Assembly (NCBI GenBank): GCA_903831815.1
Contig: CAIKZC010000010.1
Span: 162,474 to 226,473 of the forward strand
Length of the DNA stretch: 64,000 bases
Direction: 5' to 3'
Source: an uncultured bacterium
Lineage (GTDB): Bacteria > Patescibacteriota > Minisyncoccia > Phycocordibacterales > UBA11359
Part shown: positions 1-64,000 of the stretch, piece after piece
How the letters are laid out: each line of letters opens with the position of its first letter
Numbering within the stretch: the first letter of the stretch is position 1
Program-made: the position numbers and the translations under genes
The notes under the pieces: generated by a model
Databases searched by the model: none
What the model was told of the DNA's origin: nothing
What the model saw: only the letters and a program-made list of their open reading frames with translations

Positions 1-1230
1 GTATATTTTTTCCTAGGTCCAAAAAAAGAAATTTTGTATATTGGTAAAGCAACATCACTACGTGATCGTTTGAAAAGTTATTTCAGCAACGACCTCGTCA
101 TGACGCGCGGCGCGTTGGTAAATCAAATGGTTGAACAAGCCGTCGCCATTGATTTTCGAGTGACAGATTCCGTACTTGAGGCTTTGATCTTGGAAAATAA
201 TCTAATCAAAAAATATCAACCGCACGCCAACTCGCGCGAAAAGGATGATAAAAGTTTCAATCACGTAATAATTACGCGCGAAAAGTTTCCGCAAGTGCTA
301 CTTGTGCGTGGAAAAAATATTGGCAAAGAGATCCATCAACAGTTTATCAAATACGATTTTGGTCCATATCCGCAGGGTAGTCAACTTAAGGAAGCTTTGA
401 GAATTGTCCGCAAGATCTTTCCGTTTCGCGATGCACGATGTACTCCTGGACAATCGCGTCCATGTTTCAATCGACAGATCGGATTGTGTCCCGGTGTTTG
501 CACCGGCGAAGTTTCGGAAAAAGAATATGCGCGCATTATAAATCACATTAGATTGTTTTTTGAAGGTCGAAAAACGGCCTTGATCAAAACTTTGGAAAAA
601 GAAATGGCGCTGTACGCCAAAAAACGGGAATTTGAAAAAGCCGGGGAAATTAAACGTACTCTTTTTGCCTTAAGTCATATTCAGGACGTCTCGTTGGTAA
701 AAGAAGATTTTAAAGATGTAAATTATAGCGGTGGAGAAATTTTGGACAACAAAAAATCGAACGAAAAAATTTTTAGAATTGAGGCATACGATATTGCACA
801 TATGAGCGGTAAAAATATGACCGGCGCGATGATCGTTTTGGAAAATGGGGAATTTAATAAAGCTGAATATCGCAAATTTAAAATTAGAACAGTCGAACGT
901 TCCAATGATGTTGGCGCTTTGCGGGAAGTGTTGAATAGACGATTTTCGCATACTGAATGGCAGACTCCCGATGTGATCGTCGTTGATGGAAATGATGTTC
1001 AAAAAAAAGCGGCAGAGCAGATCTTAAAAGAAATAATCGCTGAAAAAACCATCGAAAAATTACCTGTAGTGGTCGCCGTAGTAAAAAACGAACATCATAA
1101 ACCGAACGCGCTCATTGGCAAATCCGAAATCATCGATGTCTTTCAAAAAGAAATTTTGCTTGCCAACAATGAAGCTCATCGTTTTGTTATCGCATATCAT
1201 AAAAAACTTCGCTCGAATATGTTTAACTAG
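1..1230 (+). CDS. uvrC: Excinuclease ABC subunit C (UvrC), 5'-partial at window edge; GIY-YIG, UvrBC and RNase H-like endonuclease domains, no C-terminal (HhH)2
   Basis: The frame continues upstream of the ORF-track ATG to position 1 (VYFFLGPKKEILYIGKA is the GIY-YIG motif). A UvrBC-like segment (EKEYARIINHIRLFFEGRK...FEKAGEIKRTL) and an endonuclease segment (FRIEAYDIAHMSGKNMTGAMIVLENG...YRKFKI) follow. The protein ends at ~410 aa, without a helix-hairpin-helix tail. Confidence 0.8.
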   Translation, partial: VYFFLGPKKEILYIGKATSLRDRLKSYFSNDLVMTRGALVNQMVEQAVAIDFRVTDSVLEALILENNLIKKYQPHANSREKDDKSFNHVIITREKFPQVLLVRGKNIGKEIHQQFIKYDFGPYPQGSQLKEALRIVRKIFPFRDARCTPGQSRPCFNRQIGLCPGVCTGEVSEKEYARIINHIRLFFEGRKTALIKTLEKEMALYAKKREFEKAGEIKRTLFALSHIQDVSLVKEDFKDVNYSGGEILDNKKSNEKIFRIEAYDIAHMSGKNMTGAMIVLENGEFNKAEYRKFKIRTVERSNDVGALREVLNRRFSHTEWQTPDVIVVDGNDVQKKAAEQILKEIIAEKTIEKLPVVVAVVKNEHHKPNALIGKSEIIDVFQKEILLANNEAHRFVIAYHKKLRSNMFN

Positions 1231-1322
1231 GGCTGTGGATATGTCTGTTTGACATGTTAACTAATCCAAAGTACCCTATAACTCGGGTTCTAGTCACTGG
1301 TCTTTTTTATTGAGGAGACGAC

Positions 1323-1658
1323 ATGCGCCAAGTGCGTAAGCCGAAGCGAAGTGCAAACGTTTGCGCCACCAAGCAACATGCTCTGGTGGAGTTTGAGTGT
1401 CCTCGCTGTCACCAGCTTCATATGGAGTTGTGGTCGAAGCAGGACAAAATCACTTCATGCACCACTCCCGGCAAAACGGAGGGGAAGAATTTCTATGTCC
1501 CGCGAATCGGCAGGGGGTCGCGTCTCGTGAGAACGTACGCCGTTACCTCCAATATCGTTGAGCTGAAGGAAGGAAAACGCGCGCCAATCATGAAGATCGG
1601 TTCTACATTGAGACGTGCGCCGCAGAGTCGAATCTTTGCCGCCAAGATGGCTGCGTGA
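1323..1658 (+). CDS. Hypothetical small Cys/His-containing protein (zinc-ribbon-like CPRC...C), in a GC-rich cassette
   Basis: 111-aa ORF with RBS-like GGAGA 7 nt upstream. It sits in a ~53% GC segment (1231-1768) between AT-rich uvrC and ddl and is followed by a strong terminator. The segment could alternatively be a structured RNA. Confidence 0.35.
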   Translation: MRQVRKPKRSANVCATKQHALVEFECPRCHQLHMELWSKQDKITSCTTPGKTEGKNFYVPRIGRGSRLVRTYAVTSNIVELKEGKRAPIMKIGSTLRRAPQSRIFAAKMAA

Positions 1659-1693
1659 TCGACTGATCAAGGGTTAAGGAAACAGTACACAAA

Positions 1694-1730
1694 GGGGGTC
1701 GAGCTAAACAGCTCGATCCCCGATTTTTTT
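1694..1730 (+). terminator. Rho-independent terminator (11-bp GC-rich stem GGGGGTCGAGC/GCTCGATCCCC, loop TAAACA, T7 run)
   Basis: Seen directly in the sequence: gggggtcgagctaaacagctcgatccccgattttttt. Confidence 0.8.
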
Positions 1731-1756
1731 ATAATGAAATCGTGTTGCTCTTGTAG

Positions 1757-1762
1757 TATAAT
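1757..1762 (+). promoter_or_regulatory. -10 box TATAAT exactly 6 nt upstream of the ddl ATG (leaderless-type promoter)
   Basis: tagTATAATatttctATG. The same TATAAT-N6-ATG geometry recurs at 52456, 59036 and 60313. Confidence 0.5.
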
Positions 1763-1768
1763 ATTTCT

Positions 1769-2743
1769 ATGTCGCATAAAAATAGAGTGGCGGTGTTGCG
1801 TGGCGGACCATCGAGTGAATACGATGTGTCGCTCATTACTGGCGCGGCCGTTCTTGAACACTTGCCAGAAAAATATAAGGCTTTAGATATTTTAATTGAT
1901 AAACAGGGTGTGTGGCATCGTGAAGGTGTGCCAAAGACACCGCAAAAAGCGCTTCATGACGTTGATGTGGTTATAAATGCCATGCATGGAGAGTTTGGTG
2001 AAGACGGAAAGGTGCAACAAATTTTGGATGGACTTAAAGTGAAATATACCGGGTCGAGAGCTTTAGCCTCGGCTCTAGGAATGAATAAAATGCTGGCCAA
2101 GAAAGCTTTTATCGGAGCCGGTATCTTAACTCCGGAATTTTTGTATGTGGAAGTAGGGGATGATCTCATTGCTGACGCGGAAGAGATCATGAAAAATTTT
2201 TCTTTGCCGGTTGTGATAAAGCCTAATGCCGCCGGCTCGTCGGTCGGTGTCAGTATTGCAAAAGATTTCGATAGCCTCCTATACGGCCTCCGTAAAGCTT
2301 CCAAGATCAGCAAAAAAATATTGATCGAAGAGTTCATTAAGGGCAGGGAAGCGACATGTGGCGTGATCGAAAAATTTCGCAATCAGGATGTTTACAGTTT
2401 GTTGCCTGTTGAGATAACTCCGCAAGAGGATCAATCTTTTTTTGATTTCGAATCTAAATATAGTGAAACCAAAGGTGCCAAAGAAACTTGTCCGGCCAAT
2501 TTTGACCATAAAATCACGGAGGCTATTCAGAATATGGCCATTGCCGCGCACCAGGTGCTTGGACTGCGTCATTATTCTCGCTCTGATTTTATTGTTTCAC
2601 CGAACGGCATCTATATTTTAGAAATAAATTCTTTGCCAGGATTGACTCCTCAATCGCTTTTGCCAAAATCGCTGGTCGCAGTCGGCAGCTCATTTCCGCA
2701 ATTTTTAGAACATTTGGTTGAATTGGCTCTTTCCGGCAAATAA
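1769..2743 (+). CDS. ddl: D-alanine--D-alanine ligase (ATP-grasp)
   Basis: The N-terminus RVAVLRGGPSSEYDVSL and the C-terminus SRSDFIVSPNGIYILEINSLPGLTPQSL match Ddl signature regions. Length is 324 aa. Confidence 0.9.
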   Translation: MSHKNRVAVLRGGPSSEYDVSLITGAAVLEHLPEKYKALDILIDKQGVWHREGVPKTPQKALHDVDVVINAMHGEFGEDGKVQQILDGLKVKYTGSRALASALGMNKMLAKKAFIGAGILTPEFLYVEVGDDLIADAEEIMKNFSLPVVIKPNAAGSSVGVSIAKDFDSLLYGLRKASKISKKILIEEFIKGREATCGVIEKFRNQDVYSLLPVEITPQEDQSFFDFESKYSETKGAKETCPANFDHKITEAIQNMAIAAHQVLGLRHYSRSDFIVSPNGIYILEINSLPGLTPQSLLPKSLVAVGSSFPQFLEHLVELALSGK

Positions 2744-2753
2744 TTAAAAATTT

Positions 2754-3449
2754 GTGGCCAATTCAACTCAAACGTTAGTAATATCCGATATTCATTTAGG
2801 TTCGACCCTATCTTCGGTAGAGGAATTGATGTCGCTTATCAGAAATACATCTTTTGAGCGCATTATTTTGCTTGGAGATATTTTTGACGGATCGCATATT
2901 CGCCGATTCAAAAAGATTGATTGGCAATTTTTATTGTATCTGCAAAGTCTTGGCAAAAGCGGCAAAGAGATTGTGTGGGTCATTGGCAATCACGATTTGG
3001 CCGCGATCAAAAATATAAAAAAGATCAAGGATATAAAATTCGTTGAGTCATATTATTGGCAATATCGAGGAAATAATTATTGTGCCATTCACGGTCACCA
3101 GTTCGATCATATGGCCATAAAAAATCCGGTGATAAAAAAGTTTACGGGTAACCTCCACTCTATCTTTGCCAGTTATATTCGTCATAAAAAGACTGCACTC
3201 TTTTTTGCCAAAGCTCATACCAAAGTTCGCCGACTTTCGCGCAAGATCGCCGATGGAGCTATCGATTATGCAGTCAAAAACAATATCAATTATATTTTTT
3301 GTGGTCACACACATATGCCTCTAAGTTGCAAAGTCGATCTCGCCGACAAAAAACAGATCAATTATTTTAATACCGGTTCATGGATTCAGAGACCATTTTC
3401 CTATGTGACGATCGACGAGGGAGGAGTAAAGATAAACGAGTTGGCTTAA
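2754..3449 (+). CDS. Calcineurin-like metallophosphoesterase family protein (GTG start)
   Basis: Motifs ISDIHLG, LGDIFDG, GNHD and GHQFDH are present, typical of metallophosphoesterases (LpxH-like fold). Confidence 0.7.
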   Translation: MANSTQTLVISDIHLGSTLSSVEELMSLIRNTSFERIILLGDIFDGSHIRRFKKIDWQFLLYLQSLGKSGKEIVWVIGNHDLAAIKNIKKIKDIKFVESYYWQYRGNNYCAIHGHQFDHMAIKNPVIKKFTGNLHSIFASYIRHKKTALFFAKAHTKVRRLSRKIADGAIDYAVKNNINYIFCGHTHMPLSCKVDLADKKQINYFNTGSWIQRPFSYVTIDEGGVKINELA

Positions 3450-3453
3450 AGTG

Positions 3454-3527
3454 TGGACGATACTGGATTCGAACCAGTGGCCTTACGAATGTGAATCGTA
3501 TGCTCTAACCAACTGAGCTAATCGTCC
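3454..3527 (-). tRNA. tRNA-Val (anticodon CAC), no encoded CCA
   Basis: The reverse complement folds as a cloverleaf: GGACGAU acceptor stem, D-arm GCUC-AGUUGGUUA-GAGC, anticodon loop UUCACAU, T-loop UUCGAAU, and 3' strand AUCGUCC + A. Confidence 0.85.
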
Positions 3528-3626
3528 TTATATATTGTAGTCCTTATTATTGAACACTTTTTCGGTCGTTGCAACATTTCTAAAAATGTGCGATACTCAT
3601 TTGTACGCGTTTTTGAAGTATATTTT

Positions 3627-3699
3627 GGGCCGGTAGCTCACCTGGTAGAGCACCTCATTTGCACTGAGGGGGTAGGGGGTTCGAGTCCTCTCCGGTCCA
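3627..3699 (+). tRNA. tRNA-Ala (anticodon UGC)
   Basis: GGGCCGG acceptor stem, D-arm GCUC-ACCUGGUA-GAGC, anticodon loop UUUGCAC, T-arm GGGGG-UUCGAGU-CCUCU, and 3' strand CCGGUCC + A. Confidence 0.85.
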
Positions 3700-3702
3700 C
3701 TA

Positions 3703-3731
3703 TTGACTTTTTTTAAATAATATAGTAATTT
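3703..3731 (+). promoter_or_regulatory. Putative sigma70-like promoter (TTGACT-N17-TAATTT) immediately after tRNA-Ala, driving the GC-rich ORF
   Basis: ttgacttttttta aataatatagtaattt; the -10 is weak. Confidence 0.3.
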
Positions 3732-3764
3732 AATGTTGTTAGGGTATGTTACCCTGATTGCTAT

Positions 3765-3824
3765 CCTGAAAGGTAAGCAAGTTCATTTCAAATGTTCCCT
3801 GAAAGGGGAACGCATCTGAAAGGA
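3765..3824 (+). repeat. Three direct copies of CTGAAAGG in the 5' leader of the 3832 ORF
   Basis: cctgaaaggt (3765), ccctgaaagggg (3797) and tctgaaaggatg (3816). The last overlaps the RBS AAAGGA. Confidence 0.5.
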
Positions 3825-3831
3825 TGTGTGT

Positions 3832-4557
3832 ATGCTCCGTGTAAATTATGTGTATGGCCTTATGTTTGAGTGGGGCAAGGAATGGAGTCACGGTCGCGAG
3901 CCAGATCGACTGAGGAAAATTTTCCACATGATGGTCGAAGGTCGTTCGTGCGCAGATCTCTTCAAGGCAGTTCTCGAAGATTTGGAGGGTAATGGGTTCG
4001 AACGTTTTAGTCCACTCCAGATCGGTGCAGTGATAGCCTCTGTTTTCATTCTGTTTCCGAATGACGAGACTGATCGTGCTCACTTTGGAAGGGAGCTCGA
4101 GGTAGCTATCACTACCTCTAGTGAATCCGAACCAATTGAGTTTTTTCAGGGTTGTGTGGTTGGTCTCTTTAAGGCGACGGTTACTCTGAGGGAACTGAAA
4201 GATTCCAGCGAGTTTCTGGAAACCAATTTGTGGAGACTTGCTCTTCTTGCTGCAGAAAAGGCTGATTTCCACAAGAGTCAGCCCCACAGCTTCAACCACG
4301 GCGGTATGCTATCGAATGTCATCGGAGATTACTTGCGGAGCGATGATGATGAGACGCGTTGGGAGTATTTGGAGAAAGCGCTCAGTTCTTTCGCCTTAAG
4401 TCTTCCCAAGAAGAAACGTCTGGTCGAGTCTTATTCTGCTCATGGCACAACACGCTTTCTTGTCGGCGAGATGACTTACAAAATCTTTGGTCGTCGGGCC
4501 GACGAAACTGCTAGGACGGCAATGGTCTGCGATTACTTGAAACATAGGAAGCCGTAG
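3832..4557 (+). CDS. Hypothetical protein (GC-rich, ~50% GC); alternative GTG start at 3826
   Basis: Long ORF with RBS AAAGGA 8 nt before the ATG and a terminator downstream. No recognisable domain. The antisense ORF 3739..4299 is shorter and lacks signals. Confidence 0.6.
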   Translation: MLRVNYVYGLMFEWGKEWSHGREPDRLRKIFHMMVEGRSCADLFKAVLEDLEGNGFERFSPLQIGAVIASVFILFPNDETDRAHFGRELEVAITTSSESEPIEFFQGCVVGLFKATVTLRELKDSSEFLETNLWRLALLAAEKADFHKSQPHSFNHGGMLSNVIGDYLRSDDDETRWEYLEKALSSFALSLPKKKRLVESYSAHGTTRFLVGEMTYKIFGRRADETARTAMVCDYLKHRKP

Positions 4558-4583
4558 GCAAGTCATCATTTCTGAACAACCAA

Positions 4584-4619
4584 CCCCGGGGTATCAATCA
4601 CCCCAGGGTTTTTCTTTTT
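4584..4619 (+). terminator. Rho-independent terminator (CCCCGGGG...CCCCAGGG hairpin + TTTTTCTTTTT)
   Basis: ccccggggtatcaatcaccccagggtttttcttttt. Confidence 0.65.
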
Positions 4620-4645
4620 AAAAATTTTTTTCAATTTAACAATAT

Positions 4646-4686
4646 CACCCACAAATTGTTTCCAAAATCCGATCGGGTAGTCCACA
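4646..4686 (+). repeat. Conserved box copy A: CACCCACAAATTGTTTCCAAAATCCGATCGGGTAGTCCAC (24-nt core identical to 8007-8030; contains CCGATCGG palindrome)
   Basis: Exact 24-mer gtttccaaaatccgatcgggtagt is shared with copy B. Both copies follow a GC hairpin terminator plus an AT-rich spacer and precede a gene. Confidence 0.7.
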
Positions 4687-4747
4687 AATAAAAAATGCCT
4701 TTTAAATAAGCTATAAAAACAGTTTTGTTTTTGATATACTTAAAAAC

Positions 4748-7345
4748 ATGGAGAAAATGGATAAAAGTGTTGAAAATCTAAGTGCACAGGTGGATGCTGT
4801 GTCTGAATATGCTGATCAAGAAATATCTCTACCTTCTCGTAAAGATGAATCATTAGCCATGTCTCTTGAGGAACTTAAGGCGAGATACCCTGTCCGCTAT
4901 GAGATGTATCTGAAAGTTTTAAGGGCACAACGTGGTGGAGAAATAACCGAAGAAGAAAAGGAAGATATGGTTGAAACTTTAAGAGCCTTAAATAATCTTG
5001 ATAAGTATATCGAACGACATAAAAGCAACAGTGGAGAGAGAGTTTTGAGAGATAAGCAATTCGATGTTTTTGAAGATATTAGAGATTTTTTGGAAAAAGG
5101 TGGAAAAGAGGGATACATAAAATTACCAACTGGTTCCGGTAAAACGGTGATATTCACGTTGCTTGCAGATGTGCTGGATATGAAAACACTAGTCGTTGTA
5201 CCAAAGAAAAATTTGGTTACCCAGACTAATGAACGAACTGAGCAATTTACTGGTAAGAAAGCTGGAGCGGTTTATCAAGATGAAAAAGTGTTTGATAAAC
5301 AACAGACTACCACCACTTATCAATCACTTGTTAGACAAATCGAAAGCGGCAACATGAAGCCAGAAGATTATAAACTTCTAATACTGGATGAAGCACATAA
5401 AGCTTTGGGTGATAAAAGTCTCGAAACAATTGAATTGTTTAATGATGCAATAAAGCTTGGCTTTACTGCCACACCTAAATATTCTGAGAATAGGAGTGTA
5501 TCCAATATGTTAGAAACTGAGATTCACAGCGTGACAGTAGTTGAAGCTGTAGAAGACGGCATGATTAGTCCATTTTCTGTGATTGTAGCCAAGACAAAAG
5601 TAGATATTAGCAGTGTTGAGGTGAATACTGTTGGTGAATATAGTCAGGCTGACCTTGAAAAGGCTGTCAACATTGCGAGCCGAAATAAAGCGGCAGTGGA
5701 TATTTATAAAAAAATGTTTAATGGTCAGCTCGCGCTCGCATATTGTTGTGGAGTTCAGCATGCCGCAGATGTTGCTAAAGAATTTAACGATGCGGGTATA
5801 CCAGCTATAATGATGAGTGGTGATCAGGATTTATCAGAAAAAGAAAAAAGCGATATTTTTGAAAAGTTTTCACGTGGTGAAATCAAGGTTATTACTAACG
5901 CCGATATTTTGATTGAGGGTTTTGACGAGAAAAGAGTTGGTCTCTGTTTGAATTTGCGACCGACTTTGTCACCGGTTGTTGCTGAACAGCGTGGTGGTAG
6001 AGTTTTGAGATTGAATAAGGAAGAAGACCCAAAAAAGCACGCCTACGTAATTGATTTTCTTGATGAAAATCAAAACAAAGATTTTCATCCTATTACGTTT
6101 GCGGAAATTGCTGGCGCATCGGTTGTATATGCAAAGACCCAAGATGGAAAAGATATTCCTGACAGAAATACGGAAAAAGCGGATGTAGCCAATATAAAAG
6201 TTGAAGGTCTAGAAATAGTTGTTGATTCCGAGGAAGTTATGCGCATGGTTAGAGAAATGGAGTCTCAAGCTGCCAAATTACCTCCCGAAAATTGGATCAA
6301 ATTAAATGATTTTATTGATAAAACCGCAGACACTTTTATTTTGCCGAAAGCAGAAGTGAGAAGAATGGTAGCAGAAAACAAACTTGATAAACCAGATAGT
6401 TTTGGAAGATTTAAAAGCGTTGATGGTTATTTGGGTCAATATATAAGTCCAGAACTTCAGAATGGGATTCTTGATGAATTAGGTAGTGGATTTAAAGGTC
6501 TACCCAAAGATTATCTTACTTTAGGAGCAATGAAGCACGAACTTCAATTGACGTGGACACCGACTTTTAAACGATTGTTTGAAAAAGCAAAGGAGTTGGT
6601 ACCCGATGGAGTTGTTAATCGCAGAGGTCAAGTTTATCTTAGCAAAAAATTCTTTGAAACACTCCGTGACTTGTCCAGTTCTGAAATTGCACCAGAGGAT
6701 TGGGTAACTGAAAGTGCTTTAAAAAAGATGGGTCATAACACAGCTCTTTCAGATTTATTAGATGACCTAAAAGAAGAAATGCCTGATGAAATTAAACAAC
6801 TTCGTGGAAAGAAACATGGACCTATTCCACATTATTCGCCGGCATTTGTGGCGGAATTTTATAAACGAGCAGAAGTTCTCAAACAAAACGAAGCAATTAG
6901 ATTGCAAAAGGAAAAGGAGTTGGAAGTGGCACCTAAAGATTGGTTGGATCTTAGTGATATTAGGATTGCAACAGGTCAGTCGGCAAAAGATCTGGAAGAT
7001 GCCTATAACAAATATGCTTCCGCTAATTCAAATGATAATCTGTTAGGACGACATCGTCCGAGTGCGGACAAAAAATATGAAAATTTCGTTGATCTAAGTG
7101 CTGTAGAAAGAGTTTTTGAGTCGATACTCAATAAAAAAACTTTATGGGAGAGATCCGTTGCACCTGAAGGTTGGTTGACTGCTCAGGCGATTGCGGATAG
7201 GAAGGGAATTTCACTTGAAGAAATTTATAAAAATGTAGTGGCTCTAAAACCTTCAGGAGATAAAATGATTAAGATTTACAAAGACAAGGACGGAAAGAAC
7301 AAATTCTTTTATCACCCTGATTTCGTAAAGAAGCTTATTCCGTAA
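4748..7345 (+). CDS. Superfamily-2 DEAH-box helicase (ResIII / type III restriction-res-like N-terminal ATPase + helicase C domain) with ~450-aa C-terminal extension of unknown function
   Basis: Walker A LPTGSGKT, motif II LILDEAH, motif III GFTATP, motif VI QRGGRVLR. No recognisable domains in residues ~430-865. Confidence 0.8.
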   Translation: MEKMDKSVENLSAQVDAVSEYADQEISLPSRKDESLAMSLEELKARYPVRYEMYLKVLRAQRGGEITEEEKEDMVETLRALNNLDKYIERHKSNSGERVLRDKQFDVFEDIRDFLEKGGKEGYIKLPTGSGKTVIFTLLADVLDMKTLVVVPKKNLVTQTNERTEQFTGKKAGAVYQDEKVFDKQQTTTTYQSLVRQIESGNMKPEDYKLLILDEAHKALGDKSLETIELFNDAIKLGFTATPKYSENRSVSNMLETEIHSVTVVEAVEDGMISPFSVIVAKTKVDISSVEVNTVGEYSQADLEKAVNIASRNKAAVDIYKKMFNGQLALAYCCGVQHAADVAKEFNDAGIPAIMMSGDQDLSEKEKSDIFEKFSRGEIKVITNADILIEGFDEKRVGLCLNLRPTLSPVVAEQRGGRVLRLNKEEDPKKHAYVIDFLDENQNKDFHPITFAEIAGASVVYAKTQDGKDIPDRNTEKADVANIKVEGLEIVVDSEEVMRMVREMESQAAKLPPENWIKLNDFIDKTADTFILPKAEVRRMVAENKLDKPDSFGRFKSVDGYLGQYISPELQNGILDELGSGFKGLPKDYLTLGAMKHELQLTWTPTFKRLFEKAKELVPDGVVNRRGQVYLSKKFFETLRDLSSSEIAPEDWVTESALKKMGHNTALSDLLDDLKEEMPDEIKQLRGKKHGPIPHYSPAFVAEFYKRAEVLKQNEAIRLQKEKELEVAPKDWLDLSDIRIATGQSAKDLEDAYNKYASANSNDNLLGRHRPSADKKYENFVDLSAVERVFESILNKKTLWERSVAPEGWLTAQAIADRKGISLEEIYKNVVALKPSGDKMIKIYKDKDGKNKFFYHPDFVKKLIP

Positions 7346-7424
7346 TTCTGGTAATTTCGAAATATCTGCAAAGCAAAATAAACGGCTAATTTAAGCTATA
7401 TTTTGATATTTTTAAAAAAATTGC

Positions 7425-7452
7425 TTGACAATTTCTGTGGATATGCTATGCT
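7425..7452 (+). promoter_or_regulatory. Putative sigma70-like promoter TTGACA-N16-TATGCT preceded by an A/T-rich UP-like tract
   Basis: tttaaaaaaattgcTTGACAatttctgtggatatgcTATGCT. Confidence 0.4.
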
Positions 7453-7457
7453 TATAT

Positions 7458-7714
7458 CAGCAAGTAAGGGTAAGACCAGCAGGAAGCGTTTGGCTTCCGG
7501 GTATTATTCAGAAGAGAGTGCGGGTTCCTCAGGTCAGCGGAACTGCCAGCACTATTGTTCCTTGAGGTTTGTAGTCTGACAAATCGCCCCTCATATGTTT
7601 CATTCGGAAGTTGCGATGGATTGATCATCGAATGAACGAGGTTTGGCGAGGATTGCGTTTGCGAATCCATGCCTACTGCAGAGTTGCTTGATTGTATGCA
7701 GTAGCAATCTTTTT
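7458..7714 (+). ncRNA. Candidate small structured RNA (~255 nt, ~48% GC) bounded by promoter and terminator; identity unknown
   Basis: No convincing ORF; only a 72-aa antisense ORF. Several internal hairpins, and the segment ends in the terminator at 7673-7714. SRP-like fragments (CAGGUCAGCGGAA) are present but do not match a known consensus. Confidence 0.3.
7673..7714 (+). terminator. Rho-independent terminator (8-bp stem CTACTGCA/TGCAGTAG, 16-nt loop, CAATCTTTTT)
   Basis: ctactgcagagttgcttgattgtatgcagtagcaatcttttt. Confidence 0.55.
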
Positions 7715-7886
7715 AAACGTTAGGTCCAATCTAGCAAAATTTCTCAGAACCACCACGATTTGGAGAACATCGTTGAATGGTTTGAGAGATCAGGACATTA
7801 TTGTCTGGTTTCCAAAATCTCTGTGGCCTGTGAGTCTTTGATCTTCAACTCACAAAAAACCACGATCTGATCGTATGAAGAATCAA

Positions 7887-7920
7887 CCCCCGGATACATC
7901 ACGTGCCGGGGATTTTCTTT
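7887..7920 (+). terminator. Rho-independent terminator (CCCCCGG...CCGGGG stem + ATTTTCTTT), structurally analogous to 4584-4619
   Basis: cccccggatacatcacgtgccggggattttcttt. Confidence 0.55.
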
Positions 7921-7990
7921 ATATAATTAAATTACTATACTGACGATATTTCCTGAAGATTAATTAGTCAAAATATTTCTTAAAGTTTCA

Positions 7991-8034
7991 CACTCCTCCA
8001 CAAACCGTTTCCAAAATCCGATCGGGTAGTTCAC
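7991..8034 (+). repeat. Conserved box copy B: CACTCCTCCACAAACCGTTTCCAAAATCCGATCGGGTAGTTCAC; abuts a TTGACA hexamer
   Basis: The 24-nt core (8007-8030) is identical to 4658-4681. A third partial copy GTTTCCAAAATC lies at 7808-7819. Confidence 0.7.
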
Positions 8035-8361
8035 TTGACACAACCACTGTGTATCGCAATGTAAATCAACCTCAGTAGATTCGTCTAAATACCGTGGTGA
8101 AATAATTAATCTAACCAGTATTATGAAGAATCTTAAACTATAGAGTTTAAGGATAAGAAAGATACTGGCGATGATTTTGGAGGAATAACGCTTATGTTGG
8201 CGGCAAGTATTTTACTTATCTATCTTTATTTCCAAGCAAAAAAGTTGATGCAAGAGAAATAAAATGCATTCTGCTACGGCTATCTAAGTTAGAAAGAAAG
8301 TACAAAGAAACAAAATTGTCAGATCGAAATCTGGCACATAAAATTTGAACTGGGGGAGATC

Positions 8362-9057
8362 ATGTCAGTAGCGGTGTCGATAGGTGATATAGAGTTGGAG
8401 ACTTCGTTCGGGTATCCGCTTGGATACGCAGTCAAACCAATGGAGGAACAGCTTTCGCTTCTGCGTCAACATCTCGGTTTGTCTTTTCAAGGTGATTTGG
8501 CCTCAATCACGAAAGACCGTTTTTTTTACCCCATCGAAGGCCCTTTCTTCGTTCCGAAGTGGCAGGCCGTCGGTGGAACTTATGAAAAAGCCTTCAGTAG
8601 GGTGCTCGACGCAATCGGTCGCCAGCGCTCATTTGTCAATAATTGTCCCTATTCTATGGGGCTCAATCATCTTCGCCTTACTAGGCGGGCAGTGGATTAT
8701 CATGAAATGCTTGCTCGGCGGTCGGGAGACAGCCATATTCTCGTGGTGCCGGCGCAGTTTGGTCAATATCATGCAGGTCACAGTGCGTCAGAAGCGAACC
8801 GGGTGATGCCTTTCAGAGAGTTCCCACTCGATCCATACTTAGCTGCGGTTATGCTTCTTACGCATCCGGAACGATTCAAAAACGAGGATGATCTGCGAGT
8901 TGATTGTCCCGGCTGCGAATATGATTATCCGGATGGGTCCGGGCCGTGGTCTGAAGTTCTCTGCTTTCTTAAGTTTGGCGATCAGCTTTGTCTCAGTCAT
9001 AGGTATAAAGACGATCCGCTAGGTTGCTTCGGGTCCGCTTCCGGTTTCATCGTGTAG
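8362..9057 (+). CDS. Hypothetical protein (GC-rich, ~52% GC)
   Basis: 231-aa ORF followed by the terminator at 9117-9158. No recognised domain. The alternative-frame ORF 8420..8806 is shorter. Confidence 0.55.
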   Translation: MSVAVSIGDIELETSFGYPLGYAVKPMEEQLSLLRQHLGLSFQGDLASITKDRFFYPIEGPFFVPKWQAVGGTYEKAFSRVLDAIGRQRSFVNNCPYSMGLNHLRLTRRAVDYHEMLARRSGDSHILVVPAQFGQYHAGHSASEANRVMPFREFPLDPYLAAVMLLTHPERFKNEDDLRVDCPGCEYDYPDGSGPWSEVLCFLKFGDQLCLSHRYKDDPLGCFGSASGFIV

Positions 9058-9116
9058 CAATCTTGGGTTTTGAACTGCCGAACATTTGTTGAATCGATCG
9101 GCAAGTTCCGCCCATC

Positions 9117-9158
9117 GCCGGCGCAGATCGCAGTGATGCGATTTGCTCCGGTTTTTTA
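9117..9158 (+). terminator. Rho-independent terminator (long imperfect GC hairpin + TTTTTT)
   Basis: gccggcgcagatcgcagtgatgcgatttgctccggtttttt. Confidence 0.6.
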
Positions 9159-9555
9159 TTGCAATATTTTTTTAGTCAAAACAAAAACCCTTTGCAGGGT
9201 TTCTGTTTGGAACAGATATATCATTGTGGGGTTACTAAAATAGTTAAAGTGGTGCTCTATTTTTATTCCAAGGAATAAATTAAGTTGAGCTCCTATTATT
9301 TTTCAAAAGTGACCCAGACATGCAATACTGTTGCCTGTGTTAAGTATACGGGCAGGTGCTTTAAATGTACCTTATCATTCTGGACAAGTTGTTTATAAAA
9401 AGTGTATGGATAAAATATTTGTTGAAATTTCCTTAAAACAAAGCATTTATATCGATATTTTTAAAATAAAAATTGTGTATAAATAAAATTAAATAAATTT
9501 GACAGTATTTTGGTTTGTAATATGCGGTGTTTGTTGACGGCTGAAACAAGTCAGA

Positions 9556-10047
9556 GTGTCAATCATGAAAAACAACAAAACAAAAAAAGAAATAAAAGAA
9601 CTTAACATTACCAAATTAATCGAAGCTCCGAGAGATGAGGTTTTCAAAGCATGGATTACTCCAGAGCTCATGATGCAATGGTTCGGTCCAAAAAATTTTT
9701 CTACACCAATCTGTCGCCTGGATGCACAGCCTGATGGAGAAATATATTTAGAAATGGAGGATCTTGACGGCAAACGATATCCGATAAAAGGAGTTTTTGA
9801 AGAGATTGAAACGCCGGAACAAATCGTCTTTACTTCTAGTACTGTGGAAGATATAAATGGAGATCCGAACTTAATTAATCGCGAGACCATATCATTCAGA
9901 GAACAAGATGGCGGCACCAAAATGACACTTCATATTGAAGTGCTTAAAGCCACACCTAAAGTCGCGCAAGAACTGTTAAGCATGGAACTAGGTTGGAGCC
10001 AAAGCTTCGATAAACTTGGAGAACTAATGTCAGAAAATTATTTATAG
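9556..10047 (+). CDS. SRPBCC superfamily protein, AHSA1 (activator of Hsp90 ATPase homolog 1-like) family
   Basis: EAPRDEVFKAWITPELMMQWFGP matches the AHSA1/SRPBCC N-terminal signature. Length is ~160 aa. Confidence 0.75.
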   Translation: MSIMKNNKTKKEIKELNITKLIEAPRDEVFKAWITPELMMQWFGPKNFSTPICRLDAQPDGEIYLEMEDLDGKRYPIKGVFEEIETPEQIVFTSSTVEDINGDPNLINRETISFREQDGGTKMTLHIEVLKATPKVAQELLSMELGWSQSFDKLGELMSENYL

Positions 10048-10191
10048 AACTCGTTCACCTCTAATTAAACGAACGAGTAGCATGATGATTGCCACAACGA
10101 GAAGGATATGAATAAATCCTCCGAGCGTGTAAGAGGTGATTAAACCAAGAACCCAAAGAATGATTAAAATAACCGCGATTGTTGTTAACAT
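10042..10191 (-). CDS. Small hydrophobic membrane protein, 51 aa (lmo0937-like small membrane protein family?)
   Basis: Hand-translated minus-strand ORF MLTTIAVILIILWVLGLITSYTLGGFIHILLVVAIIMLLVRLIRGERVL. It is not in the ORF track because it is under 60 aa. Its stop codon abuts the stop of the convergent 9556 gene. Confidence 0.4.
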   Translation of the reverse strand: MLTTIAVILIILWVLGLITSYTLGGFIHILLVVAIIMLLVRLIRGERVL

Positions 10192-10291
10192 GTTTTTTAT
10201 TATTAGCTTGTACTATATTGTGCCGTGTTTGGAAATAATTTATTACAATCGATATTATGTAATGTTGAAGCGTTAGACACGGTCTATTGGT

Positions 10292-10789
10292 ATGCAGGCT
10301 TTGCTCAGTAGGTTAGGTTATGAAGTTCCTCAGAATATTAATTCTCAGAGGTTTTTGCGTATATCAATGATCATTAGTTTGATCTTTTTATGCTTCGCTA
10401 TCACATTGTTTGTCGGAAGTATCCAGCCGTTTGGTAAAAGATTTGCGACAAACAGAATTGCCAGCGCATCCGCAAATCCGCAAACACAAAATTTTATGCC
10501 GGCTATCAATATTGCCAACAATGGCGCAATCTTGGTCAGCAGTGCTAGGGTTGTTGCGGTAAATGACAATAAAATTAATATGGTCGTCGGGTGGGGAAAT
10601 ACTAATTTCGAATGGGTCGTACAGACAGATAAAACAACTAAATTTATCGATACAAGTGGAAAATATTTAAATATTTCAAACATCCAATTTGGAAGTGAAA
10701 TAACGGTTACAGGCAAATTGATAGATCGTGGACAGGGAGAAAATCCGTTGATTGATGCTGAATTTGTAAGGATTTTACCTCAAAATTGA
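10292..10789 (+). CDS. Hypothetical membrane-anchored protein
   Basis: N-terminal TM helix (ISMIISLIFLCFAITLFV); no recognised domain. Confidence 0.55.
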   Translation: MQALLSRLGYEVPQNINSQRFLRISMIISLIFLCFAITLFVGSIQPFGKRFATNRIASASANPQTQNFMPAINIANNGAILVSSARVVAVNDNKINMVVGWGNTNFEWVVQTDKTTKFIDTSGKYLNISNIQFGSEITVTGKLIDRGQGENPLIDAEFVRILPQN

Positions 10790-10897
10790 TCACTTTTACC
10801 GCCTATTGTAAAATTTTGCTTTACGTGGTAGTGTCAAAACAGATTGTTTTTATCTGTGTGCTTTAATTTATTTACAACGTAATTAAAAGTATATAAA

Positions 10898-12949
10898 ATG
10901 AGAAAATTTAACAAAAAATTTGCGGTTATTGTCGCTGTCATGTTCGTGTTGTGTTTTGTCGGTATAAAATATTCGCAAGCCGACGAGGCCGACGTATCTA
11001 ATGATAATGCTGTTACGTCTAAACCGGAAATCATAGAATCAGGTTATTCTATAAAAGGAAATTATGAAGTTATCGGTCTAACTGCCAATGTTTACGGTGT
11101 AGCTAGCGCTATTCCATATACCGGTAAAAGTGATGCTCAACATATCGCCATTGATTGGACTGGTGCATGTGATGCTTCGAGTGCTACGGAATTCCCATTT
11201 ACTTTGATAACATTTGTTGGGGGAACAGGTAGTGGTAACAATAATGGGACTTTTACTGACGCTACGTGGAGCGTTCTGCACACTTTTCCGGACGCAGGAA
11301 CCTATCCTATTTGCGTAAAAGTTTATCACGCAAATTTTAACGGCAATGATGGAGAAGCTACATTAACGCTTAATTTAGTTATTCCTTCCTTGCCTTTGCC
11401 ACCCGAAAACTCTGCACCGACTGCTTCGGACATCGATCTTGTCACCAATGAAAATACGGCAACTACCACGACTCTTATTGCGTTAGATGCAGATGTTACT
11501 GATATTCTTACGTATTCTATTGTTGACGGCCCAGGTCATGGTACTCTTTCGTCTATCGATCCTTCGACCCACGAAGTGACATATACTCCAACTTTAGGCT
11601 GGAACGGTTCGGATTCATTCACCTACAAAGCCAATGATTCCAAACTAGATAGCAATACGGCAACAGTAAATATTACCGTAAATCCAATTGGTGATCCTGC
11701 CCCTTGTACTCTGACCGTTTCGGAATTTCACGACGCTCATTCTCTTTGGAATGTCGGATTGTTCGGAATCGGAATCAATCAAGATAAAACCTTGGCTTAT
11801 GTTAAAGTTGTAAACAAAACACATTGTTCCGCTCAGGTTAGTCTTGGAGCATACAAAATGTTTGATCTTACAAATCTTTCCACTCAGAAATTGTTTGATA
11901 CGACACATTTGGTCACTATCCAGCCACAATCTTCTCAAATGTTAACGGTCAAATTGCCTTCATGTGCCGCACAGATCGATGCCTTTTATGGCGATGCACC
12001 ATCATCGTTAGTGGATTCAGTTGGGACATATGATTATCCGAATATACCTTATATTGTAAAACATAAACTTTCAGAAGAGACGCTTTGCCAGAATGTTCCT
12101 CAAAATACTCCACCGGTCATCACTCTAAAAGGTGATAATCCGATGACTATTTATTATGGCACTCCTTTTGTTGATCCTGGCGTGACTGCTTGGGATGCAG
12201 AAGACGGCGATCTTACCAACGTGATAGTTATGAATACAGTCGATACTTCATCGATTGGCACTTTCAGACTTGGGACTTCAACTATTTACTATTTAGTTCA
12301 AGATTCAGGCGGATTGTTTGCCTCGACCACACGAACGGTCTATATAGTCGAAAGCACTTCAACTCCTACTACAACCCCGGTCATTGATCCTTCAACCGGT
12401 GGACGAAGCAGCGGAAGTTATGGCTTCAGACCATTGGCGTTGGCGACATCGACTCCTTCACTTTCTTGCCCTCTAATTAATTCATATTTACGTTTGGGAG
12501 CTAATAATGATCCGTCGGAAGTCATGAAGCTTCAGTCTTTCTTGAAACAAACCGAAAGTGCCGAAGTTGATGTAAACGGAATTTTCGACCAGAAAACTTT
12601 GGCTGCGGTAAATGCTTTCCAGACAAAATATCTGACTGAAATAATGGGTCCATGGGGAGCAACTCGTTCTTCAGGCAATGTTTATATCATGACCAAAAAG
12701 AAAATCAATCAGATCGCTTGCGATACCGCTTTTATGATTGATCCGATTGAACAAGCAATAATTGACGCTTATAAAGCCTCTCAAAATCAGGTTTCTCCGG
12801 GATTTATCGTTCCCGGCAGTTCACCGGCGTCATCAACAAGCCTTGATATCGGTCTTAACAATGCCACTTCCGATCAAAATCTTGCAGCCGTAGGTAGTGC
12901 ATCTTCGGTACTAGGAAAACTTTGGGGTTTTATAAAAAGTCTTTTCTAA
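10898..12949 (+). CDS. Secreted cell-surface protein with cadherin-like/Ig-like (DUF5011-type) domains and a C-terminal putative peptidoglycan-binding domain
   Basis: Signal peptide; cadherin-like block (TASDIDLVTNENTATT...TYSIVDGPGHGTLS...SFTYKANDS); PPVITLKGDNPMTIYYGTPFVDPGVTAWDAEDGDL resembles bacterial Ig (DUF5011); the C-terminus resembles the PG_binding_1 domain. Confidence 0.7.
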   Translation: MRKFNKKFAVIVAVMFVLCFVGIKYSQADEADVSNDNAVTSKPEIIESGYSIKGNYEVIGLTANVYGVASAIPYTGKSDAQHIAIDWTGACDASSATEFPFTLITFVGGTGSGNNNGTFTDATWSVLHTFPDAGTYPICVKVYHANFNGNDGEATLTLNLVIPSLPLPPENSAPTASDIDLVTNENTATTTTLIALDADVTDILTYSIVDGPGHGTLSSIDPSTHEVTYTPTLGWNGSDSFTYKANDSKLDSNTATVNITVNPIGDPAPCTLTVSEFHDAHSLWNVGLFGIGINQDKTLAYVKVVNKTHCSAQVSLGAYKMFDLTNLSTQKLFDTTHLVTIQPQSSQMLTVKLPSCAAQIDAFYGDAPSSLVDSVGTYDYPNIPYIVKHKLSEETLCQNVPQNTPPVITLKGDNPMTIYYGTPFVDPGVTAWDAEDGDLTNVIVMNTVDTSSIGTFRLGTSTIYYLVQDSGGLFASTTRTVYIVESTSTPTTTPVIDPSTGGRSSGSYGFRPLALATSTPSLSCPLINSYLRLGANNDPSEVMKLQSFLKQTESAEVDVNGIFDQKTLAAVNAFQTKYLTEIMGPWGATRSSGNVYIMTKKKINQIACDTAFMIDPIEQAIIDAYKASQNQVSPGFIVPGSSPASSTSLDIGLNNATSDQNLAAVGSASSVLGKLWGFIKSLF

Positions 12950-12984
12950 AACTTTTCTAAAGTTAGCGGTGTGGTGATCAACAC

Positions 12985-14019
12985 ATGAAAAATTCTCAAA
13001 GAAATTTTTTCATTGGCCTATCAATCGCTGTTTTGTTGTTGCTCGGTCGCTCACTCTATGTGCATTTCACTTTTAAAAGTGTCACGCCAATATCGCCAAC
13101 GATTTCTACTACCACTCCCATTCAAAATACTGTTTCGAGCACGACCCCCGTATCGAAACCTAAACCGGTTTCAGTCTCGGCACCATATCCTACGCCAACT
13201 TCAACTCCAAACACCTCTATACTTAAATGGGGGGCGTATGTTGGTGACGGGAACAACAATCTTGCCAGTTTAGAAAGTATGGTTGGCGCGAAAGCCAACA
13301 TTCAAGCCGATTTTGAAGGTTGGGATACACCTTTTCCTGCTTATTTTGCATCTACTGTCGGTCAGCGAGGTAAGACTCTGGTTGTATATTGGGAACCAAA
13401 TTTTGGTTACGATAAGATCAATGACGGTTCCCAGAATAATTACATCAAGCAATTTGCTGTCGGTGCCAAAGAATATGGATATCCGGTAATGCTTGCTCCA
13501 TTCGATGAATTCAATTTGAATGAAAGCGCTTGGGGTTATGGTATTAATGGAAATACTCCTACAAAGTTTCTGAATGCTTGGAAACGTGTTCATGATATTT
13601 TTGCAAAAGTTGGGGCGAATAATGTAAAATTCGTCTTAACTTACAACAATGTTTCGGTGCCAAATACCCCTGACAACAAATTTTCGGCATATTACCCGGG
13701 TTCCAAATATGTTGATTATGTCGGCGTCGACGGATTTAACTTTGGTAACCCATGGACCTCGTTTGCCCAAACTTTTGATTCTGCAATTGCGACTCTTAAC
13801 ACATTTAATAAGCCGATTTACATCATGTCGGTTGGTACTGTTCCTGGGACTCAAAAACCGGCCTGGATCAATGAAATGGGTACTCATATCAAGACCTATT
13901 CTAAAGTGGTAGGCTGGGTCTGGTTTAACTCAAATAATCAAGACAACGGTGCCAGTTTTGTAATATATTCGGATACACCTTCTCTTGAGTCATTTAGGGG
14001 ATTATTAAACAAAGATTAA
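12985..14019 (+). CDS. Secreted putative glycoside hydrolase (GH26-like clan GH-A TIM-barrel), N-terminal TM/signal + Pro/Thr-rich linker
   Basis: LAPFDEFNLNESAWGYG resembles the GH26 acid/base region (FxHExNGxW) and KPIYIMSVG aligns with the nucleophile strand, but no Glu is present there. Paralog of the 14231 gene. Confidence 0.5.
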   Translation: MKNSQRNFFIGLSIAVLLLLGRSLYVHFTFKSVTPISPTISTTTPIQNTVSSTTPVSKPKPVSVSAPYPTPTSTPNTSILKWGAYVGDGNNNLASLESMVGAKANIQADFEGWDTPFPAYFASTVGQRGKTLVVYWEPNFGYDKINDGSQNNYIKQFAVGAKEYGYPVMLAPFDEFNLNESAWGYGINGNTPTKFLNAWKRVHDIFAKVGANNVKFVLTYNNVSVPNTPDNKFSAYYPGSKYVDYVGVDGFNFGNPWTSFAQTFDSAIATLNTFNKPIYIMSVGTVPGTQKPAWINEMGTHIKTYSKVVGWVWFNSNNQDNGASFVIYSDTPSLESFRGLLNKD

Positions 14020-14230
14020 TAACACTGTTACAGGACTTTTGATGGAAAGTGTCAATTGCACTAAAATTTACTCAGAAAACGACCTGATTGTTGATGATAA
14101 CATTACACTGAATTTTTAGACTAATTTCAACCCCTAAAACTCGGTTGCATGACGTTTCTGCTACGGTATACTGCGGCGGACTGTCTTTTAATTAATAGGG
14201 GACGGTCTTAATCATATAACAATAATCTAA

Positions 14231-15772
14231 ATGAGTATTATAAATAGCATACGCCGCAAGAGCGCTGTTTTTCTTGTAATTTTTAGTTTATTATTCACGC
14301 CACTTCTCGCTGCTCAGCAGGTATCAGCAGCAAATTGGGGCTCAAATAGGAATGGAAGCAATAGAACTTGGTCAAATTGGGGATCAGGTCATTCAATTCC
14401 AACTCCGACACCTACACCAACTCCTACTCCGACCCCAACACCCACACCAACTCCTACTCCAACGCCGACACCTACACCTACACCAACTCCAACTCCTGTT
14501 CCAACACCGACACCTATTCCAACAACTTCTGGACATGGTTCGATAAGTGGAACGGTTTATAACGATCTAAATCGAAACAGTGTAAAAGATTCAAGTGATT
14601 TAACACTTTCAGGTTGGACAATAAATCTATATAGCGGAGCCGGATGGTCAGGTTCTACTAACAAGGCGCCTATAAAGACCAACGTCTCGGATGCCAATGG
14701 ATTATATTCATTCAACAATTTAACTGATGGTACTTATAGTATCGAAGAAGTAAATCAATCAAGTCTAACTCAATTTACTAACGATTTTAACTCAATTGTA
14801 ATTACTAATGGTGCAGCTGTAACGGGTAAGGATTTCGCGAACGTTGGTAACACTACCACTGTAACTCCAACTCCAATTACTACGCCTGCACCTACTCCCA
14901 CACCAACATCAACACCAACACCGACTCCAACTCCGGTCCCTAACCCGACCCCACTCCCAATTCCAAACCCTGTTCCGGTCACCAACGCTCTACAATGGGG
15001 TGCCTACGTCGGTGACACCAGTGGTGCTCTCTCGTCTTTTGAAACTATGGTCGGAGCTAAGACTAACATTCAAGCCGACTTCGAAGGCTGGGATGCAAGT
15101 TTCCCAAGTCAATTTTCTTCAACTGTCGGTCAGCAAGGTAAAACCCTAGTTATCTATTGGGAACCAAGTTTTGGTTTTGACACCATTAACAACGGTTCAC
15201 AAGATGCTTACATTAAGTCATTTGCTGCCGGTGCCAAAGCATATGGTTACCCAGTCTTACTCGCTCCATTTGATGAATTCAACTTGAATGAGTCTGCTTG
15301 GGGTTACGGACTTAATGGCAACACCGCTGCCAAGTTCGTGATTGCATGGAAACATATTCACGATCTATTCGTCGCTGCCGGTGCCAACAACGTTAAATTC
15401 GTCTTAACTTACAACAACGTCTCTGTACCAAGTTCTAGCGACAATAGTTTTGCCGCTTACTACCCAGGTGCTTCATACGTTGACTATGTCGGTGTCGACG
15501 GATTTAACTTCGGTAACCCATGGACCTCGTTTGCCGGAACCTTTGACTCAGCAATTGCCACTTTAAACACGTTCAACAAACCGATCTACATCATGTCAGT
15601 TGGTAGCGTGCCTGGTGCTCAAAAACCGGCCTGGATCAATGAAATGGGTACTCATATCAAGACTTACGCCAATGTGGTGGGCTGGGTATGGTTTAACTCA
15701 AATAGTGACCAAAATTGGCTCGTAAATACGGATACTGCGTCGCTTACAGCCTTCCAAAGTCTAGTTAAGTAA
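14231..15772 (+). CDS. Secreted putative glycoside hydrolase paralog with additional SdrD-B/Cna-B-like (carboxypeptidase-regulatory-like) domain and (TP)n linkers
   Basis: Signal peptide; (PT)n linker; SGHGSISGTVYNDLNRNSVKDSSDLTLSGWTINLY...NGLYSFNNLTDGTYSI is a Cna-B/SdrD-B-like fold. The C-terminal 260 aa is ~75% identical to the 12985 gene product, including a 44-nt identical DNA stretch. Confidence 0.55.
   Translation: MSIINSIRRKSAVFLVIFSLLFTPLLAAQQVSAANWGSNRNGSNRTWSNWGSGHSIPTPTPTPTPTPTPTPTPTPTPTPTPTPTPTPTPVPTPTPIPTTSGHGSISGTVYNDLNRNSVKDSSDLTLSGWTINLYSGAGWSGSTNKAPIKTNVSDANGLYSFNNLTDGTYSIEEVNQSSLTQFTNDFNSIVITNGAAVTGKDFANVGNTTTVTPTPITTPAPTPTPTSTPTPTPTPVPNPTPLPIPNPVPVTNALQWGAYVGDTSGALSSFETMVGAKTNIQADFEGWDASFPSQFSSTVGQQGKTLVIYWEPSFGFDTINNGSQDAYIKSFAAGAKAYGYPVLLAPFDEFNLNESAWGYGLNGNTAAKFVIAWKHIHDLFVAAGANNVKFVLTYNNVSVPSSSDNSFAAYYPGASYVDYVGVDGFNFGNPWTSFAGTFDSAIATLNTFNKPIYIMSVGSVPGAQKPAWINEMGTHIKTYANVVGWVWFNSNSDQNWLVNTDTASLTAFQSLVK
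14398..14523 (+). repeat. Coding low-complexity (ACN-CCN)n repeat encoding a (TP)n linker
   Basis: PTPTPTPTPTPTPTPTPTPTPTPTPTPTPVPTPTPIP; not a CRISPR array (no spacers, coding frame maintained). Confidence 0.8.
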
Positions 15773-15800
15773 ATTATAAAAAGAGACAGGTGACTGTCAT

Positions 15801-15842
15801 AAATACCCGACTTCTGCGGCTCAGAAGTCGGGTATTTATTAT
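15801..15842 (+). terminator. Rho-independent terminator (perfect 16-bp stem AAATACCCGACTTCTG, 5-nt loop, TTTATT)
   Basis: aaatacccgacttctgcggctcagaagtcgggtatttatt. Confidence 0.75.
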
Positions 15843-15933
15843 GTTGAAGAATTTATTTGGAATATTAGTCGAATATTTAAATAAAAAACAACGTTTTTAT
15901 TAGAGATTGTGTTCTCGCTAAGATTTAGTTTTC

Positions 15934-16959
15934 ATGAAAATATCGCTTCTGGTACCATGTTACAACGAGGAAAAATCCTTGGAGGCCTCTATAAAGTCCT
16001 CTCTTCGACAAACCCGTAAATTTGACGAGATCGTATTTATCGACGATTCTTCCAAAGATCGAACTCCTGAGATCTTGGCAAAATATTCGGATCGGATAAC
16101 TGCCAGAAGAACACCTAAGAATACAGGAAATAAGAGCAGTGCTCAAGAATTCGGTCTACACTTTATTACGGGGGATGTAATGGTCACGACGGACGGTGAC
16201 ACATTGTTAGATGAGAATTTTGCCGCAGAAGTAGAAAAAAGTTTTAAAGACCCCAAGATCGTGGCTGTCGCCGGTCGAGTTAAAAGTTTGCCTTATAACT
16301 GGCTGACTCTTTGTCGAGCATTCGATTATGCCATCGGCCAAAATATTCACAAAGTCGCTCAAAGTTATTTACGATACATTTTTGTTATGCCCGGCGCGGC
16401 CAGCGCCTTTAGAGTTGACGTTTTTAAAAAGTTTATAACTTTTGATCATGACACGATCACGGAAGATCTTGATTTTACTTACAAACTTCACAAAAAATAT
16501 TTCAAAATAATATATAACAAAAATGCGATTTCTTACACTCAGGACCCGGCTGATTTAAAAAATTACATCAATCAAATGCGTCGATGGTTTGGCGGGGGAT
16601 GGCAAAATTTGATGAAACATTGGGATGTAATTTTCAGTCATCCAATCAGAGCTTTTGAATTGTCGCTTATATATTCCGAAGGATTGATATTTTCCGTGTT
16701 GATTTTTGTTTTACCGATTCTAAATTTATGGTTTGGATTATGGCTCATCGTCGGATATTTCGTAGTCGCATTGGCTTTCGGTGTTTGGGCTGCAATAGTC
16801 GAAAGACGATGGACTCTCGTTTTGGCGCCATTTCCGTATCTCGTTTTAATGTTTATAAATTCATACATTTACCTCGAACAATTTGTTAAGGAAGTAATTT
16901 TGAAGAGAAAGAATTTAGTCTGGTTCAAACCGGAGCGTGTAGAAATGATCGCACAATAA
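15934..16959 (+). CDS. Family 2 glycosyltransferase (GT-A fold, membrane-embedded C-terminus)
   Basis: LVPCYNEE, FIDDSS, TTDGD(T) DxD-like motif, QMRRWFGGGWQNL, then multiple TM helices. Confidence 0.85.
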   Translation: MKISLLVPCYNEEKSLEASIKSSLRQTRKFDEIVFIDDSSKDRTPEILAKYSDRITARRTPKNTGNKSSAQEFGLHFITGDVMVTTDGDTLLDENFAAEVEKSFKDPKIVAVAGRVKSLPYNWLTLCRAFDYAIGQNIHKVAQSYLRYIFVMPGAASAFRVDVFKKFITFDHDTITEDLDFTYKLHKKYFKIIYNKNAISYTQDPADLKNYINQMRRWFGGGWQNLMKHWDVIFSHPIRAFELSLIYSEGLIFSVLIFVLPILNLWFGLWLIVGYFVVALAFGVWAAIVERRWTLVLAPFPYLVLMFINSYIYLEQFVKEVILKRKNLVWFKPERVEMIAQ

Positions 16960-16960
16960 T

Positions 16961-17545
16961 ATGCCATTTACACCATTTATCGGATTATCGGTTTTAGTTC
17001 ACATCGGAATTATTTTGTGGCACAAGATTTTTGATGTCACCAGTAATTTCAGGGCTTTGACCGTACAAAAGGCGACACGCACTCTTCGTTTCGGAATTTC
17101 GACTATCATCGTTCTTATTTTCGCGGTTATTCTAACTTCGGCTATCGGATTGGTCCGCGCTGGAGTGAATGATAAATATTCAAATATCAATTTAGTTGAA
17201 CAGTTTGTCGGTTACGTCCAAAATTATAATTTTCATGATTCCACTAAAGTAGTTTTAGCTCAGGATGATAAAGTCATCTTAAGTAGCACTTTCGTATCGC
17301 CGCCAAAATCCGTCACATCTGCCGCTTCAAGCACCTTAGTGAATAATTGCGCAAATTCATCGGCAACTACTGTCAACTATTCCAACTCACTGGTAAATTT
17401 TTTGATCTCAAACAAACGGGACCACTCGTTTAAATCCAGAAGTTACCTAGCTTCGACGTATGGTATCAAGTCTTATAACGGTACAAGTAAACAAAATCTA
17501 TTTATACTCCAAAAGCTGATCGATATGGCTAAATGCCAAACTTAA
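16961..17545 (+). CDS. Hypothetical membrane protein
   Basis: The ORF starts 1 nt after the GT2 stop. Two predicted TM segments; no recognised domain. Confidence 0.5.
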   Translation: MPFTPFIGLSVLVHIGIILWHKIFDVTSNFRALTVQKATRTLRFGISTIIVLIFAVILTSAIGLVRAGVNDKYSNINLVEQFVGYVQNYNFHDSTKVVLAQDDKVILSSTFVSPPKSVTSAASSTLVNNCANSSATTVNYSNSLVNFLISNKRDHSFKSRSYLASTYGIKSYNGTSKQNLFILQKLIDMAKCQT

Positions 17546-17588
17546 AATTTATTAGAAACAATTATTAGCAATTTAATTAATTAAAAAA

Positions 17589-20120
17589 ATGAAAACAAAG
17601 TACAACGTATCGATTTACACAAAATTAACAATGGTTCTGGTTCTTGGTTTATTTTATATTAGTCCGACCTTGGTATTTGGAGCCACAAGTACGCCTGAAA
17701 CCAATCTGGTGCCAAATCCACAAATGTTGAACGCGACTGTTTCGAGCACAACGCCCGACAGTTGGTCACAGGGTCATTATGGAACATCGACCGCTACGTA
17801 TAATTATCCGGTACCCGGACCAAATCCGGGTGACAAAGCGGTGGAAGTTATTCTTTCAAATTATGAAAGTGGTGCCGCGGAATGGTTTTTCCAAAGTGTG
17901 CCAGTGACCGGAGGGTCTCTATATGCCTTTACGGATTCTTACAAATCCGATATTGAAAACTATGTCATAGCGCAGTGGACGATGAGCGATGGGTCGTTGG
18001 CGTATGATGCCATCACGACACTTTCACCAACGAACGGCATTTGGGCTAATACTCCGCAAGAATTGTTTCAAGCTCCCGACAATGCGGTTTCGTTGACGAT
18101 TCTTCACCTTATTCAAAATACCAACGGCACTTTGGATACGACTAATTATTCATTGACTGCATTTACACCAACAGGTCAAGGATCTTTTGCCAAAGCTATG
18201 GTTTCCCTAACATTCGACAACGGCTGGTCATCTCAGTTTAATAACGGCAGACCGATCTTGAACGCTGCACACATGCCGGTAACTTATTACATCATTACTA
18301 ACTCAACCTTGGATGCAACAGCCGGAGTATCGAATAATTTCTTTGACAGCAGTGGAATTTCTACGACTACCACAATCTCTTCTTCAACAGTCAATTGGGG
18401 TGACATTACCAATATAAATAATTTTGGGGCAGTATATACCGATCCGACTTATCAATCGTATATTTTCACCGATACCTACACTTCCTCTACAACGAGTAAT
18501 TTGTTTGTTAAATATTGTTCTGTCACTTTTACCGGAGATTGTCCTGCCGCAAGTGTGACTTCCATGGGTGTCGGAGCACTTCCTGCAGGTAATAACGCGA
18601 CGGCCAATATTTCATTTACATTGCCGACTGTATCGGGCAATACCGTCTCGCCGATAAGTATTTCCCAAGTTTCGGATCAGGGAGAATTGATTACAGCTTC
18701 AAATCCATTTCTGACGGAATCGCAAAGTTTTATGACTGAATCACAACTTCGAACTCTGCAATCGGAAGGAAACCAAATGGATTCACATACCAAAACTCAT
18801 CCGGACTTAAACTTAACAACTCTTGATGTTGCTACTTCAAATGACGAAATCGCTGGCTCGCGCTCGGCACTATTGTCTTTCGGATTGTCGCCGGTTGATG
18901 GATTTGCATATCCATTCGGAAGTTACAATACGACGGTAAAGCAAATGGTTAGCAGTGCGGGGTATACAAATGCCAGAACGGTGGATGTTGGTTTTAATAC
19001 GACTGCCAGCGATCCGTTGATGTTAAAAAGCGAAAGCGTAACGGCATTGACGACATTTGCCACGATCAAATCTTGGATTGATACGGCTATCGCAAATAAA
19101 TTATGGCTAGTCATAACTTTCCACGATGTTGATCCGCAAAATATCATCGATCAAAATAACGAAACGTATGGTGTAACGCCGACTATGCTTCAAAATATCG
19201 TTACATATCTTCAAACTCAAAGCGGTTCGATCGATGTGTTGACTATGGATCAAGCTCTATCGAGGTTGACCGGTACACAACCACCTCCTCTAGTAATACC
19301 GGCAGTAACCATCACTCCTCCAACACTTCCTAATGGAGTCGTCGGAACCCCTTATACTCAAACTTTGACTCCCTCAACGACAGCTACTGGACCATTCACT
19401 TGGACTGTCACATCAGGAGCATTACCGACAAATCTTATTCTCGGTTCAACTTCCGGAATTATCTCCGGGACACCGACAACAACCGGAACTTCGACCTTTA
19501 GTGTTAAAGTTACGAATGGTTCTGCTTCTACGACTCAATCGTTTAGCATAGGTATTAATGCAAGTTCAACTCCACTACCGCCTCCTGTCATTTCTACGAT
19601 TACAATTACTCCAACATCACTTCCTAATGGCAAAGTCGGTTCTGTATACAGTCAATTGTTGACTGCCTCGACTACCGCAACAGGACCATTCACTTGGTCG
19701 CTCTCAGCGGGAGCATTGCCACTAAATCTTTCACTTGGAACAAGCACAGGACTTATTTCCGGAACTTCAACGACAGCGGGAACATCCACATTTAGTGTTA
19801 TGGTCACAAATGGTACAGCGTCTACGACTCAAGCGTTTAGCATAGGCATTAATGCCAGTTCAACATCGTCTACGCCACCACCACCTGTCAAACCACATTC
19901 AGGAGGTACTGGTGGCGGGGGCAGGGTAGGAGGATTTGCGTTCTTGATCAATAGAATTAAGGGAGATCTGAACAATGACGGTAAAATTGATCTATTCGAC
20001 TTTAATCTGCTCATTACAAATTGGGGAAAAATAAACACAAGTATCACGGAAGCTCTAAGTGGAAGTAATGATGCCGTTGGTCTAAAGGACTTCAATACAT
20101 TAATGGTTAACTGGATCTAA
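17589..20120 (+). CDS. Secreted polysaccharide deacetylase (NodB homology domain, split) with two He_PIG-like Ig repeats and a C-terminal dockerin-like module
   Basis: Signal peptide; NodB motifs SLTFDNGWSS and NQMDSHTKTHPDL; two ~95-aa repeats (LPNGxVGxxY...GPFTWxxxxGALPxNL...GTSTFSVxVTNGxASTTQxFSIGINA); C-terminal DLNNDGKIDLFDFNLLITNWGK matches the dockerin Ca-binding repeat DxNxDGxIDxxD. Confidence 0.8.
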   Translation: MKTKYNVSIYTKLTMVLVLGLFYISPTLVFGATSTPETNLVPNPQMLNATVSSTTPDSWSQGHYGTSTATYNYPVPGPNPGDKAVEVILSNYESGAAEWFFQSVPVTGGSLYAFTDSYKSDIENYVIAQWTMSDGSLAYDAITTLSPTNGIWANTPQELFQAPDNAVSLTILHLIQNTNGTLDTTNYSLTAFTPTGQGSFAKAMVSLTFDNGWSSQFNNGRPILNAAHMPVTYYIITNSTLDATAGVSNNFFDSSGISTTTTISSSTVNWGDITNINNFGAVYTDPTYQSYIFTDTYTSSTTSNLFVKYCSVTFTGDCPAASVTSMGVGALPAGNNATANISFTLPTVSGNTVSPISISQVSDQGELITASNPFLTESQSFMTESQLRTLQSEGNQMDSHTKTHPDLNLTTLDVATSNDEIAGSRSALLSFGLSPVDGFAYPFGSYNTTVKQMVSSAGYTNARTVDVGFNTTASDPLMLKSESVTALTTFATIKSWIDTAIANKLWLVITFHDVDPQNIIDQNNETYGVTPTMLQNIVTYLQTQSGSIDVLTMDQALSRLTGTQPPPLVIPAVTITPPTLPNGVVGTPYTQTLTPSTTATGPFTWTVTSGALPTNLILGSTSGIISGTPTTTGTSTFSVKVTNGSASTTQSFSIGINASSTPLPPPVISTITITPTSLPNGKVGSVYSQLLTASTTATGPFTWSLSAGALPLNLSLGTSTGLISGTSTTAGTSTFSVMVTNGTASTTQAFSIGINASSTSSTPPPPVKPHSGGTGGGGRVGGFAFLINRIKGDLNNDGKIDLFDFNLLITNWGKINTSITEALSGSNDAVGLKDFNTLMVNWI

Positions 20121-20126
20121 AAAATT

Positions 20127-20831
20127 ATGAAAAAAATATTATTTTACATGTCGTTGTTTGCGCTCCTTATCCTTCCGGTCGTCTCAAAGGCGGCAACCGT
20201 GTCGGTATCGACATCTGGAAACTATGTAGTTGGTCATACGTATAGCATAAATGTTCTAGTCGATCCGCAACAATCGACCGTATACAGCGCCAAAGTGGTT
20301 GTAAATTTTCCGGCTGATATATTGCGGGTTAGGGGATTCTCTTTTGAAAGCGGTTGGATGCCGTTAAGTCAGACCGGTTACGATTCCATCGATAATACCA
20401 ACGGTATTTTGATCAAAACCGGTGGCCTTCCGGCCGGATTGAGTTCGTCCAAAGTGTTAGGTACTATCACTTTCTATGCAGTTAAGTCCGGGACAGGGAA
20501 TATTTCGGTTGGCAGTGAATCACAATTATTGGATGCAAATAATCTAAATAATTTCACTGCTTCAACGAATATTCCTGTGAATGTTAAAAATGCAGCGGTC
20601 GTTGTGGCGAAAAAAACGGTTGCAGTAACTCAAGCCGTGCTTGCTAATTCAACTACAGTTGCAACTTCTTCAACCATATCAACAACCTCAGCAGTTGAAA
20701 CGCCGACTATAAATTCGATTCAAAACACTGCCGCGGCCGGCAATGCCGGATCAAATTATACTTGGCCGATTGTGATCGGAGTAATCATAGTGCTAATAAT
20801 TATCGGTTTCTTTGTTGGAAGGAAACGATAA
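20127..20831 (+). CDS. Membrane-anchored cohesin-like domain protein (signal peptide + ~150-aa beta domain + C-terminal TM anchor)
   Basis: Signal peptide MKKILFYMSLFALLILPVVSKA. Beta-rich domain resembling cohesin (VSVSTSGNYVVGHTYSINVLVDP...ILIKTGGLPAG...). C-terminal TM WPIVIGVIIVLIIIGFFVGRKR. It lies immediately downstream of a dockerin-bearing gene. Confidence 0.45.
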   Translation: MKKILFYMSLFALLILPVVSKAATVSVSTSGNYVVGHTYSINVLVDPQQSTVYSAKVVVNFPADILRVRGFSFESGWMPLSQTGYDSIDNTNGILIKTGGLPAGLSSSKVLGTITFYAVKSGTGNISVGSESQLLDANNLNNFTASTNIPVNVKNAAVVVAKKTVAVTQAVLANSTTVATSSTISTTSAVETPTINSIQNTAAAGNAGSNYTWPIVIGVIIVLIIIGFFVGRKR

Positions 20832-20854
20832 TAGATAAGAAATTATTATCGATA

Positions 20855-20888
20855 AAAAATACCGACACGTTGTCGGTATTTTTTTAAT
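20855..20888 (+). terminator. Rho-independent terminator (stem AAAAATACCGACA / TGTCGGTATTTTT, T-run)
   Basis: aaaaataccgacacgttgtcggtattttttt. Confidence 0.8.
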
Positions 20889-20916
20889 TTATGTTACAAT
20901 ATATTCAACTATTTAT

Positions 20917-21834
20917 ATGAAACTTAATCCCGTCACAGAGTCGTTACCGCTCAAAGATATTACGATCGATATTAACAATGTTCATATTCTTGGAAACGGA
21001 GCATGGGGGACAGCCTTAAGTAGTTTGGTTTCTCACACGTTACCACATCCCAAAACTTTTGTTCTGGTTGCACCAACCAATGTCCTGCGTGATCTTCTGC
21101 TTAAAATTAAAGATCAAGTCGATAGCGAGACCTTGATTATTAATGCTAGTAAAGGTATTGAATCATTTACCAATAAATTACCGAGTGAAATTGTTGAGGA
21201 AGTTTTAGGTAAAGAGACCAATTATTTTTCGCTTATTGGACCAAGTTTCGCGCAAGAAGTTGTGGAGAAAAATCCTACAATCGTAAATTTGGGGTATTGT
21301 CACGAAAAATATTTAGCGGAAGCTAGAGCGATTTTTGAAACGCCGTATTTTGAAGTTGTGCCGACCAAATGCCTGAAGGCTATTGAAATGATGAGCGCTT
21401 TTAAAAACATTTACGCCATCGGTTGCGGCATGTCCGAAGGATTGGGATACGGCGTCAACACCAGAACTAAATTGATTATTTTGGCTTATCAGGAATTAAA
21501 AAGACTTTTGGTGTCTTTAAAATATGAATATGATCAAACGGCGCAAATAGCCTTTTTGGGCGATTTGGTTTTGACTTGTAGCAGTACGGAAAGTCGCAAT
21601 TTTACATTTGGAAAATTGTTGATTAACAGTTTCGTGGAAAAAAGTTTGGGGGAAGTGGGGCATACGACGGAAGGACTATTTTCCATCGCATCGATCGGTT
21701 TTTTTGAGCAGAAAGCCGGCGTTCAATTGTCTTTGGCCAAGACAATTTACGATATCATTAATGCCAACGTTGAAGGCAACAATCAGAATCTCACCAAAAA
21801 ACTTTTCACCGATTTCATTTTGAATTTGAAATAA
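20917..21834 (+). CDS. gpsA: NAD(P)H-dependent glycerol-3-phosphate dehydrogenase-like protein (divergent)
   Basis: The N-terminus HILGNGAWGTALSSLV (Rossmann GxGxxG), the NASKGIE motif and the GLGYGVNTRTKLI region match GpsA landmarks. Confidence 0.6.
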   Translation: MKLNPVTESLPLKDITIDINNVHILGNGAWGTALSSLVSHTLPHPKTFVLVAPTNVLRDLLLKIKDQVDSETLIINASKGIESFTNKLPSEIVEEVLGKETNYFSLIGPSFAQEVVEKNPTIVNLGYCHEKYLAEARAIFETPYFEVVPTKCLKAIEMMSAFKNIYAIGCGMSEGLGYGVNTRTKLIILAYQELKRLLVSLKYEYDQTAQIAFLGDLVLTCSSTESRNFTFGKLLINSFVEKSLGEVGHTTEGLFSIASIGFFEQKAGVQLSLAKTIYDIINANVEGNNQNLTKKLFTDFILNLK

Positions 21835-21927
21835 AAGTGACTATTTAGGCAACCTTGACTTTCCGTGTCGTTATAATACGATGTAGCAGGACCGTTCTAT
21901 GGTTTTTACAGAAAGGATGAGTGTTCT

Positions 21928-22218
21928 ATGGATAGAAAATCACAGGATAAGATGCCATCATCCAGGATCAATCAGGAAGGGCAACTTGTCATGTCTTCTC
22001 ACCAAGATATGATCAAGAGAATTCTAGAGGCTGCGCGAATTCCATTTCAGACCACCCTGGAAGTCACTTCTTCTAAAGAGGTTATTGTGGTGGACGAAGC
22101 CAACGTTAGATCGGCTCTAAAGGCTATGTTTAACAATGGTAGCGACAGCCTGATCAATTATCTTGATTACGATCTGACCCTGCTCGTTCAAGGTAAATTG
22201 TGTCGGCAACTTGTGTGA
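21928..22218 (+). CDS. Hypothetical small protein (in GC-rich cassette)
   Basis: 96-aa ORF with RBS AAAGGA and a perfect TATAAT ~45 nt upstream, followed by a hairpin (TGTGAGC...GCTCACA). Confidence 0.45.
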   Translation: MDRKSQDKMPSSRINQEGQLVMSSHQDMIKRILEAARIPFQTTLEVTSSKEVIVVDEANVRSALKAMFNNGSDSLINYLDYDLTLLVQGKLCRQLV

Positions 22219-22321
22219 GCTTTTGGTTCTTCGGCTCACATAATAGTATTTTGGGAGAACCAAGAATCGAAAGCTTCACCTATCCTGGGTGCGGCTTTTT
22301 TTTGGTAATTAAATTATAAAA

Positions 22322-22362
22322 TTTAAAATAAAAAGCCGCCGGCCCTGAAAGGGACGGCGGCG
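22322..22362 (-). terminator. Rho-independent terminator for the minus-strand gene (stem GCCGCCGGCCC/GGGACGGCGGC with T-run on minus strand)
   Basis: The reverse complement reads gccgccgtccctttcagggccggcggctttttatttt. Confidence 0.7.
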
Positions 22363-22390
22363 TCTACGCTTACTTTGAGTCACAACAGTG

Positions 22391-23395
22391 TTACTTCACA
22401 ATAATCGCGGAAATCCTCTGAAGCAGTTTCTCCGAATTAGTATTGTAAGTTTTTGAACACTGTACACCCCAGGGGTGCGGCTCGAACTGTTCGACGTCCC
22501 CAAACATCATGGACAGTCTCAAGGAAGGACGACACAGGGTGGCTGGAACCTTCTTGAATCTTCTTCCAACCGGCTGACGTCTTCCAACCAAAACCAACTT
22601 TTCCGCCCCTTTCAAGACGAGGAGTTGGCTGTGTCGTGTGCCCACCCATTGATCCTTTTCAGGATTTAGACGTTCATACATCACTTCAGCCTGAGCGGTC
22701 TTGTCTGCATGGTAGGTAATGATCCCGCCTTTGTTTTGGTAAGCGATACCGCTAGCAAAAGGCATCCATTTGTCACGGTAATCCCACTGCACAGGACTGC
22801 TCCATTTCACGTCCATGTTGACCAGGAATTTGTTTTTCTTTCGATAGCAAACTCCTTCATCAATCGCGAATATTTCATCACCACACGATTCCCATTCGCC
22901 GCGTTCCGGCTCAGCTATCGTCTCAATTAGCGCGATACCTTTCTTGTCGCAAGACAACAAATGAATCCCGTCAGACGCTTCAAACAGGATTTTCCCACTA
23001 GGATGTGGAAGGCTTTTGAAAATCTTGCATGGATGTTGATAGAACAGAACACACGAATTGTCCTTACCAAGATCATAGAAGCAATCATTGAGGTGACCAA
23101 TGAGTTTCCCGTCCAACGGAAGGATTGTACCGTCAAATCGAATGGGACTGTCGGTTACCCCTTTGAACACCTCAATCTCTCGTCCTACTTCACGATCATC
23201 AGTGCTCCATATAAACCAAGAGTTGTCTATATGTATGTGCAAACCGGTTAGCAGAGATTGAGTGGTTTTTTCCACTTTCGGTCCGCAATAAAGCTCTGCA
23301 ACAGCCAGATTCGCCCCCATTTTGAAAGCCTTGGCTGTAGGAACTACTCGCTCCCCGTTTTCATCAGAAATTCTCGTTTGTTGAGTTACGGACAT
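22391..23395 (-). CDS. Hypothetical protein (GC-rich, ~50% GC)
   Basis: 334-aa ORF with strong RBS (AAGGAGGTGGTG before the ATG at 23395) and its own terminator. No recognised domain. Confidence 0.65.
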   Translation of the reverse strand: MSVTQQTRISDENGERVVPTAKAFKMGANLAVAELYCGPKVEKTTQSLLTGLHIHIDNSWFIWSTDDREVGREIEVFKGVTDSPIRFDGTILPLDGKLIGHLNDCFYDLGKDNSCVLFYQHPCKIFKSLPHPSGKILFEASDGIHLLSCDKKGIALIETIAEPERGEWESCGDEIFAIDEGVCYRKKNKFLVNMDVKWSSPVQWDYRDKWMPFASGIAYQNKGGIITYHADKTAQAEVMYERLNPEKDQWVGTRHSQLLVLKGAEKLVLVGRRQPVGRRFKKVPATLCRPSLRLSMMFGDVEQFEPHPWGVQCSKTYNTNSEKLLQRISAIIVK

Positions 23396-23579
23396 TGACC
23401 ACCTCCTTGGGTGTTTGTACGTGTTGTTGAATTGAAAAAATGACTACACAAAAGTGACAGAGAACTAAGGCAATAGAACGATTTCCGTATCGATATTAGC
23501 ATGAGTATGCATTATTTACTAGCTGCGATTTTCAAGGTATAATTATGCAATATTTCAAAAATAATTTTGTCTTAAAATA

Positions 23580-24017
23580 GTGTGCTCTATGGAAAATACA
23601 TCAAAAAATAAAAAAGTCGTGATGGTGAGTGGCGGATTTGATCCGATTCATGTTGGTCACTTGCGCATGTTTGAAGCGGCCAAGAAACTGGGCGACGAAC
23701 TTCTGGTTGTTTTAAATTGCGATCGTTGGCTCGTCAAGAAAAAAGGCAAAAATTTTATGCATTCAGCCGATCGTGCGGAAATTATCAAAGGATTTAGATG
23801 TGTCGATAGGGTCTATGTTCTGGAAACGGAACGAATGGATGTCGGCGAGGCGATAGAACTTTTTAAACCGGCGATTTTTGCCAACGGCGGCGATCGTTTA
23901 CTTGATAATATTCCCGAAGTACAGATTTGTAAAAAACTTGGAATTGAAATGGTCTTTAACGTTGGTGGAGACAAAGTTCGCAGTTCTTCGGAACTTTTGA
24001 AAAAATATCACAGCTAG
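23580..24017 (+). CDS. Cytidylyl/adenylyltransferase-like nucleotidyltransferase (HldE/RfaE domain II-like)
   Basis: VVMVSGGFDPIHVGHLRMFEAAKKLGDELLVVLNCDRWLVKKKG closely parallels the GCFDxLHxGH core of heptose-1-phosphate adenylyltransferase and glycerol-3-P cytidylyltransferase. Start is GTG 23580 or ATG 23589. Confidence 0.7.
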   Translation: MCSMENTSKNKKVVMVSGGFDPIHVGHLRMFEAAKKLGDELLVVLNCDRWLVKKKGKNFMHSADRAEIIKGFRCVDRVYVLETERMDVGEAIELFKPAIFANGGDRLLDNIPEVQICKKLGIEMVFNVGGDKVRSSSELLKKYHS

Positions 24018-24062
24018 GTAAAGCTAAAAAAGAAATTTTTTTTCGTTTAATTTTTTTATTTT

Positions 24063-24329
24063 GTGTCATATTACGTATACATACTTGAATGTGCAGATAA
24101 AACTTTTTACATCGGTTCGACTAACAATTTGGAAAAAAGATTGGTGGTTCATAATTTTTCAAAAGCCGGCGCAAAATATACCAAGGCTCGCCGACCTGTC
24201 GTATTGAAATATTCTGAAAATTTAAAAACCAAAAGTCGAGCGCTTAAAAGAGAATATACACTTAAACAACTGACTAGAACAGAGAAAATGGCCCTAATGA
24301 AGGGCGCTATTTTAAGGGGTAAAAAATGA
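24063..24329 (+). CDS. GIY-YIG nuclease family small protein (UPF0213-like), GTG start
   Basis: YVYILECADKTFYIGSTNNLEKRLVVHN is the GIY-YIG signature; 88 aa. Confidence 0.75.
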   Translation: MSYYVYILECADKTFYIGSTNNLEKRLVVHNFSKAGAKYTKARRPVVLKYSENLKTKSRALKREYTLKQLTRTEKMALMKGAILRGKK

Positions 24330-24343
24330 TATAATGTCATTAT

Positions 24344-25720
24344 ATGAACGAAGGTCCGACTATTTTCGTAATATTCGGTGTTACCGGTGATTTAAGTCAG
24401 CGTAAGTTACTGCCGGCTCTTTTTAGTCTATTTGCTCATAATTTATTGCCCAAAAAGTTTTCGATTGTTGGATTTTCCAGAAGGGAATGGAAACACGGCG
24501 ATCTCCACTTTTTTATTGAAAATGTTTTGAAAGAAAGAAAAATAAATTTTGATGGTTGGAACTTAGTGGAAAATGACTCGACAAAATTAATAAAAGATTT
24601 TTTGTCACACGTTGAATATGCCAAGGGTATTTTTGATGATCCCACCGCTTATGTTAATTTAAAACAACAACTTGACAAAATTGAACAGAAATTTGGACAA
24701 TGTAGCAACAAATTATTGTATTTTGCCGTTTCGCCGGTTTTTTATGAAATAATATTTGAAAATCTGTCGAAGTCTGGTTTGAATATTCCTTGTGGTGGAG
24801 AACTTGGTTGGACGCGTGTGCTGGTCGAAAAACCTTTTGGTAAAGATACTGAAACGGCGCAAAAATTGGAGGATCAGTTGTCGCGAATTTTTAAAGAGCC
24901 TCAAATCTTTCGCATCGATCATTATTTGGCCAAAGAAACGGTTCAGAATATTTTGGCTTTTCGTTTTGCTAACTCGATGTTTGAGCCGATTTGGAATGCC
25001 GGAGCCATAGAAAAAGTTCATATTCAAGTTCTGGAAAAAAATGGTGTTGGAGATCGCGGCGATTTTTATGACGGCGTCGGTGCACTCCGCGATGTCGGCC
25101 AAAATCATATTTTGCAGATGCTTGCGATCATCGCCATGGATAAACCTTTAACGATGCAGGGTGATGATGTCCGAAAAATGCGTGCAAATATTTTAAGGAA
25201 ATTAGTTTTCACGAAAAACGATCAGGTTTTTCGCGGACAATACAAAGGTTTTTTAAGTGAAAAAGGCGTGTCTCCGGATTCGCAAACCGAAACGTATTTT
25301 AAATTACCTGCATATGTCGGTACAAAACGTTGGAAAAATATTCCATTTATATTGGAAAGCGGTAAAGGTATGAAAGAATCCAAAGCTGAAATATCCGTTT
25401 ATTTTAAGCGACTCGATTGTGCCGCGCAAAACGTCGTTCGATTCAGAATTCAACCGAATGAAGGAATAGAGATTGATCTATGGGTCAAAAAACCCGGATT
25501 TGAGAATGAATTTCAGCAAAAAGTTTTGTCATTTTCCTATGAAGCTTCAAAATTTGAAAATGAAGTTCCGGATGCATACGAGCGCGTGCTTTTTGATTGT
25601 GTGCGCGGCGATCAAACTTTGTTTGCCTCAACCGACGAAGTAAGGTATTCTTGGAAATTCATTACGCCAATATTGCGTGAATGGCAAAAGTTACCGCTGA
25701 CTCAATATGAAAATAAATAA
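24344..25720 (+). CDS. zwf: Glucose-6-phosphate 1-dehydrogenase
   Basis: IFGVTGDLSQRKLLPALF N-terminal NADP-binding motif, RIDHYLAKE catalytic motif; 458 aa. Confidence 0.9.
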   Translation: MNEGPTIFVIFGVTGDLSQRKLLPALFSLFAHNLLPKKFSIVGFSRREWKHGDLHFFIENVLKERKINFDGWNLVENDSTKLIKDFLSHVEYAKGIFDDPTAYVNLKQQLDKIEQKFGQCSNKLLYFAVSPVFYEIIFENLSKSGLNIPCGGELGWTRVLVEKPFGKDTETAQKLEDQLSRIFKEPQIFRIDHYLAKETVQNILAFRFANSMFEPIWNAGAIEKVHIQVLEKNGVGDRGDFYDGVGALRDVGQNHILQMLAIIAMDKPLTMQGDDVRKMRANILRKLVFTKNDQVFRGQYKGFLSEKGVSPDSQTETYFKLPAYVGTKRWKNIPFILESGKGMKESKAEISVYFKRLDCAAQNVVRFRIQPNEGIEIDLWVKKPGFENEFQQKVLSFSYEASKFENEVPDAYERVLFDCVRGDQTLFASTDEVRYSWKFITPILREWQKLPLTQYENK

Positions 25721-26456
25721 AATTTCAAAAGAGCGATTGATGTTTGAAACCGCAAAAGCGATTTCGGCGATCTTGGAAAAAGAACAAGATAAGGACATTT
25801 TGTTGCTGTTGGCTGGCGGTTCAGCTTTTTCCGTTTATGATGCGATTTTGCCACAATGGATTTCTAGTCACGTGACTATTGCGATGACTGATGATCGTTT
25901 TAGTCGAGATATGGATGTTAATAATTCACATATTTTGCAGGCGACGGATTTTTATAACGAGTGTATTAACGCCGATGCCTATTATATCTCGACGGAAGTT
26001 TGGAATGAAGAAAAACCGGAGGAATTAGCGAAACGCTTTGAATACGGTTTGAGACAATGGCGTGAGGAATTTCCAAAAGGTGTGGTTATCGCCATATTTG
26101 GTATTGGGGAGGACGGCCATACATGCGGAATGATTCCGTGTGCGGGAAAATCTGCTGAAGATGCCAAATTTATTGGAAAAAGTGACGACAAAGAAAAAAC
26201 TTTTTCCGAACTATTTGAAAATGAAGGGAAATGGGTAGTGGGTTACACGACACCAAACAACGAGTATGCCGAACGTATCACTATCACTATGCCCTTTATT
26301 CGAAACAATGTAGATTATGCCGTGGCTTTTATTTCCGGTGAGAAAAAACACGAGGTCTTTGATCGGCTGATCGCCGATAAGGGAAGTCTTGATTTGACAC
26401 CGGCGCGAATTTTGAGAGAATTAAAAAACGTCGAAATTTTTACGGATATAATTTAA
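25707..26456 (+). CDS. pgl: 6-phosphogluconolactonase (glucosamine-6-P isomerase/Pgl family)
   Basis: LLLAGGSAFSVYDAIL matches the GGS(T) motif of the NagB/Pgl fold. The gene overlaps the 3' end of zwf, a typical zwf-pgl arrangement. Confidence 0.55.
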   Translation: MKINKISKERLMFETAKAISAILEKEQDKDILLLLAGGSAFSVYDAILPQWISSHVTIAMTDDRFSRDMDVNNSHILQATDFYNECINADAYYISTEVWNEEKPEELAKRFEYGLRQWREEFPKGVVIAIFGIGEDGHTCGMIPCAGKSAEDAKFIGKSDDKEKTFSELFENEGKWVVGYTTPNNEYAERITITMPFIRNNVDYAVAFISGEKKHEVFDRLIADKGSLDLTPARILRELKNVEIFTDII

Positions 26457-26484
26457 AAAATAATTAAAAATTAAATTCAAATTT

Positions 26485-26709
26485 ATGGGACTTAAAGACA
26501 TGCTGATGAAAAAAATGTTGCAAAGCAAAATGAAAGATGTGCCGAAAGAACAGCAAGATAAGATTTTTTCAATGATTGAGAAAAACCCGGATTTTTTTCA
26601 GAAAGTTGCCGTAGAAGTTCAAGAAAAAATCAAACAAGGCAAGGATCAAATGTCTGCAACTATGGAGGTAATGTCCCAGTATCAAGACGAGCTGAAAGGG
26701 ATGTTGTAA
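26485..26709 (+). CDS. Hypothetical small charged protein
   Basis: 74-aa Lys/Glu/Gln-rich ORF; no signals beyond the ORF. Confidence 0.4.
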   Translation: MGLKDMLMKKMLQSKMKDVPKEQQDKIFSMIEKNPDFFQKVAVEVQEKIKQGKDQMSATMEVMSQYQDELKGML

Positions 26710-26836
26710 ATGTGAAATTGAATATTAAATTACAACACTTTTTAGTATTGCAAAAAGAGAAATTTGTGCTATTATATGGACATAAAGGTGCTTGAAAGCA
26801 CTTTTTTGTTCTTTTATGACAAGGAGGTTGGGTTTC

Positions 26837-27088
26837 GTGATTTCGGAAGAATGGTCAAATGCCAAAACGTTCTCTCTTGTTACAGCTCAGTTTGTGCTGT
26901 ATTACAATGTGTTGTGGACTAGTGTGAGTAAGGAAGAGAAGGATTTGTACAGGGCGCTCATTGAACGACTCAAATGGCGTGCATCTCATGATGAAGCTCA
27001 AATCATGGATTTGTACGCTGATTTCTGCGATAAGTTTTGCATGAAATTCCCGCACATGCCCCCAATGATCGGTGAAATTGCAGCTTAA
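26837..27088 (+). CDS. Hypothetical small protein (GTG start after AGGAGG RBS; ORF-track start 26792)
   Basis: AGGAGG lies 9 nt upstream of GTG 26837; ~84 aa. Confidence 0.4.
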   Translation: MISEEWSNAKTFSLVTAQFVLYYNVLWTSVSKEEKDLYRALIERLKWRASHDEAQIMDLYADFCDKFCMKFPHMPPMIGEIAA

Positions 27089-27232
27089 TAAGTTTGCGAT
27101 AAGCCAACTCGACGTCGATTGCTTTTCAGCTTTCGGCGTTTTTTTATTTAACGAGCATGGTCTTTCAGGTGTGGATAACTTTGAATATTTTTTATATACA
27201 GTGAATGTTAATTTTGATAAAATGTAGGCAAT

Positions 27233-30200
27233 ATGTTCGTACGTTTTTTTCATATTTCTAAACCTGTTTTAATTTCAGTTTCTCTTTTTTTAATTTGCAT
27301 TTTACCTTTGAAATCTTTGGCTGACGATAACATTGTCGTCACGGATGTTTCCACTTCAATTTCAGATACGTCATTAATTTCCGATATTGTTGAATCGGAG
27401 TCTATTTCGGATGTAGTCACTCCTACAACAATCGATACTAATCCTGCCGAAATTTCTACCTCTACTTCTACGGATACGGATACGGAAAATGATATTGCAA
27501 CTTCAACAGCGACTTCAGTAACTTCATCAGAAAATTCTTCGACGACAACTGAGGCGACTTCGACCGATAGTAATGTTGTTGTTTCAACTTCAACTCCAAA
27601 CATTTCCGAGCAATTAACCAGTACCGGAAAATTGGTGACGGTTTCGGCGACTGATGAACAGGAAGCGATCACACCGATGATTAACGTTCCGGTCCGTGTG
27701 GCAATTTCGGAAATTTTTAAAGTTGGTCAGGAAAATAAAATAAAAATTAAATGGCAAAACAATGACGGTCAGGATATGCAGTTTACGGCAATTGATGAAG
27801 ATGGAAATGGTTACATTGATCATGTTGAATGGATCGTGCCGCACCTCTCGACTCAAACTTTTGATTTGATTTATATTTCCGATGCCTTGTTGTTGGACAC
27901 AAATAAAAATCCGATCGAAGATATTTTTGATATTGTCGGAACTCAAGATCAAAATTATAAAACCATAAATGACGGACAATATGTTCGAATGACGTTTGAG
28001 ACAAAATTGAATAATACAAGATACATTTCGGTTTTTGGAAAACCTCATGACGCCAGTCAGTCAAGTTCGATTGAAGTTTATCCTGTTTACACTGATGCCC
28101 AAGGAAATACGACTGAAGGCAATCCAATTCAAACGACTTTTCAAATCGATCATGATGGTGAGTATCAAATCTATTTGACCGATCTTCAAACACCAACCGA
28201 CGTTTTTGATCTGAGAGCTGTGGGGAATATAGATATTGATTACATTGTTGACACAATAGGACCACCATTAAACGCTTTTTGGGTCGGTGGCACAGGTCGC
28301 TGGTATGCCGACGCTGCTGCTCACTGGGCAACGTCAACTAACGGTCTAACTAGTGCCGGCAACTTACCTGGTCCGAATACTAACGTGACTTTTGATTCTA
28401 ACTCAGGATCTGCATCATCCGTTGTAACAATAGATGCAACAACTTCTCCAATCAACATAACCTCGTTGACTATCAGTACTTACACCGGAACTATTACTCA
28501 AAGTGCAAGTCTTATTATATCCGGAAGTTATTCTCAAGCTTCGGCTGCCACATTTACTTCGCCCAATCCGGCCTCGAGCACACTTTCAGTCGGTGGTAAC
28601 TTTTCGGTTACGGCCGGGACATTTAGACGTTATACGGGAATGGGCATAACTACCGATCCCTTTGTAATTTATGATGTGTATGGTTTGCAGGGCATGAAAA
28701 CCGGTCTCTCCAACTCTTACAAACTTTATGGTGATATTGACGCAACTAATACCGCCTTATGGAATACTATAGGAAGTACAACGACAGGTTTCGTACCGGT
28801 TGGCACAAACACTACCAGCTTTAATGGAAATTTTGATGGTGCCGGTTACACGATCAGAAATTTGTATATCAATTCTACAACGACAAACTATGTCGGTCTT
28901 TTTGGTTATGCAACAAGTACAATTCAAAACGTAAATCTTTCAAATATTTCAATTACGGCGACAAGCACTTTTGGTACTATCGGTGGAAATGGAAATCCTG
29001 GTAATGCGAGCACAAGCCCGACTGCTGGAGGTACAGGTTCGGTTGGTGGAGTTGGAGCCAACTTATATATAGGAGGTTTGGTTGGTTTTGGTGCAGGTTT
29101 TATTTCCAATGTTAATGTATCAGGAATAATTTCAGGCTTTGGCGGAGCTGGAGGTAAAGCTGGTGATGGAGGTAAAGGAGGAAACACTACATCCGGTGCT
29201 ACGACGGCGGGTGCTGGAGGAGCTACTGTCAGTGACGCCGTTGCTATTGGGGGCACGGTTTATATTGGAGGACTAGTTGGATATTATCAGGTTGGAGATA
29301 TCACTAATGCTAACAGTACTGTGTCGGTTATTGGCATCGGTGGTGCGGGCGGAGCGGGAGGTAAAAGTGGAGATGGTGGAACCAACTTAGGAACAGGTAT
29401 TGGTGGAGCCGGAGGAGCGACTGTTGGAGTCGCCGGCGCCGGCGGAGCCATATATGCCGGAGGATTGGCAGGTTGGGTTAATGCAGGTTCGATTATTACT
29501 TCTTCGGCGACAGGTAATGTGACGGCGACGGGCGGTGTGGGTGGCACAGCGGGAGGAGCGGGAGTTGGCGGAGCGGGAGGTGGCGCGGCTATCGGTGGCA
29601 ACGGAGGAGCCGGTGGCACTGGAGGGGCTGGCGGAGCGAGCTATGCTGGTGGTCTCGTTGGATACAATTTTGGAAATATTGAAGATGGATCATTTGCTAC
29701 AGGTATTGTGCAATCTTATGGTGGCATCTCCGGTGCCGGAACAATAGGTGGCTATGGTGGTGCGAGCGCTACTTCAACTTCAGGTACGGCTGCAAGTGGC
29801 GGTAACGGAGGCACCGGTGGTGCGGGGGCTATTGCTTATGCCGGAGGCTTGGTTGGTCAAAATGCTGTCGGCGGAATTATCACCGGTTCGACAAGTCCAA
29901 TTTATGCTACAGGAACAACTACCGCTGTCGGGTCGGCCGGTAAGGATGGACAAAACGGTGGAGCTGGAGGTGACGGTTCAAAAGGTACTGCTCATACTGG
30001 GGGTCTTGGAGGTAACGGAGTTGCCGGATCTATTGGTGGTGGTGCTTATGCCGGGGGACTTGTTGGACTTAACTCAGGAATTATTATTTCTTCAAATTCA
30101 AATACCGGATTGGTTACTGTAACTGGCGGCGCTGGTGGTGCCGGCGGTACTGGTGGCTCAGGAGGTTTAAAAGGAACAAGTGGGACGAGTGGAACAGGCG

Positions 30201-33200
30201 GTACAACAGGAAACGGTGGTTCAGCCAACTCTACTTCGGCATATGGAGGAGGATTAGTTGGAAGTAACACAGGAATTATTCAAAATTCATCGGCTCAAAA
30301 TTCAGTATCTGGTCTTGGAGGTTCAGGCGGAAAAGGAGGCGATGGTGTCGCTGCATTAACAGGATTTGCCGGTGGTGTCGGTGCCACAGGTGGTGCGGGA
30401 GGTATTCTATATATAGGAGGCATAGCCGGAGGTAATACATATTTAATTAGTAGTAGTTCGTATCTTAATGGAAGTGTTTCCGGTACGGCTGGTGCGGGAG
30501 GATCTGCCGGAGTTGGTGGTGCCGGTGGAAACTGGGCAGGTGGATTGGCAGGTACAGCCGGCACGGCTACGGTCGGAGCGGCTATTTATGCCGGAGGAGC
30601 AATTGGTCGTAATGATTATTTAGTTATTTCTAATGTTTATGCAACAGGGAATGTTGCAGGTACATCCGGTGCTGGTGGTGCCGGAGCAAAAGGTGGCGAC
30701 GGCGGCACAAGTCTAAATGGTGTCGTCGGAAGTGCCGGAGCTTCCGGAGGTGTTTCATATATCGGAGGACTCATCGGATATCACAACAACGGAGAAATTC
30801 TAAATTCATGGGCGACCGGAAGTGTTATTGCTAATGTCGGAGTTGCAGGCAATGGTGGCGGTGGCGGTAATGGTGGTACTGGAGCTGCGTCAACTGTTGG
30901 TGGCATCGGTAACACAGCCGGTAACGGCGGTGCGGGTGGCAACGCTTTCGGTGGCGGTCTTGTTGGCGTGACCAACTTAGGTACAATTACAAATTCTTAC
31001 GCGACGGGAAGTACCACGGTGACCGCCGGCGCTGGTGGCGTTGGTGGACTTGGAGGCACTGGTGGCGCCGGCGGTTCAAACGCAATCGGTGGTGCCGGTG
31101 GTGCCGGAGGTGCCGGTGGCACAGGTGGAGCCGCTTATGCCGGTGGACTTGTCGGACAAAATAATGCAATCATTCAATCAAATTCATGGGCTAGTGGAAG
31201 CGCGACCTCAACCGGAGGAATTGCCGGGGATGCCGGCGCCGGCGGCGCCGGCGGAACCACCACCGCTAGTACTGTCAACTCAGGTGTTGCCGCTGCGGGA
31301 GCGTCTGGTGGAACGGGTGGTACCGGTGGAGCCGCTTATGCCGGAGGATTGGTAGGAAATAACACAAATACGATAACTGATTCATATGCTATCGGAGGAA
31401 TTATAGTAGCCATTTCAACGCCGGGTAAAAACGGTGGATTATCCGGAGTGGCGGGAAACGGTTCGGCTGGAGGGTCGAGTCATACTGGCGCGGTTGGTGC
31501 TACTGGTGCCGCTGGTGGCGGCGGTGCTCTCGCTTATGCCGGAGGATTAGTAGGACAAAATTCATCAACGATTACAAATTCGCATTCCGACCAAGGCATA
31601 GCGAAAGCTACCGGAAATGCTGCGGGTAACGGCGCTGATGGCGGAGCTGGCGGTGTTGGCGGAACGGGCGGAAACGGAGGTGTCGGTGGAGTTGGTGGTA
31701 TCGGCGGAGCTGCCGTTTCAATCTTTGCCGGGGGACTTGTTGGGTATAACGTAGCTGGAATTATTCAATCTAATTCACATTCGTCTGACGACGCTATAGT
31801 TGTTGGACAAGGTGCCGGTAATGCCGGTAACGGCGGTGCCGGCGGTACTGCGGCAGCTGGAGGAGTCGGCGGCTTTTATTCTGCCGGTGGTCCCGGCGGT
31901 GCCGGAGGTTTGGTTGGAAGCAATACAGGAATTATTGATAGTTCATACGCAACCGGGAATTCAACTTCTACGGGAGGTCTAGGTAGTTCATATGGTACAG
32001 GCGGTAATGGAGGTAGTGGATCTACTGGCGCAACCGGTGGAACATTTACGCTTACCAGTAGTCCTGCTCGAACCGGTGGTTATGCTGCTGTTGGTGGCTT
32101 AGTAGGTTTAAATAATGCAAACGGCGCTATTCAGGGTATTTGTTATGCAAATGGAAATGCTGTGGGAATTGGAGGCAATGGCGGATTTGCAAGCAGTTCA
32201 CCAAATGGTGGTAACTCAACTGGTGCAGTTGCCGGCGCTGCGGGCATTGCTGGTGGTGCTGGAGGTGCCGGAGGAGGTGCTTATGCGGGAGGATTAGTGG
32301 GATACAACTTATCTGTTATAAGTACCAGTTCTTATGCGACAGGAAATGCGTCTTCAACTGGCGGTACTGGTGGCGCCGGCGGCAACGGTGGAAATGGTGG
32401 CTATGGCGGATCAGCTGGGGTGGCTGGTGTAAATGCCGGTAACGGTGGCGCTGGCGGAACAGCTTATTCCGGAGGAATTATAGGATTGAATGGAACTATC
32501 GGATCCTCGGTCATAACTAACGAGGGTACTATTGGTAATGCAAATTCAACTGGCATTATTACTGCTTATGGCGGGACCGGAAATACCGGTGGCTCTGGCG
32601 GCAATGGTGGCAATGCTACAAGTACAGCTGCATATATTGGGGGTGGCGGAGGTACCGGAGGTACCGGTGGCGCCGGTGGCACAAGTGCAGTTGGTGGTGC
32701 TGCTGGGTATAGTGTTGGTTATGTTAAAGATATTTCATACACAGTTTTGGGTTCAAATTTAAATTCTTTGGGTGGAGCAGCAGGCAATGGTGGAGGCGGT
32801 GGTTACGCTGGAGCCAGCGGAAACATATCAGCCGGTGTTGGTGCTACTGCCGGTAACGGCGGTATTGGTGGCGCTGGCGGAAATACGTTGCTAGGTGGAC
32901 TAGTAGGATATAATGATGGATATATAATCAATTCTAATATTCATATAAATGGAAATCTTTCGGCAAGTGGCAGAATTGGAGGTAACGGTGGCACCGGAGG
33001 TAACGGTGGAGATGCAACCAACGGTGTTGGAGGACATAGTGGTGGAGTCGCAGGTACGGGAGGCACCGGAGGCGCTGGCGGTACTGTCGGTATAGGAGGA
33101 CTTGTTGGACTAGCTAATGGAATTATTACAAATTCTCATAGCGATGGAGACATGATCGTTGTTTTAGCTGGCGGTAACGGAGGAATTGGCGGTAACGGAG

Positions 33201-36200
33201 GAATAGGTGGACTTTCAAGTACTACTATGGCCACTGCCAAAAACGGCACCGGTGGTGCAGGAGGTACAGGAGGAGCGGCCGGGTACGTTTATGCTGGAGG
33301 TCTTATCGGATACAATAATACTGCTGACACGTATTTTGATAATATTTATTCTAATAATAATGTTATTGCCAATGGAGGAGTTGGAGGCAACGGCGGATCT
33401 GCGGCAACTAGTACAGTTGGTGCTAACGGCAACACCGGAGGTGCAGGTGGAATTCCAAACTATCTCAGTGCTGGTGGTCTTATTGGAAGCATTACAGCAG
33501 CAGGGCTTTCTTTGACGAATTCTTATGCAACTGGAAACGTAAACGCCACGGCCTTTGCCGGAGGACAGGGTATTATCGGTAGTATCGGAGGGAATGGCAC
33601 GACAACTATGCTTGGCGGCGGCGGAGGAATTGGTGGTGCTGGCGGTACTGGTGGAGGAGTTATGGGCGGAGGTCTAGTTGGTTATATTTCTGGTGGTATG
33701 GTTTATATCGGCACTTCTACTTATGCCACCGGTGATGTAAATATTACTGCGGGAGCTGCTGGTGCCGGCGGTCAAGGTGGTGATGGAGGAGTTGGGAACG
33801 GAGCGCCTGGCGGATTGGGAGGTACAGGTGGCGCTGGAGGTACGGGTGGCGCTGCATACGGTGGTGGACTTATAGGATATATTACTTCAGGAGAAGTTAT
33901 TGGTGCGCATGCCAACGGTAATGTTGTTGCAAATGGAAATAGGGGGGGTGACAGCGGTAACGGTGGTAAAGGTGGTGATGGAGGGGTTGGAACTGTCGGT
34001 GGAGTTGGTGGTACCGGAACAGTTGGAGCAACTGGAGGTGCGGCTTATGCTGGGGGACTTGTGGGTACAAATGCAGGAGCCACAATTCAAAATTCATATT
34101 GTATTACCGGTTTAGTTACCGGAATCGGAGGTAATGCTGGTAATGGCGGTATCGGAGGTAATGCCGGTGTAACCGGAAATCTTACAGCTTCTACCACAGC
34201 CGCCGGTGGTGTCGGTGGAAACGGTGGTGTTGGTGGAGGTACTGGCGTAGGTGGATTGGTCGGATATAATACTTCAGTTAAAGCGATCATAAATAATTCT
34301 TATGCTACAGTAAATGCAACGACAACTGGTGGAACTGGCGGGACTGGTGGCGCCGGAGGTAATGGAGGTGACGGATCAGCTAACGGTAGTACTGCTCTGA
34401 CTGGCGGAGTTGGAGGAGTTGGAGGAAACGGAGGTGCCGGTGGCGGCGCCGGTGGTAACGCAGTTCAGATTGGTGGTCTTGTGGGACTCAATACTTTAGG
34501 AACTATTAATAATTCTTTTGCTCAATTTGGAACGATGACTGCTTTTGGAGGACTCGGCGGTACCTCTACCATTGGAGGTTTTGGTGGAGTCGGAACAACC
34601 ACTGGTTTGAATGGAATTGCTGGTATCGGAGGTACTGGTGGCGCCGGCGGTGCTATTTATGCTGGAGGTTTAGTTGGTTACACTACCGGTGTTGTTCAAA
34701 ATTCATTTTCTAAAACAACTTTAAATATTACAGGTGGATCCGGCCGAGACGGAACAGTTGGTCGTGATGGAGTTGCAAACAGAGGATCGGCTGGTTCCGG
34801 TGGCGGCGCCGGTGGAGCATCAGGTCTAATTTATGCAGGAGGTCTCGTAGGCTTCACTACATCTGATATTATTTCTTCATATGCAAGTTACGATTCTGGT
34901 TCCGGGGCGGGAAATATTAGTGTGACGGGAGGAACTCCTGGAAACGGAGCGAAAGGCGGTGATGGAGGGTTAGGACTTACAAATGGTGGACCTGGTGGCA
35001 ATGGTGCCGTTGCAGGTGGTGGTAAAGGCGGTGATGCCGGAGGAGCTTTTGTTGGTGGACTTTTAGGATATTCTTCAGCTGCAGGAATTGTTTCTTCTTC
35101 ATCGGCAGACACAATTACAATTTTGGGAAATGAACAAAAAGGCGGAAAGGGAGGTGATGGAGGAAAAGGTGGAAATGGCACCGTGAACTTTATTGGTGGT
35201 TTAGGTGGAATTGCCGGAGCTGGTGGAGCTGGTGGAATTCGCGGATATGGAGGGCTTGTCGGTGACAACTTGGGAGTTATACAAAATTCATCTTCTTCAA
35301 TTAGTATTTTACTTTATGGAGGAAACGGTGGTGATGGTGGCATAGGCGGCGCCGGCGGTGCTTCGGGACCGACGACGTCCTCTTCGACAGCCGCAACTGG
35401 TGGAGCGGGTGGAGCTGGCGGCGCCGGTGCTGCTACTTACGGCGGAGGTTTGATTGGCCGTACAGCCGGGACTTTTCAAATAAGTGATTCGTTTGCTTTG
35501 GGTGATGTAAATATTTTTGGTGGTACAGGTGGAGTTGGTGGCACCGGCGGTGATGGCGGTGACGGTTCAACCGGAACCAGTACCCATGTTGGATCGGTTG
35601 GAGCTTTGGGTGGCGCGGCCGGAGTTGGTGGTGCAGCTTATTCCGGAGGCTTGGTTGGATTTAATAACTCTTCAACAGGTGTCGCAAACTTTTTTAATGA
35701 TTTTGCCATAGGTGATGCTTTTGCAACTGGAGGTAACGCTGGAAGCGCTGGAACTTCCGGTAAAGGTGGTGCTTCAAGAATTACTCAAAACGGCGGCGCC
35801 GGTGGTGGTGCTGTTACTGCTGTGGCTGGCGGAGCCGCATACGCCGGTGGTTTGATTGGATACAACTTAATCACTACCGGTATCAGCGATATTTTAAATT
35901 CATACGCGGCGGGTATAGCTAGCTCGACTGGAGGAATAGGAAGTCTCGGAAGTAATGGTGGTAATGGAACAAGTGCGGTTGCCACTTCAACTGGAGGTGT
36001 CGGTGGCGCCGGAGGTGCAGGAGGAGCGGGAGGCGCTGGCGGTGAAGCTGATGCCGGAGGTTTGGTTGGATACAGCAGTGTTACTACGGGAGGAAATAAT
36101 TATTTCAACACATATTCTACAAGCATAATTGTATCTGCTTTGGGCGGTAAAAGCGGTAACGGCGGAAGTGCCGGAAGATCTGGTACTGGTGGAGTGGGCG

Positions 36201-39200
36201 CCGCCGGAGGCAACACAGGGGCCAGTGGTGCGAGTGGCAACGGTGGTGCCGCTTACGCCGGAGGTTTGATCGGTAACACTAGTTCGTCCGCAAACAATGA
36301 TTTGGATATTGATACTAGTTATTCAACCGCAAATGCTTACGCAACAGGCGGAGCAAGTGGTGACGGAGCTCCAGGGGTTGTTGGTGGTACAGGAGGAACA
36401 ACTAGTAAAGGAGGTCTCGGAGGTAACGGCGGAGGGACTGGAAACGGCGGAGTTTCCGCTGCCGGTGGTCTTGTCGCTTCAAGTACTGCAATTATTGAAG
36501 ATGGATCTTATGCAACAGGTAACGCAAGTTCAACCGGCGGTGTAGTTGGAATTGCTGGTATCGGCGGCGCCGGCGGACCAACAGGCACTTCTACTAATGG
36601 TGGTACAGCCGCTACCGGAGGCAACGGCGGTATCGCCGGCAACGCCGGCGCCGCTTATGCCGGAGGTCTCGTTGCCAGCAACTCGTCAATTGGAATTATT
36701 TTAAATTCTTATTCAACTGGTTCTGTTAATGCTGTTTCTCAGAATGGTGGAGATGGGGGAAATGGTGGTACCGGTGGTGATGGATCAAACGGAATTTCAG
36801 GTCACTCGGGAGGTTTGGGTGGTAACGGCGGCGCCAGTGGTGCGGGTGGTACAGTTTACGCCGGAGGTTTCGTTGGAAATAATGTAAATTCCGCAAACAT
36901 AATTAGTACTTGTAATTCTACAGGTTTGACTGTGACCGGTGTTGCCGGAAACGGTGGAACGGGCGGCAAAGGAGGAGGTGGTGGTGTGCCGGGAATTGTA
37001 TCCGGACTTAATGGTGGCGCGGGCGGACTTGGTGCAACATCAATCACAGGCGGATCTTTATATCTTGGAGGATTTGTCGGTTATAACGACGGCATAATTC
37101 TTAATTCGTATTCAATAAGTAATGCGACAGGTACGGCTGGAACGGGTGGAACAGGAGGAGCCGGTGGTAATGGAGTAAAAGGATACACAGGAACTGGTGG
37201 CACGGGTGGTGCCGGAGGATTAGCTGGAGTAGCTGGTGCCGGAGGCATTGCCTATGGTGGTGGATTTGCAGGCTATAATAATACAAACAGACTGATCAGA
37301 GATTCTTATTCAACCGGTACATTGACAATAACCGGAGGGAATGGGGGTACCGGCGGTGTTGGCGGTTCAGGTGGTAACGGTGGAAACGGTAATTCCGGCT
37401 GGCCTGGAGGTACAGGTGGAAATGCCGCCACGAGTACCGCTGGAATAATCGGTGGAATTACTTATGGAGGAGGATTAATTGGTCTCAATTATGGTGGAAC
37501 GATTGTTTCGGATTATTCATTAGGAACTGTAATAGTTAGAGGATCTAATGGTGGTGCTAGTGGCGCCGGTGGTAAGGGTGGTGATGGAGGAGATTCTACT
37601 AGTGCCGGTTATTCTGGCGGTAACGGAGGTATTGCTGGAGCTACGGTATCGGCGGGGAATGCCGGTGATGTTTATGCCGGAGGTTTAATAGGTGCTTTCA
37701 ATTTCGTGGGCGCTTTAATTCAAAGTTCTTGGTCATCAGGGAACGTTTATGCATTCGGTGGAAACGGTGGTCTTGCTGATCTTGCTGGTGTGGCTGGAAC
37801 CGGGGGTGTTGGTGGTGCAGGTGCTGCCGGAGGCAACGGTGGCGCAAGCACTGGTGGTGCCACTGGCGGTTCGGGAGGATCAACAAATGCAGGTGGACTT
37901 GTTGGACTCGGATATGGCGGTAACGCAAGTTATGCTACTGGTAATGTAGTAGCTATCGGTGGAAATGGAGCTTATGGAGCAACTGGTGGAAAAGGTGGTA
38001 ATGGAGGTAAAGGAGGATCAGGCACAGGTGGTAATGGTGGTAATGGAAATACCGGCGGAATAGGTGGTGCGGCTGGCAAGGGTGGCGATGTAAACGCTGG
38101 GGGTTTTATAGGATTTGATTCCAGTAATCCATCAAATATTTATTCATTAGGTAATATCAGTTCAACTGCAGGTCTGGCTGGTATTGGTGGTAATGGTGGA
38201 GCCGGAGGAAATGCCGGAGCTGCCGGTAGTGCCAGTTCAACTGCTGGTGTTAATGGTAATGGAGGTAACGGCGGTGACGGTAAAGCAAACGGCACTAATT
38301 ACGCTGGAGGCCTTGTGGGTTTCGTCTTTGGTGGTTACACAATTACAAATAGTTACTCAAGAGGAACGGTTTTTGCAAGCACTACTATTACAGGTAGTGT
38401 CGGAGGCTCTGTTGGAGCGGCTGGCACCGGTGGAAGCGGCGGCTCATCCGGATCTTTAACTGGAGCTACAGGCGGTTCGGCCAGTTCGGTCGTCGGAGGC
38501 ATGGCTGGTTATGGGAGTGGTACTTTTTTCTACACAAGTTATTGGGATACTAATACGTCCGGAACGACTACCGCTACCGGTAACGGCTCTTCTTCGGGCA
38601 TGAATGGTACAACGACAGCTAATATGATGAAGAAGGCAACATTCTCCGGATGGGATTTTACTTCGCTGGTTTGGAATATTGCGGAAGCTTCAACCTATCC
38701 ATATTTTGATTATCAAACTGTTCCTGTTGCACCGACAAATGTCGTGGCTGTGAGAGGCGACCGCAGTGCTACAATCACATTTACACCGCCAGCCAACACC
38801 GGTTCAGCTATTTTGTATTACACTGCCACCTCAAATGATGCTCGTGTGGCTACGAGCAGTACGGCTTCAATTACTTTCACCGGTCTCACTAATGGTGCTT
38901 ATTATACTTTCACCGTGACCGCAACTAATATGATTGGTACCAGTTCTCCTTCGGCAACAAGTAATTCCGTAAAACCTGCGGCAGTACCGGCTGCGCCAAC
39001 AATCACTTCAATCACAGGTGGAATAGGTAGCGCCACGATCACTTTTTCAACCACGACAAGCAACGGCTCGGATATTTTGTATTACACTATCACCTCAACT
39101 GATGGATTGCATACAATTACGAGTGGTAATTCGCCGGTCACTATTGGTGGTTTGACCAACGGCGCGACTTACATGTTCACCGTGACTGCAACCAATGATG

Positions 39201-42200
39201 TTGGCACAAGTTCAATATCCGGCACAAGTGATCCTGTAACTCCTGCCAGAGCTCCCGATGCTCCATCAATAATTTCCGTAACGAGAGGCGATGGAAATGT
39301 GACAGTAACTTTTTCAACGACAACATTTAACGGCGGTTCAAATATTTTGTATTACACCGTGACTTCTAATGACGGACACACTGCGGTTGGCGGTGATTCA
39401 CCGTTAACTGTTTTATATCTCAATGATGGAACACCATATACTTTCACCGTCACCGCAACAAATAACGTCGGCACAAGTTCGCCTTCGGCAACAAGTGATT
39501 CCATAACTCCGGCCAGAGTTCCCGATGCTCCATCAATAATTTCCGTAACTAGAGGTGATGGAAATGTGACGATTACTTTTTCAACGACAACATATAATGG
39601 TGGTTCAAATATTTCATATTATTCAATCACATCAAGCGATGGACAGATTACGACTGGTGGCACTTCGCCGATTATATTTAGAAATCTTAATAATGGCACA
39701 CCATACACTTTCACGATCACCGCTACAAACGACGTTGGCACTAGCACTTCCGTAGGAGTAAGTGATACTGTAATTCCGGCTAGAGTTCCAGATGCTACGA
39801 TTATTGGATCGGCAACGAGAGGTGTTAATGAAGCCACAATTAATTTTTCAACGACGACATATAATGGCGGTTTAAGCATTTTGTATTACACCGTGACAAC
39901 AAACGACGGATTGATTTCAGTTAGTGGCGGTACGTCGCCACTCACAATCAAAGGTCTTACAAATGGAGTAAATTATACTTTTACCGTCACGGCTACAAAT
40001 GCAGTTGGCACTAGCTCTGCATCATTTGCTTCAAATGGAGTTACGCCTGCCGATGTACCTGCCGCTCCAACGATTACCTCTATCTTCGGAGGTATCAATA
40101 GAGCGACGATTACTTTTTCAACTACGACTAGTAACGGCTCAACAATTTTGTATTACACCGTCACTTCAAATGATGGATTGCATACTATTACCAGTGGCAA
40201 TTCACCGGTTACATTTAATGATTTAACTAACGGCACCACCTATACATTTACTGTTACTGCAACCAATGGTGTCGGTACAAGTTCTTCTTCCAGTGTTAGT
40301 GATCCAATCATGCCTGCCGGCGTACCTGATGCTCCAATAAATGTTTTCGCCACTAGAGATGATGGTAAAGCGTTGATTACTTTCACAAAACAGAATGATA
40401 ACGGTTCGACGACTTTGTATTACACCGCCACATCAAATGACGGATCGAAATTCGGCACGAGCACTTCAAATTCAATTCTGGTTACAGGATTGGCAAACGG
40501 CACAATTTACTTTTTCACAGTAACCGCAACTAACGGAGTAGGTACCAGTTCCATTTCAACTGCTAGCAATTTTGTCATTCCGGCAACCACTCCAAATTCT
40601 CCATTGATTGGATCGGTCATAAGAGGTAACGGCGAAGCGACAATTAATTTTTCATATCCAAATGATAATGGTTCAACGATTCTTTATTACACCGTCACTT
40701 CAAACGATGGTCTACATATCGCGACTGGTGGCGCTTCACCTCTTGTGGTTACCGGTCTCACTAATGGTGCAACTTACACTTTTACAGTAACCGCAACCAA
40801 TGACGTCGGCACAAGTTCTCCTTCCGGCACAAGTGATTCTGTCACTCCTGCAACTACTGCGAGCGCACCGACAAATATTACTGCCACTGGTGGTACTCAC
40901 GAAGCAACGATTTATTTTACACCGACATTACCGGCCAATAACGGAGGGTCAAATATTATCCACTACACTGTTACTTCGAATGATGGATTGCATTCCGCTA
41001 CAGGTGGTACTTCGCCGATTACCGTGTTCGGTCTCACTGACGGCGTCACTTATACTTTCACAGTTACTGCAACCAATGACGTAGGTACAAGTTCTCCATC
41101 GGCGACAAGTAACTCGGTTGTTCCGGCCGACGTCCCAGACGCACCAACTTATGTAAACGCAATTGGCGGTAATGGAGAAGCTACAATTACTTTTACGTAT
41201 CCAAATAACAATGGTTCTGTTATTACTTACTACACCGTCACTTCAAATGATGGATTGCACACCGCAACCGGTGGCGCTTCACCTATTACTATTACCGGGC
41301 TTTCCAATAATACAACTTACACATTTACAGTTACCGCTACTAACGCTGCAGGAACAAGCACTCCATCTGGAACAAGTAATTCTGTTGTTCCTTCCGCTGT
41401 TCCTGATGCGCCGTCAAATGTGGTGGCCGTTCGTGGTAGGGGTGAAGCCACGATTTCCTTTACGTATCCAAACAATAACGGTTCGATCATTACCTACTAC
41501 ACCGTCACTTCAAACGATGGACAGACTGCGACGGGTGGTACGTCGCCAATAACCGTTAAAGGTTTGACGAATGGTTTGAATTATACTTTTACTGTCACCG
41601 CCACAAACGCCAACGGTACGAGTTCTGCTTCAATCTCAAGCGATGCAGTGATGCCTGCGACCTATCCTAATGCGCCGGGAAATCTTGCCGCAACACTTGG
41701 AAACGGTAGTGCTAATTTGACTTGGTCGGCTCCATTTAACGGCGGTTCAGCTATAACTCTTTATACCGTGACATCAAACACCGGAGGTCATACGGCTACA
41801 ACGACCGGTACATCGGTTACCGTTTATGGGTTAACGAATGGCATGCCATATACTTTTACGGTTACAGCAAGCAATGATATGGGCATGAGCACGTCTTCCA
41901 ACACAAGCAATTCGGTGATTCCGGCTAATGTTCCGGGTGCGCCAGGAAACCTTACAACATTAGTTTTGGATAGCAGTATAAGTTTGTCTTGGTCCGCCCC
42001 AACGTCGACCGGAGGATCGGATGTCACGGATTATATCGTTCAATATAAATTAACAAACAATGGAACTTGGTCTGCTTTTGATGATGGCGTTGGAACCAAT
42101 CTGGTAACGACTGTTACAAATCTATCAAATAATAGTTCTTATGATTTTCGTATTTTGGCTAAAAATGCGGCCGGTCAGAGTTTTCCGTCTAATATAGCAA

Positions 42201-42817
42201 GTGCAACGCCAGGTCCGCTCGCGCAAGTAAAAATCGTCGGATTTAATAATTTAACAATTCCGAATATTACCACGGCTTTGCTCATAACCAACGAAGGGAC
42301 GACAACTTACGAATACTCGTACAATTGGTGTGTGACCGATTCAGAATCAAATTCATGTGGAGGTGGAGATGATGTCTTTAATTCGACGGATTTAAAAAGG
42401 ATTGATCCGAAACAAGATTATAATACAGTTTTGGCTTCCATTGTGCCATCAGCCGGTAATTATTGGTTGCACGTAAAAGTAAAATACGGTTCGGAATATT
42501 CTGAAGCCATCCAGTCATTTAAGGCCGTTTCAGCATCGGTTCCACCTTCTGGAGGGGGTGGTGGAGGCGGCGGGGGAGGCGGCGGCAGCGTAGCCGCAGT
42601 TGACACTACTCTAAACACTGCTTGCGTTGGCGCCGATTTTAACTGTGACAGTAAAGTCAATTCGGTTGACTTCTCTATAATGTTGGCTTTTTGGAAAACT
42701 GCATTTCCGTTTAAAAATTCTCACGTTGATATTAACGGCGACAAGCAAGTCAATTCCGTGGACTTTTCGATCTTGCTCTATCAATGGGGCAAAAAGCCGA
42801 TTTTATTCAAAAAATAA
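27233..42817 (+). CDS. Giant (5194-aa) secreted cell-surface protein: N-terminal signal/TM, acidic Ser/Thr-rich stalk, ~40 Gly-rich GLUG-like repeats, 13 fibronectin type III domains, beta-sandwich domain, (Gly)12 linker, C-terminal dockerin
   Basis: Uninterrupted 15.6-kb ORF. Recurrent units ...YAGGLVGxNxGxIxNSYATGN... are embedded in GGxGG tracts. 13 tandem ~90-aa repeats end ...YTFTVTATNxVGTSSPS. Two dockerin Ca-loops (DFNCDSKVNSVD and DINGDKQVNSVD) are present. Confidence 0.9.
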   Translation: MFVRFFHISKPVLISVSLFLICILPLKSLADDNIVVTDVSTSISDTSLISDIVESESISDVVTPTTIDTNPAEISTSTSTDTDTENDIATSTATSVTSSENSSTTTEATSTDSNVVVSTSTPNISEQLTSTGKLVTVSATDEQEAITPMINVPVRVAISEIFKVGQENKIKIKWQNNDGQDMQFTAIDEDGNGYIDHVEWIVPHLSTQTFDLIYISDALLLDTNKNPIEDIFDIVGTQDQNYKTINDGQYVRMTFETKLNNTRYISVFGKPHDASQSSSIEVYPVYTDAQGNTTEGNPIQTTFQIDHDGEYQIYLTDLQTPTDVFDLRAVGNIDIDYIVDTIGPPLNAFWVGGTGRWYADAAAHWATSTNGLTSAGNLPGPNTNVTFDSNSGSASSVVTIDATTSPINITSLTISTYTGTITQSASLIISGSYSQASAATFTSPNPASSTLSVGGNFSVTAGTFRRYTGMGITTDPFVIYDVYGLQGMKTGLSNSYKLYGDIDATNTALWNTIGSTTTGFVPVGTNTTSFNGNFDGAGYTIRNLYINSTTTNYVGLFGYATSTIQNVNLSNISITATSTFGTIGGNGNPGNASTSPTAGGTGSVGGVGANLYIGGLVGFGAGFISNVNVSGIISGFGGAGGKAGDGGKGGNTTSGATTAGAGGATVSDAVAIGGTVYIGGLVGYYQVGDITNANSTVSVIGIGGAGGAGGKSGDGGTNLGTGIGGAGGATVGVAGAGGAIYAGGLAGWVNAGSIITSSATGNVTATGGVGGTAGGAGVGGAGGGAAIGGNGGAGGTGGAGGASYAGGLVGYNFGNIEDGSFATGIVQSYGGISGAGTIGGYGGASATSTSGTAASGGNGGTGGAGAIAYAGGLVGQNAVGGIITGSTSPIYATGTTTAVGSAGKDGQNGGAGGDGSKGTAHTGGLGGNGVAGSIGGGAYAGGLVGLNSGIIISSNSNTGLVTVTGGAGGAGGTGGSGGLKGTSGTSGTGGTTGNGGSANSTSAYGGGLVGSNTGIIQNSSAQNSVSGLGGSGGKGGDGVAALTGFAGGVGATGGAGGILYIGGIAGGNTYLISSSSYLNGSVSGTAGAGGSAGVGGAGGNWAGGLAGTAGTATVGAAIYAGGAIGRNDYLVISNVYATGNVAGTSGAGGAGAKGGDGGTSLNGVVGSAGASGGVSYIGGLIGYHNNGEILNSWATGSVIANVGVAGNGGGGGNGGTGAASTVGGIGNTAGNGGAGGNAFGGGLVGVTNLGTITNSYATGSTTVTAGAGGVGGLGGTGGAGGSNAIGGAGGAGGAGGTGGAAYAGGLVGQNNAIIQSNSWASGSATSTGGIAGDAGAGGAGGTTTASTVNSGVAAAGASGGTGGTGGAAYAGGLVGNNTNTITDSYAIGGIIVAISTPGKNGGLSGVAGNGSAGGSSHTGAVGATGAAGGGGALAYAGGLVGQNSSTITNSHSDQGIAKATGNAAGNGADGGAGGVGGTGGNGGVGGVGGIGGAAVSIFAGGLVGYNVAGIIQSNSHSSDDAIVVGQGAGNAGNGGAGGTAAAGGVGGFYSAGGPGGAGGLVGSNTGIIDSSYATGNSTSTGGLGSSYGTGGNGGSGSTGATGGTFTLTSSPARTGGYAAVGGLVGLNNANGAIQGICYANGNAVGIGGNGGFASSSPNGGNSTGAVAGAAGIAGGAGGAGGGAYAGGLVGYNLSVISTSSYATGNASSTGGTGGAGGNGGNGGYGGSAGVAGVNAGNGGAGGTAYSGGIIGLNGTIGSSVITNEGTIGNANSTGIITAYGGTGNTGGSGGNGGNATSTAAYIGGGGGTGGTGGAGGTSAVGGAAGYSVGYVKDISYTVLGSNLNSLGGAAGNGGGGGYAGASGNISAGVGATAGNGGIGGAGGNTLLGGLVGYNDGYIINSNIHINGNLSASGRIGGNGGTGGNGGDATNGVGGHSGGVAGTGGTGGAGGTVGIGGLVGLANGIITNSHSDGDMIVVLAGGNGGIGGNGGIGGLSSTTMATAKNGTGGAGGTGGAAGYVYAGGLIGYNNTADTYFDNIYSNNNVIANGGVGGNGGSAATSTVGANGNTGGAGGIPNYLSAGGLIGSITAAGLSLTNSYATGNVNATAFAGGQGIIGSIGGNGTTTMLGGGGGIGGAGGTGGGVMGGGLVGYISGGMVYIGTSTYATGDVNITAGAAGAGGQGGDGGVGNGAPGGLGGTGGAGGTGGAAYGGGLIGYITSGEVIGAHANGNVVANGNRGGDSGNGGKGGDGGVGTVGGVGGTGTVGATGGAAYAGGLVGTNAGATIQNSYCITGLVTGIGGNAGNGGIGGNAGVTGNLTASTTAAGGVGGNGGVGGGTGVGGLVGYNTSVKAIINNSYATVNATTTGGTGGTGGAGGNGGDGSANGSTALTGGVGGVGGNGGAGGGAGGNAVQIGGLVGLNTLGTINNSFAQFGTMTAFGGLGGTSTIGGFGGVGTTTGLNGIAGIGGTGGAGGAIYAGGLVGYTTGVVQNSFSKTTLNITGGSGRDGTVGRDGVANRGSAGSGGGAGGASGLIYAGGLVGFTTSDIISSYASYDSGSGAGNISVTGGTPGNGAKGGDGGLGLTNGGPGGNGAVAGGGKGGDAGGAFVGGLLGYSSAAGIVSSSSADTITILGNEQKGGKGGDGGKGGNGTVNFIGGLGGIAGAGGAGGIRGYGGLVGDNLGVIQNSSSSISILLYGGNGGDGGIGGAGGASGPTTSSSTAATGGAGGAGGAGAATYGGGLIGRTAGTFQISDSFALGDVNIFGGTGGVGGTGGDGGDGSTGTSTHVGSVGALGGAAGVGGAAYSGGLVGFNNSSTGVANFFNDFAIGDAFATGGNAGSAGTSGKGGASRITQNGGAGGGAVTAVAGGAAYAGGLIGYNLITTGISDILNSYAAGIASSTGGIGSLGSNGGNGTSAVATSTGGVGGAGGAGGAGGAGGEADAGGLVGYSSVTTGGNNYFNTYSTSIIVSALGGKSGNGGSAGRSGTGGVGAAGGNTGASGASGNGGAAYAGGLIGNTSSSANNDLDIDTSYSTANAYATGGASGDGAPGVVGGTGGTTSKGGLGGNGGGTGNGGVSAAGGLVASSTAIIEDGSYATGNASSTGGVVGIAGIGGAGGPTGTSTNGGTAATGGNGGIAGNAGAAYAGGLVASNSSIGIILNSYSTGSVNAVSQNGGDGGNGGTGGDGSNGISGHSGGLGGNGGASGAGGTVYAGGFVGNNVNSANIISTCNSTGLTVTGVAGNGGTGGKGGGGGVPGIVSGLNGGAGGLGATSITGGSLYLGGFVGYNDGIILNSYSISNATGTAGTGGTGGAGGNGVKGYTGTGGTGGAGGLAGVAGAGGIAYGGGFAGYNNTNRLIRDSYSTGTLTITGGNGGTGGVGGSGGNGGNGNSGWPGGTGGNAATSTAGIIGGITYGGGLIGLNYGGTIVSDYSLGTVIVRGSNGGASGAGGKGGDGGDSTSAGYSGGNGGIAGATVSAGNAGDVYAGGLIGAFNFVGALIQSSWSSGNVYAFGGNGGLADLAGVAGTGGVGGAGAAGGNGGASTGGATGGSGGSTNAGGLVGLGYGGNASYATGNVVAIGGNGAYGATGGKGGNGGKGGSGTGGNGGNGNTGGIGGAAGKGGDVNAGGFIGFDSSNPSNIYSLGNISSTAGLAGIGGNGGAGGNAGAAGSASSTAGVNGNGGNGGDGKANGTNYAGGLVGFVFGGYTITNSYSRGTVFASTTITGSVGGSVGAAGTGGSGGSSGSLTGATGGSASSVVGGMAGYGSGTFFYTSYWDTNTSGTTTATGNGSSSGMNGTTTANMMKKATFSGWDFTSLVWNIAEASTYPYFDYQTVPVAPTNVVAVRGDRSATITFTPPANTGSAILYYTATSNDARVATSSTASITFTGLTNGAYYTFTVTATNMIGTSSPSATSNSVKPAAVPAAPTITSITGGIGSATITFSTTTSNGSDILYYTITSTDGLHTITSGNSPVTIGGLTNGATYMFTVTATNDVGTSSISGTSDPVTPARAPDAPSIISVTRGDGNVTVTFSTTTFNGGSNILYYTVTSNDGHTAVGGDSPLTVLYLNDGTPYTFTVTATNNVGTSSPSATSDSITPARVPDAPSIISVTRGDGNVTITFSTTTYNGGSNISYYSITSSDGQITTGGTSPIIFRNLNNGTPYTFTITATNDVGTSTSVGVSDTVIPARVPDATIIGSATRGVNEATINFSTTTYNGGLSILYYTVTTNDGLISVSGGTSPLTIKGLTNGVNYTFTVTATNAVGTSSASFASNGVTPADVPAAPTITSIFGGINRATITFSTTTSNGSTILYYTVTSNDGLHTITSGNSPVTFNDLTNGTTYTFTVTATNGVGTSSSSSVSDPIMPAGVPDAPINVFATRDDGKALITFTKQNDNGSTTLYYTATSNDGSKFGTSTSNSILVTGLANGTIYFFTVTATNGVGTSSISTASNFVIPATTPNSPLIGSVIRGNGEATINFSYPNDNGSTILYYTVTSNDGLHIATGGASPLVVTGLTNGATYTFTVTATNDVGTSSPSGTSDSVTPATTASAPTNITATGGTHEATIYFTPTLPANNGGSNIIHYTVTSNDGLHSATGGTSPITVFGLTDGVTYTFTVTATNDVGTSSPSATSNSVVPADVPDAPTYVNAIGGNGEATITFTYPNNNGSVITYYTVTSNDGLHTATGGASPITITGLSNNTTYTFTVTATNAAGTSTPSGTSNSVVPSAVPDAPSNVVAVRGRGEATISFTYPNNNGSIITYYTVTSNDGQTATGGTSPITVKGLTNGLNYTFTVTATNANGTSSASISSDAVMPATYPNAPGNLAATLGNGSANLTWSAPFNGGSAITLYTVTSNTGGHTATTTGTSVTVYGLTNGMPYTFTVTASNDMGMSTSSNTSNSVIPANVPGAPGNLTTLVLDSSISLSWSAPTSTGGSDVTDYIVQYKLTNNGTWSAFDDGVGTNLVTTVTNLSNNSSYDFRILAKNAAGQSFPSNIASATPGPLAQVKIVGFNNLTIPNITTALLITNEGTTTYEYSYNWCVTDSESNSCGGGDDVFNSTDLKRIDPKQDYNTVLASIVPSAGNYWLHVKVKYGSEYSEAIQSFKAVSASVPPSGGGGGGGGGGGGSVAAVDTTLNTACVGADFNCDSKVNSVDFSIMLAFWKTAFPFKNSHVDINGDKQVNSVDFSILLYQWGKKPILFKK
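28900..38550 (+). repeat. Degenerate tandem coding repeats (Gly-rich GLUG-like units) inside the giant gene
   Basis: GGN-rich codon repeats. Antisense frames give spurious Pro-rich ORFs. Confidence 0.7.
38717..42217 (+). repeat. Array of 13 tandem ~270-290-nt FN3-domain coding repeats inside the giant gene
   Basis: Repeated protein pattern: PxAPxxxxAxxGxxxATIxFxxPxxNGGSxIxxYTVTSNDGxxxxTGGxSPxTxxGLTNGxxYTFTVTATN. Confidence 0.8.
42551..42586 (+). repeat. GGN codon tract encoding (Gly)12 linker
   Basis: ggagggggtggtggaggcggcgggggaggcggcggc. Confidence 0.8.
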
Positions 42818-42823
42818 TTACCT

Positions 42824-43702
42824 ATGAACAGACCTAAAATATTAACGCTATACTTTGCCGTCGGATTCGTAGGATTATTTCTGTTTTTTGCTCCGCAAAA
42901 TTTGTTTGCAGCACAATTAATTTTAAAAAATGTTACAAATACCGTGGCCGGGGACGGAACAACGATCATTGAAGCCCGCATTGACCCACAATCGGAAAGG
43001 TTGAATGTCGTTGAAGGTGCGATTAATTTTCAGGGAGCCATTACTGACAAACTTTCGGTCGCAGTTGAAACGGGTGGATCAGTCTTAACAATTTGGCCGA
43101 CAGTGCCAAAATTTCTTTCAAATGAAAAGAGTATTCGTTTTGTTGGCGGTGTTCCTGGAGGTTTTGATCATGAAGGATTACTTTTTCGCATTCGACTTTT
43201 TGCGACCGTATCGGGCGATATCACAATCTCATTGCCCCAAGGTGCTGTTTATTTAAATGACGGAAAAGGAACTAAAGAACCCGTTTCTGTGCAATCTGTA
43301 ATTTTGCATCTTGATAAGCAAGATCCAAACACGATTAGTACATCATCGCCGGATAATATTCCGCCGTATTTTGATTCGGTTGAAATTGGGCAAGACCCTA
43401 ACAGTTATGACGGTAAGTCTTTTGTCAGTTTTCATGCGACTGATGATATTTCCGGTGTCGCACGATATGAGGTTACCGAAGGATCATCAACAACGGAAAT
43501 TACAGACGGTGTTTATGTGTTTAAAGATCAGGATCGCAAGGTTCCCGTGCTTATTACCGCTTATGATCAGGTTGGCAACAGTCAGACAACGGAAATTCCT
43601 GCTAGATTTAATAAGACAAAAGATGTTATACTGGTATTAATATTCGTTGTCATTTTATTAGCTGTTCTTCTTTATGGATTTAAAAAGATTATTAAAAAAT
43701 AA
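42824..43702 (+). CDS. Membrane-anchored cohesin-like domain protein (second instance)
   Basis: Signal peptide; beta domain ...TIIEARIDPQSERLNVVEGAINFQG...IRFVGGVPGG...AVYLNDGKGT; C-terminal TM VILVLIFVVILLAVLLYGF. It starts 7 nt after the stop of the dockerin-bearing giant gene. Confidence 0.45.
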   Translation: MNRPKILTLYFAVGFVGLFLFFAPQNLFAAQLILKNVTNTVAGDGTTIIEARIDPQSERLNVVEGAINFQGAITDKLSVAVETGGSVLTIWPTVPKFLSNEKSIRFVGGVPGGFDHEGLLFRIRLFATVSGDITISLPQGAVYLNDGKGTKEPVSVQSVILHLDKQDPNTISTSSPDNIPPYFDSVEIGQDPNSYDGKSFVSFHATDDISGVARYEVTEGSSTTEITDGVYVFKDQDRKVPVLITAYDQVGNSQTTEIPARFNKTKDVILVLIFVVILLAVLLYGFKKIIKK

Positions 43703-45386
43703 ATTAGCATACGGCATCGCTGTATTTGCGGTTAGTTTATTCTTTTTTGGTTGCCAAATTGCCAGTGCCGCAACAATGCAGATCAATTCCGGTTCTGCAA
43801 CTCTATCGCCTGGTGATACGGCGACATTATATGTTGTGTTAAATTCCGAAGGGGTTGCCATAAATAATGCCGAAGCTACCATAAAATTTCCGACCAATTT
43901 GTTTAGTGTTGTTTCGATAAATAAAGCCAATTCAATCTTTTCCTTGTGGGTGGAAGACCCGAGTTTTTCGAATTCTTCCGGGGTGATCAATTTTGATGGC
44001 GGTGTGCCAACACCCGGTTTTAATGGTACTCAAGGTCCGGTCATTGCGATTGTTGTAAGAGCCAAAGCTGTAGGTCAGGCTAATTTTTCTTTTACCAATG
44101 CGGCCGTTCGAGCCAATGATGGATTAGGGACTGATGTTTTGAGCAATAAGCAGGGGAAGACGCTAAATGTTGTGGAAGTAGCCCAGCCGGCGGATGTTGT
44201 GGCACCGACACCAACGGTGACTACTTCAAATCTCGCTTTGCAAATATCTTCTTTGACTCATCCAAATCAAGATCAGTGGTATAGGGATAATAATCCAATA
44301 TTCCAGTGGACTGTGCCGGATGGTTCGGATACAGTTAAGACAACCGTCGACAACAATACTTCGGGCACGCCTCATGTATCTTACAGTCCGGCGATTAGCA
44401 AAAAAGCGGTCAAAGATTTGGCTGATGGCGTTTGGTATTTTAAAGTTCGCGCTCACAAGGGCGATGTTTGGGGACCAATCAGCACTTATATAGTTAGAGT
44501 CGATAATACGTCTCCGGAAAAAGGCAACGTTGTCTTTTCTTATAACGATAACAGCAAGATCTTAAATATTAGTAGTGATATTCAGGATGTCACGTCCGGA
44601 ATCGATCATTATGAAATTTACATTAATGACGTATTGATTAAAACTGTTCCCGCAATAGAATTTGTTAACGGAAATTATAGTTTAGCTTTTAATGCATCTG
44701 GAGACAGTACGGTAAAATTGGTGGCAATCGACCGTGCTGGCAATAGTCTTGAAACGTTAGGATCATTCAGTGCTTCCTCTACGGCTACGCTGTCACTGCA
44801 ATCGATTCCGTCATCGGTGTCTGTCGATGAACAGTTGCTAATTCGCGGCTTGAGTCAAAATCCGAACACTGATGTAACCGTCAATGTTAAAAATGATAAT
44901 AATGAACCAATTGTATTACAGACGAAATCAAATTCCGATTCCAGTTTCTTTGTTCTGACACCAAAATTAAAATCCGGCGATTATAATATTTGGGCAGAAA
45001 CAGGTTCCGGAGACAATAAAGTTTCATCTCAACATATTTTCACGAAGACAACATCGCAGATGTTGGTTACCATAGGATCGTTCACTATAACCATGTTTAA
45101 TTTTGTTATGGTAATTCTCTTGGTTGCACTAATTTTGATTGTAGGCGCGTATATCTTAGGACGTCGTAACAGTAGGTATTCGCGAAGTCTGAATATTCGC
45201 AAAGCGTTACTCAAAGGGGACGATTCCAAAATACTTATAATGCTGAAAAAACGTCTCGAAAAACATTTGGAAATTATTCAGCATACCCGACACAACAGAG
45301 TTCTAACTAAAGAAGAAAAAGAAATCAAAGAAGCTATAGAAGGCGATTTGGACGAAGTCGATAAAGCTATGTCAGGTCAAAAATAA
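43674..45386 (+). CDS. Membrane-anchored cohesin-like + Ig-like domain protein (third instance)
   Basis: Signal peptide; cohesin-like domain ...ATLYVVLNSEGVAINNAEATIKFP...INFDGGVPTPGFNG...AAVRANDGLGT; further beta domains; C-terminal TM MVILLVALILIVGAYILG plus cytoplasmic tail. Confidence 0.45.
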   Translation: MDLKRLLKNKLAYGIAVFAVSLFFFGCQIASAATMQINSGSATLSPGDTATLYVVLNSEGVAINNAEATIKFPTNLFSVVSINKANSIFSLWVEDPSFSNSSGVINFDGGVPTPGFNGTQGPVIAIVVRAKAVGQANFSFTNAAVRANDGLGTDVLSNKQGKTLNVVEVAQPADVVAPTPTVTTSNLALQISSLTHPNQDQWYRDNNPIFQWTVPDGSDTVKTTVDNNTSGTPHVSYSPAISKKAVKDLADGVWYFKVRAHKGDVWGPISTYIVRVDNTSPEKGNVVFSYNDNSKILNISSDIQDVTSGIDHYEIYINDVLIKTVPAIEFVNGNYSLAFNASGDSTVKLVAIDRAGNSLETLGSFSASSTATLSLQSIPSSVSVDEQLLIRGLSQNPNTDVTVNVKNDNNEPIVLQTKSNSDSSFFVLTPKLKSGDYNIWAETGSGDNKVSSQHIFTKTTSQMLVTIGSFTITMFNFVMVILLVALILIVGAYILGRRNSRYSRSLNIRKALLKGDDSKILIMLKKRLEKHLEIIQHTRHNRVLTKEEKEIKEAIEGDLDEVDKAMSGQK

Positions 45387-45427
45387 TCTCGTTTTACTTT
45401 TAGTCGATTTTTCGCTATCTTTACAAG

Positions 45428-46525
45428 ATGTCATTATCCATTGGAATTGTCGGACTCCCAAACGTCGGTAAATCGACGCTTTTTAACGCACTGACACGCA
45501 AAAGCGTGCTGGCGGCTAACTATCCTTTTGCCACCATTGACCCGTCTGTGGGCGTTGTGGCCGTGCCTGATGAGCGTTTGTGGAAACTTAGCACTTTTTC
45601 CAAGTCGGCTAAAACTATTCCGGCCGCAATCGAGTTCGTGGATATTGCCGGTCTTGTTAAAGGTGCCTCGGAAGGCGAGGGACTTGGTAATCAATTTTTG
45701 ACCAACATTCGCGAGACTGACGCTATTGCGCAAGTTGTGCGTATTTTTGAAGATGAAAATATTATTCATGTCACCAACAAGATTGATCCTCTTGGTGACA
45801 TTGAAACGATTAACCTCGAGCTCATAATGGCTGATTTACAGACTGTCACCAAGCGTTTGCAAAATGTGGGACGCGATGTGAAGCGGGGCGATAAAACGGC
45901 AGTGATCGAGAATGATTTGCTGACGCGAGTAGATACTGCTTTGAAAGCCGGAAAACTGGCTTCAACTATTGTGCCGAACGAATTTGAATTACCGCTTTTG
46001 AAATCTTTGCATTTACTGACCTCAAAACCGATTTTGTATGTGCTCAACAAAAAAGCCGGTGGTAAAAATTTGGATCAAGTAAAAGATGAACGCTGGACCA
46101 AACTCATGCAATTTATGAAAGAAACCAATTCTTCATATGTTGTTGTGGATGCGCGAATTGAGGAAGAATTAAAGGATTTGGAATCGGCCGACAAAGTGGC
46201 TTTTCGGGCGGAGCTTGGCGGAGATGATGATGGCGTAAACAGTTTGATCCGCACCAGTTACGATATGCTCGGTTTGATCATGTATTTTACGACAGGGGAG
46301 GACGAGACTCGAGCTTGGACTATTCATCGCGGTTGGACTGCCCCGGAGGCAGGCACGGCTATTCACGGTGACTTTAAGGAAAAATTTGTGCGCGCCGAAG
46401 TCATTGAGTGGGATAAACTGCTCGGTGCCGGCTCCTACGTCGCCGCTCGCGACCGCGGTCTCGTCCGTACCGAAGGTAAGGAATACATCGTCAAAGACGG
46501 TGATGTGATTGAGTTTAAGATTTAG
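45428..46525 (+). CDS. ychF: Ribosome-binding ATPase YchF (Obg-family GTPase fold) with C-terminal TGS domain
   Basis: IGIVGLPNVGKSTLFNALT P-loop, ...NYPFATIDP..., TGS-like C-terminus; 365 aa. Confidence 0.9.
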   Translation: MSLSIGIVGLPNVGKSTLFNALTRKSVLAANYPFATIDPSVGVVAVPDERLWKLSTFSKSAKTIPAAIEFVDIAGLVKGASEGEGLGNQFLTNIRETDAIAQVVRIFEDENIIHVTNKIDPLGDIETINLELIMADLQTVTKRLQNVGRDVKRGDKTAVIENDLLTRVDTALKAGKLASTIVPNEFELPLLKSLHLLTSKPILYVLNKKAGGKNLDQVKDERWTKLMQFMKETNSSYVVVDARIEEELKDLESADKVAFRAELGGDDDGVNSLIRTSYDMLGLIMYFTTGEDETRAWTIHRGWTAPEAGTAIHGDFKEKFVRAEVIEWDKLLGAGSYVAARDRGLVRTEGKEYIVKDGDVIEFKI

Positions 46526-46529
46526 ACAC

Positions 46530-46558
46530 TTGACGACAATTAAGAAAAATGCTATTAT
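46530..46558 (+). promoter_or_regulatory. Near-consensus sigma70-like promoter TTGACG-N17-TATTAT for the GC-rich small ORF
   Basis: cTTGACGacaattaagaaaaatgcTATTATac. Confidence 0.5.
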
Positions 46559-46631
46559 ACGGTTAGTGAGTTGTAGTCGTATCCTTTAGATCTTTTTAGT
46601 GTCTTTGCCTATACGGTAGAAGGGAAAAATT

Positions 46632-46889
46632 ATGTTAGCTACCAGTCATGGTCCAAGTCCGCTTAGGGACTTGTGGGTTAGGGCACCCGGAGATCAGGGT
46701 GCCTACTACGAGAATAGGGAAACCCTCGGAGTGCGAAGCCTCTTTCATTGGCATTGCGGAAGCATGATGAATCGGGTCGTTGAGTTCCAGCGGGATGACA
46801 CTGGCGCGATTATCAGCCGGAAATGCAATAGTTGGATTTGCCCCGTCTGCAAGGTTCGGTATTATCGCACCGATCAGTATTGCGAATAG
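46632..46889 (+). CDS. Hypothetical small Cys/His-rich protein (HWHC...CNSWICPVC; zinc-binding-like), GC-rich cassette
   Basis: 85-aa ORF with RBS GAAGGG, a promoter upstream and a terminator downstream; ~52% GC. Confidence 0.45.
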   Translation: MLATSHGPSPLRDLWVRAPGDQGAYYENRETLGVRSLFHWHCGSMMNRVVEFQRDDTGAIISRKCNSWICPVCKVRYYRTDQYCE

Positions 46890-46918
46890 TGGTGAAATAT
46901 CCGCTACGGGATAAATGG

Positions 46919-46957
46919 CCCCATCAATCAGTGAAAGCTGGCGGATGGGGTTTTTGT
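46919..46957 (+). terminator. Rho-independent terminator (CCCCATC...GATGGGG + TTTTTGTTTT)
   Basis: ccccatcaatcagtgaaagctggcggatggggtttttgtttt. Confidence 0.65.
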
Positions 46958-47281
46958 TTTGTGCTATTTTCTAAAAGTTTAAATTTAAAAAAAAGACGCC
47001 ATCGACACATTGCTCCTGCAATGCAACGTGACGTCTCTGGTTCGCCATGGTGGTCACATAGACCCCATGGCTAGGAAGTGGACAGGTAGCGCATGGATCC
47101 TCCTTTCCGGAACATGGACCAATGGTGTCCGAAGGTGCAAGAGCAACTCAAGCACTTTACTTATTCCGCTTAATAAATTAACATAATATTTTTGAAAATG
47201 AAAGTTGTTAAGGAGTTTCATTTATAGGCTTTTTTGTGTTATAATACAGCGATTATCAACTAGTCGTAGTTTTTATTTACT

Positions 47282-47836
47282 ATGAAGAAAAATCTACCCC
47301 TTATAATTGGTTTGGCGATACCGGTTCTCATGATCATTGTTGTCGTTATCGCGGTTTATGTACCAAACATGTTTGCTCATCCGACATACGGTTTTGTTTT
47401 TTCCGTTGGTGATTATCCATATAACTACGGCAAACATTATTCCGTTGTTAACGGTGTTATCGTGGAAACGAATACTCCTAATCCGATAGTAAAGACACAG
47501 AACGGTGTTACTTATCCTGAAAATACAACTCCGGTAAATCTGTTCGTTTACGATCCGATAACAGACAATGTGCGCCAAATCACCTTAGCCGACGCCCAGA
47601 AATTAAAGGTTGATATTTCTCCAAAATCTCCCGATGGATATGTGTTGGATCGAGGTAATAATAATGTCGGTATTTTTGAAATTTTTGGTTCCAATCGAGA
47701 TTACAATGCCTGGTATTTGAGAAAAGGCGTAGTCAGCAAAAGAATATATTTAACCGCTCTTGATAATAGTTATTATTACAATAATTATAGTCAATTTTTG
47801 GGTTGGATAATTAATGGAGGCGTTAACAGTAAATAA
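47282..47836 (+). CDS. Hypothetical N-terminally anchored (TM/signal) protein
   Basis: N-terminal TM LIIGLAIPVLMIIVVVIAVYV, then a Tyr/Asn-rich extracytoplasmic domain. Confidence 0.55.
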   Translation: MKKNLPLIIGLAIPVLMIIVVVIAVYVPNMFAHPTYGFVFSVGDYPYNYGKHYSVVNGVIVETNTPNPIVKTQNGVTYPENTTPVNLFVYDPITDNVRQITLADAQKLKVDISPKSPDGYVLDRGNNNVGIFEIFGSNRDYNAWYLRKGVVSKRIYLTALDNSYYYNNYSQFLGWIINGGVNSK

Positions 47837-47837
47837 T

Positions 47838-48836
47838 ATGAATAAAGATCAAATTTTGGGGGCGATTGCGGAAATGTCTCGACGTGGAGAACTTTCGCAG
47901 AGTGAAGTTATGCAAGCTTTTGCCGGCAGTACAGGTCAACCTGGCGCTATTATCGAAAAACCAAAAAGCACTTCTCACCTAACTATTTCTCAAGTCCTTT
48001 CAACGATCGGCGGTCTTGTAATATGTATCGGTATCATTGTTCTAATTTTTCAACATTGGGATAATTTAACCAGTTTCTTGCGAATTTTCGTGACTCTCGG
48101 AGTTGCCATTGCCGCCTATATTGTTGCTGTTTTGTTCGACAGATATCCCAGCTTTAAAATTACCTCGTTAGTAATTTTTGCAGTTTCAATGGTTCTTGTT
48201 CCGGTCGGTCTCATGGTCACGATGAATGAATTGAATTTCACCGGTGATTCATATATATTGCAAATTATAGTTGCGCTGATCTCGTTTTTGGTTGCCATTT
48301 GCTCTTTTGCGCTTTACCGAAGCAATCTTTTCATCGCCTTTTCAGTATTGTTCGGCACTTGGCTATATTATGTGGTGATATTAAAACTTCTTGTCGCTAG
48401 CGGGGGAATTTTTAGCGGCTTCAATATTTATGCTTATATAACCATGGTTGCAGGATTGGCTTATGTTCTTATGGGTTATACATTTGATAAAAGCGGAACG
48501 GAAAGAATTGAATTGTCCGGCTGGTTGTATAAGTTCGGTTTGGTAGCTATTTTGGGATCAGGTTTGGCATTAGGTGGTATTTGGGATATCTTGTACGTTG
48601 GTTTGGTCTTCGGCGTAATCATGTTGAGTGTGTACCTCAAGAGTCGAACATTTCTCTGGCTTGGCGGAGTCTTCCTAATGTTCTACATTATCAAGATCAC
48701 CGGAAAATATTTTACCACGGGCCTCGGATGGCCATTTGCCCTAGTGCTGGCCGGTATGTTGCTTATTGCAGTAGGTTACTTTACAAGTTATATTGGAAAA
48801 AAATATATTACCAAAAATGAACCGTTACGATCATAA
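47838..48836 (+). CDS. Polytopic integral membrane protein of unknown function
   Basis: GGAGG RBS 14 nt upstream of ATG 47838 (the ORF track extends to 47814). About 8 predicted TM helices. Confidence 0.6.
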   Translation: MNKDQILGAIAEMSRRGELSQSEVMQAFAGSTGQPGAIIEKPKSTSHLTISQVLSTIGGLVICIGIIVLIFQHWDNLTSFLRIFVTLGVAIAAYIVAVLFDRYPSFKITSLVIFAVSMVLVPVGLMVTMNELNFTGDSYILQIIVALISFLVAICSFALYRSNLFIAFSVLFGTWLYYVVILKLLVASGGIFSGFNIYAYITMVAGLAYVLMGYTFDKSGTERIELSGWLYKFGLVAILGSGLALGGIWDILYVGLVFGVIMLSVYLKSRTFLWLGGVFLMFYIIKITGKYFTTGLGWPFALVLAGMLLIAVGYFTSYIGKKYITKNEPLRS

Positions 48837-51270
48837 AGAAATAGAACCAAAGTGGCAGAAAAAATGGGAGAAAGAAAAAGTTTTTGAAGCCTCGGACACT
48901 TCTACCAAACCCAAATTTTACGCGCTGATAGAATTTCCTTTTCCTTCTGGACAGGGCATGCACAACGGACATTTGCGCAGTAATACGGCCATGGACATCA
49001 TTTGCCGCAAACGCCGCGCTGAGGGATATAACGTGTTATATCCCATCGGTTGGGATGCTTTCGGATTGCCGACTGAGAACTATGCCATCAAGACCGGTAA
49101 ACAGCCGAGCGTAGTGACTAAGGAGAACACAGACACGTTTCGTCGACAATTAAAATCGGCCGGTTTTTCTTTTGATTGGAGTCGGGAAATTGATACGACC
49201 GATCCGGCTTACTATAAATGGACGCAGTGGATTTTCTTGCAATTTTTCAAACAAAATTTGGCATACAAGAAAAAAATGTCGATCAATTGGTGCCCGAAAG
49301 ACAAGATCGGTTTGGCTAATGAGGAAGTTGTGAACGGTCTTTGCGAGAGATGCGGTACCCCGGTGGAAAAGCGCGACAAAGAGCAATGGATGCTCGCTAT
49401 CACCAAATACGCCGATCGTTTAAGTCGCGATTTGGATACGGTTGATTATTTGGAAAACATCAAAACTCAACAACGAAATTGGATCGGACGCAGTGAAGGC
49501 TCGGAATTTAAATTTAAAGTTGAAGGTGCTGGTGAAATAAAAGTTTTTACGACTCGTGCCGATACGATTTTTGGTGTAACTTATGTTGTCCTTGCACCGG
49601 AGCATCCGCTAGTTGATAAATTTATTCAACAAATTGTAAATGCTGGTGAAGTTGAAGCTTATGTTAAAAAAGCTAAAGCAAAAACCGAAATTGATCGCAC
49701 TACCGAAGGCAAAGAAAAAACCGGCGTCGAGCTCAAAGGTGTGAAAGCAATAAATCCTGTGAATGGTGAAAGAGTGTCTGTTTGGGTGGCCGATTATGTG
49801 CTTGGAGGATATGGCACTGGTGCTGTCATGGCTGTACCGGCTCACGACGAACGAGATTTTGCTTTTGCTCATAAATATAATTTACCGATCAAGGAGGTTA
49901 TTAAAGGTGAAAAAAAGAATCCTAAAAAAACTGAATACTTTTTAGAAGATGGCATCTTGATCAATTCCGGTAAGTTTGACGGCATGAAGTCAGAGGAAGC
50001 TAGACAGAAAATTACGACGGATTTTGGTGAAGCAAAAGTAACTTATAAATTGAAAGATTGGATTTTTTCTCGTCAGCGATATTGGGGTGAGCCGATCCCG
50101 CTCGTTTATTGCGAAAATTGCGCTCAAAAAGGCAATGGTTGGATCGCTGTGCCCGAAGCGGATTTGCCGGTCACACTCCCAGAAGTCAAAAACTACCAAC
50201 CAACCAACACGGGCGAGTCGCCACTTTCCAATATTAAAGAATGGGTCAATACTAAATGTCCGGCCTGTGGTGGTCCGGCAAAACGAGAAACCGACACGAT
50301 GCCAAATTGGGCCGGTTCAAGCTGGTACTACTTGCGTTACGTTGATCCCAAAAATTCCAAAGAATTCGCTTCCCAAAAACTTCTCAAAAAATGGACACCG
50401 GTAGATTGGTATAACGGGGGAATGGAGCATACAACTTTGCACTTGTTATATTCCCGTTTCTGGCACAAATTCCTTTTTGATCTCGGACTTGTTCCGACCA
50501 GTGAACCATATAGCAAACGCACGGCACACGGACTAATTCTGGCTGCCGACGGTGAGAAGATGTCAAAATCTCGAGGTAATGTCGTAAATCCGGACGAATT
50601 TATTACCACATACGGCGCAGACGCTTTAAGGCTTTACGAAATGTTCATGGGTCCATTCGATCAACCTGTGAGTTGGAACGACGATGGCATCGTTGGTACG
50701 TTCCGTTTCCTTGAACGTGTTTGGCGATTGCAAGAAAAAGTGGTTTCGGAAAAGTTTGTTGATAAAATAAAAAATATTGCCGGTAAAAAGGAAAAAAATA
50801 CGCCAAAGATCGAGACTTTGCTTCACCGGACGATCGCAAAAGTTACTAACGACATCGAAGATATGCATTTCAACACCGCAATCTCGGCTATGATGATCTT
50901 GACTAATGAATTTGAAAAATTGGATTCGATCGAAATCGAGTGGTACAAAATTTTAATTCAATTGCTTGCGCCATTCGCTCCGCATATCGCCGAAGAGCTC
51001 TGGACAGTTCTAAAAAACAAAGGTTTTGTGCACCAGTCGGCATGGCCAAAATCGGATTCTACGAAAATGGAAAATAAGCAGATAGTCATGATTGTTCAGG
51101 TCAACGGAAAAGTTCGTTCACAATTTGAAGCGAATGTAGGTATATCTGAAAATGAGGCCAAAAATAAGGCTATTTCAGATACTAATGCCAAAAAATATAT
51201 TGATGGAAAGCAAATTAAAAGAGTGATTTTTGTTCCAAATAAATTGATCAATATTGTAGTAGGGGAATGA
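48817..51270 (+). CDS. leuS: Leucine--tRNA ligase
   Basis: HIGH-type motif HNGH and KMSKS (GEKMSKSRGN). The N-terminus YDHKEIEPKWQKKW and the GWDAFGLP motif are typical of LeuS. ATG at 48817 chosen (track start 48793). Confidence 0.9.
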   Translation: MNRYDHKEIEPKWQKKWEKEKVFEASDTSTKPKFYALIEFPFPSGQGMHNGHLRSNTAMDIICRKRRAEGYNVLYPIGWDAFGLPTENYAIKTGKQPSVVTKENTDTFRRQLKSAGFSFDWSREIDTTDPAYYKWTQWIFLQFFKQNLAYKKKMSINWCPKDKIGLANEEVVNGLCERCGTPVEKRDKEQWMLAITKYADRLSRDLDTVDYLENIKTQQRNWIGRSEGSEFKFKVEGAGEIKVFTTRADTIFGVTYVVLAPEHPLVDKFIQQIVNAGEVEAYVKKAKAKTEIDRTTEGKEKTGVELKGVKAINPVNGERVSVWVADYVLGGYGTGAVMAVPAHDERDFAFAHKYNLPIKEVIKGEKKNPKKTEYFLEDGILINSGKFDGMKSEEARQKITTDFGEAKVTYKLKDWIFSRQRYWGEPIPLVYCENCAQKGNGWIAVPEADLPVTLPEVKNYQPTNTGESPLSNIKEWVNTKCPACGGPAKRETDTMPNWAGSSWYYLRYVDPKNSKEFASQKLLKKWTPVDWYNGGMEHTTLHLLYSRFWHKFLFDLGLVPTSEPYSKRTAHGLILAADGEKMSKSRGNVVNPDEFITTYGADALRLYEMFMGPFDQPVSWNDDGIVGTFRFLERVWRLQEKVVSEKFVDKIKNIAGKKEKNTPKIETLLHRTIAKVTNDIEDMHFNTAISAMMILTNEFEKLDSIEIEWYKILIQLLAPFAPHIAEELWTVLKNKGFVHQSAWPKSDSTKMENKQIVMIVQVNGKVRSQFEANVGISENEAKNKAISDTNAKKYIDGKQIKRVIFVPNKLINIVVGE

Positions 51271-51369
51271 AAATATAAATTTGCTTGACTTGTATACATT
51301 ATAATGATAAAACAGTAAGTACAAACAAATTTAAGAGTAATTATTTAGTCGACATAATAAAATCATTTT

Positions 51370-52404
51370 ATGAACACGCTGACATTCAAACCGAAGCAAG
51401 TCACAAAAAAACTTTTAAGCATTCTCCCTGCTCGTTCTCGCGACGTGCTTGTTTCTCGATATGGTTTGGGTGCTGATGCCGAAAAGATGACCCTCGAAGC
51501 AATCGGTAAACTTTATCACATCACTCGTGAGCGTGTTCGACAAATCGAAAATTACGCACTCAGCGCTATCCGTAAATCCGAGGATTACAAAAAAGAGCGA
51601 TCTTCTTTTGAAGAATTGGAAAAAATGATCGAAGGTTTGGGAGGTATTGTGGTTGAAAGCGATCTCTTGGAACATGTTACTAAAGAAGAGTCAGCTCAAA
51701 ATCATTTACATTTCTTGCTGGTTGTCGGTGAATCATTTAAAAAATTGAAAGAAGACGAAGAATTCAAACATCGATGGTATGTTGATGAAATGTTGGCCGA
51801 TAAAGTTCACAATTCTCTTCGCAAATTCTACAAAAGTCTTTCCGACAATGATCTGATTCCAGAATCTGAAGTTGTTTCAAAATTTCTTGATCATGTTAAA
51901 GACATGTCTGTCGAAGCACGCGATGAAGAGGTGGCTAAACGATGGCTTTCAATTTCGAAACAAATCGGCAAAAATCCGCTTGGTGAATGGGGACTCACTT
52001 CTTCTCCAAATATCAGTATCAAAGGTATGCGAGATTGCGCTTTCCTTGTGATTCGTCGTCATGGATCACCGATCCACTTTCGCGAAGTCGCCAGCAGTAT
52101 CGAAAAAATGTTTGGTAAAAAGGCTCATGTTGCTACGACTCACAATGAACTTATCAAAGACCCTCGTTTTGTTTTGGTTGGACGCGGTTTGTACGCTCTA
52201 GCTGAATGGGGTTACCTCTCAGGCGTCGTTCGGGAAGTTATCAAAAAAATAATCGAGAAGAACGGACCATTGACCAAAGATAAAGTTATTGAAAAAGTCC
52301 TCAAGGAGCGTTATGTCAAAGAGAACACAATTTTGGTTAATCTTCAAAATCCTAAATACTTCAAAAAAGATAAAGAGGGACGATATTCTGTTGTAACGGC
52401 CTAG
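51370..52404 (+). CDS. Sigma-70 region 4 (HTH) domain-containing protein with uncharacterised C-terminal domain
   Basis: The N-terminus LSILPARSRDVLVSRYGL...MTLEAIGKLYHITRERVRQIENYALSAIRK matches sigma70 region 4. No regions 2 or 3 are evident. Confidence 0.55.
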   Translation: MNTLTFKPKQVTKKLLSILPARSRDVLVSRYGLGADAEKMTLEAIGKLYHITRERVRQIENYALSAIRKSEDYKKERSSFEELEKMIEGLGGIVVESDLLEHVTKEESAQNHLHFLLVVGESFKKLKEDEEFKHRWYVDEMLADKVHNSLRKFYKSLSDNDLIPESEVVSKFLDHVKDMSVEARDEEVAKRWLSISKQIGKNPLGEWGLTSSPNISIKGMRDCAFLVIRRHGSPIHFREVASSIEKMFGKKAHVATTHNELIKDPRFVLVGRGLYALAEWGYLSGVVREVIKKIIEKNGPLTKDKVIEKVLKERYVKENTILVNLQNPKYFKKDKEGRYSVVTA

Positions 52405-52455
52405 TTTTTTTCCCGCTATCCCCAAAAGAGCGCTTGCTCTGCTTAAAATATACTC

Positions 52456-52461
52456 TATAAT
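52456..52461 (+). promoter_or_regulatory. -10 box TATAAT exactly 6 nt upstream of the ATG at 52468
   Basis: ctcTATAATagtagtATG. Confidence 0.5.
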
Positions 52462-52467
52462 AGTAGT

Positions 52468-53775
52468 ATGATCTCTGATTTCATGCGACAGTTTTTTGGT
52501 AGCACCGGGACACAAATTCTGTCTTTTGTTTTCTATCTCTATCCGATTTGGTTACCTATTATTCTCGCAGCCGTTTTTTGGGATATTTGGATCTATTATA
52601 TCCAGAATTGGTATTTTTCTTCCATAAAATATAGTTTGTTGGAAATTAAACTGCCTCTTGAAATTAACAAGTCACCGCATGCGATGGAACTCATTATTGA
52701 TTCGTTTTGGCAGATTGGAGGAGAAACGACTTTCTTCGATAGAAATTGGAGCGGCAAGACTCGGCCGTATTATTCTTTGGAAATTGCTTCAATTGAAGGC
52801 GAAGTTCATTTCTATGTTTGGACACGTACGACCGAGAAAGATTTGATTGAGTCTAGGATCTATTCTCAATATCCGGGAGTTGAAGTTTATGAAGTGCCTG
52901 ATTACACCGCGGGTTTTGAGTATGACGAGTCGAAGTATAAAATGACGGCTTGCGTTTTCCAATTCGTAAACGGTAAAAATCCTGCACTTCCAATAAAAAC
53001 ATATATAGATTTTGGTTTGGACCAAAATCCAAAAGAGGAGCACAAGGTTGATCCATTAACTCCACTTCTCGAATTTATCGGTTCTATCGGTCCTGGTGAG
53101 CAGGTTTGGTATCAGATTGTTTTACATACACACAAAGCCGGTGGTGATCGATGGGCAAAGAATAAATGGCCTACACTTAAATTTGATTTTAAGAAATCAA
53201 TGATCGGACTTTATTTGGATACCAAAGGCATGTCGGTCTTCAAGAAAAAAGATTGGAAAGATGATGCCAATGCCGTTATTCAAAAAATGCGCGATGCGTT
53301 GAAAGATCCGGAACATCCTGAATATTTCCCAAGAGTTATGACTAAAGGCGAATCGGAAACGATCGCGGCTATGGAACGAACTGTGGCTAAGCCGGCTTTT
53401 AACGTTGGAATCAGAGCTGTTTATATTGCCGCAAAAGATAAATATATCGGTGGTCGCAAGAACGATCTCATGGGCGCATATCGTCATTTTAATTCCGTTT
53501 ACAATGGTATAAAACCTGATCCGGGATATACCGGTTATGATAATATTTGGTCGGACTTTATGGGTATCGGAGAAAGCAGTATGAAGAGATATGCTCTGAA
53601 TGCATATAAACATCGCGGTTTCTTTTTTCCTCCATATAAAGAGAAAAAAGTTTTCATTATGAATGGCGAGGAAATTGCGACTCTTTATCATTTCCCTGGC
53701 GCCGTGGCTGGAACTCCAACACTCACTCGTATTCCCTCGAAAAAAGCCGAAGCTCCGTCAAATTTGCCTGTATAG
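52468..53775 (+). CDS. Hypothetical membrane-associated protein (N-terminal TM)
   Basis: 435-aa ORF with an N-terminal hydrophobic segment FVFYLYPIWLPIILAAVFW. No recognised domain. Confidence 0.55.
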   Translation: MISDFMRQFFGSTGTQILSFVFYLYPIWLPIILAAVFWDIWIYYIQNWYFSSIKYSLLEIKLPLEINKSPHAMELIIDSFWQIGGETTFFDRNWSGKTRPYYSLEIASIEGEVHFYVWTRTTEKDLIESRIYSQYPGVEVYEVPDYTAGFEYDESKYKMTACVFQFVNGKNPALPIKTYIDFGLDQNPKEEHKVDPLTPLLEFIGSIGPGEQVWYQIVLHTHKAGGDRWAKNKWPTLKFDFKKSMIGLYLDTKGMSVFKKKDWKDDANAVIQKMRDALKDPEHPEYFPRVMTKGESETIAAMERTVAKPAFNVGIRAVYIAAKDKYIGGRKNDLMGAYRHFNSVYNGIKPDPGYTGYDNIWSDFMGIGESSMKRYALNAYKHRGFFFPPYKEKKVFIMNGEEIATLYHFPGAVAGTPTLTRIPSKKAEAPSNLPV

Positions 53776-53801
53776 GGTACACTATCTTAAGATAACAGTT
53801 T

Positions 53802-54782
53802 ATGGATTTTATTTCTTTTATACCGCCAAGATCGTGGCTTTACAAAAACTATCTGCGCGTTTTTGCAGTACTCGTTTTGTTGTTAATAGGTTTTTTGATT
53901 TATCTAAACGAACCGTCACAAAAGTTTTCCGTCGGCGGTTATGTCACCGTAAAGTCTGGTGAACCTCTTTCAGCTATCGCGAGCGATCTTAAAGTTAAAC
54001 ATATCATCCGTTCCACGACTTTATTAAAAAGTATGATTGTGCTGGCTGCCGGGGAAAAGAAATTGGTGGCTGGGAACTATTATTTTACTCGACCTATTTC
54101 AACATTTGGCATTGTTTCAAGATTAATGAAAGGTGACTTTGAAATAACTTCGATCAGAATCACAATTCCCGAAGGATATACAATGGTTCAAATTTCGAAT
54201 CTTCTTTCTGACAAACTTCATAATTTTTCGGCCGAAGAATTTCTGAAACACGCCCCAATTGAAGAAGGTTATTTTTTTCCGGACACATACTTTTTTGCAC
54301 TAGATGCTACGACCGATGAAGTAATTATCGCATTTCATAAAAATTTTGAAGAAAAAATTAAAAGCGTCAAAGGTGAAATTTTAGCTTCCGGTCATTCACA
54401 AAAAGAAATTGTTACCATGGCTTCGATTTTGGAAGAGGAAGCTCGAACGACTCAAGATTGGCAGACCATTTCAAGTATTCTTTGGAAAAGGATAAAAATC
54501 GGCATGCCTTTGCAAGTCGATTCCACTTTGAGTTATGTGGTGGGCAGAATAAGCAGTGAACTCACAACCAAAGATCTAAAGATGAAATCGCCATATAATA
54601 CTTATACTAATAAAGGGTTGCCGCCGACCCCGATTGCCAATCCTGGCCTCAAAACCATCGTGGCGGCGGCAACTCCAACCTCCACCCCGTATCTGTACTA
54701 TCTTTCCGATCAAAATGGTGATATACATTATGCGGCGACTTTTGCCGAACATGTCCAAAATCGCCATACATATCTTCAATAG
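53802..54782 (+). CDS. mltG: Endolytic murein transglycosylase MltG (YceG family)
   Basis: N-terminal TM, GNYYF..., QVDSTLSYV...SPYNTYTNKGLPPTPIANPG are YceG/MltG signatures. Confidence 0.8.
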   Translation: MDFISFIPPRSWLYKNYLRVFAVLVLLLIGFLIYLNEPSQKFSVGGYVTVKSGEPLSAIASDLKVKHIIRSTTLLKSMIVLAAGEKKLVAGNYYFTRPISTFGIVSRLMKGDFEITSIRITIPEGYTMVQISNLLSDKLHNFSAEEFLKHAPIEEGYFFPDTYFFALDATTDEVIIAFHKNFEEKIKSVKGEILASGHSQKEIVTMASILEEEARTTQDWQTISSILWKRIKIGMPLQVDSTLSYVVGRISSELTTKDLKMKSPYNTYTNKGLPPTPIANPGLKTIVAAATPTSTPYLYYLSDQNGDIHYAATFAEHVQNRHTYLQ

Positions 54783-55880
54783 ATGACTAACATGAAAAAA
54801 GTTTTTGTCGGACTTTCCGGTGGTGTGGATTCGTCTGTTTCTGCAGCGCTTCTTAAACGTGACGGTTATGATGTCACAGGCGTTTTCATCAAGGCTTGGT
54901 ATCCGGATTTTTTAACTTGCACATGGAAAGAAGATCGACGTGACGCTATGCGAGTGTGTGCTGTACTTGATATTCCATTTTTAACTATTGATTTGGAAAA
55001 AGAATATAAAAAAGAAGTGATCGATTATATGATTCGCGAATATGCCGAAGGTCGCACACCAAATCCCGACGTCATGTGCAATAAAGCGATAAAGTTCGGT
55101 GGATTTTTCAAAAAAGCTATGGCGCTCGGTGCGGATTATGTGGCGACAGGGCACTATGCTCGTGTAGTTGAAGCACGACAAGATTTGGATGATGAAAGAT
55201 CGGTCATTTACAAAATGTTGGAAGCTAAAGACGACAACAAAGATCAAACATATTTTTTGTGGACGCTGACGCAGAAAGAATTGTCGCATACTTTATTTCC
55301 GGTTGGTGATATGCCTAAATCGAAAGTGCGAGAACTGGCGGAGGAATTTGGTTTGCCAACGGCGACCAAAAAAGACAGCCAAGGATTGTGTTTTCTCGGT
55401 AAAGTTGATCTGAAAGATTTTCTCGGTCATTACTTTAAAGAAGAGCATGGTGATGTTATTGATGATGAAACCGGTGAAGTTGTCGGTACTCATAATGGCG
55501 CGTGGTTCTATACCGTCGGGGAACGACGTGGTTTCGTGACCTTCGCCGAAACACCGGACGAAAAGCCTTATTACATTATCGCCAAAGACGTTAAGAAAAA
55601 TACTTTAACTGTTTCGCATAAAACTTCGGTTGATGCGCCACTCATGCCGACTCGGGAGATTCGCATCACTAACGCTAACTGGATTTCCGGTAGCGCACCA
55701 CTTCGCAAGAAAATTTCCGCTCGAACGCGCTATCGTCAAGAATTAGTGAACTGTAAAGTCGGGCAAGATGCCGATGGATATTTTGTAGAATTTGATACGG
55801 ATCAAAGCGTTGTTTCGGCTGGGCAATCTATCGTTTTTTATCATCAAGGGGAATGTTTAGGTGGGGCAGTGGTGGAATAA
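54783..55880 (+). CDS. mnmA: tRNA-specific 2-thiouridylase MnmA
   Basis: PP-loop GLSGGVDSSV, ...GVFIKAW...C..., and the C-terminal beta-barrel region match MnmA. Confidence 0.9.
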   Translation: MTNMKKVFVGLSGGVDSSVSAALLKRDGYDVTGVFIKAWYPDFLTCTWKEDRRDAMRVCAVLDIPFLTIDLEKEYKKEVIDYMIREYAEGRTPNPDVMCNKAIKFGGFFKKAMALGADYVATGHYARVVEARQDLDDERSVIYKMLEAKDDNKDQTYFLWTLTQKELSHTLFPVGDMPKSKVRELAEEFGLPTATKKDSQGLCFLGKVDLKDFLGHYFKEEHGDVIDDETGEVVGTHNGAWFYTVGERRGFVTFAETPDEKPYYIIAKDVKKNTLTVSHKTSVDAPLMPTREIRITNANWISGSAPLRKKISARTRYRQELVNCKVGQDADGYFVEFDTDQSVVSAGQSIVFYHQGECLGGAVVE

Positions 55881-56027
55881 AGCAAGCAATATTAAAAAGT
55901 TAAAAAGACGCAAGAGCAAGGTGTCTCGAGGGCACAGGTAAATTTCCTGCTGGAAATTTCCTTCACACTCGGCCCGTCGGCCTCCGTGAGTCCCTCACAA
56001 CAGCCTTTTTGTTTGCTTTATAATTAT

Positions 56028-56056
56028 TTGACTATTACACATAAGTATGATATATT
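56028..56056 (+). promoter_or_regulatory. Near-consensus sigma70-like promoter TTGACT-N17-TATATT
   Basis: tTTGACTattacacataagtatgaTATATTac, ~80 nt upstream of the 56139 ORF. Confidence 0.5.
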
Positions 56057-56138
56057 ACTAGTTAGTTGTACTTTGAACGAAACTAGACCGCGCTGTTAAG
56101 CCCTTTTTAACCCCACAGGGGTATGGAAAGGGGCCCAT

Positions 56139-56990
56139 ATGGCTCTCAGAGATTACGGTTACGATCCCTATGCGGACACTGGTGGCCTTTACGATGATCG
56201 TGCTTTACCAAGAGCGAAGCACATCTTGAGGTTTCGGTTGGAGAAGAATTTCCTGACCGGCCAGATGGTTTGGCGTGTGTTTGTTGGTGGTACCTTGTAT
56301 GAGGTGTCGCTTACGGCCAAGAATCAGCCAACTTCGAACGACGAGGTTTGGCTTTGCCAGGAAGCCGAAAACGCCGGACAGACGGAGACCGACAGAAGGT
56401 TGGTGCCCGTCGAGCCCATGAGTCTGCTCTTTAACGGGCAACAGGCATTTCGGTTCACGGCTGATTTGAAGCGACTTTTTGCGGGTAAACCCTGCATGAA
56501 GGCGTATCTTCCGCACCACGATCTCAATATATGGTGTGTTCCGGACAAGGATGGAGAATCTCAGCCGACCGACGGACACGAGTTCTGGTTCTGTCAGTTT
56601 ACGCGCGTTGTGGTGCTTGACTACGACAAGGGCTATCTTCTCGTGGCAGTGAAACTGCTTCGGGAAGACACCGAGGCTCGCGACCGGCATTTGGCTAAAG
56701 AAGCTGAGCTGGAAGTGATTCGTCAGCAGAACGAGAAGGATGCCGCGACTCGGGCTGAGGCCAGTAGCAAGGAGTGGGCGATCATGCGGGCGAAATGGCA
56801 ACAGGAAAGTGTTAGACAGTCCGCTGTCGACGTCGCCAAGGAGGAACTGGCGAGACAGTTCCCGACAATTGCCGCAAAGCAACAGCAGAGCAGGCTTCAG
56901 GAACGGTTGATGGGCGTGTCGACAAGTGTCGTTAGCACATTGCCGTCTCCTGACCGCAAACGCAGGAAAACGGTTATGAGGTCTTGGTAG
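56139..56990 (+). CDS. Hypothetical protein with C-terminal coiled-coil/charged region (GC-rich, ~52% GC)
   Basis: 283-aa ORF with a promoter, RBS GGAAAGGGG and a downstream terminator, all on the + strand. The antisense ORF 56205..57092 is judged to be a GC artefact. Confidence 0.55.
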   Translation: MALRDYGYDPYADTGGLYDDRALPRAKHILRFRLEKNFLTGQMVWRVFVGGTLYEVSLTAKNQPTSNDEVWLCQEAENAGQTETDRRLVPVEPMSLLFNGQQAFRFTADLKRLFAGKPCMKAYLPHHDLNIWCVPDKDGESQPTDGHEFWFCQFTRVVVLDYDKGYLLVAVKLLREDTEARDRHLAKEAELEVIRQQNEKDAATRAEASSKEWAIMRAKWQQESVRQSAVDVAKEELARQFPTIAAKQQQSRLQERLMGVSTSVVSTLPSPDRKRRKTVMRSW

Positions 56991-57040
56991 ACGTGACACA
57001 CCCCAATCTTCCAGGGATATAATTTGGATGAAATACAATG

Positions 57041-57075
57041 GCCCGGACTCACTGAGAGTTCGGGCTTCTCTTTTT
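57041..57075 (+). terminator. Rho-independent terminator (GCCCGGACTC/GAGTTCGGGC stem + TTCTCTTTTT)
   Basis: gcccggactcactgagagttcgggcttctcttttt. Confidence 0.7.
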
Positions 57076-57144
57076 ATATATTTTTTATACACACATTTAT
57101 ATTACGGTTGGGTTGTAAGTTGTGACATATGATAGTATTAATTT

Positions 57145-57579
57145 ATGATTGATGAAAAAACTTTCAGTAACGATGTGTCATTTCAAGGTGTAAAAGGATT
57201 GATTTTTATAGGAGATAGGATAATTGTTTTTCGTAGAGATGAAAAAACGAAATTATTTCCTTTACAAGTCGATTTGCCTGGAGGTGGCAGGGAAGGCACT
57301 GAATCGCCATTTGAAACTTTTAAAAGAGAAACAAAAGAAGAGTTTGGTTTAAATTTACTTGAGAAGGATGTTTGTTATTCGAAAAAGTATAATAGTCACC
57401 TATTTCCAGGTGAGTTTTCGTATTTTATTGTAACTAAGCCTTCAAAAATTAAAGAACAAGATATTGTTTTTGGAGATGAGGGCTTGGAGTATTTTTTAAT
57501 AAATCCGCAGGATTTTATTAATTTAGTAGATGGTGTTAAGTATCAACAAGAACGAGTAGCAAACTATTTGAGGCTATAG
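57145..57579 (+). CDS. Nudix hydrolase
   Basis: The Nudix box GGREGTESPFETFKRETKEEFGL fits Gx5Ex7REUxEExGU. Confidence 0.8.
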   Translation: MIDEKTFSNDVSFQGVKGLIFIGDRIIVFRRDEKTKLFPLQVDLPGGGREGTESPFETFKRETKEEFGLNLLEKDVCYSKKYNSHLFPGEFSYFIVTKPSKIKEQDIVFGDEGLEYFLINPQDFINLVDGVKYQQERVANYLRL

Positions 57580-57616
57580 CGGGACTTATTAAACCGCGAT
57601 ATAATGAAGGATAACT

Positions 57617-58483
57617 GTGGCAGTCGCATTTACAAAACCAAATATAAAGGTAGGGCAACCAGTGGTGGTTGTTAAATCCAATGGCGAGCGTGAACCGTTC
57701 AATGTTTTAAAGCTTGTAAACTCACTGCTTAATGCTGGCGTTTCTCCTACTGGTGCACAAAAAATCATTTCGACAGTACAAAGTGAACTTGTTGATGGCA
57801 TGACCACGGCGGAAATATATAAACACGCTTTTTTCTTGCTTCACAAAATGGAAAAGCAAAGCGCGGTGCGTTACTCGATGCGTAGGGCGCTTTCCGATCT
57901 TGGTCCGTCCGGATTTCCATTTGAAAAGTTTGTGGCCGAGATTTTCAAAGCTCAAGGCTATACTATCGAGACAGATCAAATGATCAAAGGTTATTGTGCC
58001 GAGCACGAGCTTGATGTGGTGGCTTACAACGACAAAAAGTTGATCATGACCGAAGTGAAGTTCCATAATCAAAACGGAATTAAAACCGATCTCAAAGTGG
58101 CTTTGTATGTCAAAGCGCGTTTTGATGACTTGCGTAAAATGCATTATCACTACGGTGGTCGCGATATGATGTTATCGGAAGGTTTGCTTGTTACCAACAC
58201 AAAATTTACCAAAAGCGCCATTAGCTATGCCATGTGCGCCGGTGTCGGCATGATCGGTTGGAACTATCCAGCTCGAGGCAACCTCCATGATTTGATCGTG
58301 CAACACAAAATGCATCCAATCACATCACTTATTTCAATCTCGGCTGATGAGAAAAAATATTTGATTGGACGCGGTTTCGTGCTTTGTTCTACTGTTATGG
58401 ATAAATTGTCCGTGTTGCATGAAGGCGGTTTCAGCCAAAAAAGAATTGATGATATTATTAAGGAAATCAAAGCGTTGCAATAA
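57617..58483 (+). CDS. ATP-cone domain fused to Mrr-like (restriction endonuclease, PD-(D/E)xK) catalytic domain; GTG start
   Basis: The N-terminus VVVKSNGEREPFNVLKLVNSL resembles an ATP-cone. FEKFVAEIFKAQGYTIE...HELDVVAY...MTEVKF fits the Mrr_cat D-(D/E)xK pattern. Confidence 0.6.
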   Translation: MAVAFTKPNIKVGQPVVVVKSNGEREPFNVLKLVNSLLNAGVSPTGAQKIISTVQSELVDGMTTAEIYKHAFFLLHKMEKQSAVRYSMRRALSDLGPSGFPFEKFVAEIFKAQGYTIETDQMIKGYCAEHELDVVAYNDKKLIMTEVKFHNQNGIKTDLKVALYVKARFDDLRKMHYHYGGRDMMLSEGLLVTNTKFTKSAISYAMCAGVGMIGWNYPARGNLHDLIVQHKMHPITSLISISADEKKYLIGRGFVLCSTVMDKLSVLHEGGFSQKRIDDIIKEIKALQ

Positions 58484-58516
58484 GTTGTAAATTATTAAAA
58501 TTTTTAATTTAAAAAT

Positions 58517-59035
58517 ATGAATTTTTTTATCGCAAGTTTTGTACAGTATCAGGTCGTTTTTCTCCAACTTATTTTAGCTTTACTTCTCGGAATGGTACTT
58601 GGTGTACAACGTACTCTTTCTGGTAAAAATGCTGGGATGCGCACATATTCTCTGGTTTCGATGGGTTGTGCTTTGCTTGTGATTATTGCTCAAACTGTTA
58701 TTGCCACATATCCGACAAAAATAAATTTTGATCCGCTCTCACTTGCCGGCAGCGTGATGCAAGGTATCGGTTTTCTCGGCGCAGGTCTCATCATTTTTCA
58801 TGGCACCAAGGTCAATGGCTTGACCACCGCTGCCGGCATCTGGATCTCGGCCGCCATCGGTATTGCCGTCGGTTATGAAATGTATGCTATCGCTATTTTT
58901 GCCACACTTTTAACTTTGATCGTTTTCACTTTGCTCTGGACTTTTGAAAGCAAGGTTCGCACACGTTATGCTCACGATTCCATTTTTGATGATGCCGATA
59001 GTGAAGAAGATTCACAAATAATCAAGAAAATATAG
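58517..59035 (+). CDS. MgtC/SapB family membrane protein
   Basis: LLGMVLGVQRTLSGKNAGMRTYSLVSMGCALLVI matches the MgtC N-terminal signature. Confidence 0.8.
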   Translation: MNFFIASFVQYQVVFLQLILALLLGMVLGVQRTLSGKNAGMRTYSLVSMGCALLVIIAQTVIATYPTKINFDPLSLAGSVMQGIGFLGAGLIIFHGTKVNGLTTAAGIWISAAIGIAVGYEMYAIAIFATLLTLIVFTLLWTFESKVRTRYAHDSIFDDADSEEDSQIIKKI

Positions 59036-59041
59036 TATAAT
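59036..59041 (+). promoter_or_regulatory. -10 box TATAAT exactly 6 nt upstream of the ATG at 59048
   Basis: atagTATAATcgctgtATG. Confidence 0.5.
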
Positions 59042-59047
59042 CGCTGT

Positions 59048-59887
59048 ATGGCAGGAAATAATAGTAACGAAAACAAACGAGCTTACAATCCAAAACGTAG
59101 TGCCGATTGGAATTATGGCGGCAAAAATTGGAAACTTTCTCGATCGAAGATAGACTTTTTTAAAGAATGTCCACGTTGTTTTTATATTGATAACAAATAC
59201 GGCGTGGCTCGTCCAAAAATGCCGGCTTTTACTTTGAATGTGGCGGTTGACGCTTTGCTTAAAAAAGAATTCGATACTCATCGTGTTGGTCAAACCGCTC
59301 ATCCACTCATGAAGAAGTATGGTGTTGAGGCAATTCCTTTTTCATATCCCGAAATTGATGCTTGGCGCGAAAATTTTGTTGGCATTCAATATCGTCACGA
59401 GGAGACGGGAATGCTCATAACCGGTGCCATTGATGATGTTTGGGTCAATCCGGCAGGGGAACTCATTGTGGTTGATTACAAGGCCACTTCCAAGGACGGC
59501 AAGTTGGATTCGTTGGATGACAGCAGTTGGAAAGAGCAATACCAGCGACAACTCGAGGTCTATCAATGGCTCCTTCGTCAAAAAGGTTTTAAAGTTTCTT
59601 CGACCGGATATTTTGTGTATGTAAACGGTCAAAAAGATCGCGCAGCTTTTGATGGTAAACTTGAATTTGAGATCACTCTCATTCCTCACACAGGCGACGA
59701 CAGTTGGGTAGAAAAAACTCTTTTAAATATTAAAAAGTGCTTGGACGACAAACGTTGTCCTCTGCCTTCCAAAACTTGCGAATTTTGCGCGTATCGTTTG
59801 GCTATGCATGATGCGTTAGTAACCGCAAAAGGCGAAGGCGAGACCAAAACTTCCGGAAAAGATCCCGAAAAGAAAACTCTATTTTAA
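59048..59887 (+). CDS. PD-(D/E)XK nuclease superfamily protein with Cys cluster (Cas4/RecB-nuclease-like fold)
   Basis: AIDDVWVNPAGELIVVDYK gives D...E-x-K. Cys residues in CPRC (N-terminal) and C-x5-C-x6-C-x2-C (C-terminal) are reminiscent of the Cas4/DUF83 Fe-S arrangement. Confidence 0.5.
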   Translation: MAGNNSNENKRAYNPKRSADWNYGGKNWKLSRSKIDFFKECPRCFYIDNKYGVARPKMPAFTLNVAVDALLKKEFDTHRVGQTAHPLMKKYGVEAIPFSYPEIDAWRENFVGIQYRHEETGMLITGAIDDVWVNPAGELIVVDYKATSKDGKLDSLDDSSWKEQYQRQLEVYQWLLRQKGFKVSSTGYFVYVNGQKDRAAFDGKLEFEITLIPHTGDDSWVEKTLLNIKKCLDDKRCPLPSKTCEFCAYRLAMHDALVTAKGEGETKTSGKDPEKKTLF

Positions 59888-59991
59888 CTGAAGACTTGTG
59901 GATAACTAGCTATTGTTTGTTAGTTCAATGAGTATAGTATTAAATCCAGATTGTTTAAACTTCCTGGTCCCTTTTTTTGGGGGTAACTATC

Positions 59992-60252
59992 ATGCCGGGT
60001 CCGAAACTGACTGAGAATGAACTTCATGAACACCTCAGCGAATTTCGTGTAAAGGCTTTTTGCCTGCGCAGCACTGACTTGTACAACGCTGTTAACCCTT
60101 CCGGTCCTTGGATTCCGCGGGATACTGCGTTGACGGATGAGCAGAAAAATCGGCTGATCATCTGTTTCATCCAGTTTCGCGGTTTGAAAGGCTTCGCTGA
60201 GAGATTGGCCGAAGAATCGGTTTCTCGGCCAGAATTAGAGGCCGTTGGGTAG
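59992..60252 (+). CDS. Hypothetical small protein (GC-rich cassette); alternative TTG start 59977
   Basis: 86-aa ORF at ~50% GC, followed by a terminator. Confidence 0.4.
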   Translation: MPGPKLTENELHEHLSEFRVKAFCLRSTDLYNAVNPSGPWIPRDTALTDEQKNRLIICFIQFRGLKGFAERLAEESVSRPELEAVG

Positions 60253-60282
60253 TGGCAGTGTGTCGCAGCGTCGAAGTTATGG

Positions 60283-60310
60283 TGGGTGCTCTCGGCCCAC
60301 CTCTTTTTTT
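60283..60310 (+). terminator. Rho-independent terminator (GTGGGT...GCCCAC + CTCTTTTTTT)
   Basis: gtgggtgctctcggcccacctcttttttt. Confidence 0.65.
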
Positions 60311-60312
60311 GT

Positions 60313-60318
60313 TATAAT
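60313..60318 (+). promoter_or_regulatory. -10 box TATAAT exactly 6 nt upstream of the UDG ATG at 60325
   Basis: gtTATAATcattttATG. Confidence 0.5.
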
Positions 60319-60324
60319 CATTTT

Positions 60325-60942
60325 ATGCCGACTGATCTAAATACTAAAGAACGTGATGAGGCTTTAAAGCAAATCAAAGACGAAGTTTTGGTTTTGAAAA
60401 GCTCACCGCTATATGCCGAGCGCATAAAAAATGGCGCTTTTCCGGTGATAGGTGAGGGAAGTCACTTTGCCGAAATCATGTTTGTGGGCGAAGCGCCGGG
60501 TCGTAATGAGGCCAAAAGCGGCCGGCCGTTTTTTGGAGCGGCGGGCAAAATTCTGAATGAACTTTTGGATTCGGTTGGAATAAAACGCGAAGATGTATAT
60601 ATCTCTAATATCGTCAAGGATCGCCCGCCGCAAAACCGTGACCCGCTACCAGAAGAAATCGAGAGTTACGGCCCGTTTCTAGATCGACAGATAGAGATAA
60701 TTCAACCAAAAGTTATTGCAACTCTCGGGAGATATTCCATGGTCTATATTATGCAAAAATTTGGTTTGGGAGCTCAACTTGAGCCCATTTCCGCGGCTCA
60801 TGGCAAATGGTATGAAGCCAAAGCAAGTTATGGTATGGTGACTATTGTACCGTTATATCATCCAGCTGCGGCTATATATAATCAGCATTTAAAAGGTACG
60901 CTGAAAAAAGATTTTGAGATTATGAAAAAATTTCTTATATAA
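60325..60942 (+). CDS. Uracil-DNA glycosylase, family 4
   Basis: GEAPGRNEAKSGRPFFGAAGKIL...ISNIVKDRPPQNRDP...VIATLG matches family-4 UDG motifs. ATG 60325 preferred over the track start 60286, which would overlap the terminator. Confidence 0.8.
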   Translation: MPTDLNTKERDEALKQIKDEVLVLKSSPLYAERIKNGAFPVIGEGSHFAEIMFVGEAPGRNEAKSGRPFFGAAGKILNELLDSVGIKREDVYISNIVKDRPPQNRDPLPEEIESYGPFLDRQIEIIQPKVIATLGRYSMVYIMQKFGLGAQLEPISAAHGKWYEAKASYGMVTIVPLYHPAAAIYNQHLKGTLKKDFEIMKKFLI

Positions 60943-60951
60943 TGTAATTCT

Positions 60952-62472
60952 ATGGCAAAAAATAAATCAATAGAAACTCTCAAAAATAGATTGCGGGAGA
61001 TCGCGTATTTTACTTCGATCTCTGCCATTTTGCATTGGGATCAAGAAGTTCATATGCCTAAAAAAGCGATCGAATACCGCGCCAAGACAATGGCTGAAAT
61101 AAGTGCGATCATTCACCAAAAATTTACGGCTCTCGATCATGACAAATTATTGACTAATCTTAAGAACGAAATCCCGGAGGGGAAGTATTCTGATGAGGAA
61201 GAATCGCTTATTTTGGAATGCTGGCGAGATTATAGTCTAGAAACAAAACTACCGGAAGATCATGTTCGGGCAGTTAGCGAATTATCTTCAAAAGCGCATC
61301 ATTATTGGATTGAGGCCAGAAAACAATCGGATTTTTCTCTGTTTCTCCCGTGCTTAGAAAAAACTATAGCATTGCAGAAAAAGACCGCCGAATATTTGGG
61401 TTATGAAAAATCTCCATATGATGCTCTGCTTGATATTTATGAGCCTGGTATGACTACCGAAAAAGCTTTAGTTATATTAAATGACGTTAAAGATTTTCTG
61501 GTACCGTTTCTGGCCAAAATTAAAAAGTCTAAAATAAAAATCGATTCGAAAAAACTTTTTGGTAAATTTCCAATTGACGAGCAGATCGTTTTCAATAGAT
61601 TTGTGGCTGAGAAGCTGGGTTACGACCTAGATGCGGGAAAAATAGATGCCAGTACGCATCCTTTTACCATCACTTTTCATCAGACTGATGTTCGAATCAC
61701 GACTCGTTACAAAACCGAAGATGTTCTATATTCACTAGGTTCGACGATTCACGAAACAGGTCATGCGCTATATGAACAAGGTTTAATTGGGAATGATTTT
61801 GGCACACCGCTAGGACAGGCGATATCTTTGGGAATTCATGAATCACAATCGCGCATGTGGGAAAATAATATTGGCAAAAGTCTGGAATTTTGGAAATATT
61901 TTTATCCGAAACTGCAAAAAGCTTTTCCTGTGCCGTACAAAAAAGTTCCACTTCAGGAGTTTTATTCGATAATAAATAAAGTGACACCGTCGCTGATTCG
62001 AACTGAAGCAGATGAAGTGACGTACAATTTGCATATAATCTTGCGTTTTGAGATCGAAAAAGAACTTATTGAAGGAACACTTCTAGCCAAAGATGCACCA
62101 AAAGTTTGGAATGAAAAAATGAAAAAATATTTTGGTGTCACGGTACCGAACGATCGTTTGGGAATCCTGCAAGATGTTCATTGGTCAGGTGGATCATTTG
62201 GCTATTTTCCAACATATAGTTTTGGAAATTTGTACTCAGCCCAATTTTATGCGGCTATGTTAAAAGATATTCCGGATTTGACCATAAGATTTGCCAAAGG
62301 TGATTTTGTCGCGGCTCGCGAGTGGTTACGCAAAAAGATCCATGTTCACGGCAAGCGATACACGGCCTCCGAGCTTGTTCTCGAGGTAACCGGCGAGCCG
62401 CTATCAAGCAAATATTTTCAAGATTATCTAACTGAAAAGTATTCCAAGATTTACAATCTCAAAAATAAATAA
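60952..62472 (+). CDS. Carboxypeptidase Taq-like metallopeptidase (M32 family)
   Basis: HETGHALYEQG (HExxH), HESQSRMWEN and IRTEADEVTYNLHIILRFEIE are M32 signatures. Confidence 0.85.
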   Translation: MAKNKSIETLKNRLREIAYFTSISAILHWDQEVHMPKKAIEYRAKTMAEISAIIHQKFTALDHDKLLTNLKNEIPEGKYSDEEESLILECWRDYSLETKLPEDHVRAVSELSSKAHHYWIEARKQSDFSLFLPCLEKTIALQKKTAEYLGYEKSPYDALLDIYEPGMTTEKALVILNDVKDFLVPFLAKIKKSKIKIDSKKLFGKFPIDEQIVFNRFVAEKLGYDLDAGKIDASTHPFTITFHQTDVRITTRYKTEDVLYSLGSTIHETGHALYEQGLIGNDFGTPLGQAISLGIHESQSRMWENNIGKSLEFWKYFYPKLQKAFPVPYKKVPLQEFYSIINKVTPSLIRTEADEVTYNLHIILRFEIEKELIEGTLLAKDAPKVWNEKMKKYFGVTVPNDRLGILQDVHWSGGSFGYFPTYSFGNLYSAQFYAAMLKDIPDLTIRFAKGDFVAAREWLRKKIHVHGKRYTASELVLEVTGEPLSSKYFQDYLTEKYSKIYNLKNK

Positions 62473-62485
62473 TAAACTCAACTTT

Positions 62486-63754
62486 TTAAACTCGAAGGAT
62501 CCCCTTAAATTTGTCGTTATCATTATACTTACCGACAATTGCCATATTCAGTGTTTCGTTTTTTAAAATTTCCTTGGCTAATTTGGAGACATCGGCTGAC
62601 GTAATCTTTTCTATTTCAGCTTCTATTTCTTTGGGAGTTTTAATTTCCTGTTTGAAAATTTCTTGTGAACCGTAAAAATTGGCGAGTTCGTCGGATGATT
62701 CAAGACCTAGATACATATTGCCGATGAGATAGTCCTTTGCTTTACGTAACTCCGGTTCCGGGATTTTTTCATCTCGTATTCTTATTATTTCATCCAAAAT
62801 TCCCTTGATACCTTGCTCAACTCGACCTGAATCAACTCCGGCTGAAATAGTCAACGTACCATGATCGGTGTAATCGTTGATTCCTGAACGCACGTAATAA
62901 CAAATGCCAAGTTCCTCACGCATTTTCTGGAAGAGGCGAGAGCTCATGCCATTACCGAGTACTGCCGAGAGCAATCTCAAAACCGGCATTCTTTTGTCGT
63001 AAAAATCAAAAGTTCTGACACCGATAACGACATGAGTTTGATCGGTCTCTTTAAATTGAACTCTTGTCTTTGGCTCACTTTGTTTTTCCGTCACTTTTTT
63101 CTTTTTGTCATTCTGACTTGTTGGGATATCCGCAAAAGCTTTCTGAACTTTTTTAAAAATACTTGGCACATCAATATCACCGGCAACAACGATTGTCGTA
63201 GCTGAAGCGACATAATGCTCTTTACGATATTTTATAAAATCATCACGCTTAAAAGAAGTGACCGTTTCTTCGGTTCCAGCGATACTTCGTCCGGCCGGTT
63301 GATCACCATAAAGAAGCTCATCAAAAACTTCATGCACCAATCTTTGGGGCAAATCCTTGTACATATTAATTTCTTCCACAATCACGCCTTTTTCGGTTTC
63401 CAAATCATTGGCCGGAAAAGTCGGATGTAAATACATGTCAGAGATGATGTCCAATATCTTATCGGTATGTTTATTGTGAGCTCGTGCCCAATAGCAAGTA
63501 ACTTCTTTATCAGTAAAGGCGTTGTGCTCAGCGCCAAGAGAATCAAACTCACGAGAAATATCAATTGATTTCGGTCTTTTTTCCGTTCCTTTAAAGCACA
63601 TATGTTCCAAAAAATGTGAAATACCGTTCATTTGTCTACTTTCGTATTCAGAGCCAGCTTCAATTAGAGACATAACCGTTACGGAAGGCGCATTTTTTAT
63701 CGGCACAGCCATAATTCTTAAACCATTTTTCAAAATTTTCTTTTTGTAGTTCAT
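62486..63754 (-). CDS. M16 family (pitrilysin/insulinase-like) zinc peptidase
   Basis: HFLEHMCFKGT (inverted zincin HxxEH motif) near the N-terminus; 422 aa. Confidence 0.85.
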   Translation of the reverse strand: MNYKKKILKNGLRIMAVPIKNAPSVTVMSLIEAGSEYESRQMNGISHFLEHMCFKGTEKRPKSIDISREFDSLGAEHNAFTDKEVTCYWARAHNKHTDKILDIISDMYLHPTFPANDLETEKGVIVEEINMYKDLPQRLVHEVFDELLYGDQPAGRSIAGTEETVTSFKRDDFIKYRKEHYVASATTIVVAGDIDVPSIFKKVQKAFADIPTSQNDKKKKVTEKQSEPKTRVQFKETDQTHVVIGVRTFDFYDKRMPVLRLLSAVLGNGMSSRLFQKMREELGICYYVRSGINDYTDHGTLTISAGVDSGRVEQGIKGILDEIIRIRDEKIPEPELRKAKDYLIGNMYLGLESSDELANFYGSQEIFKQEIKTPKEIEAEIEKITSADVSKLAKEILKNETLNMAIVGKYNDNDKFKGILRV

Positions 63755-63820
63755 AATCCAACGATACCTCTAAATAGAGCCAAAATCAAATTTGGTAATA
63801 TCAACGATTTATTGTAGGAT

Positions 63821-64000
63821 ATGTCTATGACGTCAGAAGAAATACGTTCCAAATTTCTGGAGTTTTTCAAAAAACGCGGGCACGCTATCATCCCTTCAGC
63901 TTCGCTTATTCCGGAAAATGACCCATCCGTGCTCTTTAATACTGCGGGTATGCAGCCCTTGGTGCCATATCTACTCGGAGCCAAGCATCCTGCCGGTGTT
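63821..64000 (+). CDS. alaS: Alanine--tRNA ligase, N-terminal fragment (3'-partial, runs off window)
   Basis: [46 protein letters not shown] matches the AlaS N-terminus. Confidence 0.8.

Follow-up and report, generated by a model that had tools for sequence, protein, structure and literature searches.

The window analysed here, a stretch of 64 kb of DNA, contains eight open reading frames at seven places whose GC content (0.44-0.54) lies above that of the 35 other genes in the window (0.400, sd 0.028). In the reading favoured here, these islands would be eight genuine, separately transcribed accessory genes of a relative of Paceibacteria / Ca. [quoted passage not shown] In the families that could be traced, GC-richness appears to travel with the gene family across genomes rather than forming the fresh fingerprint of one high-GC donor. 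The genes may be members of a pool of single-gene units, with exchange and recombination among genomes of differing GC content so frequent that the units never reach the composition of any host. A gene-specific force that favours GC may also contribute, whether through biased gene conversion where loci recombine or through selection at the level of the mRNA, whilst resident promoters and spacers would remain AT-rich. Taken as a whole, this exchange-pool reading is given about an even chance of being correct.

Composition and signals of the eight genes

The GC3 of the eight ORFs is 0.46-0.62, against a background of 0.367 (sd 0.045; z = 2.2-5.8), and their GC content is 0.03-0.09 above that expected from their own amino-acid content under host codon usage. 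G/C-ending codons replace A/T-ending ones, Arg, Cys and His are enriched, and codons that are rare in the host (CGG, AGG, GGG and CCC) are also raised. Promoters, UTRs and spacers of the window have a GC content of 0.32-0.41 and the excess ends at start and stop codons, with three short flanks of higher GC, namely the 5'UTR of c6 (0.49) and the terminator-bearing spacers 3' of c5 (0.46) and c7 (0.58). The GC excess is essentially a property of the reading frames and, in compositional terms, a 'cassette' is approximately the ORF alone. A preliminary description had placed seven islands of 50-55% GC on a background of ~38%. All eight ORFs do stand above background, but c4a, c4b and c2 reach 0.44-0.48 and the background is 40%; its view of self-contained units is supported, and these units code for protein with atypical codon usage. 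Elsewhere in the window, the housekeeping gene YchF (45428-46525) has a GC content of 0.47, which is elevated in its orthologues too, and the Gly-rich part of a 5194-aa ORF is GC-rich through GC2.

Table 1. Coordinates of the eight genes and their associated elements in the window
Feature	Position	Strand	Description
c1	1323..1658	+	111-aa Cys-containing basic protein; GC 0.54, GC3 0.62; GGAG Shine-Dalgarno 1314-1317
c1 terminator	1694..1731	+	intrinsic; 12-bp stem and T run
c2	3832..4557	+	241 aa from ATG 3832; GC 0.48, GC3 0.51
c2 terminator	4588..4614	+	
c3 promoter-like site	8316..8344	+	TTGTCA-17-TAAAAT
c3	8362..9057	+	231 aa; GC 0.50; solo member of a diversity-generating retroelement (DGR) variable-protein family
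c3 terminator	9123..9156	+	
c4a promoter-like site	21855-21882		TTGACT-16-TACGAT
c4a	21928..22218	+	96 aa (alternative start: 88 aa, P0004); GC 0.44, weak outlier, z 2.2
c4a terminator	22277-22291		
c4b terminator	22346-22332	-	
c4b	22391..23395	-	334-aa ORFan, convergent with c4a; GC 0.46; AAGGAGG Shine-Dalgarno
c5 promoter-like site	46530..46558	+	TTGACG-17-TATTAT (with TG)
c5	46632..46889	+	85-aa Cys/His-rich protein; GC 0.52, GC3 0.58
Element 3' of mnmA	55881..56060	+	resident; hairpin GGAAATTTCCTGCTGGAAATTTCC and promoter TTGACT-17-TATATT (56028-56056)
c6	56139..56990	+	283 aa; GC 0.54, GC3 0.62
c6 terminator	57040..57076	+	
c7	59992..60252	+	86 aa; GC 0.51
c7 terminator	60281-60301		

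None of the eight proteins has a match in Pfam, PHROG, NCBIfam or PADLOC, in keeping with the earlier report of products lacking recognisable domains. The exact proteins each recur on 7-13 contigs. All-vs-all BLASTP gave E > 0.3 throughout: the eight genes, scattered across 59 kb, are mutually unrelated and do not make up the one gene family that had been considered. In the favoured reading, they do not stem from one event either. Shine-Dalgarno sites precede the ORFs, which were also picked up by gene calling, and a scan called terminator hairpins 3' of every gene except c5, where a hairpin and T run (46919-46960) were found by eye. Promoter-like sites are not clearly enriched in the window (30, versus 22.4 +/- 4.0 in shuffled sequence) and the scan made no call in front of c1, c2 or c7. 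Of the signals previously ascribed to each unit, ribosome-binding sites and terminators stand and the promoters stand in part, that of c6 being resident (see below). Mobility genes, repeats and target-site duplications are absent from the cassette ends.

The caution that GC-rich regions inflate antisense ORFs was justified, as ORFs of 186 aa (3739-4299) and 295 aa (56205-57092) lie opposite c2 and c6, respectively; both were judged spurious. Long ORFs on both strands, together with the frequency with which GC-rich segments of AT-rich genomes prove to be RNA genes, could suggest that the islands are artefacts, either contaminant assembly chimeras or non-coding RNA genes carrying chance ORFs. 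This is scarcely credible. Rfam identified two tRNAs and nothing else in the window, with no match to any cassette even at E <= 1, and Shine-Dalgarno sites are present. For c3 and c6 the artefact reading is refuted by confident fold models and by the conservation of invariant Trp, Cys and Pro residues at the protein level in both families. Furthermore, the neighbours of c3, the only cassette so examined, are identical in at least 10 independent assemblies from different samples, so c3 is not the assembly chimera that had been raised as an objection.

The c3 family and the origin of its GC excess

c3 has homologues at more than 497 loci and is 33-45% identical to the VR-bearing proteins described below. 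It lacks a ~60-aa N-terminal extension present in its homologues, whilst its C-terminal ~45 amino acids, ending GSASGF, are the counterpart of the family variable region. Its structure model has a pLDDT of 86. In the PDB, snake C-type lectins come closest to it (E 0.4), giving no more than a hint of a C-type-lectin fold. No TR, RT or Avd is found in the 64-kb window, nor a TR/VR-like repeat for any cassette, and the 90% cluster of c3 contains a single sequence despite 11-13 contigs from many samples. c3 is thus a solo and apparently static member of a family of DGR variable proteins from CPR bacteria, and presumably a ligand-binding protein.

Where a family gene is paired with a TR, the VR comprises its C-terminal ~130 nt. 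At locus L092, the VR (5063-5192) differs from the TR (5594-5723) at 13 positions, all of them TR adenines, and Avd and RT adjoin. A TR-like repeat of the gene 3' end occurs in 33 of 80 family loci and an RT in 27, with all or nearly all mismatches at TR adenines in most of these repeats; as the 80 loci were picked by similarity to a CPR copy, the sample is biased to CPR hosts. The gene exceeds its flanks in GC by more than +0.05 in 61 of 63 loci (mean +0.166; none negative), with 0.55-0.63 inside the ORF versus 0.37-0.45 outside and a switch at the start and stop codons (57 loci). Just 7 of 341 other ORFs at these loci reach +0.10. Because the family is GC-rich in nearly every carrier genome, its GC excess is no simple sign of recent import.

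Alternatively, each cassette may be a recent, independent import that came from a high-GC donor, the host being one candidate if the cell is an episymbiont, and that has yet to ameliorate to the composition of its recipient. This import reading is judged rather doubtful. It accommodates the atypical codon usage, the absence of c5 and c6 from syntenic relatives (see below), a slope below 1 in the regression of family gene GC on host GC (0.49, r 0.53) and the fact that family gene GC (0.57-0.64) equals that of the GC-rich native carrier contigs L123 (0.63) and L159 (0.59). A positive slope is compatible with ordinary amelioration following import, too. However, import would require all 61 of those 63 loci to be recent acquisitions whose excess ends at the ORF boundaries. 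In 24 complete DGR loci only the target is GC-rich (0.593), whilst RT (0.414), Avd (0.412) and the remaining locus (0.418) are host-like, and since the TR must match the VR, importing the target alone is awkward. No homologue is named from Actinobacteria, the example of a high-GC taxon given previously, or from any other such taxon; the sole named non-CPR homologue, which lies in a Dehalococcoidales MAG, has a GC content of 0.45. The import reading is also at odds with homologues that form equally GC-rich islands in other AT-rich genomes, found for both c3 and c6 (2 of 2 loci for c6), an outcome that the preliminary description had itself named as a refutation. It further conflicts with the positional conservation of c7, with the resident promoter of c6, and with the fact that c6 (0.54) shares an indel relative to the relatives with its neighbour, a NUDIX gene (0.32).

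A near-identical family gene is carried by L123 (63% GC) and L140 (45% GC) from the same sample (96.7% nucleotide identity over 1091 bp, including 624 identical nt), and this near-identity across GC backgrounds indicates that single-gene exchange occurs, as import would also predict. This is a single pair, and the L123 copy, being known from one contig, could conceivably be a mis-join.

A third explanation, which is judged unlikely, dispenses with transfer and holds the ORFs GC-rich in situ through a gene-specific force, the candidates being GC-biased gene conversion at frequently recombining loci, selection on mRNA stability or structure, and escape from RNases or toxins that target AU. In support of this model, the ORF boundaries are sharp, gene GC follows host GC at a constant offset, YchF is elevated here and in orthologues, and codons that are rare in the host rise as well, contrary to what translational selection would produce. 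In addition, outside the VR of the 24 DGR loci, A3 and T3 are symmetrically halved in the target (0.10 and 0.16) relative to the adjacent RT (0.22 and 0.31). Against it, c5 and c6 are simply missing in close relatives, L123 and L140 represent a real exchange, and no shared sequence or structural feature was found when sought among the eight mRNAs.

A related proposal invokes the DGR itself: as its reverse transcriptase mutates adenines, targets would be purged of coding-strand A, and the other cassettes would be former or remote DGR targets. c3 is indeed a DGR-family protein, and six cassettes of the window have an A3 of only 0.12-0.16, down from 0.27, with T3 close to background in c2 and c3. 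The proposal is nevertheless largely refuted, and very improbable, since the halving of both A3 and T3 outside the VR is not adenine-specific; moreover, solo copies are as GC-rich as DGR-linked ones and the window is devoid of the repeats, RT and Avd.

Turnover and lineage-restricted genes

Comparison with relatives supports a turnover of accessory genes, in line with the exchange-pool reading. No homologue of c5 or c6 is found in three syntenic relatives (L094-L096) that otherwise keep the gene order. What lies in the MnmA|ATP-cone slot varies from one relative to another; in L094 it includes a further, unrelated GC-rich ORF (GC 0.55, GC3 0.69). The element downstream of mnmA is conserved in L095, which lacks c6, and there precedes a different gene; the promoter before c6 is resident DNA. 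The c6 family has 15 homologues (family representatives) sharing the motifs EVWLCxE, FWxCxF and REDxEA, and those on L009 and L010 are GC islands in both contigs. In c6, residues 27-176 form an all-beta domain of tandem OB-like type and residues 178-259 a long coiled-coil helix, and the tail is basic; c6 is possibly a nucleic-acid binder. The absences, the variable slot and the exchanged pair speak for the lateral acquisition proposed earlier, but no high-GC donor taxon came to light.

c7 has weak positional homologues (31% identity) in L094 and L096, between PD-(D/E)XK and UDG genes, which tblastn at E < 0.1 did not recover; c7 would be a small gene that evolves fast but has long occupied its slot. 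By contrast, c1, c2, c4a, c4b and c5 are, as far as their sequences indicate, lineage-restricted ORFans. A deep homology search, made for c4b only, found nothing but the protein itself among 5.8 billion, and PDB gave no match. c1, c2, c4a and c5 were compared with profile libraries and 90% clusters, c1 (gene-called) and c2 (P0169) being singleton clusters on 7 contigs each, and c2 has no match among phages, plasmids, viral contigs or PDB. c2 was formerly given as 243 aa, beginning at GTG 3826. The term 'orphan', applied originally to all, does not suit c3, c6 or c7. As the five ORFans are tied to no family, family-level behaviour is extrapolated to them.

Comparison with known systems

Mtd and TvpA are the prototype DGR variable proteins. 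c3 resembles CPR proteins whose VR/TR mismatches are confined to adenines and which lie next to Avd and RT; these variable proteins correspond to DGR clade 2 of Roux et al. 2021 (PMC8144416), where they are reported to lack transmembrane or Pfam domains, as does c3. Unlike them, c3 lies in 64 kb devoid of TR, RT and Avd, is missing the N-terminal ~60 amino acids and shows no sequence variants across samples. An ORF-confined GC excess of the c3 family is not mentioned in those portions of the DGR literature that were text-searched for GC excess.

The cassettes, as single ORFs of deviating composition with a promoter-like site and a terminator between conserved neighbours, are also reminiscent of phage 'morons', lone ORFs that are inserted between conserved genes, differ from them in GC content and bring a promoter and a terminator of their own. 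However, the cassettes are embedded in a bacterial housekeeping backbone, PHROG gave no match and the window is free of phage genes. Moreover, at least one promoter, that of c6, was not brought by the insert, and the c3 family is present on just 2 of 2.9 million viral contigs. In common with integron gene cassettes, promoter-proximal single ORFs occupy a variable slot, here behind the conserved promoter 3' of mnmA. Nevertheless, no attC-like repeats are common to the cassette ends, no integrase is found in the window, and the units, which lie scattered over 59 kb, end in separate terminators. Finally, the cassettes share with horizontally acquired, compositionally atypical ORFans and genomic islets an unusual GC3 and codon usage, a patchy occurrence among relatives and a scarcity or lack of homologues. 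The c3 family differs from these in that its atypical GC content persists in dozens of hosts whilst the accompanying RT and Avd are host-like, and such a persistent, family-wide GC excess is not predicted by ordinary import followed by amelioration.

Composition and status of the eight reading frames

The GC content of the window is 42.7% overall, and its conventional genes (n = 35) average 0.400 (sd 0.028) in GC and 0.367 (sd 0.045) in third-position GC (GC3). All eight open reading frames (ORFs) of the seven cassettes stand out from this background, with GC3 z-scores of 2.2–5.8 and a composition and codon usage that differ from those of the host genome; the figures in the preliminary description, 50–55% against a background of 38%, were somewhat overstated, and c4a and c4b are weak outliers only.

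Position and composition of the GC-rich reading frames in the window
ORF	Position	Strand	GC	GC3
c1	1323-1658		0.54	0.62
c2	3832-4557		0.48	0.51
c3	8362-9057		0.50	0.50
c4a	21928-22218		0.44	0.46
c4b	22391-23395	(-)	0.46	0.48
c5	46632-46889		0.52	0.58
c6	56139-56990		0.54	0.62
c7	59992-60252		0.51	0.54

The shift has an amino-acid component (Arg twofold and Cys fourfold up; Ile, Lys, Asn and Thr reduced) and a synonymous one, in which GAG, AAG, CAG and CTG, and also CGG, AGG, GGG and CCC, are increased. Cassette GC lies 0.03–0.09 above that expected if the same proteins were encoded with host codon usage, third-position A falling from 0.27 to 0.12–0.16 in six of the eight genes and third-position G rising from 0.18 to 0.27–0.38. 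The excess is limited to the reading frames, the adjoining spacers and untranslated regions (UTRs) having a GC of 0.32–0.41, with three short exceptions: the 5′ UTR of c6 (0.49) and the terminator-bearing spacers 3′ of c5 (0.46) and c7 (0.58).

Elevated GC is also found in ychF, a housekeeping GTPase gene (45428–46525; GC 0.47, GC3 0.48), whose orthologues in two syntenic relatives, L095 and L096, are likewise GC-higher than their neighbours, so the excess in this lineage is not limited to orphan genes. A giant ORF of 5194 aa (27233–42817) forms the most extensive GC-rich region in the window (up to 0.60). Its middle (~29.0–38.5 kb) consists of a Gly-rich array of 9-nt period that also shows super-repeats of ~200 nt, and its end (38.8–41.7 kb) carries about eleven repeats of 267 nt (89 aa); the GC richness stems from GGN codons (GC2 0.62, GC3 0.31).

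Each of the eight ORFs is preceded by a purine-rich Shine-Dalgarno site, and public collections contain gene calls for all eight proteins, each a singleton at 90% identity. The long antisense ORFs at 3739–4299 and 56205–57092 are by-products of GC richness, an inflation that had been foreseen; for c3 and c6, the homologues settle which strand is coding. An artefactual origin is essentially excluded: the neighbours of c3 are identical in at least 10 independent assemblies, which rules out a chimera with a contaminant at least for c3.

The supposed lack of recognisable domains was borne out, as Pfam, PHROG, NCBIfam and PADLOC returned nothing significant for any cassette protein; identity as a defence, phage or otherwise named family was rejected on the same grounds. 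The proteins are mutually unrelated in an all-versus-all BLASTP comparison, which contradicts the idea of a single family of small genes. No homologue of c4b was found among 5.8 billion proteins and no match among PDB sequences, and c2 had none in phage, plasmid and viral-contig collections or PDB sequences. At the gathering cut-off and at E ≤ 1, Rfam recovered only tRNA-Val and tRNA-Ala in the window; with no Rfam family for the cassettes, and with c3 and c6 conserved as proteins, structured non-coding RNA was likewise rejected.

c3 and a family of retroelement-diversified proteins

The designation 'orphan' does not hold for c3, which has 22 homologous proteins of ~290 aa, aligned over 95–100% of its length (E 1e-16 to 1e-49), and whose family occurs at no fewer than 497 loci in metagenome contigs. 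The last ~45 residues of these proteins are hypervariable even among close relatives and terminate in a conserved GSASGF. At the metagenome locus L092, the homologue adjoins an Avd accessory gene and a reverse transcriptase (RT) gene, and the 3′ end of the gene (5063–5192) is repeated at 5594–5723 with 13 mismatches, all 13 of which fall on adenines of the second copy; this is the signature of a diversity-generating retroelement (DGR), with a variable region (VR) and a template copy (TR). Among 80 loci fetched from the at least 497, a TR-like repeat of the gene 3′ end is present in 33 (L092 and 32 others), an RT is also encoded in 27, and in most TR-bearing loci all or nearly all mismatches lie at TR adenines. 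On viral contigs the family is found twice in 2.9 million. The family fits a described DGR clade that is restricted to CPR bacteria and whose targets have no recognisable domains (PMC8144416). A second c3-family paralogue lies directly 3′ of the first in one DGR locus (L131, 6924–7805), its 3′ end coinciding with a repeat (7631–7803) whose mismatches are mostly outside adenines.

The c3 gene of the window lacks the N-terminal ~60 residues of its homologues. No repeat of 8800–9160 occurs anywhere within the 64 kb, tblastn with the L092 RT and Avd gave nothing better than E ~1 in the window, and Pfam scans of all larger window ORFs revealed no RVT domain; a DGR inside the window was accordingly rejected. 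c3 is apparently a stranded member of a DGR hypervariable protein family, in which solo genes likewise account for roughly half of those loci that have 6-kb flanks. No ongoing diversification of its VR is seen, judged indirectly from the content of its 90%-identity cluster, which is a single sequence despite occurring on 11–13 contigs from many samples. The fold model of c3, a confident one (pLDDT 86), has its best PDB matches, which are not significant, in C-type-lectin-like snake venom proteins (E 0.4, probability 0.25), and a c3 profile matched no PDB sequence.

The GC excess is a property of the whole family. Where at least 1 kb of flanking DNA was available (63 loci), gene GC was higher than flank GC by a mean of 0.166, the difference being above 0.05 in 61 and negative in none, and the averaged profile rises at the start codon and falls at the stop codon. 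Across 24 complete DGR loci, target GC is 0.593 and target GC3 0.75, compared with a GC of 0.414 for the RT, 0.412 for Avd and 0.418 for the remaining locus. The compositional anomaly is independent of the adjacent retroelement genes, and other ORFs in c3-family loci are rarely elevated in the same way (7/341). Gene GC follows host GC with a slope of 0.49 (r 0.53, p 2e-5). An avoidance of adenines in DGR targets might be invoked as the cause but is scarcely credible: in the part of the target outside its VR, A and T at third positions each fall to half of their RT values, so the shift is a general one from AT to GC, and adenine-specific depletion was ruled out.

Accessory genes of odd composition are already known, as are DGR targets in CPR bacteria. 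A family-wide GC excess of a DGR target beside host-like RT and Avd genes was not found described in the DGR literature searched for GC terms.

The c3 family also bears on the proposal that the cassettes were acquired laterally from a high-GC donor. In two GC-rich contigs, L123 (0.63) and L159 (0.59), the family gene is compositionally native. L123 (Hainich H41) is uniformly of 57–70% GC, with the family gene between FtsW and PrmC on one side and NTP-transferase and RF-1 on the other, and shares 1091 bp at 96.7% nucleotide identity (5759–6849) with L140 (5760–6849), a contig of 40–50% GC (45% against 63% overall) that has an RT, Avd and TR and comes from the same groundwater sample as L123. 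The common stretch comprises the ORF with ~60 nt upstream and 156 nt downstream, and the contigs have nothing else in common; 624 nt, the VR included, are identical, and the 36 differences are all confined to the first ~400 nt and the downstream hairpin. Of the 23 mismatches between the VR and the L140 TR, seven are away from adenines, which suggests allele replacement by recombination. On this sequence evidence, the pair very probably records a single-gene unit that was recently transferred or recombined between two genomes far apart in GC.

Lateral acquisition is in this respect upheld by one apparent recent single-gene exchange, but no named high-GC homologue was found in the protein searches with c4b, c6 and c3, and no co-transferred DNA of foreign composition was seen, the flanks, UTRs and c3-family RT and Avd genes being host-like. 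Furthermore, the homologues of c3 and c6 are equally GC-rich islands elsewhere (the two c6 homologues with DNA have a GC of 0.53 and 0.52 in contigs of 0.41 and 0.44 overall), which, on the terms set by the preliminary description itself, contradicts a simple recent import at least of these two genes. Plain recent import from a high-GC donor is an unlikely explanation, a possible one for the untraceable ORFans.

Variable slots in a syntenic backbone

The cassettes lie among housekeeping genes, including those for UvrC, Ddl, G6PD, YchF, LeuRS, YceG, MnmA and UDG. MnmA is 84–90% identical to proteins of uncultured bacteria, Candidatus Taylorbacteria among them. LeuRS attains at best 61% identity among GTDB species representatives, and the distant genomes found through it (L011, L043, L045 and L084, ≤61%) are without comparable GC islands; a helicase-gene search of genome contigs recovered no relatives. 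Three relatives syntenic with the window, L094, L095 and L096, have the order YchF ... LeuRS, sigma4/HARE, DUF8128, YceG, MnmA, a slot, ATP-cone/Mrr, MgtC, PD-(D/E)XK, a second slot and UDG. The slot between MnmA and ATP-cone contains c6 and a NUDIX gene in the window, a 73-aa ORF and a 220–230-aa ORF in L094 (GC 0.55 and GC3 0.69, against 0.45), one ORF of host-like composition in L095, and nothing (54 bp) in L096. The GC-rich 220–230-aa ORF of L094 is unrelated to c6, and c2 is unrelated to it also.

No c5 or c6 homologue was detected in the three relatives by tblastn, and both genes are absent from the syntenic position, as expected of an islet; this is not so for c7, which has weak positional homologues between the PD-(D/E)XK and UDG genes of L094 (78 aa, GC 0.51) and L096 (71 aa) that share with it the motif AF..N..YN..P...D..LT.EQK..L. 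L095 has no c7 counterpart in that slot.

Elsewhere, a search of 1.84 billion cluster representatives yielded 15 representative homologues of c6, which is thus no orphan either. Members have in common a coiled coil and the motifs EVWLCxE, FWxCxF and REDxEA, and a GGGC-basic tail is frequent. The c6 model (pLDDT 86) consists of an all-beta domain followed by a helix of ~80 residues, and its best structural matches, none of them significant, are OB-fold nucleic-acid binders: RNase R cold-shock/S1 domains (E 5e-3), HIN-200, LEF-3 and SSBs. The model hints that c6 could perhaps bind nucleic acids.

A terminator hairpin with a T run lies just 3′ of all eight ORFs (by scan, or by eye for c5), and promoter-like hexamers precede c3, c4a, c5 and c6. 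The hairpin element and TTGACT-17-TATATT promoter before c6 are kept in L095, there in front of a different gene, and hence are resident DNA rather than part of an imported cassette. The view that each cassette has its own promoter and terminator stands for the terminators; promoter-like sites are seen before four of the genes, such sites are not clearly more frequent than in shuffled sequence, and that of c6 is resident. The element 3′ of mnmA (window 55881–56027, L095 11105–11230), common to two relatives whose DNA is ~73% identical, contains the perfect hairpin GGAAATTTCC-TGCT-GGAAATTTCC and could act as a terminator, encode a small RNA or bind a protein.

Several smaller features accompany these slots. 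The NUDIX gene beside c6 (57145–57579) has the lowest GC of the window, 0.32, and none of the three relatives has it in that slot; the LeuRS of L096 (3601–6501, 966 aa) instead includes a fused NUDIX domain. Convergent to c5, on its 3′ side, is a small minus-strand unit (46985–47211) with a TTAACA-17-TATTAT promoter, AGGAGG, a seven-codon ORF (MRYLSTS) and a terminator. The corresponding slot of L094 (3718–3946) has a 62–66% GC segment with a Shine-Dalgarno-led, Arg-rich ORF of 25 aa and a terminator, and these minus-strand units after ychF have no sequence homology. A free-standing GIY-YIG nuclease-domain gene (24063–24329, 88 aa) lies between a cytidylyltransferase gene and zwf.

The sole intergenic repeat is a direct repeat of 65 nt (4621–4685 and 7970–8034; 77% identity) that does not bracket the cassettes, and common end repeats or attC sites were rejected. 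Its near-identical core of 36 nt, CCACAAAyyGTTTCCAAAATCCGATCGGGTAGTyCAC, includes the palindrome CCGATCGG, and each copy lies ~40–70 nt 3′ of a terminator. The repeat was found only in same-species contigs and may represent an operator, or else one end of an earlier insert. One copy follows a unit at 7425–7920, in the 1-kb spacer upstream of c3, that has a TTGACA-16-TATGCT (TG) promoter, a terminator hairpin (~7886–7915), no ORF above 72 aa and an RNA fold z of -1.8; it may encode a non-coding RNA of ~460 nt, or be a cassette that has decayed.

Cause of the GC excess and comparison with known gene cassettes

The cassettes are real, separately transcribed, compositionally atypical genes of heterogeneous ancestry in variable slots of a syntenic backbone. 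We infer that they belong to a pool of single-gene units whose movement or recombination among genomes of differing GC would be too frequent for amelioration, an effect to which biased gene conversion, or selection at the mRNA level, may contribute. This would account for their GC excess, and the overall picture has an even chance of being correct. The other live rival, a purely in-situ force acting on particular genes, is rather improbable, more so than plain import.

A wider and more doubtful proposition is that CPR bacteria have an exchangeable class of accessory genes, foremost the DGR variable-protein family, whose hallmark is a GC enrichment confined to the ORF, conserved and actively maintained. 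If true, this would imply a gene-specific process new for DGR targets, either near-continuous exchange between genomes, possibly of episymbiont and host, or biased gene conversion, and base composition would offer a simple marker by which fast-evolving interaction genes of CPR bacteria could be found. The genomes of these bacteria are tiny and the cells rely on others, and the few genes that vary among close relatives are the best candidates for interaction with hosts or phages; such genes can be singled out by a sharp, ORF-limited GC excess. The routine assumption that GC-atypical genes are recently imported is undermined, and the question is raised as to whether reading frames are kept GC-rich by exchange, biased conversion or mRNA selection. 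Were the exchange partner of 63% GC the physical host, the shared unit would directly demonstrate that genes flow between symbiont and host.

Two known systems invite comparison. Phage morons sit in phages or prophages, whereas the cassettes have no PHROG match and housekeeping neighbours. Integron cassettes are defined by an attC end site and an integrase; the cassettes described here, in contrast, have no common end repeats, and the window encodes no integrase domain.

Follow-up and report, generated by a model that had tools for sequence, protein, structure and literature searches.

The 5.8 kb that lies 3' of tRNA-Ala in this genome is best read as a patchwork specific to this lineage, made of units with terminators of their own, rather than one system, with ORF3 as a stranded DGR target, and the probability assigned to this reading is about 60%. 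The features of the region are listed in Table 1, where positions refer to the window, the whole 64-kb stretch of DNA that was analysed. All of the sequence features named in a preliminary description of the region were recovered in place, and the two tRNA genes that it set directly upstream were located by both ARAGORN and Rfam. The sharp alternation in GC content that it reported is present as well (Table 1; 44.2% in 7425-7920), but the swings stay inside the genome's own range. The genome, of a Paceibacteria-like member of Patescibacteria, is at about 42% GC, the genes of the window are at 41.7 +/- 4.6%, and two further window genes reach 54%.

Table 1. Features of the region 3' of tRNA-Ala and of its flanks
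Feature	Position	Strand	Details
tRNA-Val (cac)	3453..3527	-	ARAGORN; Rfam 73.6 bits
tRNA-Ala (tgc)	3627..3700	+	ARAGORN, Rfam; last element of the conserved uvrC-ddl-tRNA-Ala block
ORF1	3832..4557	+	241 aa, 48.3% GC; rare all-alpha protein, 11 helices
Intrinsic-terminator hairpin of ORF1, then TTTTTCTTTTT	4582..4610	+	Module copy 1; -15.7 kcal/mol, z -2.75
Box A	4649..4685	+	37 nt; exact 24-nt core 4658-4681 containing palindrome CCGATCGG; ends 63 nt before helicase ATG
SF2 DEAH helicase	4748..7345	+	865 aa, 37.6% GC; Walker A PTGSGKT and DEAH motifs
Helicase N-terminal part		+	~100 aa preceding the ATPase core
Helicase ATPase core	5045-6070	+	Residues ~100-441; ResIII/DEAD/Helicase_C domains
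Helicase C-terminal repeats	6278-7342	+	Residues ~511-865; five, degenerate, 63-80 aa (~70), PxxW
Sigma-70-like promoter match	7425..7452	+	TTGACA-16 nt-TATGCT, TG-extended; consensus match only
Non-coding stretch	7453..7920	+	44% GC; candidate sRNA or helicase 3' UTR
Internal hairpin with T-run	7670-7715	+	Hairpin 7670-7706; in the non-coding stretch
Half-box GTTTCCAAAATC	7808-7819	+	In the non-coding stretch
Terminator hairpin, then ATTTTCTTT	7888..7911	+	Module copy 2; -14.8 kcal/mol, z -3.2
Box B	7998..8034	+	Exact 24-nt core 8007-8030
22-codon ORF (MLAASILLIYLYFQAKKLMQEK)	8194..8262	+	GGAGG 7 nt upstream
ORF3	8362..9057	+	231 aa, 50.4% GC; DGR variable-protein family member
VR-equivalent part of ORF3	8915..9054	+	Alignment to six VR/TR pairs
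Post-VR hairpin and terminator hairpin with T-run	9077..9152	+	Hairpins 9077-9111 and 9117-9152 (GTGA loop); z -4.2
Junction of contigs L011 and L013	9309..9310	.	Contigs from two samples depart from the window into a tmk gene

ORF3 and its family of DGR target proteins

ORF3 is 28-44% identical to the proteins of its family and, apart from the family's N-terminal ~65 aa, which it lacks, aligns with them over the full length, across the VR too. The family is covered by no Pfam, PHROG or NCBIfam model. In six related loci (L102-L105, L110 and L111) the 3' end of the ORF3-family gene pairs with a template repeat (TR) of 126-141 nt, and the mismatches between TR and VR are located at TR adenines in 21/21 cases for L102, 24/24 for L103, 22/24 for L104, 16/19 for L105, 27/29 for L110 and 13/13 for L111. 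Adjacent to the family genes are an RT (RVT_1/phrog_1423) and bAvd. The loci often belong to phages, and the viral copies are surrounded by TerS, TerL, portal and capsid genes. These loci establish the ORF3 family as a DGR target family, and ORF3 shares its VR. When the VR-equivalent part of ORF3 is compared with the family template repeats, mismatches fall preferentially at TR adenines (p 0.003-0.04), and the template repeat of L110 matches it with an E value of 1e-5. The relatives carry a CTTGA-rich element with a terminator after the VR, and a diverged version of this element follows ORF3 in the window (Table 1).

In the relatives, the RT acting with Avd would transfer a copy of the template repeat to the final ~130 nt of the target gene, and randomisation of the adenine-templated positions would diversify a ligand-binding C-terminus. 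The closest known systems are DGR variable proteins such as Mtd of Bordetella phage, TvpA of Treponema and TaqVP of Thermus, together with the DGRs carried by CPR bacteria and by their phages (PMC8144416; PMC6328139). ORF3 resembles them in keeping the VR-equivalent part at its very C-terminus, with a hairpin and terminator after it. ORF3 has no sequence similarity to the solved DGR variable proteins, and its predicted fold gave no significant PDB or BFVD match, with only weak matches to C-type lectins, the fold expected of the VR-bearing domain. The resemblance also lies in that the proteins resembling ORF3 have a genuine VR and an adenine-mutagenised TR beside Avd and RT. The lineage to which the ORF3 relatives belong differs in having avd antisense, between the TR and the RT.

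The high GC content of ORF3 is not evidence of recent transfer, as it is a property of the family: the relatives have 54-61% GC, whereas the contigs that carry them have 37-50%. Two other GC-rich ORFs of the window, 56139-56990 and the ORF antisense to it, were considered as possible kin of ORF3 and are unrelated to the family.

The tRNA-Ala anchor, ORF1 and the helicase

The uvrC-ddl-tRNA-Ala block that opens the region is common to approximately 30 distant relatives. A comparison of gene order recovers the anchor, but nothing 3' of tRNA-Ala is held in common with any of the 80 relatives compared, the closest of which are themselves distant (Ddl at most 57% identical). In six of the closest genomes, ychF-leuS, found at 45-52 kb in the window, is located 3-5 kb from the anchor, and the gap in synteny really covers 3.7-45 kb, including the housekeeping genes for G6PD and GpsA. 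A 42-kb island over this span was ruled out due to the housekeeping genes inside it.

The absence of an integrase or transposase was borne out, as Pfam analysis identified neither of these, nor an RT, among ORFs of at least 110 aa across the whole window. No 12-mer of 3627-3740 recurs in direct orientation, and the last 25 nt of tRNA-Ala have no fuzzy copy at up to 6 substitutions. A perfect 14-nt inverted repeat is present at 3721-3734 and 7926-7939. Contig L020 has a divergent tRNA spacer but matches the window at 100% identity from tRNA-Ala on, and this, together with the departure of L011 and L013, hints that movement or recombination of the segment may be continuing. The tmk gene entered by the latter two contigs was rejected as an ancestral neighbour, being absent near ddl in the relatives and from the whole window.

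The first gene of the region, ORF1, clusters only with itself among 5.8 billion clusters. A search of 1.84 billion representatives gave seven remote homologues, which either occupy tiny contigs or proved untraceable. Its AF2 model (pLDDT 85) exhibits only weak matches, to helical-repeat/MIF4G-like proteins, and there was no Pfam, NCBIfam, PADLOC or PHROG match. ORF1 would be a rare helical protein that forms one separate unit of the patchwork.

The next gene had been described as a DEAH-box helicase with a 450-aa C-terminal half of no assigned function. The helicase motifs and domains are as described, but the C-terminal half is composed of five winged-HTH-like repeats, the counterparts of which score as winged-HTH modules in homologues. 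Nor does the helicase gene qualify as accessory, since more than 385 homologues occur across Pacebacteria, Daviesbacteria, Levybacteria and Magasanikbacteria and the family, which is Patescibacteria-wide, is found elsewhere in housekeeping contexts, next to secE-nusG-rplK or S1/gyrA. The gene would be the local copy of this SF2 ATPase with a winged-HTH-like C-terminal array, and probably encodes a DNA-binding translocase with a housekeeping-type role.

The ResIII, DEAD and Helicase_C core, Walker A and DEAH motifs are shared with RadD/XPB-type SF2 proteins and with the phage replication-module helicases of phrog_16, the latter matched at E = 5e-72. Matches to RadD and XPB are weak, at 90.9 bits against an NCBIfam equivalog cut-off of 720 and 45.5 bits against one of 610, respectively. 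The phage matches examined are 24-31% identical and limited to the core, reaching residue ~540, and the ~68-aa winged-HTH-like array scored in none of them. The helicase family further differs from both groups in its spread across Patescibacteria.

These data bear on whether the whole of 3.7-9.3 kb could be one degenerate mobile island or prophage remnant beside tRNA-Ala that has since lost its integrase. The region resembles tRNA-linked genomic islands in the tRNA gene directly upstream, the mixed composition, the genes of no assigned function and the lineage-variable content, and such an island would fit the conserved anchor with unshared sequence after it, the phage head modules that house relatives of ORF3, the phrog_16 match of the helicase core, the 14-nt inverted repeat, the sequence identity of L020 from tRNA-Ala on and the alternative right junction at 9309. 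It differs from such islands in having no integrase, tRNA-derived direct repeat or demonstrable empty site, and in that the helicase is conserved lineage-wide, in core contexts, with only its core resembling phage helicases. The relatives are also distant, the synteny gap extends over housekeeping genes, and the odd contigs are possibly assembly chimeras, as contig L005 clearly is. The claim of a coherent island is not upheld, except that ORF3 at least has a mobile, phage-linked pedigree, and a single remnant is considered unlikely, while keeping a real share of the probability.

The non-coding stretch and the duplicated terminator-box module

The gap that follows the helicase (7346-8361) is the longest between listed ORFs of at least 110 aa in the window. 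The plus strand of 7425-7920 contains no ORF of at least 60 aa. An Rfam search of 7346-8361 returned only chance-level matches, at the gathering threshold and with E values up to 5, a six-frame Pfam search of the gap gave no match, and its DNA matched nothing in JGI metagenomes, IMG/VR or GenBank phages and has no homologue. Sites resembling the promoter and two terminators reported for this stretch do occur there, but they are no commoner than in shuffled sequence. Its fold z-score (7453-7920) is -1.5, and fold z-scores along the gap, on both strands, are unremarkable, with the terminator segment alone reaching z -4.

In the relative L110, the position equivalent to this ~1 kb upstream of ORF3 is occupied by Avd, TR and RT. 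The gap may be a decayed site of these genes, or it may be a helicase 3' UTR or an sRNA. Candidate remains of RT, Avd or TR inside it were rejected as unproven, given just one weak pairwise match by tblastn (E 0.003-0.013, the search space being tiny), a lineage Avd HMM hit at the noise level (E = 2.8) and no support from Pfam bAvd.

The duplicated hairpin and box module was confirmed. Within the 64 kb its 24-nt box occurs in two copies only at up to 3 mismatches, with zero expected by chance. Beyond the 24-nt core, the two boxes are 92% identical over 37 nt and 77% identical over 65 nt. The two terminators upstream of the boxes look homologous by eye. Like the gap, the box matched nothing in the same three DNA collections. 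That the core was kept identical points to a possible site of protein binding or recombination. The idea that the box is the remnant of a coding sequence, on one strand or the other, was discarded, as its non-significant similarities to Avd motifs lie in AT-rich sequence of low complexity, and an integron-like attC was discarded in the same way, with no integrase present and no complementary core sites seen by eye.

A genuine small or long ncRNA at 7425-7920, possibly a partner of the helicase, with the 24-nt box as the operator or binding site of the HTH array, would be consistent with the good promoter match, the two hairpins with T-runs, the lack of an ORF, the length of the gap, the box core that is identical despite diverged flanks and the half-box inside the stretch. 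However, it belongs to no Rfam family and folds no better than shuffled sequence, the box is absent from JGI metagenomes and IMG/VR, and helicase homologues elsewhere are not followed by a comparable gap. There is also no terminator from the helicase stop codon to 7670, so that the stretch may be a mere 3' UTR. This RNA is regarded as distinctly unlikely.

ORF3 with no mutagenic machinery in the window

No TR for 8800-9054 was found on either strand of the window (best non-A match 0.5), nor any DNA resembling the family template repeats. RT and Avd were likewise absent from the 64 kb by tblastn with five RTs and two Avds, by the lineage Avd HMM and by Pfam in ORFs of at least 110 aa. At 90% identity ORF3 forms a single-member cluster, found on 11-13 metagenome contigs from several samples, and the VR has zero SNPs in all of the assembled contigs read; retrieval of these contigs by exact protein match biases this invariance, which the single-member cluster partly offsets. 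No protein variant was found in a collection of 15 billion proteins. ORF3 is predicted to be an orphan or relic DGR target because TR, RT and Avd are missing from the 64 kb, because it is short of the family's N-terminal ~65 aa and because 13 metagenome contigs carry it unchanged, features that separate it from known DGRs. Only the target and its downstream hairpin and terminator would survive in the window, with the sequence fixed in the population. For the same reasons, ORF3 would encode at most a fixed-specificity binder.

It is quite improbable that ORF3 is instead the active remote target of a DGR outside the window. In its favour, the reading frame is unbroken, follows a ribosome-binding site, ends like a VR and precedes the post-VR hairpin and terminator. 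Targets remote from their DGR are known, CPR bacteria commonly carry DGRs (PMC8144416), and the search for the machinery covered 64 kb of the genome, so that a DGR elsewhere could still act on it. Against this, the very large protein collection holds no variant of ORF3 despite its presence in several samples, and the divergence of ORF3 from the template repeats of the family extends to positions other than adenines.

A highly improbable extension would make the terminator-spacer-box modules the boundaries of exchangeable cassettes in an integrase-less, non-integron system, with the 24-nt box recognised by the HTH array of the helicase and a new RNA partner encoded in the gap; in that case, cassette movement would have left its mark in the alternative junctions at tRNA-Ala and 9309. 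The defence-island layout suggested earlier, with helicase, unassigned effectors and RNA, would be favoured by weak PADLOC matches of the helicase to type IV restriction and PbeA models and by an Mrr-like and a Cas4-like gene ~50 kb away. It is disfavoured and scarcely credible, since these PADLOC matches reach no further than the generic SF2 core and there is none for ORF1 or ORF3, the helicase family occurs throughout Patescibacteria, and ORF3, as a DGR target, is no effector.

Reading the region as a patchwork removes a false lead, in that the region would then be no defence island and no intact mobile element. The analysis also describes a Patescibacteria-wide helicase with a variable HTH-repeat array, the function of which is worth testing. 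A previously unannotated protein family is now assigned to DGR targets, in a lineage with antisense avd, and the high GC content of this family is intrinsic, so that GC content alone should not be taken for recent transfer. ORF3 would be a clean case of a DGR target that became fixed after losing its mutagenic machinery, and as such may bear on the domestication of hypervariable binders in tiny CPR genomes.

Layout and genomic context of the region

The region 3' of tRNA-Ala contains three plus-strand genes, ORF1, a DEAH helicase and ORF3, and a gap (7346–8361) that separates the last two. All of the features listed by the preliminary description are present. GC content is 42.7% for the window as a whole, with a mean of 41.7 ± 4.6% for its genes. 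The swings in GC are real yet not extreme for the host genome, as two other window genes reach 54%. The ORFs at 1323–1658 and 56139–56990, at 54% GC, have no Pfam match and are unrelated to the ORF3 family, and the latter is overlapped by an antisense ORF of 295 aa (56205–57092). A single 5,194-aa ORF (27233–42817) is 50–57% GC with a GC skew of about +0.3 in its 29–38 kb part, unlike the remaining window. Two neighbouring GH26-like genes (12985–14019 and 14231–15772) are tandem paralogues and contain a 668-nt direct repeat of 78% identity (13269–13936/15037–15704).

Features of the region, in window positions
Feature	Position	Strand	Remarks
tRNA-Val(cac)	3453–3527	minus	
tRNA-Ala(tgc)	3627–3700	plus	
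ORF1	3832–4557	plus	GC 48.3%
Box A, 24-nt core	4658–4681		
DEAH helicase	4748–7345	plus	GC 37.6%
Non-coding stretch	7425–7920		GC 44.2%
Sigma-70-like promoter match	7425–7452		good match
Internal hairpin with T-run	7670–7715		
Half-box, 12 nt	7808–7819		
Strong terminator	7888–7911		
Box B, 24-nt core	8007–8030		
ORF3	8362–9057	plus	GC 50.4%; ~1 kb gap upstream

The host is assigned to the Patescibacteria, in the Paceibacteria/Parcubacteria area, on the basis of gene content and all protein relatives. Numerous short contigs, assembled from several metagenome samples, repeat the exact window sequence with essentially zero SNPs, and the population is therefore clonal; samples in which the organism is present include ERZ18626762, ERZ27313080 and ERR4193360. 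In the nearest other genomes, Ddl shares at most 57% identity with that of the window. The uvrC-ddl pair is kept in approximately 40 relatives and tRNA-Ala(tgc) directly follows ddl in approximately 30, but no part of the interval from the metallophosphoesterase gene (2754–3449) to the SRPBCC gene is common to any of these genomes. Six relatives have ychF, leuS and the adjoining genes within 3–5 kb downstream of ddl, while the window homologues are at 45–55 kb, so that the whole of 3.7–45 kb is lineage-specific relative to these distant genomes. This interval holds the housekeeping genes encoding G6PD, 6-phosphogluconolactonase and GpsA together with the 5,194-aa gene. The difference is a rearrangement at family depth and does not in itself speak for a discrete island. 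No integrase, transposase or reverse transcriptase was identified in any ORF of at least 110 aa across the window and no tRNA-derived repeat was found; the classical island signature is thus absent, and the earlier proposal of a coherent tRNA-adjacent island is not supported.

The uvrC-ddl-tRNA-Ala(tgc) block is conserved across Paceibacteria-like genomes (L021–L080), and many of their contigs stop a few hundred bases past it, pointing to a variable zone at this site or to assemblies that repeatedly break there. Within the otherwise clonal population, one contig (L020, covering 3474–4638) is 100% identical to the window from tRNA-Ala to 4638 but has a heavily diverged 99-nt tRNA-Val/tRNA-Ala spacer with indels (3528–3626). 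Two contigs from two samples and two assemblies (L011 and L013) match the window exactly to 9309 and then run into tmk, a gene that the window lacks. Contigs L017 and L018 depart at ~6713 into an ArsA-like gene, and L006 and L009 at ~7012 into unknown sequence. These discrepancies are possible hints of mobility: they may be true structural variants, or may have arisen during assembly where the sequence is conserved or AT-rich. Contig L005, in which KdpD is fused to the helicase, is an obvious chimera. A 14-nt perfect inverted repeat (TATAGTAATTTAAT/ATTAAATTACTATA) is located at 3721–3734, just past tRNA-Ala, and 7926–7939, just past the second terminator, with borderline significance in AT-rich DNA.

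ORF3 and diversity-generating retroelements

The ORF3 gene product does not exhibit a match in Pfam, NCBIfam, PADLOC or PHROG. A total of 22 homologues were identified at 31–44% identity, most of which are approximately 290 aa with an additional N-terminal ~65 aa. Six loci of this family (L102–L105, L110 and L111; four on IMG/VR contigs and two on metagenome contigs) contain a diversity-generating retroelement (DGR). In 6/6 of these loci, the last 126–141 nt of the target gene, the variable region (VR), are paired with a second copy, the template repeat (TR), 0.4–1.4 kb away. Mismatches between the repeats fall on adenines of the second copy in nearly every case (L102, 21/21; L103, all 24; L104, 22/24; L105, 16/19; L110, 27/29; L111, 13/13), and an RVT_1/phrog_1423 reverse transcriptase and a bAvd accessory gene adjoin the repeat pair. 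Adenine-restricted mismatch between paired repeats, together with a reverse transcriptase and Avd, is the defining signature of DGRs; since the relatives of ORF3 bear it, the ORF3 family is a DGR variable-protein family. In all six loci the avd gene (114–117 aa) is situated between the TR and the reverse transcriptase gene on the strand opposite to both, and a CTTGA-rich conserved element and a terminator follow the VR. The viral copies are located between TerL and portal/capsid genes, and L111 belongs to a cellular genome, between thrS and dnaE. A further locus, L101, has no reverse transcriptase or TR within 8 kb, showing that orphan copies of the family also exist elsewhere.

ORF3 itself can be aligned through the VR of its relatives. 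Compared with the TR of L110, 64% of A positions differ versus 36% of non-A positions (p = 0.003), and differences from the other five family TRs are likewise enriched at TR adenines (p = 0.004–0.04). A diverged form of the hairpin-plus-terminator that follows the VR in the relatives is kept 3' of ORF3. The family genes are 54–61% GC on contigs of 37–50% GC (L101–L105, L110 and L111), a consistent offset, and the high GC content of ORF3 is inherited with the family. The AF2 model of ORF3 is confident (pLDDT 85, pTM 0.86); structural comparison with PDB and BFVD gave nothing significant and only weak matches to C-type lectin and TvpA, and the expected lectin fold is putative. ORF3 is followed by a 500-nt gap of 34% GC (9058–9555) that contains a further hairpin (9176–9212) and the alternative junction at 9309.

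The remaining components of a DGR were not found in the window. Comparison of both strands with the 3' end of ORF3 gave no position that agrees at non-A sites as a TR would (best 0.5), no DNA resembling the family TRs is present, and tblastn, the lineage HMM and Pfam identified neither a reverse transcriptase nor Avd. The 90% cluster of ORF3 has a single member despite the gene being found on 11–13 contigs. From these absences and the single-member cluster, ORF3 is an orphan DGR target and probably a relic. DGRs are frequent among CPR bacteria, and targets remote from the element have been described (PMC8144416); ORF3 could alternatively be the target of a remote DGR encoded beyond the 64 kb, though we consider this unlikely.

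The non-coding kilobase and the box element

At the position equivalent to the gap, L110 carries Avd, TR and reverse transcriptase, which suggests that the gap may be a decayed DGR cassette. DNA similar to the gap was not found in the other loci, GenBank phages or the remaining window, and neither Rfam nor a Pfam search of its six-frame translations provided a family match. The sole trace of such a cassette, a weak pairwise similarity to Avd (E-values of 0.003–0.013; search space 0.6–2.6 kb), found no backing in the lineage HMM (E-value of 2.8 at rank 5) and was set aside. Promoter- and terminator-like sites are no commoner than in shuffled sequence, and the fold z-score of 7453–7920 is −1.5, with sliding windows exceptional at the terminator only. 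There is no terminator from the helicase stop codon to 7670, making transcription from the helicase into the gap plausible. These results weigh against a separate RNA gene or are neutral on it, and the gap is compatible with a 3' UTR, an sRNA and decayed DNA alike. A 22-codon ORF (8194–8262; MLAASILLIYLYFQAKKLMQEK) with GGAGG upstream follows box B and precedes ORF3, and its product is hydrophobic and then basic, resembling small membrane peptides.

The two boxes share an exact 24-nt core, for which the chance expectation is zero, and their similarity reaches 37 nt at 92% and 65 nt at 77%. Each copy lies 40–90 nt 3' of a hairpin and T-run, the core contains the palindrome CCGATCGG, and 12 nt of it recur as a half-box. 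The core occurs only twice in the 64 kb even when 3 mismatches are allowed, so the possibility that the box is spread over many promoters does not apply within the window; searches of JGI metagenomes and of IMG/VR likewise returned no copy of the box. Inspection of the sequence identified no constant spacing of the core to any −10/−35 match. The core is identical between copies while the spacer and both terminators have diverged, a pattern that points either to selective constraint on the core or to gene conversion. We infer that the box is most likely a protein-binding or recombination site.

The helicase and ORF1

Residues 100–440 of the helicase contain ResIII, DEAD and Helicase_C domains, and this core has no more than weak similarity to RadD, to XPB and to a type IV restriction helicase. 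The core also strongly matches the phage family phrog_16 (E = 5e-72); real phage proteins share 24–31% identity with the helicase in the core alone. A full-length search provided more than 385 homologues, the top 120 with E-values below 1e-125, from Pacebacteria, Daviesbacteria, Levybacteria, Magasanikbacteria and unclassified Patescibacteria. The two closest full-length homologues are encoded beside secE-nusG-rplK and S1/gyrA, respectively. The C-terminal half, listed as unknown by the preliminary description, is composed of five degenerate repeats of 63–80 aa that start with a phi-P-[EK]-[DG]-W-phi motif and give pairwise z-scores of up to 5.5. The homologues have 0–7 repeats with a period of ~68 aa, the repeat count following protein length, and in several of them the repeats match winged-HTH families (HTH_29 up to E = 5e-16, also HTH_28, HTH_23 and HTH_17). 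This half is thus read as an array of HTH repeats, in a family that spans the lineage.

The helicase is predicted to be a DNA-binding translocase within the conserved gene set of the lineage rather than an accessory defence gene. Its PADLOC matches span the generic core only and, with ORF3 lacking any, the suggestion of a defence island was not borne out. An ATP-cone and Mrr-type endonuclease protein (57617–58483) and a Cas4-like PD-(D/E)XK nuclease (59048–59887) are encoded about 50 kb from the region.

For ORF1, a word-indexed search returned only the protein itself, and seven remote homologues (26–41% identity) were identified among 1.84 billion representatives; the family is real but rare. 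ORF1 is modelled as a bundle or repeat of 11 helices (pLDDT 85), with weak MIF4G/HEAT-like structural matches only.

The new information is that ORF3 is an orphan belonging to a family of DGR targets, and that the helicase, from a family spread across the lineage, has an HTH-repeat array as its C-terminal half.

Follow-up and report, generated by a model that had tools for sequence, protein, structure and literature searches.

A predicted dockerin–cohesin pair for surface retention of a polysaccharide deacetylase, encoded by a two-gene cassette conserved across Patescibacteria

In the closest described systems, C. thermocellum OlpA and OlpC and R. flavefaciens ScaE, a single envelope-anchored cohesin holds a secreted protein by its C-terminal dockerin, so that the protein is displayed on the cell that made it. 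The scaffoldins, all from Firmicutes, are attached through SLH domains or by sortase, they serve plant-cell-wall degradation, and one cohesin is shared by many dockerin enzymes encoded elsewhere. Single cohesins held by a C-terminal transmembrane (TM) helix have also been described in Firmicutes, namely the ‘NonSLH-anchoring scaffoldins’ of Lachnoclostridium sp. MSJ-17, H. luporum and C. cibarium and the TM-anchored single cohesins of Ruminococcus; some of these occur in presumably non-cellulolytic organisms, and the papers on them do not report a dockerin gene as a conserved neighbour (PMC11557425; bioRxiv 10.64898/2026.02.05.704116). In the glycosidase/toxin complexes of C. perfringens (PDB entries 2vo8, 2w1n, 2o4e and 2jh2) the cohesins lie inside secreted enzymes and link these to one another, not to a membrane, and for the archaeal cohesins (Archaeoglobus fulgidus, PDB entry 2xdh; ANME archaea) no one-to-one cohesin–TM cassette has been described. 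A sequence-only reading of the DNA studied here had regarded a cellulosome-independent use of the module as unusual; such uses have in fact been documented since 1999–2009. Non-cellulosomal pairs and TM-anchored single cohesins being already known, what is new here is a conserved one-to-one cassette in CPR bacteria, together with its cargo.

The window, i.e. the whole stretch of 64 000 nucleotides that we analysed, carries the two genes in question, ORF1 (17589..20120, 843 aa) and ORF2 (20127..20831, 234 aa), exactly at the coordinates of the sequence-only reading and with the spacing of 6 nt that it gave; both share one reading frame and, like every feature below, lie on the + strand. The neighbours that it had listed in this envelope-polysaccharide locus are recovered by Pfam: two GH26-like secreted proteins (12985..14019, Glyco_hydro_26 at 26.0 bits against a cutoff of 20.2; and 14231..15772, 26.5 bits, with a Pro/Thr linker and an SdrD_B/SpaA-like domain, SdrD_B E = 4e-10) and a GT2 synthase-like glycosyltransferase with C-terminal TM segments (15934..16959; Glycos_transf_2, E = 1e-25; TM-like segments in residues 271–312). 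The GT2 is the first gene of a putative operon that continues with a 194-aa membrane protein with two N-terminal hydrophobic segments (16961..17545), which matches no Pfam or NCBIfam family, and then with ORF1 and ORF2, the successive intergenic gaps being 1, 43 and 6 nt. An intrinsic terminator with a 14-bp stem and a T-run (20854..20884), the strongest terminator-like site between positions 10500 and 22500, closes it. From the short gaps and the strong terminator right after ORF2, ORF1 is predicted to be co-transcribed with the GT2 synthase and the small membrane protein.

The predicted product of ORF1 is a secreted CE4 polysaccharide deacetylase; besides the enzyme domain it has two Ig-like repeats, a linker rich in Gly and, at the C-terminus, a dockerin. 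Its sole hydrophobic segment is the signal peptide (residues 1–31, 17589..17681; predicted cleavage between ...TLVFG and AT), a hydropathy scan revealing no further TM segment. The CE4 (NodB-type) catalytic domain (residues ~197–560, 18177..19268) is split by an insertion of ~130 aa and matches Pfam Polysacc_deac_1 in two stretches (E = 2e-18, 66.9 bits against a cutoff of 23.1). Compared with the CE4 motifs TFDD, H-S/T-x-x-H, R-x-P-Y and L-x-H, and aligned to PDB entry 6dq3, it shows TFDN, HTKTH, AYPFG and TFHD. The normally metal-binding Asp of TFDD is thus an Asn in ORF1, and TFDN and TFDD alternate among its close orthologues. Downstream of the domain are two He_PIG Ig-like repeats (residues ~573–750, 19305..19838; Pfam He_PIG, E = 1e-18, in two stretches).

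The dockerin that had been proposed at the C-terminus of the deacetylase is indeed found there. It spans residues 792–843 (19962..20117) of the protein, which ends in GDLNNDGKIDLFDFNLLITNWGK...DFNTLMVNWI, and belongs to the helix type that we denote ‘N’ (DFN..L[IM].NW), as seen with a family HMM, Dockerin_1 and an alignment. Its first repeat is canonical, with an intact Ca2+ loop (D-x-N-x-D-G-x-I-D-x-x-D, then FNLLITNW). The second keeps the helix (DFNTLMVNW) and has a degenerate loop in which most acidic/amide ligands are gone, so that affinity or binding mode may depart from the family norm; one loop is also missing from the dockerins of a few relatives (L019, L049 and L059). With Pfam Dockerin_1 (PF00404) ORF1 stays below the cutoff of 22.9 bits (17.1 for the whole protein and 22.0 for the isolated tail, the match being confined to the first half of the model). 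A lineage HMM built from the tails of 25 relatives matches the ORF1 tail at 49.5 bits (E = 6e-14, model positions 1–50 of 52), which argues that the tail is not a chance motif. Weak Pfam EF-hand matches are also obtained with it.

ORF2 has the parts of an anchoring scaffoldin, with a signal peptide ahead of a cohesin and an element that anchors it in the envelope, and is a predicted monovalent membrane-anchored cohesin protein. The layout foreseen from the sequence (signal peptide, β-rich cohesin-like domain, C-terminal TM anchor) holds, apart from the size of the domain, which is ~133 aa (residues 23–155) and not ~150 aa. The signal peptide covers residues 1–22 (20127..20192; predicted cleavage between ...VSKA and A; hydrophobic segment 4–22, helix 2–14 in the structural model). 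The domain that follows (20193..20591), with Ser54 on strand β3, is predicted to adopt the nine-stranded β jelly-roll fold of cohesins, and the cohesins of OlpA/OlpC (PDB entries 3ul4 and 4dh2) and ScaE (PDB entry 2zf9) are among its structural matches; Pfam Cohesin (PF00963) does not match ORF2, even as an isolated domain at E ≤ 10. A disordered S/T/A/V-rich spacer of ~55 aa comes next (residues 156–210, 20592..20756; 70% S+T+A+V over residues 155–207, pLDDT <50 over residues 168–210), and then a TM helix (approximately residues 211–231; helix 212–233 in the model; mean hydropathy of 2.84 over residues 213–231) with a basic RKR tail before the stop codon (20757..20831). Sortase anchoring was considered and rejected: neither an LPXTG motif in ORF2 nor a TLxTC sortase signature in the window was found, and the NCBIfam LPXTG_anchor score of ORF2, which equals the model's cutoff (15.9 bits), comes from the TM helix and the basic tail.

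Searches with the two Pfam models, suggested along with the sequence-only reading, thus leave ORF1 and ORF2 themselves below threshold but identify their families. Cohesin matches are found in eight of 23 ORF2 relatives (30–50% identity to ORF2; best E = 9e-8), one relative being named a cohesin domain-containing protein by NCBI, and Dockerin_1 matches in half of the upstream partners (23/46 at E ≤ 1e-4; best E = 1e-11). The ORF2 family comprises 612 clusters (50% identity) at E ≤ 1e-30 and is a separate, sequence-divergent lineage that is almost confined to Patescibacteria. Nearly all of the members listed are 225–275 aa long and match end to end, and the layout of signal peptide and C-terminal TM helix recurs in 116 of 121 full-length members. 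In 127 of the 131 related loci for which upstream sequence is present, the cohesin-anchor gene lies directly 3′ of a gene with a two-repeat C-terminal dockerin, and this dockerin ends 0–1 residues from the stop codon in 45 of 50 genome-derived pairs. The cargo attached to it is diverse, including subtilases, β-helix proteins, Ig-like domains and ice-binding-like proteins, among others. The two-gene dockerin/cohesin–TM cassette is conserved in more than 100 related CPR/Patescibacteria loci and its most likely function is to hold secreted proteins on the cell surface.

Two further comparisons bear on the pairing. The closest orthologues of ORF1 (57–70% identity) end in a PG_binding_1 domain and have no dockerin; their loci keep the GT2 and the small TM protein, and contain no cohesin gene and no cohesin or dockerin HMM match at E ≤ 10. 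Across the family, one helix residue of the dockerin, N or V, also varies together with a single cohesin position: dockerins of type N pair with a cohesin having Thr or Ser at position 54 in 81 of 83 cases, and those of type V with one having Ala or Val in all 14. At least four switches between the types are counted on a rough tree (average-linkage clustering), and neighbours with ~76% identical cohesins differ exactly in dockerin type and in residue 54. ORF1 (type N) and ORF2 (Ser54) follow the rule. Shared ancestry could lie behind part of this co-variation, the tree being rough and the type-V cohesins having other markers in common (Glu55 and Phe135). Strand order would place residue 54 on the dockerin-binding sheet of the cohesin. 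A tethered single-sequence AF2 model of dockerin plus cohesin failed, with a pLDDT of 35, to give a model of the interface.

Taken as sequence evidence, the adjacency, the exchange of anchor modules and the co-variation support the earlier proposal that the membrane-anchored cohesin tethers the dockerin enzyme encoded upstream, and we consider it likely that ORF1 and ORF2 form a cognate dockerin–cohesin pair that keeps the secreted enzyme on the cell surface. Sec would export the two proteins; ORF2 would be retained in the membrane by its C-terminal TM helix, with the S/T-rich spacer of ~55 residues displaying its single cohesin on the outer side. This cohesin would be bound, probably in a Ca2+-dependent manner, by the dockerin at the end of ORF1, whose helices may contact the 8-3-6-5 sheet of the cohesin, including strand β3 with residue 54. 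Anchored in this way, the deacetylase would be kept beside the exit site of a presumed GlcNAc-type exopolymer, by analogy with surface-retained IcaB or PgaB. The two ORFs would then be one case of a portable cassette, any dockerin cargo followed by its cohesin–TM anchor, that is widespread in Patescibacteria.

The giant adhesin of the window had been linked to the same tethering system. It does carry a dockerin, but within a cassette of its own, of a different specificity type and with two cohesin-like anchors. Gly-rich repeats make up ~3800 aa of this secreted protein of 5194 aa (27233..42817; N-terminal hydrophobic segment); it also has 13 or more FN3 domains and a poly-Gly linker, and ends in a dockerin of the second type (residues ~5133–5188, 42629..42796) with two intact repeats and helices of the form VDFSI.L..W. 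Its tail passes Dockerin_1 (39.6 bits, E = 6e-10, model positions 3–52 of 57; 26.3 bits within the C-terminal piece) and is conserved in three related loci (L064–L066). The gene located 6 nt downstream, present at the same position in those three loci, encodes a 292-aa protein (42824..43702) with a signal peptide, a probable cohesin-like domain (hhalign against the ORF2 family: probability 69%, E = 4e-5), a DUF7743-like domain and a C-terminal TM helix (residues 268–286); BLASTP aligns it with a 570-aa protein at E = 1e-9. The latter (43674..45386) has a signal peptide, a cohesin-like domain recognized by the ORF2-family HMM (E = 3.5e-12; hhalign probability 96%, E = 4e-9), Ig-like domains, a TM helix (residues 477–495) and a cytoplasmic tail, and its orthologues give weak or faint Pfam Cohesin matches. 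This second cassette of different specificity would anchor the FN3/Gly-rich protein of 5194 aa.

Other readings of the pair have to be weighed. ORF2 could be a surface protein with a cohesin fold that binds a target other than ORF1 (a host-cell glycan, a protein of another cell or the exopolymer itself), the adjacency of the two genes reflecting envelope co-expression. We regard this as improbable, since co-expression alone leaves unexplained why the adjacency is specific to dockerin-ending genes whatever their cargo, why the cohesin gene is absent exactly where the orthologous enzyme is without a dockerin, and why residue 54 of the cohesin changes with the helix type of the dockerin. Even less likely, in our view, is a dockerin-like tail that works as an autonomous Ca2+-binding element, be it to stabilize the protein in the manner of an EF-hand, to direct its secretion or to bind the wall or a carbohydrate, with no cohesin partner. 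The EF-hand matches of the ORF1 tail fit such a role, as do the essential dockerin-domain protein of Southlakia, which is without a cassette-type neighbour, and the many proteins described as having dockerin-like repeats and no known cohesin partner (with reference to Peer et al., 2009). An autonomous tail nevertheless gives no reason why a cohesin gene invariably follows, why the tail sits at the extreme C-terminus, why the two modules co-vary and why a PG-binding domain is exchanged for it; moreover, Dockerin_1, which half of the tails in the family pass, is a two-repeat model and not a single EF-hand.

CPR bacteria are typically episymbionts, and the pairing might take place between cells, with the anchored cohesin capturing dockerin proteins released or displayed by neighbours and so promoting aggregation or epibiont–host attachment. 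The presence of a giant FN3/Gly-rich adhesin-like protein among the cargo and the lack, in the dockerin proteins, of any anchor of their own are in line with this idea, to which we assign the lowest probability of the three: the strict one-to-one cognate types within each operon are most simply read as self-assembly on the producing cell, and capture between cells would extend tethering of ORF1 by ORF2 without replacing it.

Little is understood of how proteins are attached to the surface of CPR/Patescibacteria, including the very large adhesin-like proteins thought to serve episymbiosis. A self-contained plug-and-socket module, suited to any secreted cargo and able to replace a peptidoglycan-binding domain, is suggested by the present locus and more than 100 related loci. 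These allow predictions of which protein binds which, point to candidate specificity residues and suggest the coexistence of two orthogonal types in a single genome. We can also imagine, as a possibility that falls somewhat short of probable, that the cassette is a general portable surface-display system of Patescibacteria, with several orthogonal types each encoded beside its own socket, interchangeable with peptidoglycan-binding anchors, and displaying envelope-remodelling enzymes as well as giant host-attachment adhesins. If so, pairing specificity would depend on a simple residue code, in which residue 54 on cohesin strand β3 is matched to helix position 14 in each dockerin repeat, and the cassettes would amount to a compact, naturally orthogonal set of protein–protein connectors; such divergent, mutually specific pairs could serve protein engineering. 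Cohesin–dockerin pairs, best known in cellulosomes, would also be at work in ultra-small bacteria, in the modification of exopolysaccharides and the display of adhesins. The result is a refinement and extension of a known principle, not a new principle.

As far as the cargo alone is concerned, the ORF1 locus can be compared with icaADBC and pgaABCD, in which a CE4 deacetylase likewise accompanies a PgaC/IcaA-like GT2 and a small membrane protein and is retained at the envelope. IcaB is retained by electrostatic/hydrophobic association and PgaB by a lipid anchor, whereas ORF1 would be held by the predicted dockerin–cohesin pair and its orthologues by PG_binding_1. Of the known systems, Pga/Ica matches the GT2 and CE4 genes best: the best NCBIfam match of the GT2 is PgaC_IcaA (TIGR03937; E = 1.5e-36, 126 bits against an equivalog cutoff of 422), and the CE4 domain gives partial matches to PgaB/IcaB over residues 197–239 (23–24 bits, the IcaB and PgaB cutoffs being 250–320) and to HfsH over residues 381–560 (66 bits against 400). 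With scores so far below the equivalog cutoffs, we rejected membership of a Pga/Ica-type PNAG (poly-β-1,6-GlcNAc) system, and the polymer may differ from PNAG. The order GT2, small TM protein, CE4 is similar to icaA–icaD–icaB, and a protein of similar size occupies the position of the 194-aa gene in two orthologous loci (L062 and the P0294 locus).

The two genes of interest lie exactly where the sequence-only reading placed them: ORF1 at 17589..20120 (843 aa) and ORF2 at 20127..20831 (234 aa), with 6 nt between the stop codon of ORF1 and the start of ORF2. ORF1 starts with its sole hydrophobic segment, taken as a signal peptide, and continues with a split CE4/NodB deacetylase domain (Polysacc_deac_1, E 2e-18, Pfam), two He_PIG Ig-like repeats (E 1e-18, Pfam), a Gly-rich linker and the C-terminal tail GDLNNDGKIDLFDFNLLITNWGK...SNDAVGLKDFNTLMVNWI. 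In ORF2, a signal peptide precedes a β domain (about 133 residues), which a disordered spacer rich in S, T, A and V (about 55 residues) connects to a C-terminal TM helix and the residues RKR. Before ORF1 come a GT2 gene (15934..16959) and then a small membrane protein gene (16961..17545). The intergenic gaps along this four-gene order are 1, 43 and 6 nt, and a hairpin with a 14-bp stem and a T-run (20854..20884), the strongest terminator-like site of the surrounding 12-kb region, directly follows ORF2. Given these gaps and the position of the hairpin, the four genes look like a single transcription unit with ORF2 as its last member. Two GH26-like genes are located upstream of this unit.

The Pfam searches that the sequence-only reading had proposed gave a divided answer. 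They stayed below threshold for the two proteins themselves: Dockerin_1 scored 17.1 bits against the whole of ORF1 and 22.0 bits against its isolated tail (cutoff 22.9), matching the first repeat alone, and the Cohesin model had no match in ORF2. Among the relatives, however, PF00963 is matched by 8 of 23 ORF2 homologues (30–50% identical to ORF2; best E 9e-8), and with Dockerin_1, 23 of the 46 homologous tails score E ≤ 1e-4, the best reaching 1e-11. One ORF2 homologue is named a cohesin domain-containing protein by NCBI. Judged by its sequence, the consensus tail of the relatives is a dockerin of the classical two-repeat kind, in which about eight linker residues separate DxNxDGKVDIxDFNxLMVNWG from ADxNxDGxVDIxDFNxLMxNWT. 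An HMM built from 25 of the relatives' tails matches the full ORF1 tail (49.5 bits, E 6e-14, model positions 1–50 of 52); both helices are kept in ORF1, and the second Ca2+ loop is degenerate. When the sequence profile of the ORF2 family was compared with the PDB, no cohesin was found and the only matches were weak ones, in which the signal peptide and first strand aligned with Big_2-like tail-tube domains, so that the link to cohesins had to come from structure comparison. The AlphaFold2 model of ORF2, computed with an alignment of homologues, is confident over the β domain (block-mean pLDDT 88–97 for residues 31–130). A tethered construct of cohesin, native linker and dockerin, folded without an alignment, gave a pLDDT of 35 and a pTM of 0.22, values that speak neither way on an interface. 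Taken together, the family-level and structural evidence settles the identity of the ORF1 tail as a dockerin and of the ORF2 β domain as a cohesin, and the architecture first suggested for ORF2 (signal peptide, cohesin-like domain, TM anchor) stands.

Clustered at 50% identity, the ORF2 family is large, comprising 612 clusters at E ≤ 1e-30 and 1409 at E ≤ 1e-10; of the best 150 listed, nearly all are 225–275 aa long and align over their full length. One-genome-per-species data place the family in 54 species, almost all of them carrying Patescibacteria/CPR labels (Paceibacterota, Saccharibacteria, Berkelbacteria, Jorgensenbacteria, Nomurabacteria, Kazan and others). The names of its nearest relatives are what places the source of the window itself in Patescibacteria. 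A C-terminal TM helix is present in 116 of 121 full-length members, and 120 of the 121 have basic residues within the last 14 positions. In 45 of these 121 sequences (for example at loci L077, L087 and L096), the conserved motif LLAAIGxxLTLGT(G/N)(N/S)xW immediately precedes the TM helix and basic tail, an arrangement resembling a three-part sortase/exosortase sorting signal. The motif is missing from ORF2 and there is no sortase signature in the window, and we rejected ORF2 as a sortase substrate, a candidate raised by a match to LPXTG_anchor at threshold and by 'LGTGN' in relatives.

Among the 131 loci with upstream sequence, drawn from genome-derived loci and 80 metagenome loci, the cohesin-anchor gene lies directly 3' of a same-strand gene ending in a two-repeat dockerin in 127 cases. 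Of the 50 pairs that made up the first set, 45 have a dockerin ending 0–1 residues before the stop codon, and in this set the DNA distance between the dockerin and cohesin modules is typically 7–60 nt. Outside such direct pairs, only three dockerin ORFs were found among the 4140 ORFs of the genome-derived loci, each adjoining another member of the cassette. The cargo preceding the dockerin is otherwise unrelated, with lengths between about 115 and over 1400 aa, and includes subtilases, right-handed β-helix/NosD, CHB_HEX_C, Fn3-associated, ice-binding-like and GLUG proteins and many Ig-like domains; among the cargo examined, a deacetylase occurs in the window only. Some loci depart from the simple layout. 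At L037, two consecutive dockerin-ending genes precede one cohesin gene. In the Saccharibacteria-labelled locus L054 (3309..6933), a dockerin-ending gene is followed directly by a cohesin-type gene and about 800 nt further by a second one, which may be an intermediate between one-cohesin and two-cohesin cassettes. An apparent dockerin–cohesin fusion ORF at L042 proved to be an artefact of an ambiguous/masked stretch (X in the translation).

The dockerins of these cassettes fall into two helix types, DFN..LM(V/I)NW (N-type) versus DFV..LMANW (V-type), and the two repeats of a dockerin are nearly always alike. The 97 non-redundant pairs comprise 83 with an N-type dockerin, of which 81 have T or S at position 54 (ORF2 numbering) of the adjoining cohesin, and 14 with a V-type dockerin, all of which have A or V there; ORF1 (N-type) and ORF2 (Ser54) conform to this rule. 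The 8-3-6-5 sheet of cohesins binds dockerins in solved complexes. Residue 54 belongs to the third main strand of the ORF2 model (E52–60), which, from strand order and cohesin topology, we presume to be part of this sheet. A first test, with 44 pairs, gave a pattern resembling one event in one clade; only with the 80 metagenome loci added did the test become informative. When the cohesin domains were clustered by average linkage with column 54 left out, the resulting tree required four or more changes of dockerin type, and every V-type case had an apolar residue 54. The contrast is plainest in a group of neighbours with about 76% identity between their cohesins and no difference in the β8 segment: L084 and L087 combine NYTEK with DFN..LM(V/I)NW, and L128 and L123 combine NYVEK or NYAEK with DFV..LMANW. 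The tree is crude, however, and V-type cohesins have other markers in common (E55 and F135), so that part of the co-variation signal may be due to shared ancestry.

The strongest functional argument for the pair as an anchoring device comes from its joint loss or replacement in relatives of ORF1. The closest homologues (P0291–P0295, 57–70% identical, and P0299, 45%) have an ORF1-like N-terminal region, the split CE4 domain and the Gly-rich linker, with He_PIG repeats in most, and after the linker they carry PG_binding_1 in place of the dockerin. No cohesin-type gene was found downstream at the three loci examined (P0291, P0293 and P0294), in two of which the GT2 and small membrane protein genes are still present upstream; six-frame HMM searches of two homologue loci with DNA returned no cohesin-like or dockerin-like ORF at E ≤ 10. 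The dockerin and the cohesin gene thus come and go together and, as far as these sequences tell, are a unit exchangeable with a known cell-wall anchor. Elsewhere in the window, a 683-aa secreted protein (10898..12949) with Big_9/cadherin-like and Bact_surface_Ig-like domains matches PG_binding_1 below threshold close to the C-terminus (residues 540–578; 20.8 bits, cutoff 23). If real, this match would give one locus both anchors, peptidoglycan-binding and dockerin–cohesin.

We consider it quite likely that ORF2 tethers ORF1. Both proteins would be secreted; ORF2 would stay in the membrane, presenting its cohesin on the flexible spacer, and the ORF1 dockerin would plug into this cohesin, holding the deacetylase at the cell surface. 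We infer the binding itself, its Ca2+ dependence and the contact geometry.

A second cassette is found in the window. In a giant 5194-aa ORF (27233..42817), Gly-rich repeats and at least 13 FN3 domains are followed by a poly-Gly linker and, at the C-terminus, a dockerin, which passes Pfam alone (39.6 bits) and is of a helix type, VDFSI.L..W, unlike that of ORF1. The gene that starts 6 nt after this ORF codes for a 292-aa protein running from a signal peptide to a C-terminal TM helix; hhalign against the ORF2 family marks a probable cohesin-like domain in it (probability 69%, E 4e-5). The next gene codes for a 570-aa protein, also with a TM helix, whose cohesin-like domain is clearer (hhalign probability 96%, E 4e-9; HMM E 3.5e-12). 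These two proteins are related to each other (BLASTP E 1e-9). Both the three-gene order and the dockerin tail are found again in a complete Falkowbacteria genome, where the protein has 6437 aa, and on two further contigs, one of which has a cargo of only 327 aa. Since this cassette has its own dockerin type and partners, two dockerin–cohesin types coexist in the genome, apparently orthogonal and each encoded with its own partner. The roughly 3800 Gly-rich N-terminal residues of the giant protein (27233..38600) have no Pfam match and contain recurring AYAGGLVGxN units between GGxGG runs. Because of these Gly-rich repeats, G+C rises from about 0.40 to 0.48–0.54 between 28 and 38 kb, with a strong positive GC skew (0.18–0.35).

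The context of the ORF1 cargo points to a synthase-dependent GlcNAc-type exopolymer. The best NCBIfam match of the GT2 protein is PgaC/IcaA (E 1.5e-36) and the CE4 domain of ORF1 matches HfsH, PgaB and IcaB in part, with all scores far under the equivalog cutoffs. The order of GT2, small membrane protein and deacetylase is similar to icaA-icaD-icaB. For a specifically PNAG-like polymer we regard the case as evenly balanced. The first CE4 motif of ORF1 (residues 205–208, 18201..18212) is TFDN, not TFDD, the second Asp of which is normally a metal ligand; Asn is also found at this position in P0292, P0294 and P0300, and Asp in P0291, P0293, P0295–P0297 and P0299. The domain is split between its first and second catalytic motifs by an S/T-rich insertion of about 130 residues (residues ~240–373, 18300..18700), kept in all close orthologues and matching no family in ORF1.

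Cohesin and dockerin modules and their principle are already known, and single-cohesin anchoring scaffoldins such as OlpA, OlpC and ScaE are well studied. The idea that a cellulosome-independent use would be unusual does not hold: according to the work cited in PMC9012536, such modules have been known outside cellulosomes since 1999–2009, in archaea, C. perfringens and many others (Bayer et al., 1999; Peer et al., 2009). In Firmicutes, proteins with a single cohesin and a C-terminal TM helix have been termed 'nonSLH-anchoring scaffoldins', with mostly unknown partners (PMC11557425; bioRxiv 10.64898/2026.02.05.704116). In the searchable literature we found no description of a dockerin–cohesin cassette in CPR; a Tn-seq study of Saccharibacteria noted an essential dockerin-domain protein and no cohesin (PMC10633639). 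What is new here is the strict one-to-one operonic pairing, the breadth of the cassette in Patescibacteria, a cargo that is non-cellulolytic and extends to an exopolysaccharide deacetylase and giant adhesin-like proteins, the interchangeability of the unit with a PG-binding anchor and a candidate specificity-determining residue pair. For the essential dockerin protein of that Tn-seq study, Southlakia SEML1_0315, membership of such a cassette found no support, its neighbours being an opposite-strand α/β hydrolase gene and a tRNA gene (table in PMC10633639). Its N-terminal domain is assigned to ECOD e2qkiE3, a complement C3c MG domain (PMC10633639, supplementary tables), and the ORF2 cohesin model also has PDB chain 2qki_E as one of its weaker Foldseek matches, so that SEML1_0315 might itself bear a cohesin-like domain.

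Several other features of the window were noted. Two divergent tRNA genes, at 3454..3527 (-) and 3627..3699 (+), are the only Rfam matches within the 64 kb. Genes on the minus strand are few in this otherwise co-directional region; one of them is a 334-aa ORF (22391..23395) for which inspection by eye suggested no obvious family. An 88-aa ORF (24063..24329; MSYYVYILECADKTFYIGSTNNLEKRL...), placed between a cytidylyltransferase-like gene and a G6PD/6PGL pair, resembles, by eye only, a stand-alone GIY-YIG nuclease domain.
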